This document shows, piece by piece, positions 1 through 64,000 of a stretch of 64,000 nucleotides of DNA. The stretch is from the NCBI RefSeq assembly GCF_022539665.2, contig NC_081331.1, forward strand, positions 7,998,001-8,062,000, written 5' to 3'. The notes below the pieces were generated by a model. That model saw only the letters and a program-made list of their open reading frames with translations. It was not told the DNA's origin and made no database searches. The number at the start of each line of letters is the position of its first letter. The first letter of the stretch is position 1. The translations under genes were made by a program, and so were the position numbers. The DNA is from Daphnia carinata (Eukaryota).

Positions 1-171
1 AAGCGTAGAAAGAAAAAGACATACGATATTGCTGAAGGGAAACGTGGGGTAAACATGAAGGGTGGAAAAGAAGCTTGAGGGTAACATAAGGGATAACCAC
101 ATTACAAGAGACTGAAAATGAATAACATGTAGAAAGTTTTTTTTTTTTTCTTTTCTCTTCCTTCGACCCCT

Positions 172-666
172 TTAAAGGCATCTCAGCCTCTTAGCACGAG
201 GGTCATCCTCGTCGTCATCCTCGCCGGATCTCTTATGGGACGCGTCCCAGTGGCACGATGTCCACCCGTAGAGCGGTGGGTGGCGCCCTTCAGGGTCCAG
301 ATCCAGGATCGCCTTCAGGGTGTTCACAGCGTCATGCCATTCCTCCATGTAGATCCGGTTTAGGAGAATTCCGGTCAGCTTATAGGTTCTGTCCTGCAGC
401 TGTCTTTTATCGCGAGCCATTCCCTGGAACCAATCTTCTTCATCTTGCTTCTCGTGGACTTCCACTCGGCTGAGGTCCACGGGCTCCTGCATCTCGCATG
501 GAGCCGGCGACTCCCTGGGAACGGTCTCCGCGTCGTCGGATGCCGAGGGTGAGACCAAGTTTACGACGACGACCTCCGGAAAGGGCAGCGGAATCGCTAC
601 AATTGGGGTCCAGGTGCCGTCGATCTCGGCCTCGATGATGGCGGACTGTGGCTTGTTGTCTTCCAT
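172..666 (-). CDS. Retroelement accessory protein (164 aa), 'LDLDP-RHP' family, copy in E1
   Basis: ATG-initiated intact ORF directly 3' of pol. WHDAVNTLKAILDLDPEGRHPPLYGW aligns with the ORFs at 14406-14846 and 15761-16183. C-terminal PRAKRLR basic cluster. Confidence 0.8.
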   Translation of the reverse strand: MEDNKPQSAIIEAEIDGTWTPIVAIPLPFPEVVVVNLVSPSASDDAETVPRESPAPCEMQEPVDLSRVEVHEKQDEEDWFQGMARDKRQLQDRTYKLTGILLNRIYMEEWHDAVNTLKAILDLDPEGRHPPLYGWTSCHWDASHKRSGEDDDEDDPRAKRLRCL

Positions 667-765
667 GGTACGGTGATTCAGAGCAACTACAGGTGGCGGA
701 ACGGATAGTTCGTAATTGCTTACTGAGAGTATGAGAAGTTGTGATCTGTTTCACTCGGCGCACGG

Positions 766-773
766 TTTATATA
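766..773 (-). promoter_or_regulatory. TATA box of the accessory ORF 172-666
   Basis: TATATAAA on the minus strand ~100 bp upstream of the ATG at 666. Same arrangement at both paralogous ORFs. Confidence 0.6.
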
Positions 774-824
774 GTAGTCCGCTCGGTGCAGTTTTGACAA
801 TCGAGACTATGCTATATGATGTCA

Positions 825-3800
825 CTACGTGTCGTCCCTGTAACGAATCGGCTTCCTCCTATTTCGCTGAGGGCGTCGGGTGACACTTTCTTGATGCGAC
901 AACGCTGATGTCCCATCATCCAAGGGTTCAGATTGCCGAAGGTCGAAATCACTGGCGGCGTATGTAGGATTGTTTTCGGAGAATGCCACTGGATGCTGTG
1001 AGTCAATCGTCACATCGCAATTGTCATTTGAGGACACTCGCCCTTCGATCGGCAGATGAGGCTGTCTGATCATATTGTCCCCTCGCACTAATTGATGGCT
1101 CACCGAATCGGTGTCTAATGTCAGCTCTGGCACGGCCTCGTTCACAACACTGGGTAGGCTTTCGGCCTCGTCCTTGAGCTCGTGTGCACACGCGTCTGCC
1201 GTTTGGGTTGCAACCGACTTGCGGAATCGGTTCTCAAATTCCGAGGGTGTCTCGAATGACGGGCAATGTTCATCTTTCCATAGCATTGTCTCGTACAAAG
1301 GTTTTAATCTATTTACATGCGTACGCTGGCATACGTACGAGTTATCAGCTATATCGACCGTATTATTCGAATAAACTTTTACCACTCTATACGGTCCTTT
1401 ATATTTTGACGTAAATTTCTTGCTATCTCCTTCCTTGACTACTCGAATATCCAATAACACCCGATCGCCTATCACATATCGTTTTTCTTTCGCGCGCTTG
1501 TTATATTGTTCCCTTTGGCGCTTTCTAGCTTTTTCGCTTTCCTCTCTAACTCTTTGAAAACTATAACGCAAACGTTCTGTCAGATTCCCAACATAGTCAG
1601 AAGAAGATTTGAATGTTTTGGGAGATGCATTAAGAAATTCGTTAATAGGAATGTTTGGGTCCCTACCGTGAAGTAAATAATATGGAGTGTCCAATGTCGA
1701 AGAGTGGACCGAGCTACGATACGCAAATAAAACATCATCTAATATTTCTTCCCAATTGGCATGCTCGCCGTCTTTTAATTCTTTTCTTAACATAGACGTT
1801 AAAGTTCGATTGAACCTTTCCGTCTCCCCATTACTAGCAGGGTTATAAGCGGTGGTTAACCTCTGATCGATCTTCAATTTTTTACAAAAATAGCGAAATA
1901 ACTTGGACGTGAAATTTGTCCCACGATCAGAAATAATTGCCTTAGGCATACCATGTCTAACAATAACAGTTTTATATACACATTCTGCTGTTGTCTGAGC
2001 AGTTTGATCTTTTAAAGCAACAGCCTCAACCCAACGGCTAAAATAATCTGTAATAACTAAAATGTAACTATTACCATTGGGCGAAACTGGTGTAATAGGA
2101 CCCAGAAAGTCCATTCCAATTACATCAAAAGGAGCCTTCGCAATTTCGTGCGGATGCAAAAGTGCTCGATAGGGTGAAGCAGTGTTGGCTATGCAAACTT
2201 CACAAGCCCGGCAATATTCTTTAACATCGCCTCTCATGTTGGGCCAATAATAATTATTTTTGACTTTCATATAGGTCTTATAAAATGCCAAATGTCCACC
2301 CATCGGTGCGTCGTGTAATTCTTTAAGCACTAGTTGGCGTAGGGATAATGGCAAAACTAATTGATGATGGGTGTCGTTCCTTTTATTACTCTGAGATGGC
2401 AGTTCCCGTCTATAAAGTATTCCTTCAATTACCTCAAAATATTCAATTTCCTTTACCCACTCGGGTTTGGACAATGTAAAAATTTCATCCAGCTCTCCTT
2501 CTTCCAGATAATTCTTGATGGCTATACAGAGGTCGTCCTCCTGTTGTTTTTCGCAGATCAATTTAATATCCTTCCCAGTTTGAATGCTAGCTATTTTTAA
2601 TCTAGACAAACAGTCCGCGTTCTGGTGAACACGGCCTGGCCTATATTTTAATTCATAATTTGTTGCAGCCAATAAAATGGCCCACCTCCCTAACCTTCCA
2701 TTATTATCCTTCTGATTTTTAAGCCACTGCAAAGGACGATGGTCACTAATTATCTCAAAGGGTTTATCCAAGAGATAGTGACGGAAATGTTTAATGGCAT
2801 CCACGACTGCCAGAGCTTCTTTTTCGGTTGTACTATACTTCATTTCCGCCTTAGTTAACTGCCTACTGGAGTACGCTATCGGGTGCTCTTGGCCGTTTTG
2901 CATTTGAGATAAGACGGCCCCAATACCATAGTCGCAGGCGTCAGTGAAAAGAATAAATTTTTCATTAAAATTTGGATATGCGAGAACCGGCGGTGTAACC
3001 AGGGATGTCCGTAACTTTACAAACGCGACTTGTTCTTCGTCTCCCCAGGTAAAAGGTCTTTTACTAAGATCTTTGTGAGTTAACCTAGTCAGAGGTTTTG
3101 CGATTGAACCAAAGTTGGGAATAAATCTCCTATAATAACCTGCTAACCCGAGAAATGACCTCACCTCATCGGCAGAAGTAGGCGTTTTGTAATTTAATAT
3201 TTTGTCGATTTTTCCAGGATCAGGTTTAATTCCCTCAGTCGAAATGACGTGGCCCAAATAATTTACAGAACTTTTAACGAATTGACATTTCTTAAGCTTT
3301 AATTTTAAATTGGCAGTTTTCAATAAGGTAAAAATTTCCCGAATATCTTTCAAATGATTATCAAAAGTATCCGAAAATATAATGACGTCATCCAAATAAG
3401 CTAACGCTTTATGTCCCAAAACGTCTTTCAGTACATAATTCATTAATCTTTGAAATGTGGCAGGTGCATTGCACAAGCCAAACGCCATCCTTTTAAACTC
3501 GTAAAGATTGTTTTCTACTACAAAAGCCGTTTTTTCAATGTCTGGTTCATTCACTTGAATTTGCCAGTAGCCGGAGGCCAAATCGAGGGTCGTAAAAAAT
3601 TTCTTCCCATATAATTTATCTAACGTTTCATCAATCCTTGGCATAGGGAATGAATCTTTTTTTGTAATGCTATTTAATTTCCGATAATCAACGCAAAACC
3701 TCACGTCTCCGCCTTTCTTCTCAACCAAAACCACAGGTGACGCCCATGGAGAATGAGAATATTGTATTACATTTGCGTCCATCATTTCCTGCACTTTATC

Positions 3801-4801
3801 CTCCAGTATCTTTCTTTGGTGGTTCGTAACTCGATAGGGTCGTTGCCGGATAGGGCCTCTTCCTTGGGTATCGATCGTATGCTTAATGAGATTAGTGCTC
3901 CCTAATTCCGACTCTTTTGTTGCGAACAAGTCATGAAAGTCATTTAATAAACTTGAGAGCGGAGCTTGAAATTCAGCGTCGACTTCCGAAATTAAAACTA
4001 GCTCCCGTTTTTGTGTAGGCTTTTCCTCTGGTTGACATAAGGCAATCTTACCAATTACGTTATGAATTACTTCGATTTGGCCTAAGGTTGTATTCCTAGG
4101 AAGTATGACTTGACTTAACGAATGGTTTTCGACCATAATTTGATATTTCCCATCTCCCGATACAGTTCCAACAAATTCTTCAATAAAAATACCGGCCGGC
4201 AAATCCTCTGCTGGGGTAAAAATAAATGTGCTATTAGGGGGGACATACGGAAATGAACCTGTCATTTGCGCTGCGATTACGAGCGCCGTCTGACGAACTA
4301 GCGTCGTCTTTTTGACCGTCGTAATTGCCATGTCTGGTGCCCTAGAGATGGCTGATCCCTGCTCATCCCTGGCTAAGTAAATACGTTTGGCTTCTCCGTC
4401 AAGCCGAAACCCGTGTTTCTGGATTGCATCCCATCCAAGGATACAGTCTTCAGAAACACCATTTGTAACAATGAACTCTTGCCGTAAAACGGACTCTCCG
4501 TAACGTACGGGCAATGTAACTTTACCCAGCGTATGCAACTTGTTATCTCCCACATCGTATAAATCGAAATCAAGCTGACTGCAGGTTACTTGATTTCTCG
4601 AGGGAAGCTTTTGAAATATCTTCTCGTGAATTATGCTTCTAGACGCGCCTGTGTCAAATAATGCCTGTAAAGGGATCTGAAAAATTTGTAATGGAATTCT
4701 GGGGGTCGATTCGTTTATTATTGTTGTTAATTTCGCAACTTGTCGGGATTTCAACTGAGGTACCCTATCAACTGACCCGAAGTTACAGTTGATACTTATT
4801 G
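825..4801 (-). CDS. pol: Pol polyprotein of E1 (protease, reverse transcriptase, RNase H, integrase), expressed by -1 frameshift from gag
   Basis: LFDTGAS protease; LDLASGYWQI and YLDD RT motifs; FTDACDYGIGAVL RNase H; HHCC zinc finger (LHDAPMGGH...CRACEVC); integrase D-D-E (GMDF, ISDRG, ETERFN); GPY motif. Gypsy domain order, no internal stops. Confidence 0.96.
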
Positions 4802-4808
4802 GTTTCCC
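4743..4808 (-). promoter_or_regulatory. Programmed -1 ribosomal frameshift signal (G GGA AAC plus downstream hairpin/pseudoknot), E1
   Basis: GGGAAAC at 4808-4802, 7-nt spacer, 9-bp stem TATCAACTG/CAGTTGATA (4794-4766). Loop TCGGG is complementary to downstream CCCGA (4747-4743). A -1 slip leads into the pol frame (PISINCNFGSVDRVPQLKSRQ). Confidence 0.85.
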
Positions 4809-6067
4809 TGATGCTGAGGGGGACCCGGAATATTAGGCCTACTGGCCCTATACTTAGGACAATTGTTTGATTTATGGCCGATCTCACGGCAAGAATAGCA
4901 AATTGGGGGCTGTGCTTGTTCCAACATATACCGTTGAAATTTACGGCACTCCGATTGTGTGTGACCCCGAAACCCACAATAGTTGCAAGTTATTACATTC
5001 TCAATAGGCCCATTGTTCGGATTATGACCAGATCTTGGCGAAGATGGCATATAATTTGTAGGCCTATTTTGGTTCTTATCCCCTTGATACGGGTGGGTGT
5101 TACTCTTAGGGAAAGGTGGAGGGTTTGTCTTCCAGTTAACTTTCCCGATTGCCGTTGCCTGTTTGAAATGATACCCTTTTTTTATATGGGGCACCCGCCG
5201 AAGAAGAAACATTATCCTTCTTATTAATTTGGAGTTGTTTGACCGCCTGACTGAGCTCGCGCAGCGCATCTTTAATTTCATCCTTCTCCGATTTCGGAGT
5301 GTCTACGATCTTGTTCCCTTGACGTATATTCGCGACGGCCTGATTGACTATTGCTTTCTGATCGATTAACATCTGCTTAATCTCATGCAATTCTGTATTT
5401 TCTGCACCTTTCGACTCGTCGATCGCCCTAACAAACTCATGTTTTTCACGGTCAGATTCGAGTGCTTCCAAGCGAACAGCATAAACGCGTGTCGTTGCAA
5501 CCAGTGCGTTAAAGTCGCCAAATTCTTTGTACTTAACTTTCGCCTGTAACTTGGAATCCAAACCTTCGATAAATTTCTGCATGAGAATAATTGAAAAGGA
5601 ACGCTCGATATGGCCTACAGGATACGCTTTTTTAAAGATTTCCTGAAGACGATGAGCATAATCAATTATTTTTTCTCCCGGTTTCCGTTTAGCCTTATTA
5701 AATTTCTTAATATACAAGTCAACGTTTTCGTCCCCGTGAAAGTGATCAAGTAAAGCTTCTTTAATAGACGTATAGTCATGAGGATGATCTTTGACAATAT
5801 TTTGCACTACGGAAAAAGCCTTATCAGTCATTTTTGCTCGCAACATCTGAATAACCTTCTCCTCTGACCATCCTGACCCCTCAACTACGCTTTCAAAGGA
5901 TTCGATCCAGGAATCAAAACGAGAAATTGGACTCCCTGAAAAAGAAGGAAGCAGTTGTAAGCGCGCGAAGGTATGTTGGGTAGTCTGAAGATCGTTCAAG
6001 TCGTTGACCGTGGCTGCCCGTGATGGGGATGAAGAACTAGCCATGTTTGGATTAAATGAAGGGAAAT

Positions 6068-9000
6068 TTATTGTTCCTCGTTGTGGATTCGGAGGGAGTT
6101 CTGGAATGCCACTCGAAATTGCCTGATGCCCTCTGGTATCTCTTCCGGTCGTCTGGAGGGTTGGATGTGAGGAACGATTCGATTGATTGATCGTCTGCAA
6201 CGTTGGCGTCTGCTGTGTGTCCGCCGTTCTTGCGAGGTTGTTTCCGACAGCGGCGATGTGTGTTGGGCCGGTGTGGCTTGTAGTTGGGTAATGTTCGTTT
6301 GTATGCACAACAGCGCTTGTTTCAATCGTATTTCCGTTTGCGTGATTAGTGGTTTGATGTTGTTGGCCTCCTGTGCGTTGACTGGGTTGTTGGCTTTCGG
6401 AAAATTGTTCAGTTTGTCCAAGAGAAGTTGAATTTCTGGTTGCAGCACCTCCAAATTGTTGATTAAGTTTAGTTTTTCCAAGTACGACGCTAGGTTGTTC
6501 ACTTCCTTCAAGAATGCTCGTTGTGATGCCAGTAAGATTTCTTCCAGATGGATTGATATGTCGCTCACTACCCCTAGTAGAACAAGATATCTTCACACAA
6601 TCTTAAAGATAGCGATACATCTATGGCAAATACATCTTAGATATCTTACTACTATCTTTGTACTAGCTTTGTACTAGCTAAATGTCATGGGGTGGAGATA
6701 TCTTGTTTATATATCTTACGAATATCCTAAAAGCCACTTTCTAGATAACTGTATAGGGAACTTATCGCTCTAAAATAAATAGTAAATACAAAAAAAAGAA
6801 TACATTTTTTAAAGACAGTTTATTTTTAAAATCCGAATTACAATTGGCAAAGAAAAACAAGTTACAAACTGTGACAGGAAGACATTCAAGTCTTATTATT
6901 AATTAGAATCGCTGCTGTTGTCTTCCGCCGCAAGTTTCACTTGTTCTGCCACAAAACGCCCTTTTGCATTATGAAGATACGATTTGGTTTCAGCGACGAA
7001 CACTTCTTTTTCCAGATCTTTAAACTTTGAATTGGAGATGATTCTAACTAAATATAAAATATTTTTATTTAACTACTTATTTTACTCTTTACTTATATCT
7101 CTTCTCTATATAAAATGGTTACCTCTTACTAATTCCGTTATACGACAAGAGTGGATTCCTTTTTTTCCCATTCCGCCGTTTACTCTCTTATCACGTCTCC
7201 CAAGCCAATTTACATCCTTAGAGAGTGAATCTTCAAATACTGTTCTCCACGCTCTTTGTACACATAGTCGCCTTCAGAATTTTTGGAATTCTTTTTCCTG
7301 AAAGACGGATTTTTCGGACTATCTATTCATGAATGAAAGAGGAGTTTAACATACTAAATGAAATATATAAATTATTGAAAACTTACTAGCTTCTTCAGAT
7401 TTTCATCTTTTTTAAGAATTTTTTCGAATGCTTCCAATACTAAGTTTTTTAATGGAAAAGAAGCAATGCCTTCATCTATTTCCTCAATGCATTCGTCAAC
7501 TGGATTAATTTTTTTATCGATCATAGACAACTTTTCATTAATCTTGGCAAGGTCAGAGAAGTATTTCTCTTTGTCGTGATTGACTTTCTTTGGAATGGGA
7601 AGAGACGATGGAGAATCCGTAGCATAATAAGACGAAGAATCTCGGGATGTAGAAGGGCCGGAACTACTTTCAGCATCTAAAAAAATATGGTTAAGGATTA
7701 TACGTTTAAAATGAAAATATTCTGATTAGTTACGAAGTTGCAGATGATGTGATTTTTGTGACATTTGGCCTATAGCTTGTTATTGCTCCAATATTTTGCT
7801 GGCTCGGAAATTCAGGGACAGTTGATGGTGTTTGATAAGAAGAATTCATTAAATGTGAATTATAGTTCCAGTACGGCTGCTGCATTCCCCAGTTGTAATG
7901 ACCACCATTGTAATTAAATTGCGGATGCATATTTTCTGATATGTTCACAATAAACAAAATAAAGAAAAATATGTAAAACAGTATTGAAAAAGAGGTTGAT
8001 GAAAGAAAGGTATTTTTTATGATTACCGAACTGGTGGGTTCCATATGAGTCGTCGGAATTACCTATTTAATGCACAAGAATATTTTGAAAAAAAAGGTTT
8101 AGCATTAAACTAGAATTAACATTACCAGACTGAATCGACTGTTGAATTTGCATATCCACAGGAGACGACGAATCTTCTGTAATTATAGAATAAGGAGAGT
8201 AAGGTAATTATAGAAGGAGTGCACTGCACATTTAATCCGAATAGTAACGGCGAACAAAAACACGATATAATAGACAAGACAACAGTAACTGAACCAAAAA
8301 TTAAGAAGTAAATAATATCATTATTACCAGGTTGAAACGATTGTTGACTTGGCATATGCACAGGAGACGATGTATCTTCTATAATTATAGAATAAGTTAG
8401 GTAATTACCGCAAGAGTGACCGGCACATTTGTCCGAAAAGAAACGTGAAACAAAAATAAACGATATACTACGAGACCACAGTAACTGTACCAAAATAACG
8501 AAATAAGCAGCATAATTACCAGGCGCATTCAATGAGAGAACTTTGGCATTGGAACGCACTATTAACGCTTCCAGACTTGACATATCGCTATGAGGTAACG
8601 AAAATTTTTCAACTTAATGAAAAATTGCGTTGCATGAATGTTATGCAACAATGTATTAAATATTATAATTACGAGACGAATTTGACGAAAGGACCACAGC
8701 ATTAGAAGACAAACGTTTATCAGAACTGGAGGAACCTCTCTTACTAGTAGAAGCAGCAGCAATGACTAAACGAAATGACAATAAGACTTGGTTTATAGGT
8801 TTGTTAAAAGTTCAAAATCAATTATCCTTTTTAGTTGACGTTGAAGCATTGCTGGATTGTTTAGAAACCAACAAGGCTCTAGGAGGTATTGGAAGCAAAG
8901 TAGAAGTGGCCATTCCTTTGGCAGAGTTTGTATGGGAGGCTTTCTTAATCGTCTTTCCTTTGCTGGGTGCTGATTTTTTAGGTGGGCTGAGAGACTCTCC

Positions 9001-10129
9001 CTCGCTGTCTATTTCTGTTGTTGATTGTCCAGGTATATTTAGTTTCTTCCTTTTAGGGACTCGTTTTCCTCTGCCTGAGTTTTCTTGATTAAGAATGGGC
9101 AGGCCAGTTTCAACACGGGGAAGACTTGTTGTTGCTTCTTCATACGTGTCTTTAAAAAGGAAGCAATATTGTTACATTAAACATACAAAATGAAGTAGTA
9201 ACGCAAATTACCAAAAGTTCCAATTATTTGGAAATCCTCGTATCTCTGCCATGTTTCCTCATCAGGTGGAACGCCACACTACAAAATTTGGATTTGATGT
9301 GCAGCTGAATAACTATCATTCGGTAAATAGAGAATGTCTTCCTCTATCCAATTTTCTGCCACTACATAAAGCCAGTTATCTATTATAGGTAATATTTTGG
9401 GAACTTCAACAATACAACAACAATACAAAGGTATTGAATATCTCATAATATATCTAGCAGTTAGCTGGTAGATATCTATAAAGACATATAAAATTGATAT
9501 GACTTTTTGATATACAATAGATATCTTAGAGAACTAAATACATCGGCTAGACATATATATATCTTAAAGATAGGAGTAAGATATCTTGTTCTACTAGGGA
9601 CGGTGATTATCTCCACGTATCTGCCGTCCTCGTCGGTGGTTTCGATATCTTTTCTCGGAACGAACCCGAAAATTCTTCCCGCTCTCGTTGGTGTGATCTT
9701 TTGCAGATCGATGAGATTGTAGATTTGACCGTGTAGACAAGTCAAAACCTGTCTCGCGTGCCGGGTGAAAATCCCCTTGAGCTCCGTCACAACCTCCCCT
9801 ATCTGCTTCTTCGTCTTCTTCGGTATCGGTCCACTGACTTTCACTTCCAGAATGGATGTCAGGTACTTCAGGAGAATCCTCGGTTGTTTCCAATTCGTCT
9901 GCGTCGGCTGTTCCACGTGGTAATTCCTCTGGACGTCGAGCATCAACTGGACAAGGTGATCCCAGATTTTCGGGTCGCTTGACTGAAAATCCTTCTCCCT
10001 CTCCTTGAGGCTTTGGAGGGTTAGTAATAGGAACGGCAGCTGGCTTTTCGGTGACTGAAAGATGTTGTTTTCGTTCTTTTTGACTTCTTGCAAAAGATGC
10101 TTGAGACTCACGTTGAGCTGTTCTTCCAT
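6068..10129 (-). CDS. Overprinted +1-frame ORF X within the E1 gag 5' extension (343 aa reconstructed; split by the DNA transposon)
   Basis: 10129-9600 plus 6569-6068 = 1032 nt open frame. Colinear with E2 ORF 21512-22561 (SQLPxLLLTLxxLKERExDFQSxxPxIW...). Arg-rich C-terminal tail. Confidence 0.78.
6572..9599. mobile_element. Non-autonomous DNA transposon, probably CMC/EnSpm (CACTA-type)
   Basis: Perfect 22-bp TIRs CCCTAGTAGAACAAGATATCTT, 2-bp TSD AC (6570-6571 / 9600-9601), subterminal AGATATCT repeats. Precise removal restores both gag and ORF X frames. Confidence 0.88.
6899..9446 (-). pseudogene. Spliced accessory gene of the DNA transposon (DUF4806-like / EnSpm ORF2-like), with stop codons
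   Basis: Exon 1 MRYSIP...VVAENWIEEDILYLPN..*..PPDEETWQRY..IIGTF spliced to DTYEEA. C-terminal NWLGRRDK and ETKSYLHNAKGRF. Pattern typical of CMC-element accessory proteins; no transposase seen. Confidence 0.5.
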
Positions 10130-10645
10130 TGGCTGCTCTCTTTTCCGAAAAGAAATTCGAAACGGCAATCGAGAAAGATTTGGTGGGAGAAGTTTGCTGG
10201 GAAACGGACCTTCGTTTTGGCGAAAGATGTCCTACAATTCTGTCTAAAAGGGAGGGTGACTTCGTAAAAGTCGAGGTTTTCTCTGTGCGCTGGACCTGAG
10301 GTTTGCGAGCGTTCGAAATGTCTAGACCAGGTACCGACTCGTATGCGGAATTTGATCTTAACTTCCTCTTCTGAGAGCTATCAGGAATCGCCCGCGGTTT
10401 TAAAACAGGGGAAGCGGACTTTTTAATAGCGTTTGTTTTCCTATTGGAAGTCTTACACCCCGTAAACTTATCAGCAACGGCAGACTTAGCAGTGGGTAAT
10501 GCTTCAAAATTGATAGCTCTCGCTACAGATTCGTCAATAGGTGTAGTGGCCTCAACAGAAATGTTAGTAGCGGCAACAGGCGTTCGAGAAAGTTTAGGCC
10601 TACTGTGGAAAATATTATCAGTCATTGTGGGTGAGTCCGAGAAAT

Positions 10646-10656
10646 CGCTGCCACCA
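10646..10656 (-). other. Primer binding site complementary to the 3' end of tRNA-Leu
   Basis: TGGTGGCAGCG 3 nt after the LTR end; complementary to ...CGCTGCCACCA, the 3' end of eukaryotic tRNA-Leu(AAG/TAG). Confidence 0.82.
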
Positions 10657-10659
10657 TTA

Positions 10660-11373
10660 TGTAAAGTATGCTCTCCTCGAGAGAGACTAGCTTTACGAAT
10701 TAATAATGAGTCAAACTCGGAGGCGATTTTTACCCACACAACGATTATATTTTCCAAGTAAGGTAAACGATACAAAAGTCAGTTTGGAATAGGGACAAAA
10801 AGGAGTTGGGCTAAAGAAAGGGAAGCCAAGTGTAATACGACACCGCAATGTAAACTTACCGCGGTGGCTCGAGCGGGGCACGGGCGAAGATATAAGAGAG
10901 GGCGGCTGTAACAGGACTTAGTCGGCACGTGCTTAAAATAATATGGGTGAATTGAACACTTAGTCAGGCACGCGACACAGCTCAATTCCCTGGTACAGAG
11001 TTACCGATAGGAATGTACTAGCTGAACTTGAACTCAACCTGTAAGAGCCAAAGGCACACCGACAACTGAACTCTTTCAGATTGTAGTTCACCACGAAACC
11101 TCGCATATTGCACAACAATTAACAACTGCGCAATTACATGTCGCAATCAGTGAAATTTGATACATCATTCTGATGGTGCAATACAGGTCATCGCATAAAC
11201 AGCCAATCACAATTGTTACTAAGCGGCTCGGCCGATGTAATATGATACGCTACTGCGCAATTTATATTGCGCCGCTACAATTGCGCAATTATACTATTGC
11301 GTGATACATGAGTCATCAATAAAGTTAAAACGGAAAGGTATTTTGAATAAAAATATTTATTTGCTTCGTTACA
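10660..11373 (-). repeat. 5' LTR of E1 (714 bp)
   Basis: Begins TGTAAC, ends TTTACA (TGTAA/TTACA inverted ends), followed by the PBS. Its start coincides with the point where the env frame of E2 is cut. The second LTR is not in the window. Confidence 0.82.
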
Positions 11374-12907
11374 ATAGTCTCCCACCAAGATGTATAACTT
11401 CCGACACCAGATGCCGTTACAAAAATGTTTGTCGCACTAGGTCTTTGACGTAAGGTATATTCCGATGGCGGGTGTTCGTTGATCGCGGTAGCCATATCGG
11501 CCATGATGTTCATGTGATTGAGCATGTTGTCGGTATATGCTGGATTACTTTGATCCACGTAGTCGAAAAACTCGACGTTTTCGTAGCGAAAAGAGTATGC
11601 GAGCGTCTGCTCCGGCAACACAATTGTGGTTTCAATTAATTGCCAGGTGTTGTTGCGGAAAGCGTAAGGTTTGTCGTTAAAGTTTACAAATCCGTTTGTC
11701 CAATAGCAAGGGGAATATTTAACAAGTTCCCAGCCATCGAGGTTAATTGTATAATTTTGAAATTTTGGTTGCGGTCCGCAAGAAGTCAAAATAGTATCAA
11801 ATGTTACATTTAAGGCTTTACACTGTATCAGTACAGCCGTTTTACCGAAAGCTTGTAATTTTGTGCACTTTGGTAATTGTAGTTGAGAGGCTGCTAACCA
11901 TCCATTATATTGAGCAGTTGTAACGGCTTTTTCATGTTTGGCTTTGCGACCATCGCACTGTAATAATTGAATTTGACTTGCCAATTCGTTTTCATGATCG
12001 GTTAGTTGATCCCGAATATATTGAATATTCGCCGGTATGTTTAAATCTTCAGCGCTAGATGGTGCCGGAGGCTCCGATGTTGTTGTTGAATTTTTCATGA
12101 TGGCTGCCGTTGTGACAAAGAGTTGTGATTGGCAAAGGATTTCAAAGGAAGAAGTCCTATTGGAGCAATTTTTCTGTACTGAAAAACAACGTGATATCGG
12201 CAACAGGTGAAAGTCTAGTTGATTTCGGTCGTCTTGAAGTCTGAAAATTTGTTTTTCTCCAGGCAATTGCATCAACTTGCCGATACCTTCTTCGATAAGC
12301 CGGGTAATTGCTTTAGTTTTCTGTGTGTAGGTTTTGTCCCAAATCAGAGTTAAATGATTATGTGACAAATTTCCCGACGTAGCGGAAGCAATTCCGATAG
12401 GTGTTGAAAAATCCGCATTCTCCTTTTGTTGGAAAAGTTGAATTTTATCGAGAACACAGTTTAATATTTCGGAATCGATTGTTTGCAACCAATATCCAGA
12501 AATATCGGGTTCATTGTCGAACACAAATTTGCCATCCGAAAAAGTCATTCGTTGATTGTCGCACCTTTTATTGTTAATCATTTCGTTGCACTCAGCAGGT
12601 GTTGTATCGATGGAAATTTTATCTGGCACGATCACTGTTTGTCCGAAAAAATTCATTGTAATACGTCTTATATTTTTCCAGCGCGCACACATAATCCCGG
12701 AAACTTGATCGCAGCTCGTTCTTCACTATATACGGCATATTTTACACCGATGGCACGATTTTCGGTAGATTTCGGTTGACAATTCGCGTCAGAGAATTGA
12801 ATAATTCCCATTTTCGACGGTTCCGAACAATCGCAAACGGTTGTTTCAAATGCTCGCGAGTGCAACCAGTGAAGGCACAATAGCAGCAGAAATGGAAATA
12901 GAGACAT
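11374..12907 (-). pseudogene. env: env-like glycoprotein, probable class III viral fusogen (herpes gB / rhabdovirus G-like), ~510 aa visible
   Basis: Signal peptide MSLFPFLLLLCLHWLHSRA, Cys-rich ectodomain, N-glycosylation sequons (NRT, NST, NLS, NVT, NYT, NNT). GxMC..W...T..FFG...C segment and NIQYIRDQLTDHENELASQIQLLQC helix. 1-nt deletion near 12693; cut by the E1 LTR after SWWETI. Confidence 0.75.
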
Positions 12908-12909
12908 TT

Positions 12910-12935
12910 CTAAATACGGAAGAATATAAAAAAAC
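12910..12935 (-). promoter_or_regulatory. Putative splice acceptor for a subgenomic env mRNA
   Basis: TTTTTTATATTCTTCCGTATTTAG|AA ATG: pyrimidine tract and AG 2 nt before the env start codon. Confidence 0.55.
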
Positions 12936-13461
12936 ATACAAGAATAAAAGAGAACAATGTAACTGACAAACATATAAAACTTTATCATGTGGGTGTTATA
13001 ACATAGAATCAAACACGAGAAGAAAAGAAGTAAGAAAAACGAAAGTGAAAAATAGTCTACGGCTTTTGGAAAGGTCAACTTACTTTCCCGTCGGCTTTTC
13101 CTAGTTAGCTACGGCAAAAAGGGAAGAAAAATATAGGGCACTAGAATATAACGGTTTTTTCATAATAACTAGTATCGTTGGAAAGAGGAAAAGATATACT
13201 TAATTATCGAAAAGAGAAAAAAATAAAATATAATATAGTTTAGCGGGGAGGACGAGAAGAAAAACGTTCAAAAGTTTACGGCGGAAAAGTTTTTTTTTTT
13301 TTTGCCGTGAAAGGTCACGCGCAGTGTTCGAATTTTTCCTAAGTTCTAACAAGGCGGGAGGGATAGCGCATAAAGGAAAAGTATACTAGGGCACGCAAAG
13401 AAAAACAGTTGACGGAAATAATTGGTATATTACCTAAACTTTTACGCCAGGTGTAATATAC

Positions 13462-13530
13462 TAACTAATAGCTTTACGGTAGCGGTCTCAGCTGTGATGC
13501 CAAAGGTCTGAGGTTCGAATCCCCAGTTTG
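13462..13530 (+). ncRNA. tRNA-like Pol III-type element (A box plus B box), antisense within E2
   Basis: TAGCTTTACGGT (13469-13480) and GGTTCGAATCC (13512-13522) with T-arm stem CTGAGG/CCCCAG. No convincing acceptor or anticodon stem. Confidence 0.45.
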
Positions 13531-14405
13531 ACTAGATGACTCATCATTTGCCAAGTAGTGGATATATCAAGCTACAAGAAAGCGTGCATATAATTTCGCC
13601 ATATATATATATGATGAAACAGAAAGATGCGAAAGTTAGATTTTTTCTAAGTCCAACGTAGTGAGAAAGAGAGAGAGAGAGAAAGAAAATGGAAGGAAAA
13701 GACAGAGATAAAGAATGTGATATATGAGAAGAAATGGAAATTATCCCTCAAGGCGTGTAACAAGGCCATATGCTCCAGACATATTGTGTTGAAAACGAGA
13801 CATGTTACTTGCCCTGTGGCAAAATGTAGCGGCAATATTAACGCGCATAAATGGGGCGTATATTGTTTATGAAAAAGAAGGAATAGAAGGTAAAAACTCT
13901 ACCTGGCGCGAGAGAGAGAAAAGAATAGGAATAAGGGAAATGGAAAATGCGAGAATGCATTTTCGGCAACTTGTATCATTTGCCGTAAGGAAGTCTGTGG
14001 ATAACGTGTGGCGAGTGACAGAAAAATTAAGTTTTTTATATATATGGTGTGGATTGGTTTATTTGGATACCTTGACAGACGGTCAAGTTATGCATGTAGT
14101 ATAGACTTATTCGATTTTCGGTCTATACGCAACCCTAGGTAAGGTAGTGGGTTTCCCTTTTCGGTTTATGATTTCTTTTGGTATATAACCTTATTTTATT
14201 TGTATTTTCTTTCATAATGGTTCCCCCCCCCGTATTTCCTAGCGTTTAATTTCCTGACTACAAATGGGGACAAGTTGGCTACTACCTATTTATTGATATG
14301 CAACACTCAAGGGAACGAGTTACATAGAATTAGGTAAGACTACATTGAGAGAAGTGAAAATTGTTGGTGTTCTCTTCTGCTGTTCCTTTTGTTTGTTTTT
14401 TTCTT

Positions 14406-14846
14406 TTAGTAGGCTGGTGGATAGCGATGTTCTTTGCAATGGAGGCACAGGTCGTCATCCGCCCAGCTTTCGGCCGACCAGTCGAAGAGCGGCGGGTGTC
14501 GATTGGCTGGATCCAAATCCAGTATCTCCTTGAAGCGCTCCGTCGCTTTCCTCCACTTCTTCAGCTCGATGCAGCGCATTAATCCTTGGGTAAGGGCATG
14601 GGTGACCGCATCCAGCTCTTCCTGAAGCTCCTGGACTCGTTCTCTACAGGCCTCCGCCGGGTTTTGTTCTCGTTCGGCTGCAGCTGGGCCCGGGGCTGCG
14701 GCTGCGACTGGTGCTGCGGCTTCTCCCGGATGTGCGATCGCAGCGTCCGTATTACCTGGTTCCTCAGCAACGCGGGCCTGTTGCGGATGCTGACGGCACG
14801 CCCGTTTCGCGGCGGGTCCTCCTGCACGGTTATTGTTTTCGGCCAT
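14406..14846 (-). CDS. Retroelement accessory protein (146 aa), 'LDLDP-RHP' family, second copy in E2
   Basis: Intact ORF; WRKATERFKEILDLDPANRHPPLFDW motif; N-terminal PAAKRACR; TATATAAA at 14942-14935. Confidence 0.8.
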   Translation of the reverse strand: MAENNNRAGGPAAKRACRQHPQQARVAEEPGNTDAAIAHPGEAAAPVAAAAPGPAAAEREQNPAEACRERVQELQEELDAVTHALTQGLMRCIELKKWRKATERFKEILDLDPANRHPPLFDWSAESWADDDLCLHCKEHRYPPAY

Positions 14847-14934
14847 TGTGCGATCTTGGATTTTGGGGTTGTTTTTCTAACGTCTTCGAGCTCTGGAAGG
14901 ATCGCGAGTGTTGGGTGGAGGAGATGTGTGCTGA

Positions 14935-14942
14935 TTTATATA
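14935..14942 (-). promoter_or_regulatory. TATA box of the accessory ORF 14406-14846
   Basis: TATATAAA ~90 bp upstream of the ATG. Confidence 0.6.
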
Positions 14943-15339
14943 GTCACGAATCCTCACTGGCTGTTCACACCCGTTTCTCAGCTTTGGCTTTCAACATCTT
15001 CATTATTTCTCGGGTGTCATTTGAATTGCTTCTTATGTCTCTAGTTTCGCGTATTTGGCGTAAAAAGAAACAGCGATTGGTTTTTCTTTCCCACCGTTCG
15101 AATCGTGGTTCGTTCCTTTCCGCCACTTGGTTGGCTTATTGGAATATTTTAGTGTGTTCTACACTCGTTACCACCTTAACTATTAGAAATCGCAAGGTAA
15201 GTTTTTCGGTTTACCATTTACGAAGTTTGATTAACTTCAAGGTAATGAAGGTAACCTGATGTCAAATATTTATTTTTCGTGTTTTATCTTAATTAATTTT
15301 TTTCTTCCAAACGGATGGGGTTTTTCTGTGGCCTCGAGC

Positions 15340-15433
15340 GTTGGCTAAGTGGCTCAGTTGGTATAGCCTCTGCCAACGACTCGGGAGTTTCGAGTTCTAG
15401 ACTCGCCAACATCTTCCTTTTTTTTTTTTTTTT
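15340..15433 (+). ncRNA. tRNA-like Pol III-type cassette with oligo-T terminator, antisense within E2
   Basis: A box TGGCTCAGTTGG (15350-15361), T-arm-like CGAG-TTCTAGA-CTCG, terminal stem GTTGGC/GCCAAC, long T run from 15418. Confidence 0.55.
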
Positions 15434-15760
15434 ATTTTTGTTGAGAGTTTAACGCTCCAATTGATTTATTTTTTTTCTTTTGCCATGGCGCATATTCTGC
15501 CTTCGGCATTTATTTTCCGATGTTTTATTTTTCGTCAAATGGCGGTTTTTAACACAGCCATTTCTCATTTGTTTGGTTGTTTGCTTGTTGAAAACCCAAA
15601 AATTTGTTGTTGCATATTTCTACTATGTTTATTCGATTGATTTGATTAACATAAGAAGGGAAAAGCACAAGCGCGTTCTAAACTATGGAACAAACATATT
15701 GACTACGTTATTAGGAAAAAACAAAAGTGTTCTTCCGTTTCTTTCTTTTCTTCTTCCGCC

Positions 15761-16183
15761 TTACAAACGGTCATACCAATCGCGCCTTGGCCTTTTGTTA
15801 GCTGTGTTCCACAGCTCCGACGACCAGTTGTAAAGCGACGGATGGCGTTTGGCTGGATCTAAGTCCAGAATCCTTTTCAGAGTGTTAACTGCGCTGGCCC
15901 AATCTTCAGCGAAGAGCTCAGCGTTAAGTCTCGTGGTGAGTTTTTCAGTTTTCTCCTCGAGGCGTCGTTCGTAGTTGCGCCGAGCCAGATCCCAAGAATC
16001 TTGGCTAACCTGGTCTGGGGATTGAGGTCTCTTCTCAACCAACTCGACCGTGTCGTCTGCCGTTGGTTCCCAAGAAAAATCTGCAGTGGGCTCCGTTGTT
16101 GTCACCACTTCGTTAGCTTGCACCTCGTCACAAGTCCCTTCGACGGTGACTTGTTCGTGTTGAACGCTAGTTTGGTTTTCCAT
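15761..16183 (-). CDS. Retroelement accessory protein (140 aa), 'LDLDP-RHP' family, first copy in E2 (positional ortholog of 172-666)
   Basis: Intact ORF right after pol; WASAVNTLKRILDLDPAKRHPSLYNW; C-terminal KRPRR; TATATAA at 16289-16283. Confidence 0.8.
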   Translation of the reverse strand: MENQTSVQHEQVTVEGTCDEVQANEVVTTTEPTADFSWEPTADDTVELVEKRPQSPDQVSQDSWDLARRNYERRLEEKTEKLTTRLNAELFAEDWASAVNTLKRILDLDPAKRHPSLYNWSSELWNTANKRPRRDWYDRL

Positions 16184-16282
16184 CTTACTTTGATGATGCT
16201 TTGCGGTTTGTATATAAATTTGTTAGAGTTGTGACTACAACGAGTTGACGGAAAGATGTGGCTCTTTTCGATCTACTCGCTG

Positions 16283-16289
16283 TTATATA
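16283..16289 (-). promoter_or_regulatory. TATA box of the accessory ORF 15761-16183
   Basis: TATATAA ~100 bp upstream of the ATG. Confidence 0.5.
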
Positions 16290-16369
16290 CCTTCGAGTTT
16301 TTTTTGTTTGTTTTTTTTTTCTTCTCTGAAACGCGATCAGCAGAATTGCATGCAAATGAGTTATCAGAT

Positions 16370-19300
16370 TTAATCTCTGAAACGCATTGGCAATTGTCTA
16401 TTCCTTTGTGGGCGTCCGGTTGCGTTTTGTGGTGTCGTTGTTGCTGACGGAACGACATCAGATGCTATCTGCTGCGTTTCATAATTATCATTGGAATCAT
16501 CTTCGGCAATTGGTGTGAGATTGAGGTGATTGTCAATTCCCAGCCTCGTTGTTTCTATCTCCACGGTGTCTGAAACCATGTTTTCAGTTTCCACTGTTTC
16601 GGATTCCATATTTTCAACATCCACGCTATCTGGATGCTCTTTTTCCGGTTCCACATTTTCTACTTCGCTTGTTTCTTGTTCCAGTTGTTCCTCACTTTCC
16701 ATTGTTTGGGTCGAGATCGATTTACGGAATCGATTCTCGAATGTTGAAGGCGACTCGATAGGGGGACAATGTTCATCTTTCCATAACATTGTTTCATATG
16801 GGGGTTTTAAACGGTTAACGTGCGTACGTGTACATATATATGAATTGTCGGCTATGTCGACAGTATTATTGGAATATACTTTTACAATTCTATAAGGGCC
16901 TTTATATTTGGAAGTAAATTTCCTACTATCGCCCTCTTTTACAACTCTAATATCTAAGAAGACTCTATCTCCTACCAAATATTGTTTTACATTCGCTCTT
17001 TTATTATATTGCTCCCTTCGACGTTTTCTGGCTTTCTCGCTCTCTTCACGGACGCGTTGGAAACTATAGCGCAAGCGTTCGGCTAAGTTACCTACGTAAT
17101 CCGATGCGGATATAAATGTTTTTGGGGAAGCGTCAAGAATTTCATTGATGGGTAAATTAGGGTCTCTACCGTGTAATGAGTAATAAGGGGTGTCCAGTGT
17201 AGAAGAATGGACAGAACTACGATAAGCAAACAAAACATCATCCAGCAAATCTTCCCAATTTGCATGCTCTCCGTCTTTCAATTCCTTCCTCAACATTGTT
17301 GTTAATGTTCTATTAAACCTTTCGGTTTCTCCGTTACTAGCTGGAGTATAAGCAGTCGTTAGCCGTTAATCAATTTTTAACTTTTTACAAAAGTAACGAA
17401 ATAATTTCGACGTGAAATTGGTCCCGCGGTCTGAAAGAATAGCTTTAGGCATACCGTGTCTAACTATTATTGTTTTGTACACACATTCTGCTGTTGTCTG
17501 CGCAGTCTGATCCTTTAAAGTAACAGCTTTCACCCATCGGCTAAAATAATCTGTGATAACTAAAATGTAACTGTTTCCATTGGGCGAGGCTGGTGTGATA
17601 GGGCCTAGAAAATCCATACCTATAACCTGAAAAGGGGCCTTTGCAATTTCATGAGGATGCAATAACGCTCTGTAATTCGATGAAGTGTTGGCGATGCATA
17701 CCTCACAAGCCTGGCAATACTCTTTTATGTCTTTTCTCATATTTGGCCAATAATAATGATTCTTTACTTTCAAATAGGTTTTATAAAAGCCTAAATGTCC
17801 ACTCATCGGTGCATCATGTAGTTCTTTGAGCACTAGATGACGTAACGATGTAGGTAAGACCAACTGATGGTGAGTTTCGTTTCTTTTGCTATCAGAAGAT
17901 GGCAGCACGTGCCGGTAAAGCGTACCGTCAATAACTTCAAAATAATCAATTTCTTTTACCCAATCTGGCTTAGATTGGAGAAAAGCTTCTTCAAGTTCAC
18001 CGTTATCTAAATAATTTCGAATAGCTATGCAAAGGTCGTCTTCTAATTTTTTTTCACAAATTAATTTAATATTACGTTCGGTTTGGATACTAGCTATTTT
18101 TAAGCGTGACAAGCAATCTGCGTTTTGGTGAATACGTCCCGGTCTGTATTTTAATTCATAATTTGTTGCGGCCAACAGGATAGCCCATCTTCCTAATCTC
18201 CCATTGTTATCTTTCTGATTCTTAAGCCATTGAAGTGGACGATGATCACTTATGATCTCAAAAGGTTGGTCTAAAAGGTAATGTCGAAAATGCTTAATCG
18301 CATCGATAACCGCAAGTGCCTCTTTTTCAGTCGTACTGTATTTAGCTTCTGCCTTCGTTAGCTGTCTACTGGAATACGCGATTGGGTGCTCGTGACCATT
18401 TTGAATTTGGGACAGTACCGCTCCAATGTCTTAATCGCATGCATCGGTAAAAAGGAAAAATTTCTCGTTGAAATTGGGGTAAGCAAGCACTGGTGGAGTC
18501 ACTAAAGATGTACGCAAGGTTTCGAAAGCACTATTTTCTTCGTCTCCCCAATTAAAAGGTTTTCTGCTAAGATCTTTATGGGTTAATCTGGTTAACGGTT
18601 TGGCGATTGATCCAAAATTTTTAATAAATCGTCTGTAATACCCAGCTAGACCCAGAAATGATCTGACTTCATCTACCGAAGCGGGTCTTTTATAATTAAT
18701 TATTTTCTCAATTTTACTCGGATCAGGTTTAATACCATCAGTCGAGATGACATGGCCTAAATAATTGACTGAACTTTTAATGAACTGGCATTTTTTTGTT
18801 TTAATTTTAAATTGGCTTTTTTCAATAACTCAAAGATTTCGCAAATATCGTTCAAGTGATCGTCAAAAGTGTCCGAAAAGATGATTACGTCATCCAAGTA
18901 AACTAACGCCTTACTTCCCAAAACGTCTTTCAGTACGTAATTCATTAGTCTTTGAAATGTCGCAGGTGCATTGCACAATCCAAATGCCATACGTTTAAAT
19001 TCATAAAGGTTATTTTCTACTACAAATGCTGTTTTTTCAATAGCCGGCTCATCAACTTGAATTTGCCAGTAACCTGAAGCTAAATCAAGAGTGGTGAAGA
19101 ATTTCTTCCCATACAATTTGTCCAATGTTTCATCTATCCTCGGCATAGGGAAAGAATCCTTTTTTGTAATACTATTTAATTTCCTATAGTCAACGCAAAA
19201 TCTTACTTCCCCACCCTTTTTTTCCACTAGAACCACAGGTGAAGCCCATGGCGAATGTGAATATTGGATCACATTAGCATCCAACATTTCCTGTACTTTA

Positions 19301-20303
19301 TCTTCCAATATTTTTCTTTGATTATTTGTAACTCGATAAGGGCGTTGTCGAATAGGGCCTCTTCCTTGTGTATCAATTGTATGTTTAATGAGATTAGTGT
19401 TCCCTAATTCTGAATCTTTTGCTGCGAACAAGTCGTGAAAGTCATTTAATAGTTTCGAGAGCGGAGCTTGAAATTCAGCGTCGACTTCTGAAATTAAAAC
19501 GGGCTCACTTTTAATAGTAGGCTTTTCTTCTAACTTACTTAAAGCAATTTTCCCAATTACGTTATGAATAATCTCGATTACGCCTAATGTAGTGTTCCTA
19601 GGAAGTATGACTTGATTTAACGAATGATTCTCGACAATAATTTGATATTTCCTATCTTTAGCTACGTTTCCAATGAATTCCTCAATAAAAATACCGTTCG
19701 GCAAATCCTCTGCTGGGGTAAACATAAATGTGGTATTAGGGGGGACATACGGAAATGAACCTTTCATTTGCGTTGCAATTACTAGCGAAGTCTGACGAAA
19801 TAACGTCGTCTTTTTGACCGTCGTAACTGCCATGTCTGGTACCCTAGAGATGGCTGATCCCTGCTCATCCCTTGCTAAATAAATACTTCTGGCTTCTCCG
19901 TCAAGCCGAAAACCGTGCTTCTGGATTGCATCCCATCCAAGGATACAGTCTTCAGAAACACCATTTGTAACAATAAACTCTTGCCTTAAAACTGACTCTC
20001 CGTATCGTACGGGCAATGTCACTCTTCCCAGCGTTTGTAACTTTTTCTCCCCTACATCATACAAATCGAAATCAAGCTGACTGCAGATCACTTGACCTCT
20101 CGGGGGTAACTTATGAAATATTCTCTCGTGAATAATGCTGTTAGACGCGCCTGTATCAAATAAGGCTTGAAACGGTATCTGAAAAATTTTTAATGGAATT
20201 CTAGGGGTCGATTCATTTGTTATAGTTGTTAATTTTGCGACTTGTCGGGATTTTAACTGAGGCTCCCTATCAACTGACCCGAAGTTACAGTTGATATTTA
20301 TTG
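16370..20303 (-). pseudogene. pol: pol of E2 (PR-RT-RH-IN), disrupted
   Basis: Highly similar to E1 pol. Frameshift in an A-run near 18790; in-frame stops near 18432 (TDACD*) and 17366 (KID*). Confidence 0.93.
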
Positions 20304-20310
20304 GTTTCCC
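20245..20310 (-). promoter_or_regulatory. -1 frameshift signal of E2
   Basis: GGGAAAC (20310-20304), same 9-bp stem (20296-20268) and same downstream CCCGA as E1. Confidence 0.85.
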
Positions 20311-22905
20311 TGACGCTGAGGGGGACCTGGAATATTCGGCCTATCGGAGATCCTGAACTTGGGACAGTTATTCGATTTGTGTCCGATTTCACGACAAGAA
20401 TAACAAATTGGAGGCTGTGCTTGTTCCAAATTATGACGTTGGAATTTACGGCATTCCGATTGTGTATGCCCACGAAAACCGCAGAAATTGCAAGTTATTC
20501 CATTTTGTGGAGGTCTATTTCTCGAATCATTAAAAGGTCTCGAAAACGAGGGCGTGGACTGTGTAGGTCTATTGGAGGATCCCGCATGTTGGTAAGAATT
20601 GGTGTTATTATTGGACCGATGAGGAGGTCTCCAATTTCTGTCTTGGTTACCGCTATTGGTTTGGAAATAAACTTGTTTCTTATAAGGGTTGCCTGTTGGA
20701 GAAGAAGAATAATCTTTCTTGTCCATTTGGAGTTGTTTTACTGCTTGCGTGAGTTCATGAATTTTTATTCCCTTGACCAATAGAAGCAACGACATTATTG
20801 ACTATCTCTTTCTGGTCGATTAACATCTGCTTGAGTTCCGTCAAATCCGAATGTTGCGTGTCACACGACCCATCGATTGCCCTAACGAATTCATGTTTTT
20901 CCCGATCTTTCTCTAAAGCTTCCAAACGAACGGCATAAATACGCGTTGACGCAACAAGCTCGGTAAAGTCGCGAAATTCCTTATAACGAACTTTGGCCTG
21001 CAATTTAGAATCCAACCCCTCGATAAATTTTTGCATAAGGATGATTGTGAACGATTTCTCAGCATAACCTTCTGGATACGCGTCTCGTGCAAGCGGTGCG
21101 CATAGTCGACAATTTTTTCGCCTGGTTTACGTTTAGCCTTATTGAATTTTTTAATATAGACATCGACGTTTTCATCCCCATGAAAGTGATCAAGTAACGC
21201 TTCTTTAATAGACGCATAATCATACGGATGTTGCCTTATAATGTTTTGGAGTACTGAAAAAGCCTTATCTGACATTTTAGCTCGCAGCATCTGAATGATC
21301 TTTTCTTCTGACCATGATGCCCCATCAACTATGCTTTCAAAAGATTCCAGCCAAGAGTCGAAGCGAGAAATTGTACTTCCCGTAAAGGAAGGGAGCAATT
21401 GTAGGCGCGAAAAAGTGTGTTGGTTTGTCTGAAAGTCATTTAAGTCGTTGACTGTGGCTGCACGTGAAGGAGAATAAGATTTGGCCATGTTGGTATCGAA
21501 AATGGGAGGATTCAACGTCTTCCGCCTTGGATTCGGAGGGTGTCCTGAAATGCTCTTCGTAATCGCCTCAGTTGCGCTATCAGATCTTCCTGCTGGCTGG
21601 ATTGCTGGGCTCGAGGAGGGTGTTGAGTGCGTGACTGGCTGGAAGGCCGGTTTCTTTGGCGTGCTCGCCTTCTCCTCGGAATGCGTTCCGACAGCGGCGA
21701 TTCCCGCGGACTCGGCGTGGTTTGCTGTTCTTCCTGGAATCTCGGAATGTATGATAGCAGCTGTCTCAATTCGTAGGGAGCCGCGACGAGTGTTTCCAAG
21801 ATTTCCTTCGTTATCCGCTGTCCGTCCGGTTGCACCGATGTCTGGAAGTTGTTGAATTTGGTCTGAAGCGATGTCAGTTCCGGCAATAATCCCTCCAAAC
21901 TGCTTATGGACTGAACTTTTCTTAGGTAAGGGACCAGGTGGAGGATGTCCTTGAGGAACTTCAGCTGGTACTCCCGCAGGGTGTCCTTTAGGTAGGTTGA
22001 GAACTGCGATATCTCGATTGCTAGAAGGAAGTATGTCCTGTCCCCGAGGTTGTTGAGCAAGCTTTCCTTGGGGGCAAAGTTGAAGAGGTACTTTTCCTTC
22101 GCCGGCGTGAATGTCAGCAACTCGACGATGTTGTAAGTCTGTCCTAGTAGGTAAATCGTAAACTCCCTCGCATAGGTTGTGAAGATTGCTTTCAACGTGG
22201 CCACTTGGTTCTCCGCAACCTGTGCCGTTGTCCTGGTTTGTCCAATTGTTATCGTTTCCAGAATTGTTCCCAAGGCTTTCAGGAGTGTCTTCGGGTTTTT
22301 CAAATCCGGTGTCACGTTGGCTTGGTATTGGTACTGCAGCCGGATTGTTTGCATCAACGATCGTAGTTGTTCCCAAATTAACGGATTGGTTGACTGGAAA
22401 TCCAATTCCCTCTCCTTGAGGTACCTGAGCGTCAGTAGTAGGGACGGTAACTGACTCGTTGGAGCCGGGAATATTCTCGATTGATTGGTCGTGATCTCGT
22501 GGTATATGTGATGGAGTGCTCGAGAGAAAACTGGTCTTTGATGTGTTTCCCACAGGTGATTTTATGGGAGAAAAACGAGAAGCTAACCTAGCATAAACAG
22601 ACGGTGCGGGCTGAGTAGGTGTAACGGAAGCTTTGATACGGCCCCAAATTTTCTTAGTGGGAGTTTTAACTAATGGGGCTACGGCCTCATACGCGGTGTT
22701 AGACCTCAATTTCTTCAACTGTGTTTTATCTGTCTGTACTTTAGGAGTTAAAACAGGAGAGGTAGATGGTTTAATGGCTTCTGTTTCTTTGTCTGAAGTC
22801 TGACTGCCTTGAGAAGAATGCGGAACGGTCGCGGTAGAGGCTGACAATTTTTCAAAACTAATCAATTTAGCAATCGTTTCGTCATTGATTTGCACTACGG
22901 GAGGT
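20298..22905 (-). pseudogene. gag: gag of E2, 5'-truncated by the foldback element, two frameshifting deletions
   Basis: INDETIAKLISFEKL matches E1 IDESVARAINFEAL. Capsid-like region and two CCHC knuckles. Frame breaks near 21085 and 20765. Confidence 0.88.
21512..22561 (-). CDS. Overprinted +1-frame ORF X within E2 gag (open for ~350 codons, no upstream ATG)
   Basis: Frame open from the stop at 22564-22562 to the stop at 21514-21512. Homologous to E1 ORF X throughout; ends in SPRESPLSERIPRRRRARQR. Confidence 0.78.
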   Translation of the reverse strand, partial: NHLWETHQRPVFSRALHHIYHEITTNQSRIFPAPTSQLPSLLLTLRYLKERELDFQSTNPLIWEQLRSLMQTIRLQYQYQANVTPDLKNPKTLLKALGTILETITIGQTRTTAQVAENQVATLKAIFTTYAREFTIYLLGQTYNIVELLTFTPAKEKYLFNFAPKESLLNNLGDRTYFLLAIEISQFSTYLKDTLREYQLKFLKDILHLVPYLRKVQSISSLEGLLPELTSLQTKFNNFQTSVQPDGQRITKEILETLVAAPYELRQLLSYIPRFQEEQQTTPSPRESPLSERIPRRRRARQRNRPSSQSRTQHPPRAQQSSQQEDLIAQLRRLRRAFQDTLRIQGGRR

Positions 22906-23052
22906 CGGAGAAAAAGGCCCAGACGAAAAAGGCCCAGACGAAAAAGGCCCGCGAAAAAGGCCCAGACGAAAAAGGCCCATACGAAAAAGGCCCACTTTTT
23001 TCCAAATTCAAAAGTGGGCCTTTTTCTCCATTGGACTGGGCCTTTTTCTCCG
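22906..23052 (+). repeat. Left terminal array of 15-bp (CCCAGACGAAAAAGG) repeats with inner inverted copies
   Basis: Six AAAAAGGCCC units followed by two GGGCCTTTTT units; mirrored at 29364-29510. Confidence 0.9.
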
Positions 23053-26000
23053 CTCAATTTCCATTTTCTTACATACTTTATGTTTGTTTCGAAAATTGTA
23101 TTTCCCACCTTCTATTCCGTGGAATTTGGAATGTACAAAAGTTGCTGAAACCGTGATCTTCTTTAAGGTTTGCAGAGATCAAACAATGTTAGCGTTTGTG
23201 CGCTAGTTAATCTTTGATTATTTATTCGGTTGCAATCTAATTTCGGATTATATTAGTATTTATATATTGCTAATATCCCGTTAAAAAAAGTTCATTTTTC
23301 ACAATTTTTGTTTATTGAACTACCATCGCTTTTTTAAATATAATACAAAAAATAAATGTTTTTCGCACTTAGCCTTGTTCTGTCCACCCTCTTTCATTAT
23401 TCCCCCAATCCCCAGTCCATCTCCCATATAGCTTCTTTTTGTCGATACTTATGCCATAGGTAAAGACCACTGATTCGTTGGGAATACGGAAACTGAATGA
23501 GTTCCGCGGGGCTTTTGTGGTTGCTGGGAACAAAAATATATGTTACCACGAAGACTAGTTTATTATCATTAACATTTGATAAATAATGTTTATAGGAATA
23601 ATAGTACAAACTTGAACTATCGTCTGAAGCAAGGACCAAAACAAAGACTATTGTAATCCAATATTGATTCTAATACCATTTATTCTTTATACATTTTCAA
23701 TTCTTTTAACAATTACAAAGAGCCCAATAAATATATTAAAATCATAACCTACTGCTATAAATGATTTTGTTCGTTCTTCGTGTCCTGTTTTCACCTTTTG
23801 TACATTTTCAAGCAGCTATTGATTACCTAATTACACATGACATACTACATTGAGATATAAGGAAGCTTTACACTTTACGTTAGCAAAGCTACTAATAATG
23901 ACAAATCAATTTTCTACTACGACGGATTTTTTTTTATGAGAGTCTCTTATTAGTGAAGACACTAAACCTTTTAAATTGAATCTAAGATTTTTTTTCTTCA
24001 AATTTTCCACGATCATGGAAGGCATATCAGTGTATTTTTCTATAAAACTATCACGACATGGCTGCACATGAAAGAACAAGAGTTTCGCTCATCCATTAGT
24101 CAGTATCAGTCTTTCATACGGTAAATTTGCCTTTTTTCTTTAGTTTATTCACGTTATGTTCTTTCTTTTCAGTTTTATTTTTCTTAATGTTGGCTTTTCC
24201 CTTTTTCTGTTGTTATTCCTTTCTCTTTTCCTTTTCTTCGATTCGTTCAGCGCAATTTATGTTACTTTCTGATTTGATCTCGTTCATTAATCGATTTGGC
24301 AAGCAATTCCACATAGTCTTTTACCTATTGCAATACAGAAAGGTTAAAAGTTTTGAAGATCTTACAAATATTTTTGTCAAATTGAAAGTTTACCTGAAAA
24401 CCTTCAGCTATTTGCAGAGCACCATTTCATGCCTGTTTCTATTCCATGCTTCTTGCATTCTCAGCTTCAGCTTGGCCTACCAAGATATTCATTTTTGGTT
24501 TAAGTTTTATTTTCTTTCATTTTAATCGTTGCCACTTCTGGATATAAAGTGGTCTTTTTCAGAATGGGTGAGGAATTAGATAGTTCTCCAAAATCAAATT
24601 TGCTGGAAACTAGGCAGCCTTCACTGTTAAAAATTGGTGTTGCCAGTGTACTTGCTAGTCTTGGTTGAGGAATTTCTGTTTTAACAAACTCTGAAAGACC
24701 AGAGGTTGATGACACAGATACTGCCTTGGTGGCTCGAGCATGTTTGGCAATTCAGGACCTCTTCTTCTTACTTTTTCTTTTTAATTTCTTCTTCATTCCC
24801 TCTAACTTCCGTTTAAATTGGATTTTCGTTGCCTTATCAGACAATTCCAGCTTTTCCTCTGAAAATCAATGGAATAAACTGGCCGGTCTTCCTTAAATGT
24901 AAATGTTAACACATACCTGTTAAGTGTGAGGCGTTCATTCAGTTTATGTTCTTTCTTCTCAGTTTTCTTTTTCTTAATGTTGGCTTTTCTCGTTTTCTGT
25001 TGTTATTCCTTTCTCTTTTCCTATTCTTCGATGCGTTCAGCCAACTTCTTTTTACTATCTGATTTGATTTCATCTTGTTTCATAATAGATTTAGCAAGCC
25101 ATTCCACATTGTTTTTTACCTATTGCAATACAGAAAGGTTAAAATTATTTAAGATCTTACAAATATGTATGTCAAATTGAAAGGTTACCTGAAAACCTTC
25201 AGCTGTTTGCAAAGCATCTTTTCATGCCTGTTTCTCTTCAATACTTCTCACATTCCAACTTCAGCTTGGCCATCCAAGATTTTCACTTTGGCTTTGAGTT
25301 TTTTTTTATCGTTGCTACTTTTCAATCTAAAGTGTTCTTGTTCAGAATGGGTGAGGGATTAGATAGTTCTCCTAAATCAAATTTGCTGAATACTAGGCAG
25401 CCTTCGCTGTTGAAAATTGGTGTTAGCGGTGTACTTGTTGGTCTTGGTTCAGGAATACCTGTTTTGACAAACTCTGTGGGATCAGAGGTTGATGACACTG
25501 ATGCTGCCTCGGTGGCTTGTGCAAGTTGGGCAATTCAGGACCACTTCTTGTTATTTTTCTTTTTTAATTTCTTCTTCTTCAATTTTTCTAACTCCTTTTA
25601 AGTTTGGTTTTCATTGTTCTATCAGACAAATCCAGCCTTTTCCCTGAAAATAGATGGAATAAGCTGGCCCGTCTTCCTTAAACGTAAAGATTAACACATA
25701 CCTGTTAAGTGTGAGGTGTTAGCTGCTAGACATTCTTCCTGTTCAACACCAACCTTATTGCTATTGAGATCGTCAACTGTAGATACACTTTCAATTGGAA
25801 TGTTGGTCAATAAGCTAGAAATCATGATTTTTTGGGTTCTCATTTCCTATTAATTTTGTTTAGACGACACTTTCAAGTTCTTGTTTTCTCTTTTTCCATT
25901 TACAAAAACTGCCTCTCATATTATAACCTTTAAACTTTATTATTATATACCTTGATTTCTCAACATTATCACTGATCACTCCATAGATCAAACTATACGA

Positions 26001-26691
26001 AACAAGTCTATTGTTATTTTCTTCAGGGAACGGCATTTTCAAGTCAAATCTAGCGTCAGGACGCCACAAACAATGGCGGACGGTTTTTAACATAAAATTT
26101 TTAAAATTTTTAATTCTTTTATTACAAATTCAACAAAATTTAGTTCCTTTGTATAACAATAATAATGAATTATAATAATAGAACAATAACAAAGGAACTA
26201 AATTTTGTTGAATTTAATAAAGCTTTAGCTAAAAGTTTTAATAACAGCTTTCCACCGTCCGCCATTGTTTGTGGCGTCCTGACGCTAGATTTGGCTTCAA
26301 AATGCCGTTCCCTAAAGAAAATAACAATAGACTTATTGTTTCGTATAGTTTGATCTATGGAGTGATCAGTGATAATGTTGAGAGATCAAGGTAAATAATA
26401 ATAAAGTTTAAAGGTTATAATATGAGAGGCAGTTTTTGTAAATAGAAAAAGAGAAAACAAGAACTTGAAAGTGACGTCTAAACAAAATTTGTAGGAAATG
26501 AGGACCCTAAAAATCAAGAGCCTTATAAAACGCGAGGGTCCATTGACATCGTCGCTCTTAAAAAGCAACTCTCTCCTGAAGAGTTTTTCATTGCTAGCTT
26601 ATTGACCAACATTCCAACTGAAAGTGTATCTACAGTTGACGATCTCAATAGCAATAAGGTTGGTGTTGAACAAGAAGAATGTCTAGCAGCT

Positions 26692-28270
26692 AACACCTCA
26701 CACTTAACAGGTATGTGTTGATCTTTACGTTCAAGGAAGACTGACCAGCTTATTCCATCCATTTTCAGGGAAAAGGCTGGATTTGTCTGATAGGACAATG
26801 AAAACCAAACTTAAAAGGAGTTAGAAAAATTGCAGAAGAAGAAATTAAAAAAGAAAAATAACAAGAAGTGGTCCTGAATTGCCAAACTTGCACAAGCCAC
26901 CGAGGCAGCATCAGTGTCATCAACCTCTGATCCGACAGAGTTTGTCAAAACAGGTATTCCTGAACCAAGACCAACAAGTACACTGCTAACACAAATTTTC
27001 AACAGTGAAGGCTGCCTAGTATTCAACAAATTTGATTTAGGAGAACTATCTTATCCCTCACCCATTCTGAACAAGACCACTTTAGATTCAAAAGTGGCAA
27101 CGATAAAAAAAAAAACTCAAAGCCAAAGTGAAAATCTTGGATGGCCAAACTGAAGTTGAATGCGAGAAGTATTGAAGAGAAACAGGCGTGAAAAGGTGCT
27201 CTGCAAAGAGCAGAAGGTTTTCAGGTAAACTTTCAATTTGACAAACATATTTTTAAGATTTTAAATAATTTAACCTTTCTGTATTGCAATAGGTGAAAAA
27301 CAATGTGGAATTGCTTGCTAAATCTATTAAGAAACAAGATGAAATCAAATCAAATTGTAAAAGAAGTTGGCTGAACGCATCGAAGAATAGGAAAAGAGAA
27401 AGGAATAACAACAGAAAACGAGAAAAGCAAACACTAAGAAAAAGAAAACTGAAAATAAAGAACATAAACCGAATGAACACCTCACACTTAACAGGTATGT
27501 GTTAACATTTACATTTAAGGAAGACCGGCCAGTTTATTCCATTGATTTTCAGGGAAAAAGCTGGAATTGTCTGATAAGACAACGAAAATCAAACTTAAAC
27601 GGAAGTTAGAGGGAATGAACAAGAAATTAAAAAGGAAAAGTAAGAAGAAGAGGTCCTGAATTGCCAAACATGCTCGAGCCACCAAGGCAGCATCTGTGTC
27701 ATCAACCTCTGGTCTTTCAGAGTTTGTTAAAACAGAAATTCCTGAAGCAAGACTAGCAAGTACACTGGCAACACCAATTTTTAACAGTGGAGGCTGCCTA
27801 GTTTCCGGCAAATTTGACTTTGGAGAACTATCTAATTCCTCACCCATTCTGAATAAGACCACTTTAGATCCAGAAGTGGCAACGATTAAAATGAAAGAAA
27901 ATAAAACTTAAACCAAAAATGAAAATCTTGGTAGGCCAAGCTGAAGTTGAAAATGCAAGAAGTATTGAAGAGAAACAGGCACGAAATGGTGCTCTGCAAA
28001 TAGCTGAAGGTTTTCAGGTAAACTTTCAATTTGACAAAAATATTTGTAAGATCTTGAAAACTTTTAACCTTTCTGTATTGCAATAGGTAAAAGACTATGT
28101 GGAATTGCTTGCCAAACCGAATAATGAACGAGATCAAATCAAATCAGAGAGTAACAAAAATTGCGCTGAACGAATCGAAGAAAAGGAAAAGAGAAGGGAA
28201 TAACAACAGAAAAGGAGAAAAGCCAACATTAAGAAAAAGAAAACTGAAAAGAAAGAACATAAAGTGAATA
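26692..28270 (+). repeat. ~784-bp diverged tandem duplication inside the right arm (mirrored at ~24130-25720 in the left arm)
   Basis: AACACCTCACACTTAACAGGTATGTGTT at 26692 and 27476, with alignable sequence after each. Confidence 0.8.
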
Positions 28271-29363
28271 AACTAAAGAAAAAAGGCAAATTTATCGCAT
28301 GAAAAACTGATACTGACTGATGGATCAGCTAAACTTGTGTTCTTTCATGTGCAGCCATGTCGTGATAGTTTTTTAGAAAAATACACTGATATGCCTTCCA
28401 TGATCGTGGAAAATTTGAAGAAAAAAAATCTTAGATTCAATTTAAAAGGTTTAGTGTCTTCACTAATAAGAGACTCTCATAAAAAAAAATCCGTCGTAGT
28501 AGAAAATTGATTTGTCATTATTAGTAGCTTTGCTAACGTAAAGTGTAAAGCTTCCTTATATCTCAATGTAGTATGTCATGTGTAATTAGGTAATCAATAG
28601 CTGCTTGAAAATGTACAAAAGGTGAAAACAGGACACGAAGAACGAACAAAATCATTTATAGCAGTAGGTTATGATTTTAATATATTTATTGGGCTCTTTG
28701 TAATTGTTAAAAGAATTGAAAATGTATAAAGAATAAATGGTATTAGAATCAATATTGGATTACAATAGTCTTTGTTTTGGTCCTTGCTTCAGACGATAGT
28801 TCAAGTTTGTACTATTATTCCTATAAACATTATTTATCAAATGTTAATAATAATAAACTAGTCTTCGTGGTAACATATATTTTTGTTCCCAGCAACCACA
28901 AAAGCCCCGCGGAACTCATTCAGTTTCCTTATTCACAACGAATCAGTGGTCTTTACCTATGGCATAAGTATCGACAAAGGGAAGTTATAAGGGAGATGGA
29001 CTGGGGGTTGGGGGAATAATCAAAGAGGGTGGACAGAACAAGGCTAAGTGCGAAAAACATTAATTTCTTGTATTATATTAAAAAAAGCCGATAGTAGTTC
29101 AATAAACAAAAATTGTGAAAAATGAACTTTATTTAACGGGATATTAGCAATATATAAATACTAACGTAATCCGAAATCAGATTGCTAACGAATAAATAAT
29201 CAAAGATTAACTAACGTACATACGCTAACATTGTTTGATCTCGGCAAACCTTATAGAAGGTAACGGTTTCAGCAACCTATGTACATTCCACTTTCCACGG
29301 AATAGGAGGTTGGAAATATATTTTGAAAATAAATATAAAGTTTGTGGGAACATGGAAATTAAA

Positions 29364-29510
29364 CGGAGAAAAAGGCCCAGTCCAATGGAGAAAAAGGCCC
29401 ACTTTTGAATTTGGAAAAAAGTGGGCCTTTTTCGTATGGGCCTTTTTCGTCTGGGCCTTTTTCGCGGGCCTTTTTCGTCTGGGCCTTTTTCGTCTGGGCC
29501 TTTTTCTCCG
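29364..29510 (-). repeat. Right terminal array of 15-bp repeats
   Basis: Reverse complement of 22906-23052. Confidence 0.9.
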
Positions 29511-30631
29511 CCAATTACCCATTGTATGCGGGGTTCGATACACCCATACGGAGTCGTACCTTTACCTCGCATTCTATTTCCACAATTAAGGTTTAGCTCT
29601 GTTCGGCCTTCGCAGGAAAGTGGCACCAACATGCAGCGTTGAAAGTTTCGTCTTAATAGTTGAGAAACCATAATTCTGTCGATAGTTTTTACCCTCATTT
29701 TCTCCAATTTTTTAGATGAGTGAATCCAATTTCACTCACGTCGTCCGTTTTTTTACTAAATAAAGCTTGAATATTTCAAAAGTTGTGCACTACGAAGGTT
29801 TTTTTTAACCATCATAACGTTTTGAATGAAATTATAAGACAAGAAAATGCGCGGCTTTTTACCCTAATTGCCAACGGCTAAAAGGGAAGAGAATGTTCAT
29901 AAGAGAATACGCATAAAGGTGGGGTAAGAATAATATTGCCCTTGCAATTATCAATGCCATAGGCTAGTGACGTGCATTAGGGAGACACAAATACATATAA
30001 AACAATGACAAAGCGAAGCTCGAATCAGTCAAGTGGAGTCATCCATCAGCAACTGTAGTACCGAAAGTCGTGTTATCCAGCCGTTCATTATCAAATCAAC
30101 TTTCACATCATGGGTAAGTATTTTGGATAAAGCCCAGTGTTTTCGAGAAAAACTTTCAAAGTCATTTTTGTAATAAATGATAATTAAATTCCATAGCAGT
30201 AACTGATCTTAGTTTTTTCCATGTTCTCTGGATTTATGTTTGGTAAATGTGGGGAAAACAAGGCTAGCCCACTAACTCGTGTATCTTACTGAAACGAACT
30301 GCATCACTTTGATGATGCTCTTTGTTTAAATTTATTGTTAAACTGCATTCTTTTTTCATTTATAGCTAACTATGTCACAATGCTGCTGTTGGCCGTTTCA
30401 TTCACTGTTAATTTGGGGTTTACGCCTTTCGTCGGTTAGGGGTAACTATTATCGAGCGGAGTTTGCGATATTCGCAAAGGTAATCTCTGGTTAACGCTTT
30501 TCGTTCGTTAAAAACCAACAAAAAACGTTACCGCGAGTGATTTCCGCAAAGGTGCATTTGGTTAATGGTTTTCGTCGGTTTTTATGTGTGAAATACGGCA
30601 TATGTAACCGATTTCCGCATTATACCCCTAC

Positions 30632-30763
30632 AGTGCTACATTGGCAAAGAAGACTAAACAGCATCCTTTATCGAAGTGAAAGCTTAAAATTTTTTTAAGT
30701 GCTACATTGGCAAAGAAGACTAAACAGCATCCTTTATCGAAGTGAAAGCTTAAAATTTTTTTA
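30632..30763 (+). repeat. 66-bp tandem duplication
   Basis: AGTGCTACATTGGCAAAGAAGAC...AAAATTTTTTTA twice (30632, 30698). Confidence 0.9.
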
Positions 30764-31177
30764 ACATTTGTTTTACTTGACTATTTTGACAACGTAAAGG
30801 GCCATATCATTCTAAAATCCTACTGGAAAATAATAAAGTAAAGTTTCCTAAATAAATTTTGAGAAAGGTAAAGAACTTTAAACAATTTTTTTTTAAACAC
30901 ACAGTATTTTGTGATGCTAATATTTTACGTTCAAATTCAAAACCCGTTATGATAATTGGCAATCGAAAACAGTTTAACAGTTCTACAAACATTGGCAGCA
31001 CTGGGAGACGGTTTCTTCTTCTTCAAAACAGACAGTTCTTTTCATTGTATAGCTAATGGAAAACGATAGAGTGCGTAATTCGGTAAATAACATTTATGTT
31101 TATCTGAAAGTACCTGTTCCTTTTCCGTTGTGCTGTTTTTTTTAAGATTTCTCTTATAATTTTTTTTCCTTAAGAAT

Positions 31178-32243
31178 ATGGAAGAGGTTACTAAAACCAT
31201 AATAGTCGAATTAGATGGGAAAGAAGAATACGAATTGGAATTCATCAGTACTTCGTCCACTTTTGATCTACAAGTGATTTTGACGTATTTAAAAGCTAAA
31301 TCAAGCAGATTTAGTCAGGTGTCCCAGTATGCAGACTTTGTCTTTAAAAAGCAAAGTGAAAAATTCCCAGGACGATGGGTGACTGTTGGTGACCACTCAC
31401 CAGTAAAACATCTGAGCACATTGCAGTGCACAAGCATGCAAAAGCCTAGCTGCTCAAGAGTAATCGTCCAGGATTTACATATTAATATCTGTAAGTTAAT
31501 TTCATTTATTTTTAAATGGCATGACGTAACATTTTTCTTACAACAGCTCCGACTAAGACAAACACAAGGGCACGAGAGGGTGCAGAAGAACAATTGGCAA
31601 TCAGTGAGAACACCCCTTTCACTGTTCCTCTTACAACATCTCTGATACAAAGTGAGTCCGAGAGGTAAAATAATTTAAAATTTTAATATTATAGACTTAC
31701 AATACATATTGCTGGTTCAAATTAGACTACCAATCTTGTGCAGCGCTGGAGTTGCTGTGGCTATTGAACCCTGGCAGCAAAAGATCACCAGAATGTAGAC
31801 GATTCGTCATAGATGTGCAAGAGGTATTGGTTTTAATAAAGTATTAGGATAACATAACCCCTTTGAATAACTTGTCTTATCTGAATTTACAGGATTGTTT
31901 GGGATATGAGTTCATATCTTAGAAAATTGCCCGCAGCCAGATTGACTCCCTTTATTCTAAAAGTTGGACAGTTGTACACAATTGTAGGGACAAACAGCCA
32001 TTCACCCAAACTTCCAATTCCAGTCTGGAGGCAGTTGTTCTTCTGTTATGTGTTTATTACGTGTTTCATATAAGTTGGTGCAAATCTTCTATTCTAACGT
32101 GCCTATTTATGCAATCTGAATTGCTTGGATTGCCTTTGAAGGAAAAAGGTTCCCATTACGATTGCCTCACAAAGTTTGTGAGCGCTCTGAATGATGCGAA
32201 TATAGAAGAAGAACAGGAACAGGAAGTATTATGTTTGTTTTGA
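31178..32243 (+). pseudogene. Internally deleted EnSpm-type accessory gene
   Basis: ATG exon MEEVTKTIIVELDG..., short introns, C-terminal AVVLLLCVYYVFHISW...LFMQSELLGL resembling the YYVFNI.YP...FLQ..LLG motif of animal EnSpm accessory proteins. Confidence 0.45.
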
Positions 32244-35200
32244 CAATGAATGATCAATCAGTTTGCATTTTTACCTAGTCTTCTGAATGTTGATTGCCTC
32301 TACGAACAGTTTATCATGACATGTTAATTGTGAACAACACAGAAAGTTGTGTACTTATTGTTTTGTTGTGTGTTTAGTGGTTCACCGGTTGGTATTGTGT
32401 GATCGCTGTCTTACTGACTTATGGGATAATAAACCCGGTTGTTTCTATAACAATTTGCCTATTTGTTTTTTATTTTTACATCTATTGAGGTTATGGGTTT
32501 ATTTTTAATTGCAAATAAAAATTATTATATGGGCCAATTTCGATGGGAATTTATTACGATTTTCGTCAAAGCAACTTACCGAAAATCGTTGGAAAATAAC
32601 CAACGATTTTCGTTTTCGGAAACGTACCGTCGGTTTTCGTCGGTTTAAATCATGCGTCCCTTGTCCACCGCTTTCCGACTATTTTTCCGTACGAAAACCG
32701 TTAACTAAAACTAACAGTGTTGATGGCTGGATGGGCCATGAGTGGGCCGATGGGCTCGTCTTCATCCGGGTGCTACACCACTCCGGCATCCTAGTACACC
32801 ATCAAGGCTCCTGAGTACTACACAACGAAGGCGGAGTATTACAAGACAACATATAGTGCCCCTAGCTACTACACCGAGGGCCCCAAGTACTAGACGACCA
32901 AGGCGCCCGAGTATTGCACCACTACATATCCGGCTCCTATGCACTATTCGGAGGCACCGAGGTACTACTCCCCACCGAGCTATTACAGCACGGAGGCGCC
33001 GGTGTATTACACAACAACCTACGCCACTCCAAGCTACTACACCGAAGCTCCCACCTACTATACCACAAAGGCCCCGGAGTATTACACCACAACGTACGCT
33101 TCTCCGTCTTACTACACTGAGGCCTCGAAATATTACTCTGCTCCGAGCTACGCAACAACTGTGCCGTACTACACCACGACGGAGGCGCCCAAGTACTACG
33201 TAGCTCCAACATACTACATCACAGCTGCCCCATCTTACTACGCTAAGCCGACATACTACGCACAAGCCCCGAAGCCCTACGCTGCCCCAAGTTACTGCAC
33301 TACGGCTGCTCCGTCGTACTACGTGGAACCGCTACTACACTACAAAGACTGCTGAATACTACCTACCACGTACGCTGCTCCTGCTTACTACACTGAGGCT
33401 CCGCAATACTACACTACAAAGGCTCCGCAATACTACACTACAAAGGCTCCTGAATACACCACAACGTATTATTAATAATTAGTATTATTAATCGTGAAAA
33501 ATTGTGTTATCCGTCAAGCTCGACGACGGAAGAGTTAGATCTTGTTTTATTATTTGCTGTCCTCGTTCCTCGAAATGAATATTTCCCTGCCATGTATTTA
33601 CGCATTAACTAGTCGTTCCATACAAATGTGGTTTATTGGTGGTTTATAGGCTACATGGAATCTCGAATACAGCTATAATGCTGTTACCAAATCAATTTGT
33701 TTTTATTCTTTATCCCATAAAGTGGATGAAGCGATTTGAATTTGTGTTCGTACAACATAGTAATTTCTTAGCACGATTATGCATTAGTTCATATTTACAA
33801 GAATATACCATGCGTGTTTATAAATTTATCATGAATTTATATATTTAGTTGCGTAGCACAAAGTTGCATTAATTCACTGCGTTATCGCATTGGCATTGTT
33901 TAATTATTGTGGTTAAAATCCATTTAGCTTTCACGTTTTATGTTTGAATAGCATGGTATAGCGAAATTTTTTTTCAATTTGCATTTTCATCGCTAATGGT
34001 TTTTTCCTTGTTTCAACCTGAAATTTATACGTTAAGGAAATGCTCAAAATATTCGGCAGAGATAGGAGTTTCGGTTTGCCAGTTATAATTTTAATTATTG
34101 GGAAAATAGCCAAAATGGTTACGCTAAGCACTTGACCGACATACTAGTATCCTCCAGACCTGCCCGGATGGACTGAATCGTATAGTACAGCTATTGATTC
34201 GATCCATCCTGACATCAGCTGAGAGCTCTTACATTTCTATTCAGTTTTGCATTGGAATGGTGGGCCAATCCCATACCAATGCTTGACGTTTCGAGTTGTA
34301 ATTGCTTACAGACTCTTGGTTACTAGTATTCCCATCATTGGGAGGGTGCCATACCCAGTCATTTCAACTGCCGCTACTGTTAGATGTTCACGCAACTATT
34401 ATATACAGTGAATTACCACCCGAAACCATGTTGATAACTCAAGCCGGCATTTTCCATCTTAAACTAACTCCCATTTAAATTCGGTGAAACTATTGTACAA
34501 TGTAATAAGTGAACTATATCCAGAGAATGGTGATAAATAGCATACAAGGTAATTATAAAACAAAAAATTTAAGTAAATGTTTCAAATTTTAATTATTATG
34601 TAGCACTCACGAATTAGGGTGTGGCATCACGCACCGTTCATGACATGCAAGAATACTCTATATCTCCTGGTGGCCGATGTTAACACTAATAAGTTAACGC
34701 ATCCGCTAAGCGTTATTGTAGGTGAGAGCGCCAATATTAATAATCCAGTTCAATTTACAATTAGTTTCAATATTTAGATTTGTATTTACCCCTAAATATT
34801 AAACATTGTCCGATATCATTCTATCATTCAATCAATTAACCGTTGAAAAAAAAGAGCAAGTGTGGTATCCTTATTGCTTATTTCTGACAATTATTGCCAC
34901 ACGTATAAAACAAAAAATTTAAGTCAATGTTTCAAATTTTAATTATTATGTAGCACTCACGAATTAGGGTGTGGCATCACGCACCGTGAATGATATGCAA
35001 AAATACTCCATATCACCTTGCGGCTGATATTGGCATTAATGAGTTCATGCATTGGCTGGGTGTTATTCCACTTGTGTAGGGAAAATAAGTTGGAGACAAT
35101 CTAGGATCGCCATTACTTATTTTTGGCATTTGTATACACCTATAAGTAGTGCTGTATCCAGCTCATTGTGTCTAGTGGGCCATAATACTTCAATGATCCA

Positions 35201-36060
35201 GCTTTCTGAATTTCCGCATTTGACAACAATGACCTAGGCCACATTCCCAGGACTCATCAAGTCTATTTGACAATGGTTGTTTGTAAAATCGTAAGTACAA
35301 CCCATTCAGTTGTCACCATGAGTATTCCACAAAGGATTTCTTGAACGTTAGTTCACCTTTTGGGTTATGCATTTAAGATAGAGCTCTATACGTGATCCAC
35401 TTCCGCTTCTCGTTTTTCTGCTGCACGACATGGCTTTTGAATATGCATCTGGATGGATCAAAGGTGAATCTTTCAAATGATTTATATCTGAGGATGAAAA
35501 TAGAACGTTTTTCTTATAATGTCCCAATACGAAAAAGAAAAGATTACAGATTCATTAGTCGTTACACAAATTATATCTTTTGTGATTTCCTTGTTTCCTG
35601 GTAAGCCAAATCATAGGAATGAATCAGTGAGAGAACACATCTTGCAACATGGGTTTAAGGAAATAAGCGCGCAACTTGTTTTAATGATAATGTTACGATT
35701 CTGCTGGAAAAACATTTACACTTCTCTTGGGTATAATGCTTTAAAGTGAAATTAAAGTTTACGCACAGAATAAGCATACAGTCTTAATTCACGAAAAATA
35801 CGCCCCCCCCAACGCATGTCATAGCAACAAAAACGCCAAACCGTAAGTTGGGGGTAAGAATATTGGCTACTACGTCACTACCTGTCAGGTGCGCGTGTCG
35901 TAACCCGCAGGGCTAGTCAATCGAAACAGGGTGAGTTTGGACGCAGTAAAGTGAGAGGACAAACATAATTTGATTCAGTCTAGTAAACCATTTCGACTGA
36001 GCAAGAGCAGTACTACAATTCCCATCGGTTATTCACATCGTGTTTTCCAACTTTGTAATT

Positions 36061-36880
36061 ATGGGTAATTTAATGTTGAATTTTACTATATAGTCGTAGG
36101 AATTAAACCTGTGATCAATTTTAGTTTCAATCAATTGTAATAAATTGGTGTGTGTTTTCGCTGTGCTCAATTGGGGCAAGAGATTTATGTGTGTATATTA
36201 TCTTAATTTCAGCTAACTACGGCGCGATGCCGCTGTTGGCCGTTGTCTCTGTGATGGCTGGACAGGCCATGGGTGGACCAATGGGTTCGTCTTCTTCTGC
36301 ATACTGCACCAATTCAGCGCCTTACTACACCACAACCTATGCTGCTCCAGCTTACTACACCACCAAGGCTCCCGAATACTACACCACTAAGAAGACCGAG
36401 TATTATACACCAACATATGCTGCCTCCAGCTACTACACCAAGCCTCCGCAATACTATACGACCAAATCGCCGGAATACTACACTACAGCCTCTTATTACA
36501 CAACTACGTATGCTGCGCCGACGTACTACACAACGACATACGCCACACCGAGCTACTATACTGAAGCTCCCCCTACATATTATGCTGCGCCCAGCTAGAC
36601 CACCACTGCAGTTGCCTATCACACAACAGAAGCAGCCAAATCTTATGTAGCTCCAACTTACTACACGGCAGCTGCCCCGTCGTACCACGCCGAGCCGACA
36701 TACTACACTGAAGCCCCGAAGTCTTACGCTGCCCCAAGTTACTACACCACGGCTGCTACTTCGTACTACGTGGAACCTACCTACTACACCACAACTTATG
36801 CTGCCCCGTTTTACTACACAGAGGCTCCTCAATACTAGAGGCTGCTGAATACTACACCACAACTTACGCCGCTCCACAGT
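36061..36880 (+). pseudogene. Secreted YYTT-repeat protein, copy 2, with premature stops
   Basis: ATG-G micro-exon at 36061, exon 2 from 36213 (ANYGAMPLLAVVSVMAGQAMGGPMG), in-frame TAG at 36596 and ~36836. Confidence 0.8.
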
Positions 36881-36887
36881 TCCTGAT

Positions 36888-37978
36888 GAAGTGACGAAAG
36901 GGCCGCACTACCATGTTACACTGATAAACCGCGAAGGAAGCGAGCCCCAAAATTTAGCTCAACAATTGATAGAGCAAAATTATGCCATTTCGCTAGAAAA
37001 CGATGAAGATTTTCGTGCAATCGAACGCAACTCGGCTGCAATCAAGAAGGAGGCTGAAGAAAATGAGTTACGAGGCAAAATGTGCAAATCGCAACACCTG
37101 GACGATGCAGAAGATGACCTGAAATTTGATGTTTCGCCTGGTTGGATTGACCTCTTTCCGAAATCTCAAGAAAGTGACGATACTAACTCAAATACCGATT
37201 CTCGTCGATCTGACGAGGCATCTGGTGAAAGTGGCCCAGCATCAGAAGAGAAGCTGGTGGTGCAGCAAATTGTACATGGAAATCAAATTTAGCGCTAATC
37301 GGTTACACGAAGCCTTTGAAGGACAGTTTTGAGTCGCTTCCCTACAACGAAATGGGCACATGTGATCATAAATTGTCAAAACATAGACATTTTCGTATTT
37401 CAATAGGATGTTTGTGTAACGTTCGTTGTGGGCCACCTGAGCGATTATACCATTGAACTTTCGGAGAACCATTTGAGCTTCGTGGCCGATGTTAATGGAT
37501 TGAGGTAGTAATCTTTTGCGATACAATGTTAACGTGTTGAAATGTATTACCTTAACCATTGTGTCGTTTTACAATTCGGCGTAGATATGAACTGAACACG
37601 TTCACGTATGGCTACATAGTTCCAGAAAAAAGCTCCCATTGCATCGTTAGTTGCGGAGTAAAAGCGACGCTCCGGAAGCAAGAAATAGGTTCAACATAGA
37701 TCCGCTTCATGCAATCCGCCTTAAAGCAACCTTGGCTGACTCGTGATTTTGACTATTGGTTGATTAATAATTCGTCAGACGATGAGCAGCAATTGGAGCC
37801 AAGAGTAGACCCAAGTAGGAAGCTTTTTTTATTAACAAAAAATCAGGTGTATTGCTGAAATATTTTGATTTTGATTTATTCAGAATTCGCATTCGACGAA
37901 GAACAACTCGAATCGTCATCAAGTGATTCGGGTGATGAATTTTGCATCGATGAAAAGTTGCTTCGTGACGATGACTAA
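36888..37978 (+). pseudogene. 3' fragment of a TDRD12-like gene (end of extended Tudor plus CS/p23 domain)
   Basis: NLAQQLIEQNYA (Tudor-SN end); DYTIELSENHLSF|YELNTFTYGYIVPEKS...LRK...*IRF...WLTRDFDYW (CS domain with a stop); acidic tail. Confidence 0.55.
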
Positions 37979-40764
37979 TTGACTAACAGCCAACTAGTCC
38001 ATGGACTATTTTGAACTATGTTATCAAGCAGGGCAAACTAATATTGAAGACACACCTTATCATTTTATTTCTGTCAAATCCACTTTGTGATCTCTTTACT
38101 ATTCCTGTTTTATAGTCATGGATGTAAGTATTTTTCATTTTGCCTTTTTTTCCCACCGCTTTCCCACTGTGCGTGGTCTGTTAAAATACTGGACCAACCT
38201 TTAGCTAAAAGAACAAAGGGAATGATTTTTTTTTTTTGCGTGAGTTGAAAAAAAAACCCGCAGTAGACCAAGAACGGAAAGAAAAATATAGAGAACAAGA
38301 AGAACATAGAAGAAAACGAAAAAAAAAACCCATGCAGAGAAATGTATGTCGTTCTTGTACAAGTGCACCCCAAATCTCTTGTCCTAAAGAATAATACAAC
38401 TCAGTTTCAATAAAACCTTTTGTTTGTATCTAAATAGACTGATTGCTGTTCTTTAGGATTATTCGGCGACTATTCAGTGAAACCTAGATGTTGCTTTCCG
38501 CGTATTTTCAATTGGAAATTTTGAAATTCCCCGCTAGCGGTGGAAACGCAGCCTGAGACGGTTATTCACTACACCATACAGTACAACAGAGGTGGGGTAA
38601 GAATACTGGATATTCAAAAAAATTCAACTTCTTGTTGCCCCTGGGCCAAAGCGATGAATCAGGGTGGCAGTAGCTGCTATAAAATGAGGCCATATCGAAG
38701 GTTGAAGCCAGTCGAGTGAGCATCTCAGACACAGTAGAGTACTAGCAGTTTCATAAATACTCGCCACAATCTCTTTTTGGCCTCTTCCACAAATACAGAT
38801 ACAGATCTATTCAATTACGATATGAAATTGTGTTCTGCCGAAGACGTAGAAAGGCCGTTGGCCTGACACAGATTCACTAGACATGGCAAAACGAAACACA
38901 GAGCTGGAAATTCATTAGCGTTGACAAGTACGCACATTCATAGCAATACTTGGCAGGACAATAAAAGAAATCTTCATACTTCTTGCCTATCCGTCAAATT
39001 GGTGATGAGGGATACGAAACATAAACAATCTCGGGCATCGCTGGAAAAGGGGAATGCGCTGACGCATGTACCTAACGACACCAAAAACCACTGATAGTAA
39101 AGCGCTACAAGGGTTATTGGGTGCAGGGCGCGAATGGTATTCTTAGACTTACGACAAAAAGGGCAATTCTTTATGTTGGTGGGGTTCAATAAAAGAACAT
39201 TCCTGCATACGAATTCCGTTTTGCAGGGATCATGCTTAATATAAAAATTGCAACTGAACGCTAAACCAGTATTACAATGGAATGCAATGATTTCCTCTAC
39301 TTGTGAACAAAACAAATTGGTTTAGGTGTCCCTAATAAAATCACAAAAGATGCAATGAAACTCACTATTGTGCTAACCTTTAAGTAATAAAAGAAACATT
39401 GGGTAAGTTCTTCGGGAAACATAAATTAACCACGTTTAGAGGAACCAATTAGTATCTATCAGATATCAGGACTGATGCTGGTGTTAGGCATTTTCGGAAA
39501 ATGACCGTTACATTATTTTTAGGGAAATATGAAGAGCTTACCTTTAAGACACAGAAGTTTGAAGTTTCAATGCAGTCAACTCTACATTCTTTTCCTCAAG
39601 GCTACTCCTCGTCATCCCGACACATATGACGTAAAGAGCGACGTTGGAAGATAAATGTTGCAGTTTAATCGGGGCTTCCCACGGTGATTTAGGACCACGA
39701 CAAATCATGTCAAGCAAATCATAAACATACACCTTCGCGATAGTGTAATTTCTATGAGGAGTTGACAGATCCTGAAAGAATAAAAATAAAAATAATAGTT
39801 TGAGTAGAAAGTGACAAACTGAACATTTTGGCACCTTGAGAAGACTCTTCTAGAAGATTTGAATTTCGCTTTATGCTTTGCATATTTGGAACAAATGTCC
39901 CTAAGAGGAAAGCGCTCCAAGGGCATCTTAACCATCAAACAGTGTGTCCCGTAAAAGTACAATCAAAATTTGAGTTGATCCAGAATTGATGACTTACAGA
40001 AAAAGCAACAGACGATAACAAGGCTTGAACTACTCCGGCATTGTAGCTCCAAATTCCCTTGCACGAACAATAAAAGAAACTTTTATCACATGAATTTTAA
40101 GGTCTCTAATAGTAAACCAACCTTATCTTGAGACATGCAGGCAGTTGGTTTCTCAATACGGTTTCCAACAAACGGTGTAGCTAGAATCGGACTTTCGTGG
40201 CCAGTTTAGAGAAGATTGCAAATCACCCTGCTAGCAAACATAAAAAAATAAAGAATTAGGCACAGAAAATGCTGCAGAGAAAGCCAAATGTACGTGCAAG
40301 CATATGAAGGTTACATTACCTTTCTTCCTAGTTTCAAACACGTTAATAGAAATAGAATTTTACCGTACGTGAAGCAAGGCTTAGCTGCTGAAAGTAACCA
40401 TAACATTAACAATAGACAAAAGACATCCTCTAAAGAGGAAGATAGAACGGAAAGGCGATACTCGAGAAATAAGAATACGATAGAATTTGTATATATTACT
40501 CCAGTTGACTAAACAGGAAAAATATTGTGATAATAACAACGAAAAATGAATGACGAAATTTTGAATAGGCAATGCGAGTTTGTAAGTTTTAAAAAGAATA
40601 TTGTAGATAGACTTCAAAATCTAAATCTAAACTCACTGGGAAATCAATTTTGTTTTCTACGTTTCCAAAAAAATGCTCCTGGTCTTGACTTTAAAAGAGA
40701 AGCATTACTGTGATCATTTTAAAAAGCGGAGCATTCGCTTACGATGCGACGGTAGCGACATGGA

Positions 40765-41258
40765 ATGGAATAGAATTTTGAAACGTAACATTAAAAAATG
40801 TCAAGCAGGTACACATTGCGTGTTTCTGTCTTTAGCGCGAAGACGAAGGATCCAGAAGGAAGGAAAGGTACAAAAGCGCTTCCTTAGTTGTTCTCTGGCG
40901 ATTCCTTGGACGACGACGAGCCTCGGACGACGACGATTCCTCGAACGACGGCGATTCCTCGAACGACGGCGATTCCTCGGACGACGGCGATTCCTCGGAC
41001 GACGACGATTCCTCGGACGACGACGATTCCTCGGACGACGACGATTAAAAACGACGACGATTTTCATGACGATCAATTCCTCGGACGACGGCGATTCCTA
41101 ATGACGACGGCGATTCCTCGGACGAAGACAATTCCAGCATTTCACCTACGAATGTTGAACGCCAACGAACAGACGACGAAGCTGCTGAGATTAGCGGATT
41201 GGTTGAAGCAGATGATGGTAGTAATTTGGGAAGCGAAGATGAAGCAGGTAAACTGAGT
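40765..41258 (-). repeat. Inverted duplicate of 63508-64000+, including the 18-bp minisatellite
   Basis: Near-identical reverse complement (ATGGAATAGAATTTTGAAACG... to ...GCAGGTAAACTGAGT). Confidence 0.9.
40907..41125. repeat. 18-bp minisatellite (GATTCCTCGGACGACGRC)n
   Basis: About 11 units, some degenerate. Confidence 0.9.
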
Positions 41259-41410
41259 CTTCATTTGTACATCACATTCGTACGGAACGACCAGTTAATG
41301 CATAAATGCATGGCAGCGAAATACACATTTTGGAACGAGGACAGCAAATAATCAAACAAGATCTAATTATCTTTAACTATTGAGCTTGGCGGACAAGGCA
41401 ATTTTCACGA

Positions 41411-42582
41411 TTAATAATACTTTGGTCGCTCAGTGTAATAGCTTGGTGCAGCATACAGTGTGGTGTAGTACTCGGGGGCCTTTGTAGTATAGTATTGGGG
41501 AGCCTCAGTGTAGTAAGCTGGAGCTGCGTAAGTTGTGGTGTAGTATTCTGCTTTCTTCGCGTAGTACTCCGAGGCTTTCGTCGTGTCGTATTCAGCAGCC
41601 TTTGTGGTGTAGTATTGCGGAGCCTCGGTGTAATACGCCGGGCCAGCGTAGGTGGTGGTGTAGTATTTAGGGGCATCGGAATAGTAGCTCGGTGCAGCAT
41701 ACTTTGTGGTGTATTCAGGAGCCTTTGTAGTATAGTATTGCGGAGCCTCAGTCTGGTAATACTTGGGAGCTGCGGTGTAGTAAGCTGGGGCAGCGTATGT
41801 TGTGGTGTAGTATTCAGCCTTCTGTGTGTATTACTCCGGGGCTTTAGTCGTGTAGTATTCAGTAGCCTTTGTGGTGTACTATTGCGAAGGCTCACTGTAA
41901 TAAGCTGGAGCGGCGTAAGTCGTGGTGTAGTATTCAGCAGCCCTCGTAGTGTAGTATTGAGGAGCCTCTGTGTAGTAAGACGGGGCAGCATAAGATGTGG
42001 TGTAATACTCAGGGGCCTTTGTGGTATAGTAAGCGGGAGCTTCGGTGTAGTAGCCTGGAGTGGCATACGTTGTTGTATAATACACTGGCGCCTCTTTGTA
42101 ATAGCTCGGTGTAGGGTAGTACTTCGGAGCCTCCGAATAGTAAATAGGAGCCGCATACGTCGTGGTATAGTACTCGGGCGCCTTTGTGGTGTAGTAAGCA
42201 GGAGCCGCATATGTTGTGGTGTAGTACTAGGGCGCCTTTGTTTTGTAGTATGTAGGGACTTCATACGTCGTGGTGTAGTATGTAGGGGTTCCAGTGGTGG
42301 TATGGTAAGAATAACTACGGGATCCAGACGAAGAACCCATCGGCACACCTAAGGTCGACCCAGATATCAGGAAGACGACAGCTAGTAGCAGCGTAATGCC
42401 ACAGTAACCTGACATAAAACAATTACATTAGTTAACGACATTCCGTAATGATATTTCCCTTAAACTCATTAAAAACAACCAGAAAGAATCACCTCACCTC
42501 CACGAAACTTTCATCAAATCAACATTACCATCATCAAATTGACTCGAATAATTTAACAAGTTGAAATGTATACTTTACCCAT
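41411..42582 (-). pseudogene. Secreted YYTT-repeat protein, copy 3, with premature stops
   Basis: ATG-G micro-exon 42582-42579, exon 2 from 42408 (GYCGITLLLAVVFLISGSTLG). In-frame stops at 42227, 41879, ~41831; ends PKYY*. Confidence 0.8.
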
Positions 42583-42610
42583 GATTGCAGGTTATTTAAC
42601 TCAGCTATTA

Positions 42611-44394
42611 GTATTTATGAAACTGCTAGTACTCTACTGTGTCTGAGATGCTCACTCGACTGGCTTCAACCTTCGATATGGCCTCATTTTATAGCAGCTA
42701 CTGCCACCCTGATTCATCGCTTTGGCCCAGTGGCAACAAGAAGTTTAATTTTTTTGAATATCCAGTATTCTTACCCCACCTCTGTTGTACTGTATGGTGT
42801 AGTGAATAACCGTCTCAGGCTGCGTTTCCACCGCTAGCGGGGAATTTCAAAACTTCCAATTGAAAATACGCGGAAAGCAACATCTAGGTTTCACTGAATA
42901 GTCGCCGAATAATCCTAAAGAACAGCAATCAGTCTATTTAGATACAAACAAAAGGTTTTATTGAAACTGAGTTGTATTATTCTTTAGGACAAGAGATTTG
43001 GGGTGCACTTGTACAAGAACGACAGACATTTTTCTGCATGGTTTTTTTTTCATTTTCTTCTATGTTCTTCTTGTTCTCTATATTTATCTTTCCGTTCTTG
43101 GTCTACTGCGTGTTTTTTTTCAACTCACGCAAAAAAAAAAAATCATTCCCTTTGTTCTTTTAGCTAAAGGTTGGTCCAGTATTTTAACAGACCACGCACA
43201 GTGGGAAAGCGGTGGAAAAAAAAGACAAAATGAAAAATACTTACATCCATGATTATAAAACAGGAATAGTAAAGAGATCACAAAGTGGATTTGAAAGAAA
43301 TAAAATGATAAGGTGTGTCTTCAATATTAGTTTGCCTTGCTTTATTACATAGTTCAAAATAGTCCATGGACTAGTTGGCTGTTAGTCAATTAGTCATCGT
43401 CACGAAGCCACTTTTCATCGATGCAAAATTCATCATCCGAATCACTTGATTCGGATAAATTTATAATATAAATTTTTAAATTATAAATTCATGATAAATT
43501 TATAAACACGCATGGTATATTCTTGTAAATATGAACTCATGCATAATCGTGCTAAGAAATTACTATGTTGTACGAACACAAATTCAAATCGCTTCATCCA
43601 CTTTATGGGATAAAGAATAAAAACAAATTGATTTGGTAACAGCATTATAGCTGTATTCGAGATTCCATGTATAAACCACCAATAAACCACATTTGTATGG
43701 AACGACTAGTTAATGCGTAAATACATGGCAGGGAAATATTCATTTCGAGGAACGAGGACAGCTCGAAAACACTGGGCTTTATCCAAAATACTTACCCATG
43801 ATGTGAAAGTTGATTTGATAATGAACGGCTGGATAACACGACTTTCGGTACTACAGTTGCTGATGGATGACTCCACTTGACTGATTCGAGCTTCGCTTTG
43901 TCATTGTTTTATATGTATTTGTGTCTCCCTAATGCACGTCACTAGCCTATGGCATTGATAATTGCAAGGGCAATATTATTCTTACCCCACCTTTATGCGT
44001 ATTCTCTTATGTACATTCTCTTCCCTTTTAGCCGTTGGCAATTAGGGTAAAAAGCCGCGCATTTTCTTGTCTTATAATTTCATTCAAAACGTTATGATGG
44101 TTAAAAAAAAAACCTTCGTAGTGCACAACTTTTGAAATATTCAAGCTTTATTTAGTAAAAAAACGGACGACGTGAGTGAAATTGGATTCACTCATCTAAA
44201 AAATTGGAGAAAAAGAGGGTAAAAACTATCGACAGAATTATGGTTTCTCAACTATTAAGACGAAACTTTCAACGCTGCATGTTGGTGCCACTTTCCTGCG
44301 AAGGCCGAACAGAGCTAAACCTTAATTGTGGAAATAGAATGCGAGGTAAAGGTACGACTCCGTATGGGTGTATCGAACCCCGCATACAATGGGT
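42611..44394 (-). repeat. Patchwork inverted duplication of 37917-38760, 33555-33843 and 29517-30147
   Basis: 42611-43451 = rc(37917-38760); ~43480-43762 = rc(33555-33843); 43762-44394 = rc(29517-30147); all near-identical. Confidence 0.88.
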
Positions 44395-44729
44395 ATGCAA
44401 CCTAGCGATCGATGTCCGTTCATCCCTGACCGGACGCTCGGTGAAACCAGAGCAACATGAGATGTGTCATGTTCCAATTAGAAATGTGGAATCAAAAAAA
44501 GTTTTTCAGATTGTATGCCTTTTTTTTCCTAAATTTTCTGTTATCTTCATTTTTCTTCTTTTTTTTTTTACAGGAAATTTTCTTATTTAAGAAGAACGCA
44601 TTGAACATCATGTAGCATTTTCTTCTCCCTTTGCTGTTTTCCTAGTGCTTTATCTTAGCACTCTATTTTTAAATTCGATGCCGGCTACTAAAGAAATTAC
44701 AGTAATCATTCAATATTGCCTATTTCAGG

Positions 44730-45860
44730 CGAAAGTCTCGTTCACGCACACCATATCTACTGTAACTTCAAGCTTTCCTTATTTTATTCATTATTTTTTA
44801 ATATATTCTACCGATGACAACAAGGTTTTCTGAAACTTGACAATTGTGACGTAAAACTGCAGTAGATAATGCCATGTTAGATCATCACATACAATTAGAG
44901 AGAGAGTAAATGAGATCGAAACCTGGTGAGGAGAATCGCTAGCCACTAACTCAACTCCTGTTTCTTCATTCATTGGAAGGAATGCGTGAGCCACTTCGAT
45001 TGGTTTGGAGCTTCGGCTTGCCAATCCAACACTGCAATCTGGTAAAACAAGTCCACCTGTTTCATATAGGTGGTGTAGCTTTACCAAATGTTCGCCGTTG
45101 CTTTCGTCTAACTCATCTTTCAAAAGTTCTTTTAGTATGTCTGTTACAACAACGCAGGAATTCACGCCATCCAGTCGTTTCCTCTCGTGTAATGGACTGA
45201 GCCATAGCGTAGATGACAAGGCCAGCACCATTCGACCCTCCAGCTTTTTACTCATTAATTATTCACGAACAAAATCGATCGCGTAACGGCTCCAGTTTGA
45301 ATTTCCTTCCAATGGCTTGGCACCCACCAGAAAAACTTCGATGGCTCCCGGGGCCATTTTTTTCAGGTGTTCTGGAAGTTCAAACAAATCTTTGACAAAG
45401 CATTGTACGACACAACCTTGGTCAATACACACTACTGCAACCTCTGTAGGGATTCCCTGAAGAACGACATATTTTGTAATCGATCATAAATGAGAAATGA
45501 TTTATACTCATAGCCTGCTTACCTGTAACTTTCTCAAGTACCGATTCAATACGAACACGGTCAAATGTTGTTCCGTGGTCCGTCGGGCGTAAAGATTACC
45601 TACTTCTATTCTTTCCCCCTGCACCGGATTCTTTCACGCATTTTCTTCGCGAAATTGTTTTCGCAACTGTGACATAACTTCGAAATGAGATCCACTTTTA
45701 TCTTCCAACTGATTATTTTCATTGCGATGCTTCAAAATGCGGGCGTAATACTGGGTTGCAGTACGCACGGCTGTAATGCGAATGCGAACAACACCATTTC
45801 TTGGAACAACTGGTTGGTCAAGGCTTTCCAGAATAACATGTCGAAATGTGGATGACGCTT
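44730..45860 (-). pseudogene. Central fragment of a TDRD12-like Tudor gene, frameshifted
   Basis: RHVILESLDQPVVPRNGVVRIRITAVRTATQYYARIL; FDRVRIESV; VAVVCIDQG...DLFELPEHL; DSPHQ|FYV start of a second Tudor. Confidence 0.55.
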
Positions 45861-46185
45861 GTGAGGATGATAAGGCAGGTAAGTAAGAAAAATGAAGGCA
45901 TTTATTTTTCTACTTAAGGAAAGTGGAAAAATCTAATCTCCTCTTAACTTAAGGAAGGTGGAGGAGATACGAGCTGACCAGATACGTGGACGATGATGCG
46001 CGTTACCGTTTGATTGCGTTACTTTCGTTTCATTTAAAAATATTGGAAGCAGTGTTTAGATATAATACCACAGTGATTAAGTTGTTTATCAAGTACTTTT
46101 TTATCACTTTTCCGGAGTGATTATTCGAGGAGAGGCCAAAAATTTCCACAAGATGTGATATAAACGCTCTTTTGTTTTGAATCAG

Positions 46186-46557
46186 TGGCTGCCGGAATCT
46201 CACCCATCCTTCGCGAAATTGACGCCCCGTGCATTTCAAACGAGCAGTGTGCCCTGACGTACGGTGCCACGATTACGGAGGGCATCATTTGCCTGTCTGC
46301 TGCTGATGGAAAAGGATCTTGCAACGTAAATGTGTTGTCTTTTTGTGAATCGAATAACATTAAATTTCATATCTCATCACGAAACGCAGGGTGATTCGGG
46401 TGGCCCTTTGAGCTTCATCAACGAGGGCGTAAACAATCAGGTCGGCATCGTCAGCTTTGGTCCCGCGGCCGGATGCGAAATTGGTCTGCCCGCCGCATTT
46501 TCTCGCGTTTCTTTTTATGCCAAATGGATCTCATCCATAACGGGCTTGATCATCTAA
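46186..46557 (+). pseudogene. 3' two exons of a chymotrypsin/brachyurin-like serine protease; 5' exons not seen
   Basis: GSCN|GDSGGPL catalytic Ser motif, [16 protein letters not shown]. Exons 46186-46325 and 46390-46557. Confidence 0.75.
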
Positions 46558-47118
46558 ATACTTCTAAAATTTGCCACGTTTTCCAACTTCATTAGCCAAT
46601 GGTTTTCTCGTGCGTGAAATGAATGTGTTCTTTTTGTTGTTGTAGCTTTAATTGTTTAGTTTGAATGCTGATCGAATCATTTTTTGGGACAAATAACATT
46701 GTTTATTTAGTCAGCACGTACTGTCCATCAGTAATAAATTTAGATGAATGAAAAAAGATTAAAAATTTAATTGATACGAAATTCAATTAAGAGATTTTAT
46801 TTGAGCACACTACAATCAGGCAACTAAAACGTATTGGACTGTTAAAAACAACCGACTACAATGGAAGAGCTTTCTAGGAAACCTTTTAGGGAAAGAAGCC
46901 TCTGTGAATATTCAAATCACCGAAATACAACCGTGTTGGGTGATGTTACATCACAACCTTTTGATAGCCTCTGCACCTGTTTACCATTTCCGATGGCAGC
47001 TTTTCCTCTGATATTTTCCAGACGACGAATAGTCGGACTGGACGTCTCACAACGATTTGGACAACAACACAACCTTGGCCAGTGAGGGAAGGGATACGAA
47101 TTTTACGTTTCAAAACTA

Positions 47119-49846
<2,728 letters not shown>

Positions 49847-51514
49847 TTTCACTTTAACCGTAAGATCACTGTTTAAGGTAAATACGCAAATTATTGAGTG
49901 TTTGCTACAGTCAAGATATCTCTATGCAATGCTTGCAGAAAATTCTAGGATGTCTGCCTTTCAGTTGTAGCGCTCAAGCATAACTGGCAGGAAACTTTTA
50001 CACTTGTTTTAGTTTCAGATGAGATATTTAGGAATTTAATGCATAGAAAGGAAGTAGCCAGATGGGTATTGAATTACAGGATGGGCCTTCTAGTGAAGCT
50101 ACTACCCAAGCTTGTTGTGAAATCACTGGAAGTATCATGTTCTAATAAGAAAAGTGAAATGTGTTAAGAATATATCAGGCAGTGTGGATGTTATCATGAA
50201 ATTGATCTAAAGAAAATGAAATATTTTCGGTTTAAAAAGAATAAGCTACGTCATTTCTCAACGGCTACAAGGCCACCGACATTGCATTCCACTGGGGCAT
50301 GTAACGCCAAGAGAAACAATTGTCACAATGTACTGTTTGAAATTGTTTCTATAACGCCACACGTGGGAAAAGCGATACCAGGATAAAAATGTCTGTAAAC
50401 GAAACTTATCTAAAACCAATATTATGTGTTCTTACTTATTGTACTTGCAAAACCTTGAAAATATCTCGTGAGATCAACTGCGGGTCCCTATGTGTTTACG
50501 GTTGCCGTTGAAGCACGGTAGGTAAACACGATTGGTTTGCGTCGTCTGCTGACAAAGTAAATCACATGATGAACTCCCGAAGGAAGCCTCGACGAACTCG
50601 GAACTAGTCGCATTTTATTGATTCACAAGAAAAGTTTTAAATATTTTTATCGCATTTTTCTGGAATTAAGCTATTTCTAGCATAATGAAAACTTACATAA
50701 TGTTTTTAGAACTTTTAAGCGTGGACCTTATCGTCGGCCAAGAGACCAACATTCATCTAATCTGTTGTAAATGAAATTGTTCAGCTGACATCCTTCCATT
50801 GCTATCTACCGCCCGGGTTGAAAATGCAAAAAAAAAAAATAATAATTTCCATTTGAATACTTCGTTTTATTATTCAAATTGCGAGCGCCACGCATGTTGT
50901 CGTCTGCAATCGTAATTTTGTTGTGTTTAAGCACCCTCCCCACCACACCCCACCACCACCAAAAAGGATGCCAAATTAGCCCCTAACAAAATAGAAAGTC
51001 TTAAGAATACTTAACATTCTAAATTCTTCTAAAGAAACTATATTTATAAACTTTCCAAGAAAAAGCCTAAAAGAGGTAATTAAATAAGTGAAAACACTTT
51101 GACTTTTCAAAACTAAGACTCCTTTGTTTGGCAACGCCACTGTTCACATGCACGCGGTAACTTTCTTCGTCGGGTCGGAAGTGTTTCTTGGCTGATAATA
51201 GGAAAGCTTTTTCATAGTGTTATTAAAAGTTCCGTAAACGTAATTAATACGTAACAGTTATAGTTACAGTTCAAAGTTCGGATGTTAAAAGAATGTGCTA
51301 GACCTTATTTTCATTATAATTGGTGTATAAGTCGCCCTCTAGAGCTGGGAAAATGTTAAAATAACAGTTCATGTCTTATGAAATGGACACCCAAAAGTAA
51401 AACTGGTAAGAGCTATGCATTCTAAAGTTAGCATGGGTTATTCATATTTAAACGATGTTTCTGTCTCAAAGTGTATTCAAATATTTTCGTTAGGGGGCAT
51501 TTACTGGAATAAAC

Positions 51515-54500
51515 ATGGTTATTTCTGGGGAGGAAACTGTGGAGTCATCTTCAGCAATGCATACAGAAAAAATTTATCTGTTTAATGAAAATGTACTTGA
51601 AAATGGTGACAGCCTTAACTACAGGAGTCTTTTAACTGATGCTGTAAAAATGGAGAATCAAGGAAAGTTTCTTGAATTTGCATGGGGTATGGAAATGCAA
51701 GTTGAAGAAGTACCTATAAAGCCATTGAGAGTAGTGGAAGTTGATCTTAACATGCAAGTACCAGTATCACTACAAGTAGATGTAATTTATATTTGGTCGA
51801 CTTACATGTTCATTATTTTTCTAATTTGTTATGTATTATCAAACATTCCAGAATGTCGAACTGCTTAAAGAAATTTCCAAGAAAGCATATGGTGAGGAAG
51901 AAAACAGATTGTCATTTGGGTCCATCTTAGGACAGGGATGGGAACTTGGAGCTTCAAAAATATATGGTCCCAATCATGAGGATGTTGAATTATCATCCAT
52001 GATCACCAGTCATCTCCAGCTTCCCAGTGAGATGAATATAGCAGCAAAGTTCAAGAAATTAGTGTTGTACGCAGGACATCATTGCTTCCTTAATAACCTG
52101 GGCTCCTGTTGGGTCGATGGAAAATTTGGTACTCTACTCCTTCAATTACCTGTGGAAGGAGGACATGAAGGTGGACATTTAAATATTGAATATCAAGGAA
52201 GGAAGAAAAAGTTTGAGAGCCATACGAATAGCGATAGAACTTTCTATCTGTCTTCATTTTACAATTGCTGTGAACATTTTATCGAACCCGTTTTACAAGG
52301 ACACAAATTGATGCTCGTATTCGATCTCATTTGGACAAATGCCAAAATAGAGATCCCACGTAACTTTCCTGTTTTTCTTACAGCGCTCAAACAAATCAAG
52401 AAAGCGATCAAATCATGGCGTCACCATCATCTGTTAAATTCAAAGAAAAAGGATAAAACGCAACGTGTCATGCATTCAGGTTGCTCGCCATCCGATTCTG
52501 GAACGGAGTTATCTCCTACGATTGCAGCAGAAGACATCTGCATAAAATATTACAGTCTGGACAGCGACGCGGATTTTCTCTATTCTGAGGAAATATTGAA
52601 AGAAAATATCTTGTTCCTGGTTTTAAACAAAAAATAGGACAAGAAACTCCTTTCATTTGAACTATTGCGGAGACGTGATCGAATTTTCGCGGAAGCATTG
52701 TTGCAGTGCAGTTCCTTAGATGTGCATCTCGCTTTAGCAAAACGAAAAATCCCACATGTAAGAAGAGAAGATTCAGTTGGTGTTGAACAATTTGAAACAG
52801 TTACAATCCCTGAAAAGGTCAAAGTACTTGAAGTCTCACATTGCATTGATTCTAATAATGTGGCAAGAAACTTGAGCATCGAATTGAATTGGGACGAACA
52901 ATATGTTGGAACCATTCAGCAAGACCAAGAGAAGTTGGCCAACAACAAAGATGGTGGACGACAAGCCGAAACTGATCAAACAAGTTCATATTACGGCGTG
53001 TTGATTTTCTGGCCCAAACTTCTTTCTGTTCAGATATATTGTCGTTTTGGTCTCCATTCACTTATCCTGCAAATGTGTAAATCTCTACCATCTTTACCCA
53101 AATGGAAAGAAGACACCTTAAGCAGTGCTAAAAGTGATTTGCGACAGTTAATATCATTTTGTGGTACTGAACCTGAGAAAGCATGGATCAAATCGGGGAT
53201 GCCGAAAGGGGAATTGACACTACGATTGCTCCGATTTTGTATTGCATTGCGAGCCCGTGAAGAGGGTCTTGACTTGTTGAGGATTCTCGGTTCAAATTTC
53301 AACGTGGAGCTTAATAGTGGAGTCGCATACAATGAGTGTAACTTCGAAGGAATTCAAAACGAAGAAGTGGCTTATGCCATAGCAAAATTTGAGTGTCAAG
53401 TAGCCGGTTAGTATTAAGTTCATACAATATGAGATTTGTTTATTGATATTTTGACGATTTCTTTTAGGTTGGAATGTTATCGCTGATCTGGTTAAGAAAT
53501 TGGTTACGCCCGACCGCATCGCCAAGCAGTTGATTCCAATTTGCAAATTGCCAAAATTCTTCTTGGAGGTCAATTGCATTGAAGGGACCAGAGTAATAGG
53601 AAACTGCATTTCCTTTTCTTTCGACAAAACCCAAGTTTCGAAATCAAAACTGTGTGATGTGCAAGCTTATGTTGACATGATAGTGGCGTTGGAGACAAAT
53701 CGTGGCACCGCTGACCGGGAGAGAATACCATCATTTATTCTCTTCTTTTCTAAGATCAAACCTTTTCTGCAATGTCGTTTAATACTGGATTTTGCTGCCC
53801 AGAAGAATCATTTTCTAGGAAGCCTACATTCATGGCAATTTGTATTTCAAGATTTGTGCGAAATTTTATCAGTTTCGTGTAAGATTCAGCCGCCACCTAC
53901 CAAGACGCTTGCTTCGAATTTCATGAAAGCAATTGAAGCCTGGTTATTGGAGTTGTCCCAAGAAATAGAGCTGCGTCCTGAGTTACAAGAGCTCTGTGAA
54001 CCACACGTTGAGCTAGAATGTGAACTAAAAAAAGAGTCAATTACATCCCATATAATTGATCCACATGCAATTGCAGTAAGTAGCTTAATTTGTTTTGATT
54101 TTCTCGTGTTTTGCTTCCTCGCCTAACCGACTTTCGATCGAATTCTACGTAAGAAAAAGCTGGGACCTAAAAGGTCCCAATATTTTGTATTACATTTATC
54201 AAATTTAATGTAGACTAATTTCCACAGTCAAATTTATTGAAAATTTACATTTTTCTTTCTCAAGGCCAGTGTAACCGTCACAGAAGAACCTGAAAAATTG
54301 GCAAGTGTTGAGAAGAGTGATAATCAAGCTAACTTAGAACTGTGGGATGCTTCTACTACATCAAATTCTCAAGGTATTTATATTTAACATTTTAAAAAAT
54401 ATTCTAAACAGAAATATACATGTACATTTCGTTCCCAAGAAGATATATTAAAAGCGTCACCTGAATTGGACGCGCCTACTGACGATTGGTCGACTGCTAC

Positions 54501-57500
54501 GAAGGAATCAAATTCTGCGTGCAATTTGACGCTATCACCGGGTATTGACGGGGATGATTGGAATGCTGCATCAGATACGTGGGCATCAACAAATGAAAGC
54601 CAATCTGCATCATCAAAGAAAACAGTTGAAAAAGTTCCAATTGACGATGGCTGGAGTGAAGAGGCCGATTCGTGCAAAACTGACTCTTTCAAAGCTGATT
54701 CAACAGAAAAGGAAATAGCTCCACGTCCAAGTGAAACACAATTCGTTGATGAATGGGGAGCATGTGCTGACGCTTATGCGTCCAGTAGTAAAACAAAAAC
54801 ACACAACTTTAAAGCAGGAACCAACAGCGATAGTCAGTCTGGTTGGGATCTATCGGACAACGCATCTCCTACCAGTGCCAGATCCATCGCGTCAGATGAC
54901 TGGAACTCTTGGTCGTCGTGTTCGAATGCAGTCACCGAGAAAACAACGTACACTCCAAAATCTGGCTCAAGTGACACCTGGGAGACCTCAGAGGATCCTT
55001 GGAGAACAACCACGGGATGGTCTACTTCTAGAATAAGTCAATCCAATGCTTGGGGAAGCTCTGAAAATACTGGCAATTCCTGGACCTCTAGCGGCTATAC
55101 TGCTCGGCCAGGGGGAAGAGGCCGTGGTAGTAGAGGGCCGCCACGACCTTGCATTCAGGTAGTTTTATCCATTAATTTTTTTTTAAATGTTACATCCTTT
55201 ACTCACCCCCATATATGTTTGGCAATATTATCTTATAAAGTAACGAGGAAGGACACACGTCTTATAATTGCCCCACTAGAGGAAGAGGTAGAAGTAATGG
55301 CGGTACAAGAGGCCAGCGACCTTGTTATAAAGTAACTCCGTTCATGAAGTAGAGTTGTTCAGGAACTAATCATTAATATGTATCAATAGTGTAATCAAGA
55401 AGGCCATATGTCCTACGAGTGTCCAACCAGTTCGACGCGAGGAAGAGGTGCTGGTAGAGGCACATGCGTGTGTTATAAAGTGAGTTATCCAAAATCATTC
55501 CATTAATACCCATACCATCGACTTGCAAACCGTTAGCTCCGTCCACCAGATCAAATGCGGTCGCAACAACAGATGGGGAGGATTGGGACACAGAAGCTGA
55601 TGTTTGGTCTAGTAGAAATAGTTCTGCTTCAAACGTAAGAGCCACAATGGCAGCCAGTGAAGTGAACGACTGGAGTGCCACTCAGAGAACAACAATCAAA
55701 AGTGCCAATTCGTGTGATCCACGATTAGTTTCATCGATATCGTGTCCCTTTGTCTGGAACGGTACGATAAGGCATCGTTCCATGTTGTTCAGAATCAACA
55801 TGGAAAACTTAGACGTAAGTATAACACTGAATGTCCACCACTGCAAATTTTTGGTTTTCCTGTTTATTTTAGACGGATTCCTCGTCGGATCTCGCTAATC
55901 TAGCGATACCCACAGCATTGAGAGTCGTCGGTACTATCGAGCCTGAAAAAGTGTGGAATTACTTGAGGCAAGTAAGGACCACGAGATACGAAAAAATCGT
56001 AGTATTCCGATTTACGCAAGCAGTGAAAGCGGAAATTTCTTACGCGGATTGTTACGAATACTTTCTTGATGGCGTCCGCAAAAGAAACTGTTATGGTGTT
56101 GTTGGGTCTGTACCGGATTCCAAACTTCCATGCACTATCAAGGATTTCTACATCACTCCGTTACCCAAAGAAGATCATTTGCCAAAGGAGCTGGAAACTA
56201 TCGCTTCAGCAAGATGTAGTTTTATTTCACTCAGTTTTTCACATAATAGATGATTGAATAATGCTTATTTTTTATTCACAAAGGTTTGAGAGAAAATCGA
56301 TTTTCCGATTTATTACTGGCGATTGTTGTAATCCAAAGTAAGCGCCCGATGGACCAAACCTGTTATGGTACATCTGGTAGGCCTTCCAAAGTTGCCAAAG
56401 TGGAAAACAGTACCATTCCAGTTGACGATGGCCAAACAGAATCAGGTGCAGTTGAGAAGATCGATGCTATGCCTGAAAGCCAATCTGCTCCAGCTCAAGC
56501 ACCTAGTCAATTAACCGCCATTCGTCAAAAGCTACAGCAAGATATTCAGAGTGTTGACCCTGTCAAAGCTAGAATTCATACACACGCTCTTCAGCATTCT
56601 GCTGCCAAGATATCCTCGTCAAAGACACAACTTCTAGGTAAACCTCTTCCAGCTGTTCAAACTACAATTCCGTTGGTGACAGGTGAATCCAGCGATGCTA
56701 CATTGGAGGCCGAAAAGGAAGCAAGTCCCTGCAAAGTTCCGATCGACGAAGAAAAAGTCCAGATTCCAGGTTGTTTTCTATTCTAAAATTATCAAACCAC
56801 AAAAGATAATGGTTATTATTATTTTTATGAATTATTGCAGCAGCCCCTGTAGATGGGGAACTGCTAATGAAGCAAGCCATAATGGAAGAGTTGAATCGTC
56901 AAATAGATGCTTCAAAGCAGATCAAATTCACAGAAGTGTATTCAACGTTGCCATCTGAAACACTAAATTTCACTCCTGACGAACCTGTTAAACCCATTGC
57001 CGCAGAACTTGCCTTATCATCCGCTCCTGTTTTACCCGATGGACCGTTAACGCGTTTCAGATCGAAGAGACAAACTGTTGCAGAGAAGGTACCGACAATC
57101 AAGCAAACAAAGGTTACTGTTTCTTCAAATTCAGATCCTCCCAAAGAAATCGTAGATCTGAGAACGAAGATAGATATGCTAAAGGAACAACGAAGAGCAC
57201 GCATTTCTCGAAAGGAAATTGACATACCTAAGGAAGCCAAGAAACATCCTTGTTTAATCGAAAGCTGTAGGAATGATGCACAATCAGACAGTATCTACTG
57301 TAGTGATGAATGTATCCTTAGCCACGTGCAAGATTCGCGTAACGCAATGAGCAAGGAGAAGATGAATGACGCGCAATTACAGGAGCCATCTGATCCTAGT
57401 ACTTCGCTAACAACACCGAACGCATCGTCGGATGAATCCATGTTTAAAGATTCAATCGACTACACCCTTTTAAAGGCACAACCAACACCTGCGCTGGCCT

Positions 57501-60056
57501 CTAAATTGCTTGCCATGACGGAAATGAGGAAGTCTTTGGCGTCAGGAAATAAGCCAACCAATTTGGCTAAAGATACGTCCATCCCAATCATGGAAAAAAA
57601 GACTGGAAAGATCCTGTGTGGTGCGTCTGCACCGACAGTAGGAAATTTGGAACAGTGGCTGAAGAGCAATCCTACCTATGAAATTATCAAACCTGAATCA
57701 CTTCCAATTAAACCCTCGTTGCCGACTGTTTCTACGATTTCGTCGACGCAAACTGCTCGTTCTACGACACCACAAGCTAACACACATTCATCAACTTCAT
57801 CGTCAAAGGGCGAAGTGGATAGTCGCAACTCAAAGAAACCGAGCGATTCCTCGTCTTCATCCAAAGCGAAAGGTTCACGAAAAAGGTCTCTGGAAACGCC
57901 CAAAGCAGAAGAGACATCAGCAAAAGTAGCGAAACCTGACACTGAATCAACTAGGGTTATTACGAGGAGTTCCCTCAAGGAAGCTCTGTGGAACCGATGC
58001 AAAGATGTTAATGATCTGGAAATAGACGAAGCAGCCGTTGAAGAAATTGCGAACGAGGTGGAAGAATCGCTTTATACCCTGTTCAAGCAAGATGTTAGCA
58101 TAAAATACAAAAGCAAATATCGGAGTTTGATTTATAACATCAAAGATCCTAAAAATTCTGGATTGTTCCTCGAGATCGTTACAAAGCAGATAACGCCAGG
58201 TAATGGAAAGAGTTGCTATGCAAATGTATAATTGTGAATTTTCATAGAAGAATTCGAAAAAATTTTTGATAACCATATAGTTTTACTATTTTAATTGTAT
58301 ATTTGATGTTTATAGTTCAATTGGTGAAGATGTCAACCGAGGAATTGGCATCTAAGGATTTAGCCGAATGGCGGGAACAAGAAGCCAAACGCCAGCTGAA
58401 CTTAATCGAAAAAAATGAACAGGAACGCTTGTCTCAAGTCAACAAATACCTGATAAAAACCCACAAAGGAGAAGAATTTATCAAAGAAGTCAATGAAGAC
58501 TATGGTGAATTAGACGACGATACATCGAAAACGGCTGGTTTTCCTGATACACCCCCTGAAGACTCAAGTTTGAAGCATATATTGCCGAGATTTAAAAGTG
58601 ACCTGGATTCTAGCCAAACATTCGAAAAGAAAGACGCAAAGAGGACGACCAGTTCACGTTCAAGCATGAAGGACGATGGATTCAAGAGATCCAAGAGTAC
58701 AGTGAGGTCGTCTCGTCATTCCGAATCTAAGTCGAGAGGGTACGACTATCGCAGTAGCAGTCGTCAGTCAGAAAAGAAAGATCGCGAAAGACACGACAGA
58801 CATAGTTCTAGTAGCTCGAAATCAAGAAGTAAATATCGACACCACAGCCGAAAATCGAATAGGTATAAGGAACAAGCAAAATCTCCTAAATCCCATGCAA
58901 TCAGCCCATCTACCGAACTTGAGGCCGATGGTTTCAGAGGCTTCAATGAAGGGGAAGAACTTCGGAATTACAATCAGCTGCTCAGCCTTCACGAGGAAGT
59001 TGCTATTACAAGTTCGTAATTTAGCTTTAACCTTATGTACTTGTATCCTAATATGTTTGATTTCTCAAATAGCAGCGGACAGCAATACGTTATGGTTAGA
59101 AAGGAAGTTGATGAAACAACTTATCGTGCTGGAAGAACTTAATCGCCGTTCAGATGCTTCAGAACGAGAGGTTATCGATGAACATGTAACCTTCGAAGGG
59201 TCCCTCAAAAAGGGGGATTCAGTTACATCTAAAGGCGCCATACCATCGACGCCTACAACACAGCCTTCGATGAGTCCGGAACGATGCTGTAATATTTCCG
59301 TGGAAGGCATGTATCAAAATATTGATAAAGAAAAGGTGACTGCAGAGGTCAACCAAATAGATACTGATTCAGCGCAATATGATTTGAAAGAAAAGAGCGG
59401 TTTGGCTGGTTACGTCTTTGGCATGCACAACAAGTTCTTTAGATAACGGCGTTGCAAACGTGTCGTACAGTCCCGGCGAGCTACTAATCGTAGAAGACGA
59501 GGATTCTTTTTTAGGTAACTTTATTTTTCTGCGTGTTACTTTTTTCTTTCTTTTTTTATAAGTTTCATTTAAACGTCTTATTTTACAAAATCATAGATCT
59601 TGACGAGCAGTTTTTGAAACAGCAAGCGGTAGTTGAAGAGCTGAATTCTAACTTAACGTCGTTTATTGTGGCGAATAATATCGATATTCAATCTCATGAT
59701 GACAATTTGGATTCTTCATTTAGTGAACAGATGCCAGTTACACCCCCTGTAATGCCACCGTCTGATTTGAAAGATGAAGCGTGTAAACTTGGTGAGCCTA
59801 CCGGGTCAGCACAGGTGGCCTGCAATGACACTGTCAGCGATATCTGTATCATAAATACAGCAGACGATCAGTCCAACCAGACAACACATTCTTCACCCAT
59901 TCATCTGGATAACACCAAACCAGAGGTATATAAATAAATAAACTCCGCCATTTGATAGTGTTTAAAATGAGTATTCTGTTTCTGCAGGAAGGAGCCATTA
60001 TAGTTGAAAAACAAGAACATTTGACACTCTTGCCGCGCGAGAATGAAGCCGAATAA
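51515..60056 (+). pseudogene. Large multi-exon chimeric gene: 2OG-Fe(II) oxygenase-like + Trp-rich repeats + CCHC knuckles + SPOC + zinc finger + BRK + TFIIS-M (PPS/DIDO/PHF3-related), with lesions
   Basis: GKFGTLLLQLP..GHEGG...CEHFIEPV..GHKLMLVFDL (52040-52330); DDW/GW/WG repeats (54466-55140); CNQEGHMSYECP; GTIEPEKVWNYL...IKDFYITPL (SPOC, 55750-56340); CLIESC...YCSDEC; EKKTGKILCG..AP...LEQWL..NPTYE (BRK); KYKSKYRSLIYNIKDPKN...LVKMSTEELAS (TFIIS-M). In-frame TAG at 52635. Single-transcript status is not proven. Confidence 0.6.
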
Positions 60057-61585
60057 ATTCCACAAACAGCAGATTTAACAGCAGCAACACTTGGTGTGGC
60101 TAAAGACGAGCTTAGTTCTATCTTTATGTAAGCTAATTGTTATTTATTTTTTCTTACTTTATGTTTTTGTGAAATCGATGGTGTTTTTTTTTATACGTTA
60201 TTGTGTGTGGCAAAGCATACTTCAGCTGAGGGTTCTAATCCATCCCCAGCTCTTCTGTATGCCGTTTTATTTTTATCCAGTAATGAACAAAGAACAAAAA
60301 ATTTAAAAATTGATATATATGTGATCTTTACGTTGATACTTCTCGTACGTTCAACACTTTGTTTGTTATGTTCTTTTATTTCTGTTTGTCTTGAATGCTG
60401 GATAGGTTGGTAACGTGGATTAATTTAGACGGACTGAATGGAAGGGGAAAAAATTATTTTGCCCAGTTTACCTGTTTCAAGTGATCCAGCAAAATAAAAA
60501 TCAGTAATTTCGTAAATAATTTCCTTATTTGCAATTTTAGATTAAGAATCGTATGGCAACGCCGGATGGAGCTCTTTCCCATCCGTTGGTTTCAGTGGTA
60601 GAAAATGGCGGTTAAAGTATTCTCTCCTACAACTGCACTCTGAAGACGCCGTCAGCCCTAGCACCCAAGCAACGCTTAACGATAAATCGATTCTTTTCCG
60701 TGTAAGTTTTTAGTATTAAAGAAATTTTGGGGTAACCCGAACTTCATATCAATACTTGATTCCTCAAACGCATGGTTGTACGGAGGTCATCCTTTCTTCA
60801 CGTAGAGTCATGGCGGACTATAGTCATGATTAAATAGTCGACCAAGATTATAGAATCTTAAGGCGCAACATAAATGAGCCGAACCTAGTTTCCGAGTAGT
60901 TAGGCCTTTATGATCACAATCAGGTGCATTAAGCCCTTCGAAAACCGATCTCGAAAAGCCATGCACGTAAACTTCAGTGCTCGGACGGTTTCACTTCGTA
61001 GACTTTAAATCATGCTCTAAATAAAGAAAAAGACATTTGCATAATTCAATATTTCTACTTATCAACTTAAGGGCATGTGAAACAGTTATTAAGTTAATTC
61101 GTGGTTAGAAAGTTGCACAAATCTGTTAATTTGTATTGAATAAAAAATTTGGTTAATTGTACATAAAATTCTTTGGGCTGTTCCCTTCTGTAGGTAACAA
61201 TAGGACATTGTCCTGGTGGCAGTTTTTAGATGGATGCAAGAAAGAAGGGAAAACCTGTTTCGTCAGACATTTCATTCATAGATGTGAGACATTCTATTTA
61301 TTTATTTTTTATTTGCGTTAATGATCCTTGGTATTTCTTTGAATGCTTATCATTGTGCAGTTGGCTGTAGTGCAAATGGACAGCTTGAAAGTGTTACCTT
61401 ACATAGACAAAATTCCCTTAACGTAACAACTTTGAATTTAAAAAAAAAAGATCCTATACAATTGATTGATTATATTGATAGTTTTCTTTATCACTTAAGT
61501 AAAAATGCTGATGCCTGTACCATTCATCCATTAAAACTGCCTTTTTTCCTATTTCTCTCTGCATGAAATCTACTCCAAGCTTGGT

Positions 61586-63600
61586 ATGGATGACAACGCT
61601 GAGTCTGGAATATTGCCAAGAACTAATGGTGATGCCCTTGTAGTAGCTTTGCAGAAGAAGGAAACCTACAACAATCTTGCTTCTCAAGGTAACAAAGCGA
61701 CAATAATCTGTCCTTTTTTTTTTTCTTTTTATAGTCATCAAACCTTTCACTTTATTTCCTATTATAGCTGAAACTCGTCTTCCTAAAATTCATCAAACGA
61801 TGGCAAAACATAATAATGAAACCACTGCTGATAGGAGCACCCTTGACCTACGGAACCTTGTCATTTCTCAGTTGGACCCGATGTTGAGCTCCGGATCGAA
61901 GAGTGACGTTTGTACATTAAAAGCGAAAGCTTGGAAAAAATTGAAACTAAAGAGTTCTGAGAGGAGGAGCGTTTTTAGTGGTTCATGCAGTAGGCAGCAG
62001 CCCCAGGTTACAGGTGGAGGCGGCAAAACAGCTAAGGTGGACACTGAAACAACTAACAGAACGTCTGATGAGCAATCACACAGGATGGAGTTGGACGTGA
62101 TTGCCTGGGAATTTAACATTAGCTTTGCAGGTGTTTGCGTGAAAGTGAAAATGGAACTACTAGACGTGAGTTACTCCCCGTATACGCATATCATGTTAAA
62201 ACCTAATTTCCATTTTTTAGGAAAAGAATATGGCGGATTTTCCAAAGCTGGAAATACCCTCGAAATTATTAGTTTCGAATAGAATCAGTGCGGCAGAAGC
62301 TTTGAATTATTTCAAAATAAGAAAGGCGGCAGAAGACGAAATTTGTTTTACCAAGCTTTTGCCTGCAACAGGCATTACTTTGGACGATTACTTAGTATTC
62401 TGTTACATGCATGAAAAGAAGGGATTTACCGTTTTAAGGACGACATATGTTCCCGGTCCAGTAAAGCTTTTCTGTTTTATTACTCTAGTCAAAGGAGACT
62501 GTTCCACAATGGAATTGGCATCACTGTCACCTCACGTGAAAAGTAACTAGCATTTTTATTCCACAATTTGTTAGTTTATTTTTGTCCTTCAGCGATGTGA
62601 TTTTTATGTTTTGCAGTATTAGTAGAAAGCCTGACCCATGATTTATTGATGGGCGTTATTGTGTTAGCAAACAGGAAACTAGACACAAATCATGTCGATG
62701 ATAAGTCTACCAATATGCTCCCAAAAAGGTTAGGAAAAGTGTCAACAAAAAATTTAATCAGTTAGCCCTGCACTCACCTTCTTTTCTATTAACAATTGCA
62801 GACCTCAGAAAATCCTGACTGTAGAAAAACCATGGACTAATCGGATTCAACAAATCTGCCCGCTACCGAATGAAATCGGATCGAAATCTGAAGCTTACCC
62901 TGTAACAGAAGAAACAAACACTGATTTATCAGGCCCTACGAAAAGCTCTGTTAAACGATCAGCATCTACAACCTTAAAACTCAGTTTACCTGCTTCATCT
63001 TCGCTTCCCAAATTACTACCATCATCTGCTTCAACCAATCCGCTAATCTCAGCAGCTTCGTCGTCTGACAGGGAAACGATCAGCAATAGTTCTACGAAAC
63101 CGGAAATCTTGTCCTCATCCACATTAGAGGGTGCTCGTAAGAGAGTCGCAATGAAATCCGAAGATGGAGGGCCAAATAAAAAACCCAGAGTAGATGACGA
63201 GATCGTGCGGTCCTTTTCGAGAATCGCTTTGGCGGATGCCTTATGGATTCCAAAAAGGTTAGGAAAAGTGTCAACAAAAAATTTAATCAGTTAGCCCTGC
63301 ACTCACCTTCTTTTCTATTAACAATTGCAGACCTCAGAAAATCCTGACTGTAGAAAAACCATGTACTAATCGGATTCAACAAATCTGCCCGCTACCGAAT
63401 GAAATCGGATCGAAACCTGAAGCTTACCCTGTACCAGAAGAAACAAACACTGATTTATCAGGCCCTACGAAAAGCTCTGTTAAACGATCAGCATCTACAA
63501 CCTTAAAACTCAGTTTACCTGCTTCATCTTCGCTTCCCAAATTACTACCATCATCTGCTTCAACCAATCCGCTAATCTCAGCAGCTTCGTCGTCTGTTCG
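61586..63600 (+). CDS. Second, divergent SPOC-domain gene (boundaries uncertain; 3' part possibly degenerate)
   Basis: WEFNISF...|IPSKLLVSNRISAAEALNYF...ICFTKL...YLVFCYM..KKG...VKLFCFITL...|DLLMGVIVL parallels the SPOC domain at 55750-56340. Confidence 0.45.
62721..63595 (+). repeat. ~529-bp-period duplication of an intron plus exon
   Basis: CCAAAAAGGTTAGGAAAAGTGTC... at 62721 and 63250, near-identical for ~345 bp. Confidence 0.9.
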
Positions 63601-63639
63601 TTGGCGTTCAACATTCGTAGGTGAAATGCTGGAATTGTC

Positions 63640-63857
63640 TTCTCGTCCGAGGAATCGTCCGAGGAATCGCCGTCGTCCGAGGAATCGCCGTCGTCCGAGG
63701 AATCGTCGTCGTCCGAGGAATCGTCGTCGTCCGAGGAATCGTCGTCGTCCGAGGAATCGCCGTCGTCCGAGGAATCGCCGTCGTCCGAGGAATCGCCGTC
63801 GTTCGAGGAATCGCCGTCGTTCGAGGAATCGTCGTCGTCCGAGGCTCGTCGTCGTCC
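63640..63857. repeat. 18-bp minisatellite (CCGAGGAATCGYCGTCGT)n
   Basis: About 11 units; inverted copy at 40907-41125 with a different unit array. Confidence 0.9.
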
Positions 63858-64000
63858 AAGGAATCGCCAGAGAACAACTAAGGAAGCGCTTTTGTACCTT
63901 TCCTTCCTTCTGGATCCTTCGTCTTCGCGCTAAAGACAGAAACACGCAATGTGTACCTGCTTGACATTTTTTAATGTTACGTTTCAAAATTCTATTCCAT

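What the first reader, a model, noticed from the sequence alone, without database searches (positions are those of the whole stretch)
1..22905. A Ty3/Gypsy family built like a complex enveloped retrovirus
Seen: two diverged members share the layout LTR-PBS-gag(+overprinted ORF X)-(-1 frameshift)-pol-accessory ORF. E2 continues with a second accessory ORF, two tRNA-like cassettes and env. Established: most Ty3/Gypsy elements have only gag-pol, insect errantiviruses add a baculovirus F-type env, and multiple accessory genes with internal promoters are a hallmark of complex retroviruses (foamy, delta, lenti). Inference: this is an endogenous, possibly infectious retrovirus-like lineage with at least six coding units. 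I do not recognise this combination as a described element.
Basis: partly seen in the sequence, partly recalled or inferred. Interest (0 to 1): 0.9.

Follow-up and report, generated by a model that had tools for sequence, protein, structure and literature searches.

The report
Water-flea retroelement with retrovirus-like accessory genes
Two broken, likely nested copies of a water-flea envelope-carrying retrotransposon, a kind already catalogued, also carry a second reading frame inside gag and small extra genes before env; these recur in other Daphnia species and likely act as accessory genes, as in complex retroviruses.

Summary
The six coding units are real: gag, an overlapping +1 frame (ORF X), pol reached through a -1 slippery site, two paralogous small ORFs, and env. 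The env is predicted to be a class III (gB / rhabdovirus G-like) fusogen, not the baculovirus F type. Daphnia Ty3/Gypsy elements with gB-type env and this primer-binding site are already catalogued (PMC13524379), so an enveloped Ty3/Gypsy is not new.

I did not find the extra genes in print. They have 15 short homologues; 4 of 8 named ones carry the accession next to an env in D. magna or D. sinensis, once in E2's order. Each follows a TATA motif about 100 nt upstream, and 14 of 19 carry PPxY. ORF X is more conserved than the gag frame it overlaps.

- The single LTR is E1's 5' LTR. It cuts E2's env just before the transmembrane anchor, so it does not close E2.
- E2 has no LTR or PBS in the window.
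- Neither copy is intact.
- The tRNA-like cassettes fail ARAGORN and Rfam and are absent from the two closest relatives.
- Expression and infectivity are untested.

Verdict: new variant of a known kind.

The parts
172..666 (-). E1 accessory ORF (acc1 type, 164 codons, internal PPxY); TATA motif 107 nt upstream
825..4832 (-). E1 pol, uninterrupted 1335 codons, PR-RT-RNase H-IN
4766..4808 (-). E1 -1 frameshift signal: slippery heptamer G GGA AAC and downstream hairpin
4796..6571 (-). E1 gag, 3' part (internal ATG at 6044, capsid, zinc knuckles); frameshift near 5.14 kb
6068..6571 (-). E1 ORF X, 3' piece (+1 frame over gag; stop 23 nt before the internal gag ATG)
6572..9599 (.). 3.0-kb insertion with 40-bp terminal inverted repeats (CCC...GGG) and a 2-bp target duplication, splitting E1 gag/ORF X; likely a DNA transposon
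9600..10625 (-). E1 gag, 5' part (first ATG 10625), with the 5' piece of ORF X (ATG 10129) overlapping in +1
10645..10656 (-). primer-binding site; its 12-mer equals that listed for Dpul_errantivirus_4, and two other listed elements with a near-identical site are typed tRNA-Leu
10660..11373 (-). LTR (714 bp), 5' LTR of E1; abuts E2 env coding sequence directly
11374..12907 (-). E2 env, predicted class III gB/G-like fusogen; frameshift near 12.7 kb; cut before the transmembrane anchor
13462..13535 (+). tRNA-like stretch 2 (A/B-box-like words, perfect B box); not called by ARAGORN or Rfam
14406..14846 (-). E2 accessory ORF 2 (146 codons, CxxC and C-terminal PPxY); TATA motif 96 nt upstream
15340..15411 (+). 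tRNA-like stretch 1 (A/B-box-like words, followed by a T run); not called by ARAGORN or Rfam
15761..16183 (-). E2 accessory ORF 1 (140 codons); TATA motif 106 nt upstream
16370..20334 (-). E2 pol, broken by one frameshift (near 18.8 kb) and two in-frame stops
20268..20310 (-). E2 -1 frameshift signal (same heptamer and hairpin)
20298..22905 (-). E2 gag, 5' end missing, broken near 21.1 kb and 20.76 kb; internal ATG at 21488
21512..22561 (-). E2 ORF X, 349 open codons in +1 frame, stop 23 nt before the internal gag ATG; no ATG at the position of E1's
22906..29510 (.). long inverted-repeat element (2.9-kb arms, 95% complementary) that cuts off E2's 5' end; not part of the retroelement

Best explanation

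Shown: gene order; homology; purifying-type conservation of ORF X and the accessory ORFs; the accessory-env neighbourhood in D. magna and D. sinensis; loss of env's anchor at the LTR edge.

Inferred steps:
(1) The LTR transcript gives a long Gag, and Gag-Pol by -1 slippage at G GGA AAC (likely, about 0.9).
(2) ORF X is translated from the overlapping frame, and its stop just before a strong internal ATG would favour a shorter capsid-nucleocapsid Gag by reinitiation (ORF X coding about 0.8; reinitiation about 0.4).
(3) Accessory ORFs are made from short internal transcripts (about 0.7).
(4) Env is made from a spliced or internally started mRNA and is predicted to be a class III fusogen (about 0.85 for the fold).
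(5) The accessory protein is predicted to be a disordered chain plus a helical hairpin and a PPxY motif. It would most likely bind WW-domain proteins such as Nedd4-type ubiquitin ligases, supplying in trans the budding signal missing from E1/E2 Gag or removing a host restriction factor (about 0.35; a nuclear regulator about 0.3).
(6) E1 inserted into E2's env (about 0.8).
For: Pol: best solved relative is Ty3 Gag-Pol, E 2.5e-123, against 4.9e-39 for foamy virus.

Env: 75 homologues, the best 67% identical, named ones from Daphnia. The model matches herpes gB (Foldseek E 5e-10) and rhabdo/chu-like G proteins (E 8e-12). 11 of 31 env-bearing loci also carry a related pol.

Accessory family: 15 short hits among 42 at E<=0.001; 8 are named D. 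magna or D. sinensis. 4 of these 8 have an env homologue at the next accession number. One D. magna gene model fuses an acc2 homologue (48%) to env (65%), and its neighbour is an acc1 homologue, the same three genes as in E2.

TATA motif: 96-107 nt before the ATG in 5 of 6 post-pol ORFs examined and 70 nt in the sixth; background 99 of 2042 window ATGs.

Accessory codons: third positions vary most (0.60-0.63 against 0.33-0.39 at second positions), and the other frames are closed.

ORF X: identity 41% and 33% against 28% and 25% in the gag frame; 40/33% against 30/30% when aligned in the gag frame. The third frame holds 17-20 stops. 1 of 5000 synonymous-codon nulls gives so long a +1 frame. A D. 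magna gene model keeps a piece in the ORF X frame (pairwise E 2e-7). L011 has a 496-codon +1 ORF stopping 2 nt before the capsid-core ATG.

PPxY: in 14 of 19 accessory sequences (shuffle mean 0.5). The three full-length acc2-type ones have PPxF at the usual site and PPxY at the C-terminus. None of PPxY, P[TS]AP or YPxL occurs in the E1/E2 gag pieces.

Slippery site plus hairpin: E1, E2 and 5 of 6 loci tested.
Against: No transcript, promoter mapping, protein or particle data were obtained.

What E1 carries after its accessory ORF, and the far end of the proposed nested insertion, lie outside the window, and no genome was held.

ORF X has no database homologue and no significant likeness to L011's +1 ORF (best E 0.08). 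E2's copy lacks an ATG where E1 has one.

The accessory block is not family-wide. Among 31 loci only L002 scores with the profile, and L002 was in the profile and was missed by tblastn. L004, L011 and L021 carry unrelated ORFs after pol, and L014, L015, L018, L020, L022 and L026 have short spacers.

TATA background inside A/T-rich spacers is higher: 3 of 28 to 5 of 29, counting the tested ATGs.

The PPxY count reflects shared ancestry, the acc2 shift is one event, and E2's own acc1 and L002 lack the motif. K[KR]x[KR] occurs in 13 of 19, which fits a nuclear role equally. The env model has low global confidence (pTM 0.33, TM-scores 0.2-0.36).
Confidence: 0.72

Rival explanations
1. An ordinary catalogued Daphnia errantivirus (gag-pol-env) whose long pol-env spacer holds captured or passenger ORFs and SINE-like debris with no role in the element's cycle; ORF X is a by-product of a low-complexity gag region.
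For: The core layout, env type and PBS are already listed for Daphnia and Ceriodaphnia. LTR elements are known to capture ORFs after pol or between pol and env (PMC6431247 passage). Spacer content varies among relatives. No function or family was found for the accessory ORFs or ORF X.
Against: The same accessory family sits beside env in three Daphnia datasets, as two distinct paralogue types. Codon patterns show selection. TATA spacing is uniform. ORF X is more conserved than the gag frame and rare under the null.
Confidence: 0.17
2. E2 and E1 form a head-to-tail array sharing one LTR, and the env tail was lost afterwards by a deletion ending exactly at the LTR edge.
For: A purine-rich stretch precedes the LTR. 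Env-LTR-gag arrangements occur in assembled relatives (L011, L019, L021, L005), and one D. magna gene model joins a distant env to this gag.
Against: The sequence up to the TG is env coding ('SWWET', as in P0001). In the relatives shown with a TGTAA-type LTR start (L004, L005, L006, L011), the env anchor, stop codon and a short conserved 3' motif precede it; all are missing here. E1 and E2 are only 78% identical.
Confidence: 0.2
3. The accessory proteins are nuclear regulators (transactivators of the LTR or anti-silencing factors, like foamy virus Tas), not membrane or budding adaptors.
For: Acidic, low-confidence N-terminal half; basic K[KR]x[KR] patches in 13 of 19; internal TATA promoter as for foamy tas/bet (PMC12789967 passage); fast turnover at this slot among relatives.
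Against: No DNA-binding domain match. The most conserved part is the hairpin plus PPxY/W tail. K[KR]x[KR] is a common pattern and was not tested against shuffles.
Confidence: 0.3

Closest known systems
Branchiopoda HSV/gB-type errantiviruses (Branchiopoda_C2 set; Dpul_errantivirus_3 and _4, Cdub_errantivirus_6) of Chary and Hayashi, eLife 2026, PMC13524379
   Same: Ty3/Gypsy pol, gag-pol-env order, gB-type env of the same family, same PBS 12-mer as Dpul_4. Locus L018, whose env reads letter for letter like the listed Dpul_4 fragment over the 80-odd residues I compared by eye, is 47% identical to E1 in pol and 34% to E2 in env.
   Different: E1/E2 fall in a sister clade to L018 (100/100 support). 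None of the 15 listed C2 env fragments looks like the window's subtype by eye. No overlapping or accessory ORFs appear in the text I searched. The paper's screen allowed 1000 nt between pol and env, or a 3000-nt extension; E2's spacer is about 3.5 kb, which would explain a miss (inference).
Oikopleura Tor3b/Tor4b elements (PMC4402516)
   Same: Ty3/Gypsy elements with env, a spacer after pol and a mapped internal promoter (passages).
   Different: There the internal promoter drives env itself; no paralogous accessory ORFs or overprinted gag frame in the passages read.
Complex retroviruses (spuma-, delta-, lenti-, epsilonretroviruses)
   Same: Extra small genes beyond gag-pol-env; foamy viruses drive them from an internal promoter (PMC12789967 passages).
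   Different: Pol is Ty3-like, not retroviral; env is class III; the accessory genes lie before env; no regulatory function is shown.
LTR retrotransposons with extra ORFs (bdelloid Juno/Vesta, PMC5408684; plant Ogre and planarian Burro, PMC6431247)
   Same: Ty3/Gypsy-type elements carrying additional ORFs (passages).
   Different: Those are enzyme captures or single unknown ORFs, usually in place of env; here env is kept along with a duplicated orphan family and an overprinted gag frame.

Membership tests
Ty3/Gypsy LTR retrotransposon | pol order PR-RT-RNase H-IN and RT/IN closest to Ty3 | tested here: met
Ty3/Gypsy LTR retrotransposon | gag with capsid and CCHC knuckle | tested here: met
   PNMA and Retrotrans_gag hits (PNMA above its cut-off, Retrotrans_gag below), zf-CCHC above cut-off
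Ty3/Gypsy LTR retrotransposon | two LTRs, PBS, target duplication | tested here: inconclusive
   one LTR and PBS (E1); the other ends lie outside the window or are lost
Errantivirus in the operational sense of PMC13524379 (env-carrying Ty3/Gypsy) | env-like fusogen downstream of pol, F or gB type | tested here: met
   gB/G-like model; pol-env linkage in relatives; shown for E2, not visible for E1
Errantivirus in the operational sense of PMC13524379 (env-carrying Ty3/Gypsy) | intact gag, pol and env with signal peptide and transmembrane anchor | tested here: not met
   both window copies are broken; full-length env homologues exist in D. magna, so this bears on the copies, not the family
Branchiopoda_C2 gB-type group | C2c cysteine-bridge configuration | tested here: inconclusive
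   invariant cysteines in alignment A1 match the listed fragments by eye; the defining figure was not visible
Branchiopoda_C2 gB-type group | multiple near-identical copies in the host genome | not testable with these tools
   no genome held; D. magna/sinensis env clusters have 23-25 members across assemblies
Insect errantivirus with baculovirus-like F env | F-type (class I) env | tested here: not met
   the top PDB and BFVD matches shown are class III fusogens
Complex retrovirus (Retroviridae) | retroviral pol | tested here: not met
   Ty3 E 2.5e-123 against foamy 4.9e-39 and MLV 1.8e-30
Complex retrovirus (Retroviridae) | accessory genes expressed from spliced or internal transcripts with regulatory function | not testable with these tools
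   only TATA motifs and conservation
tRNA / tRNA-derived pol III gene | cloverleaf passing ARAGORN or Rfam tRNA model | tested here: not met
   A/B-box-like words remain
Vta1 C-terminal (VSL) domain | significant sequence or fold match | tested here: inconclusive
   Z 6.2, rmsd 1.7, 53 aligned, tied with unrelated hairpins; Pfam E 0.2 for 1 of 17 members

The most novel reading that the evidence does not exclude
A Daphnia clade of Ty3/Gypsy elements independently evolved a complex-retrovirus genome plan: an overprinted gene in gag coupled to a short Gag, duplicated accessory genes on their own internal promoters that supply a PPxY signal in trans, antisense pol III RNAs and a class III envelope, with intact members still spreading as enveloped particles.
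Probability: 0.3. Interest if true: 0.85.

Novelty: new variant of a known kind. Interest (0 to 1): 0.62.

Why it matters
Accessory genes with their own promoters and overprinted frames are treated as a mark of complex vertebrate retroviruses. A Ty3/Gypsy clade that reached the same plan with unrelated genes would show convergence, in a tractable laboratory animal. It would also name candidate helpers for gB-type errantiviruses, whose entry mechanism PMC13524379 calls unknown. And it suggests that surveys which cap the pol-env distance miss the most gene-rich elements.

Tried and rejected
- No whole genome was held, so copy number and E1's downstream half could not be read.
- The look-up of sequencing runs listed no run; this is no evidence on expression.
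- Single-sequence locus searches with env found nothing, and viral contigs gave no confirmed locus for env or pol. The env alignment found 31 loci.
- ORF X: no hit by single sequence (4180 candidates), by alignment (7998 candidates, 91-611 residues only) or in the Atlas.
- Accessory protein: Atlas hits 0.82 or less, TPR-like; PDB sequences E>=0.37; fold search Z<=6.4, a generic helical hairpin. 27 of 42 profile hits are long multi-match proteins; the 2 I read are TPR-like repeats and were left out as family members.
- tRNA-like stretches: ARAGORN calls them only at -ps70, where the window gives over 200 calls. A T-arm plus A-box pattern, tuned after seeing them, gives 2 hits in E2's spacer, 0 in the other 121 kb of window strand and 1 in 22 kb of relatives' spacers (L021, antisense; 70 of 300 shuffles reach 1). 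I do not count them as a family feature.
- Rejected: F-type env; LTR as E2's native 3' end; a second LTR or E2's 5' end elsewhere in the window.
- The env tree is the quick, unfinished version, and both trees are midpoint-rooted with no outgroup.
- Earlier scan findings: none returned.
Full report
Setting. The named homologues of env and of the accessory ORFs come from Daphnia magna, D. sinensis and D. pulex, so the window is most likely from a Daphnia. No whole genome was held. Everything below lies on the minus strand unless stated.

Anatomy. Reading down from 22905, E2 gives a 5'-truncated gag with a 349-codon +1 frame (ORF X), pol, two small ORFs, two tRNA-like stretches on the opposite strand, and env. 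A 714-bp LTR (11373-10660), a PBS and the start of E1's gag follow. A 3.0-kb terminal-inverted-repeat insertion with a 2-bp target duplication splits E1's gag and ORF X. Then come the rest of gag, an uninterrupted 1335-codon pol and one small ORF, after which the window ends. E1 and E2 are 78% identical over 4.9 kb. Only one LTR and one match to this PBS exist in the 64 kb. E2 is broken in gag, pol and env, and E1 in gag.

Whose LTR. Env homologues continue past a 'SWWET'-like motif into a transmembrane helix and tail. 41 of 59 scored homologues have a hydrophobic stretch of 2.0 or more there; on a wider set, 75 of 92 motif stretches reach 1.9. The window's env switches to LTR sequence at that motif (best score 0.75). 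In L004, L005, L006 and L011 the env stop and a short conserved motif precede a TGTAA start; both are missing here. So the LTR is E1's 5' LTR and E1 most likely inserted into E2's env. A deletion in a shared-LTR array cannot be excluded without the flank.

Classification. Pol has the PR-RT-RNase H-IN order and is closest to Ty3 among solved structures. A G GGA AAC heptamer in the gag frame with a hairpin 6-7 nt downstream is present in E1, E2 and 5 of 6 loci tested. The env model (pLDDT 73, pTM 0.33) matches herpesvirus gB and rhabdo/chu-like glycoproteins, with low TM-scores but E-values of 1e-10 to 1e-11. A YAG lies within 7 nt before the env ATG in the window and in 10 of 14 loci listed (several loci are near-duplicates), which suggests a splice acceptor (inference).

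Prior art for the core. From PMC13524379 I read the abstract, section 14 whole, the first parts of sections 5, 6 and 9, keyword passages, 30 Diplostraca rows of supplement file 2 (one more row unseen) and part 1 of file 3. It lists intact gB-type errantiviruses in Daphnia and Ceriodaphnia (14 such rows seen), three with this PBS or a one-letter variant. L018's env reads like the listed Dpul_4 fragment by eye and is 47% identical to E1 in pol. In the pol tree E1, E2, L002, L004 and L011 form a clade (100/100) apart from L018 and five others. So the core is known and the window belongs to a sister sub-clade. The held main text has no 'accessory', 'overlapping' or 'extra ORF'. The search listing counted 'accessory' twice in a longer version I could not see, and the figures, the other supplement parts, the GitHub files and Repbase were not seen.

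Accessory ORFs. The three window ORFs share a C-terminal core. Between copies, third codon positions vary most and the other frames are closed. A profile search of 1.84 billion representatives gave 42 hits, 15 of them short family members. Eight are named D. magna or D. sinensis, and four of these have an env homologue at the next accession number; this is a lower bound, since only 5 env clusters were looked up and 15 members shown per cluster. One D. magna model fuses acc2 to env and its neighbour is acc1. L002 (pol 65% identical) has a more distant homologue right after pol. A TATA motif sits 96-107 nt before the ATG in E1 acc, acc1, acc2, L002 and L004, and 70 nt before it in L021, against 99 of 2042 window ATGs and 11-17% in spacers. 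The block is not universal: six more distant loci have short spacers, and three carry unrelated ORFs there.

What the accessory protein may do. The model is a low-confidence N-terminal half plus a helical hairpin with no specific fold match. PPxY occurs in 14 of 19 sequences. The acc2 type has PPxF at the usual site and PPxY at its C-terminus, and the E1/E2 gag pieces have none of three late-domain patterns. PPxY is a retroviral late-domain motif (PMC12789967 passages); that it binds WW domains of Nedd4-type ligases is recalled. I put an adaptor role at about 0.35 and a nuclear regulator at about 0.3.

ORF X. Both overlapping frames are stop-free and the third is closed. The +1 frame is the more conserved whichever frame is aligned, and only 1 of 5000 synonymous nulls gives such a run. 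In E1 and E2 it stops 23 nt before a strong internal ATG at the capsid core; in L011 a non-homologous 496-codon +1 ORF stops 2 nt before the equivalent ATG; L018, L021 and L022 have none. A D. magna gene model holds a piece in this frame. No other homologue was found, and E2's copy lacks E1's ATG.

tRNA-like stretches. They carry A/B-box-like words and are unusual for the window, but fail ARAGORN and Rfam, do not fold as cloverleaves (z -2.4 and +1.3) and are absent from the full spacers of L002 and L004. Decayed SINE heads are as likely as element-encoded pol III RNAs.

Other literature. Passages only: internal env promoter in Oikopleura Tor (PMC4402516); ORF capture after pol or between pol and env (PMC6431247; PMC5408684); tRNA-like sequence in non-autonomous LTRs (PMC10886601). 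In PMC2996953 the three 'env' passages shown concern 'environment'. Nine full-text searches (listings only, apart from the papers named) showed no description of this accessory family or of an overprinted gag frame in a Daphnia element; subscription journals are not covered.

Verdict. Observation partly confirmed, interpretation partly supported. This is a new variant of a known kind: a gene-rich sub-clade of catalogued gB-type errantiviruses, seen here as two decayed copies. Interest 0.62; 0.85 if the full complex-retrovirus reading (probability 0.3) holds.

Noticed in passing
window 22906-29510: Fold-back element with 2.9-kb arms (95% complementary), internal 780-800-bp tandem units and 15-nt terminal repeats; no target duplication seen at its ends.
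   Followed up: partly
window 29516-44395 and 40765-64000: Further long inverted pairs (634 bp 99%, 844 bp 98%, 503 bp 95%) suggest nested DNA elements or local inversions.
   Followed up: no
window 32740-33470, 36320-36880, 41380-42350: Three decayed copies of a Tyr/Thr-rich peptide-repeat gene, with in-frame stops, in both orientations.
   Followed up: no
window 49078-49728 (-) and 56831-59019 (+): Host-like exons: FGGY kinase N-terminal domain; BRK plus TFIIS_M domains.
   Followed up: partly
window 6572-9599: Insertion with CCC...GGG ends and a 2-bp target duplication; that this points to a CMC/EnSpm-type transposon is recalled, not tested. No Pfam match below E 0.01 in the four inner ORFs scanned.
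   Followed up: partly
L004 1830-2396, L021 4600-4908, L011 12131-12922: Unrelated orphan ORFs occupy the same slot right after pol; those of L004 and L021 follow a TATA motif, and L021's is cysteine-paired; no Pfam match. The slot seems to swap cargo.
   Followed up: partly
L021 about 5485-5560 (antisense): A tRNA-like stretch in the pol-env spacer of a distant relative, same orientation as in E2.
   Followed up: partly
L004, L005, L006, L011 after the env stop: A shared short motif (about 12 nt) 15-25 nt before the LTR start, and no classical purine tract in three of the four.
   Followed up: no
protein P0075: A D. magna gene model joins a rhabdovirus-nucleocapsid-like domain to env and gag pieces of this family.
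   Followed up: no

Follow-up and report, generated by a model that had tools for sequence, protein, structure and literature searches.

Gene overlaps of about 1 kb are characteristic of compact viruses. Because annotation of gypsy-type elements usually stops at gag-pol(-env), standard pipelines miss a conserved, fully nested gene with a predicted fold, such as the one described here. Export of unspliced RNA is a problem still open for most invertebrate enveloped retroelements; in vertebrate retroviruses, Rev, Rex and Rem are translated from spliced RNAs, in a frame that overlaps genes on the env side. The C. elegans Ty3/gypsy element Cer1 encodes CERV, a protein required for the export of unspliced RNA (PMC10309623). 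In Daphnia, Dpul_errantivirus_3 and _4, with envelopes of the HSV/gB type, share their host genus with the elements studied here, and the accessible part of the text and tables describing them names GAG, POL and ENV only, with no nested or accessory ORFs (PMC13524379). By comparing two decayed Daphnia Ty3/gypsy elements of the env-bearing type, E1 and E2, within one 64,000-nt stretch of DNA (the window), we found that both hold a reading frame of about 340 codons, ORF X, which lies in the +1 frame within a long N-terminal extension of Gag. A literature search found no description of this ORF X.

ORF X and the elements that carry it

ORF X of E1 runs on the minus strand from the ATG at 10129 to the TAA at 6068-6070. 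A 3,028-bp DNA transposon (6572..9599) interrupts it and breaks both E1 frames; the ends of this insertion are inverted repeats, and 2 bp of the target are duplicated. Translation and alignment delimit an upstream piece from the ATG (9600..10129) and a downstream piece up to the TAA (6068..6571), both on the minus strand and +1 relative to gag. Aligned alone against the uninterrupted E2 ORF (21512-22561), the upstream piece matched E2 residues 15-177 (66/162 identical, z 40) and the downstream piece residues 184-344 (53/161 identical, z 25). The sequence-only reading had proposed that, with the transposon removed, both frames stay open for more than 1 kb in E1 and likewise in E2; this proved correct, since across both E1 pieces and E2 the gag frame contains no stop and the X frame only its terminal one, while the third frame has 10, 10 and 21. 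All motifs quoted for the +1 products are present in the translations. The E2 ORF given as 21512-22561 is indeed open and homologous, but it has no start codon: its first 14 or so codons are non-homologous, the short start-bearing stretch of the relatives is missing, and the homologous part covers 21512..22519 (minus strand), with the frame open to 22561. The two products were also said to end alike in a Ser/Pro/Arg-rich tail, whereas X ends in a conserved helix located beyond that tail. Just outside the ORF the X frame is closed, with upstream stops at 7 of 165 codons in E1 and 8 of 122 in E2.

The surrounding Gag frame of E1 (all minus strand) begins with a leader (10130..10625) whose conserved first Met (ATG 10625) lies 165 codons ahead of X and which contains one predicted amphipathic helix. 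It leads to a capsid-like core (5136..6044) with a conserved internal ATG and, after a frame break, to a continuation bearing a CCHC knuckle (4796-5302). In E2, the Gag-frame extension is open throughout (21489..22886, minus strand), its 5' end is cut off by a large inverted-repeat element (22906-29516), and the core starts at 21084..21488 (minus strand). The distance from the X stop to the conserved internal Gag Met is 23 nt in both elements. The pol gene of E1 (825..4832, minus strand) encodes protease, RT, RNase H and integrase in Ty3/gypsy order. Together with the capsid-like Gag, the CCHC knuckle and a TG...CA LTR followed by a primer-binding site, this places the element in Ty3/gypsy, the LTR being a single copy inferred from its ends and the primer-binding site. 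That 5' LTR (10660..11373, minus strand) has TGTAA...TTACA ends and no second copy in the window; an end near 10830 was rejected for 10660, where the primer-binding site follows (10645..10656, minus strand). No tRNA genes were found within the 64,000-nt window. An env-like gene in two frames (11374..13108, minus strand) lies 3' of E2 pol and is likely E2's, its 3' end cut by the E1 insertion. It reached the Pfam family Rhabdo_glycop_FD at E 0.024 only and matched no solved structure. E1's own env would fall outside the window.

Constraint on the two frames and the X family

Both frames avoid stops beyond chance. Holding X fixed, one would expect 4-17 stops in the gag frame of each stretch, and none is observed; holding gag fixed, one would expect 2-9 in the X frame, and again none is observed. 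The weakest single case is the upstream piece of E1 under the codon usage of that piece (P 0.11). At X position 3, T before AA, AG or GA occurs at 0/103 sites in E1 against 36/238 elsewhere (P 1e-6) and at 0/79 in E2 against 31/255 elsewhere (P 2e-4), an effect absent in pol (116/396 against 302/938). These codon tests rest on the two copies, E1 and E2, plus protein-level checks. Identity at X codon positions 1, 2 and 3 is 192, 182 and 156 of 323 (position 1 versus 3, P 0.004; 2 versus 3, P 0.045). Between distant lineages, X against X scores z 13.0 and 11.9, compared with 1.5 and -0.6 for gag against gag. On these comparisons, X is the frame under the stronger sequence constraint of the two.

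One frame alone might be selected, with the other left open as a by-product. Consistent with this, gag-frame similarity vanishes between distant lineages, third positions of X are no more alike (48% identity) than part of pol (49%), and open frames come more easily at low T content. However, stop avoidance is confined to stop-forming contexts, X similarity persists beyond gag similarity, and different lineages have full-length open Gags (822, 913 and 1117 residues) that share the conserved first Met. The by-product explanation is thus very improbable and already largely refuted, and ORF X is almost certainly a genuine selected gene as judged from its sequence. The dual coding first proposed holds in the codon analysis of E1 and E2: stops do not accumulate freely in the +1 frame, and selection on the gag frame does not account for the similarity. 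The proposed overprinting of X on gag found no support, because X is the more conserved frame over the shared DNA and relatives with a short Gag extension lack the whole block, leaving no room for X; the tree behind this comparison of frame age is midpoint-rooted only.

A full HMMER search returned 20 matches at E<=0.001, from which P0052 and P0054 were left out as repeat-driven and 18 were retained; a profile added 19 rows, partly overlapping. A word-index search with E2 X as sole query gave no match. X homologues span three or more lineages, between which the Gag cores share about 45% identity, and identity within the X family is 24-40%, which points to fast divergence. Compared with long Gags, the homologues keep the +1 register (159/165, 350/363, 203/207 and 98/98 positions compatible; off-register mean 23%). 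Among 12 database rows covering the N-terminus, nine have Met in E1's start column and the other three begin 12 columns earlier, these database starts being partly a product of gene callers. X thus begins at a conserved start of its own, some 100-170 codons downstream of the Gag start. It does not seem universal, because relatives with a short Gag extension seem to lack it. In the metagenome scan, 1 of 598 pattern matches was confirmed (L001, just 164 bases upstream), and none was confirmed in the viral contigs.

Most database records hold either a long Gag or X, and both together appear only as frameshifted chimeras. A programmed X-to-Gag frameshift was rejected as the main reading of these, because the switch points vary (around residues 62, 97, 207 and 382), a scatter to be expected if indels fall at random where both frames are open. 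Two clusters that are 72% alike carry a fusion of X with Gag zinc knuckles, which hints at RNA-related work of X.

Expression of X

All three frames of the E1 leader are free of ATGs across 493 nt, as are the preceding 446 nt of the LTR, compared with 14-16 ATGs per kb in the gag core, pol and env; under a stricter null, the leader count has P ~0.04. An ATG at the LTR/PBS junction also lies upstream of the gag AUG in E1. The remaining E2 leader has no such depletion (3 ATGs in 367 nt, 2.6 expected). The AUG-free E1 leader suggests leaky scanning, and we regard it as probable, from the sequence, that this rather than splicing starts X. Scanning as far as the internal Gag Met is unsupported, since ATG depletion within the overlap is not significant (0, 0 and 1 seen against 2.4, 1.0 and 1.0 expected).

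Whatever the function of X, its source might instead be a spliced RNA whose acceptor lies shortly 5' of the X AUG, a realistic but less favored possibility. A pyrimidine-rich run followed by several AGs lies directly 5' of ATG 10129, a segment that stops just short of the X start is absent from several D. magna gene models of Gag, the E2 leader does contain ATGs, and CERV arises by splicing (PMC10309623). On the other hand, splicing would not need an AUG-free leader, and the segments skipped in D. magna may be deletions or gene-model artefacts.

Predicted structure, candidate function and known systems

The sequence-only reading took X to be folded and helical and the gag-frame product to be disordered, and structure prediction agrees on both counts (pLDDT 78 for a predicted helical bundle and 48 for the gag frame). 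In the predicted layout of X, a helical bundle of about 260 residues is followed by an Arg-rich linker, which is disordered, and then by a free helix at the C-terminus; the model contains no strand. None of 15 X family members reached a curated Pfam family, the best match among sequences of solved structures had E 0.43, Foldseek gave nothing at E<=0.001 against PDB and viral structures, and P0002 and P0042 had no usable match in the ESM Atlas. A wide structural search gave generic helical matches only, the best being a designed repeat protein (Z 10.5, rmsd 6.9, 216 aligned). From these searches the fold can be called neither new nor known, and on the models X is a protein family without a Pfam or fold match.

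The sequence-only reading had suggested two functions for X as a nucleic-acid-binding protein, matrix/core-like and Rev-like; such binding is putative, and the Rev-like function, a candidate only, now seems the better. Retroviral matrix is the N-terminal domain of the Gag polyprotein, and X lies outside that polyprotein, with its +1 frame, own start and own stop, and has no fold match, which leaves the matrix/core-like assignment unsupported. X could still be a structural or assembly factor, a folded membrane- or Env-binding layer missing from the disordered Gag extension and made from the same RNA at a fixed ratio to Gag. No folded domain is predicted in the N-terminal 341 residues of Gag, co-translation off one RNA would couple the amounts of X and Gag, X has long predicted amphipathic helices, and the X-knuckle fusions recall the matrix-nucleocapsid order. 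We nevertheless find this role unlikely: X is in a different frame with its own stop, it has no transmembrane segment, the structural searches gave generic helical matches only and none to matrix or core proteins, and the Gag leader itself carries a basic net charge of +17 and a predicted amphipathic helix.

Two features, the Arg-rich linker and the export-signal spacing in the C-terminal helix, make a Rev/Rex-like RNA export adaptor our best guess for the main job of X, a tentative one resting on sequence and model. The Arg-rich patch has 7 Arg in 15 residues in E1 (6191..6235, minus strand) and 8 in E2 (21647..21691, minus strand), and 13 of 15 sequences have 6-9, with only 4 in P0040 and P0080. 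DNA composition may contribute, since the non-coding third frame also peaks at 7 and 5 Arg per 15 residues. The C-terminal helix has class-1c spacing in E1 (6086..6118, minus strand) and in E2 (21530..21562, minus strand), and 7 of 12 sequences, representing five distinct lineages (E1, E2, P0037, P0042 and P0045), show this spacing at the corresponding C-terminal position. The chance of each is 0.002-0.035 when the last 80 residues are shuffled and 0.03-0.15 with the last 30 only, for a pattern spotted after the fact and toward which amphipathic helices in general tend. An eighth match, in P0048, is at a different place. Four of the 12 (P0036, P0040, P0078 and P0079) have neither the pattern nor the helix homologous to it, perhaps through truncation or a frameshift, and the pattern is also gone from the X-knuckle fusions. 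The export signal of HTLV-1 Rex is listed as class 1c (PMC10674744), and most matches to export-signal patterns are spurious (463 candidates versus 3763 false matches; PMC6488578).

An env-bearing element must splice its RNA and also export it at full length, and would need a factor like X. Ribosomes scanning past the gag AUG would initiate X, its Arg-rich linker would bind viral RNA and/or bring X into the nucleus, and its last helix would recruit CRM1, so that X would bring unspliced viral RNA out of the nucleus; the disordered gag-frame spacer, as predicted, would join the basic leader to the capsid. The complete scheme, a tri-cistronic gag RNA (for long Gag, the nested X and a short Gag begun at the internal Met) plus an independently evolved, fully nested Rev-like export adaptor with a new helical fold, we consider doubtful as a whole. 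By analogy, X might be a real nested gene that antagonizes host silencing (piRNA/RNAi), in nucleus or cytoplasm, or a transcriptional activator, in which case the Arg-rich linker would be no more than a nuclear signal and the last helix would bind a host partner. Its fast divergence (24-40% identity), the further accessory ORFs in the elements, and the match to the P/C architecture, a folded helical product over a disordered region with leaky scanning (PMC3934983), fit such a role. We think it rather unlikely, since X has no similarity to known suppressors or activators and the Arg-rich and export-spacing pair fits an export adaptor more directly.

Rev and Rex are much smaller than X. Like Rev/Rex/Rem, X would combine a basic motif with export-signal spacing, both predicted in X and the latter of class 1c as listed for Rex (PMC10674744), but it overlaps gag and is predicted to form a large novel helical bundle. 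The primer-binding site of E1 is, in reverse complement, identical to that of Dpul_errantivirus_4 and one base off that of _3, and the env-like ORF resembles by eye the Dpul_errantivirus_3 sequence, as far as the available supplement lists them (PMC13524379). Drosophila MDG1-group elements also carry accessory ORFs at the 5' end, of which sORF1 is nuclear; unlike X, these are about 110 aa and lie upstream of gag rather than nested, and sORF2 is a transmembrane fusogen, whereas X has no transmembrane segment (bioRxiv 10.1101/2025.03.14.642691). The paramyxovirus P/C pair likewise has a helical product over a disordered N-terminal region, leaky scanning among its routes and a frame ancestry that is hard to decide (PMC3934983). 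It belongs to negative-strand RNA viruses, however, no sequence or fold similarity to X was found, and the ordered part of X is N-terminal. The gag/X pair would be a clean case for how a disordered frame accommodates a folded one, both as predicted. Cer1 CERV is, like X, an extra protein of a gypsy-type element partly in another frame of the gag region, and a stop in its exon 4 leaves GAG unchanged; but CERV has 517 aa, a five-exon spliced RNA with three exons in frame with gag and a G-protein-like domain (PMC10309623). Compared by description, X has an AUG of its own and lies as a single continuous +1 ORF entirely inside gag; it is predicted to be all-helical, and the strand-free model makes a G-protein-like domain unlikely. 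If X exports unspliced RNA, it would be a further independent solution beside Rev/Rex and CERV, and one testable in a laboratory crustacean.

A conserved frame nested within the gag extension

ORF X occupies the +1 frame of the long Gag N-terminal extension in two decayed Ty3/gypsy elements, E1 and E2. Both lie on the minus strand, and across 4.9 kb their pol and gag core are 78% alike. In E1 it runs in two pieces from ATG 10129 to TAA 6068, and in E2 from 22561 to 21512, both on the minus strand; the E1 pieces align, in order, to E2 residues 15-177 and 184-344. Within the ORF, gag-frame stops are absent from both E1 pieces and from E2, third-frame stops number 10, 10 and 21, respectively, and the X frame is closed beyond the ORF limits. 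By synonymous resampling with one protein held fixed, fixing X predicted 10-17 gag-frame stops per stretch under pol codon usage or 4-6 under its own, and fixing gag predicted 3-9 or 2-6 X-frame stops, while none was seen in either direction. In stop-forming contexts, T occurred at X position 3 in 0/103 cases in E1 and 0/79 in E2, compared with 36/238 and 31/255 elsewhere. T is therefore avoided specifically where it would create a stop; pol and the gag core showed no such avoidance. The codon analysis thus upholds the sequence-only reading of a roughly 340-residue +1-frame ORF kept open in both elements.

By comparing E1 with E2, we found X identities of 41% and 33% and gag-frame identities of 30% and 30%. 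Nucleotide identity at X codon positions 1, 2 and 3 was 192, 182 and 156 of 323, and the low third-position identity sits in the folded part and is absent from the tail. Among database protein pairs from the same DNA family, distant lineages aligned in X (z 13.0 and 11.9) but not in gag (z 1.5 and -0.6), whereas a closer D. magna pair scored high in both (33.8 and 26.2). Because distant X proteins align and their gag counterparts do not, X similarity is not a shadow of selection on gag. The gag frame, with 14-19% hydrophobic residues versus 31-38%, seems to be selected mainly for openness and a hydrophobic-poor composition.

The X family and the origin of the overlap

A full HMMER search with X gave 20 matches at E<=0.001, of which 18 were kept, and a further search with a profile returned 19 rows, largely from a single lineage. 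Ten matches were looked up: KZR97576.1 and KAK4017136.1 are D. magna proteins, and another falls into a cluster with a D. galeata Gag. Among 33 Gag relatives, all those with a named source come from Daphnia, which makes a Daphnia host most likely. At the protein level, we checked whether one stretch of DNA could encode both an X protein and a long Gag in the +1 register. Compatible positions numbered 159/165 for P0036 (X) with P0003 (Gag, from residue 100), 203/207 for P0027 with P0140 (from residue 168), 350/363 for P0042 with P0093, and 98/98 and 116/119 for P0041 and P0047 with P0143, against an off-register mean of 23%. Such a segment is present in 14/19 database gag-side proteins and in 4/6 of a further set; those lacking it include four short-extension relatives. 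The Gag cores of the lineages in these pairs are only 44-46% identical to that of E1, and the first-Met motif at the E1 ATG (10625) recurs in full-length open Gags of 822, 913 and 1117 residues. The X start is a Met in the E1 column in 9/12 rows and lies 12 columns earlier in the other three, a count from database proteins, for which gene callers prefer Met starts; E2 lacks the stretch holding this start. ORF X is a genuine, conserved feature and defines a new protein family encoded by a fully nested overlap.

Overprinting on gag, as first proposed, is only one possible origin; ORF X could equally have come first, with the gag frame opened over an existing gene. Four Gags (P0023, P0024, P0025 and P0103, D. 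galeata among them) share the first-Met motif and an amphipathic helix, with an extension of about 213 residues that is too short for X. These relatives all sit on the same side of a branch with support 98/97 in a tree of 28 rows, from which 5/31 chosen database proteins lacking the anchor motif were omitted. Midpoint rooting, a drawing root only, would make the short extension a loss.

Element organization and candidate expression routes

The E1 pol domains follow the gypsy order (protease, RT, RNase H, integrase), and Gag gave capsid-like and CCHC matches. E1 is disrupted by a 3,028-bp insertion and by a gag frame break; E2 shows pol stops, gag frame breaks and a lost 5' end, in place of which lies a large foldback-like inverted-repeat element (22906-29516) with arms of about 2.9 kb, 95% alike, and internal repeats of about 790 bp. 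More inverted and direct repeats occupy 32700-44400, with diverged units of about 75-80 bp around 32800-33470, 36300-36900 and 41400-42300, and 62700-64000. E1 was apparently inserted at 11373/11374 into the env gene 3' of E2, cutting it ahead of any transmembrane anchor. The E1 LTR, inferred from its ends, spans 11373-10660 (minus). In the supplement rows of PMC13524379, the reverse complement of the primer-binding site (PBS) behind it is identical to the Dpul_errantivirus_4 entry and one base away from that of Dpul_errantivirus_3; both elements are listed there with an HSV/gB-type env.

We infer both the function of ORF X and its route of expression. From the gag start to the X start, E1 has 493 nt without an ATG (3.2-7.1 expected), and the 446 nt of LTR ahead of the PBS have none either, compared with 14-16 per kb in coding regions. 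This AUG-free leader fits leaky scanning, by which ribosomes would pass the gag start and reach that of X. Against this, the AUG-free leader is seen in E1 only, and the remaining 367 nt of the E2 leader hold three ATGs. Production from spliced RNA is a real rival, because a pyrimidine run with AGs lies just upstream of the E1 X start. At 10624-10657 (minus) of E1, the junction of LTR and PBS creates an ATG that begins a frame of 11 codons, the stop of which overlaps the gag ATG; present in one copy, this short frame could influence whether ribosomes initiate at Gag or at X. Within Gag, a conserved internal Met lies 23 nt past the X stop (6042-6044 in E1, 21486-21488 in E2), and in five long Gags (P0003, P0004, P0026, P0140 and P0143) it is the first Met after residue 1. 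A short Gag form is possible, but ATG depletion inside the X/gag overlap was not significant.

Predicted structure and relation to known accessory proteins

The AlphaFold2 model of E2 X (20 sequences; pLDDT 78, pTM 0.70) has helices across residues 2-257 and a last one at 308-327, joined by a disordered linker (about 262-306). For the E1 gag frame, a model of the first 341 residues gave pLDDT 48, pTM 0.14 and one short helix, to which the shallower alignment (12 sequences) may contribute. These models agree with the proposal of a folded helical X opposite a disordered gag product. Sequence-family and structure searches returned no family or fold match for X, which does not in itself prove a novel fold.

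The X linker carries 6-9 Arg per 15 residues in 13/15 sequences, and hydrophobics of the last helix keep a 3-3-1 spacing at the same place in 7/12 sequences, five of them distinct. This spacing corresponds to class 1c, under which the Rex export signal is listed in PMC10674744. In Rev-type adaptors a scaffold carries a basic motif together with an exposed export signal, a plan that X would share through its Arg-rich linker and last helix. The gypsy element Cer1 depends on an alternative-frame protein of its own, CERV, for unspliced RNA export (PMC10309623). On these features X is tentatively a candidate export adaptor. However, the spacing was noticed post hoc and is common in amphipathic helices, it is missing from 4/12 sequences, Arg richness extends to the third frame, and export-signal patterns are described as mostly false matches across proteins at large (PMC6488578). 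A silencing antagonist or activator is less likely than an export adaptor, and a matrix-like role slightly less likely still.

P0083, P0147, P0149, P0159 and P0080 are in-frame fusions of X with Gag zinc knuckles from which the capsid is absent. The fusion occurs in 4/15 listed members of a 19-member cluster, and a second cluster, 72% alike, has a similar junction; such fusions might be non-autonomous derivatives or have been domesticated. Their presence in two clusters points toward the export role.

E2 is ordered as gag, pol, two small ORFs and an env-like gene. The small ORFs are a paralogous pair in the pol-env interval (15761-16222 and 14406-14876, minus), with a homologue 3' of pol in E1 (172-750, minus; z 16-27 throughout); none matched Pfam. 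Between them and env, 13470-13530 looks tRNA-like by eye, and ARAGORN called no tRNA gene there. Term searches of openly accessible literature yielded no account of a nested gag ORF in Daphnia elements. The main text of PMC13524379, as far as available, mentions no overlapping, accessory, extra or small ORFs and no frameshift, while its figures and data repository may annotate more ORFs; the accessible part of PMC2996953 holds nothing relevant to such an ORF. Together, ORF X and the small accessory ORFs form a gene set resembling that of a complex retrovirus. ORF X is a new form of a known theme, overlapping accessory genes in retroelements; the paramyxovirus P/C overlap (PMC3934983) offers an analogy, and sORFs (bioRxiv 10.1101/2025.03.14.642691) a comparison.
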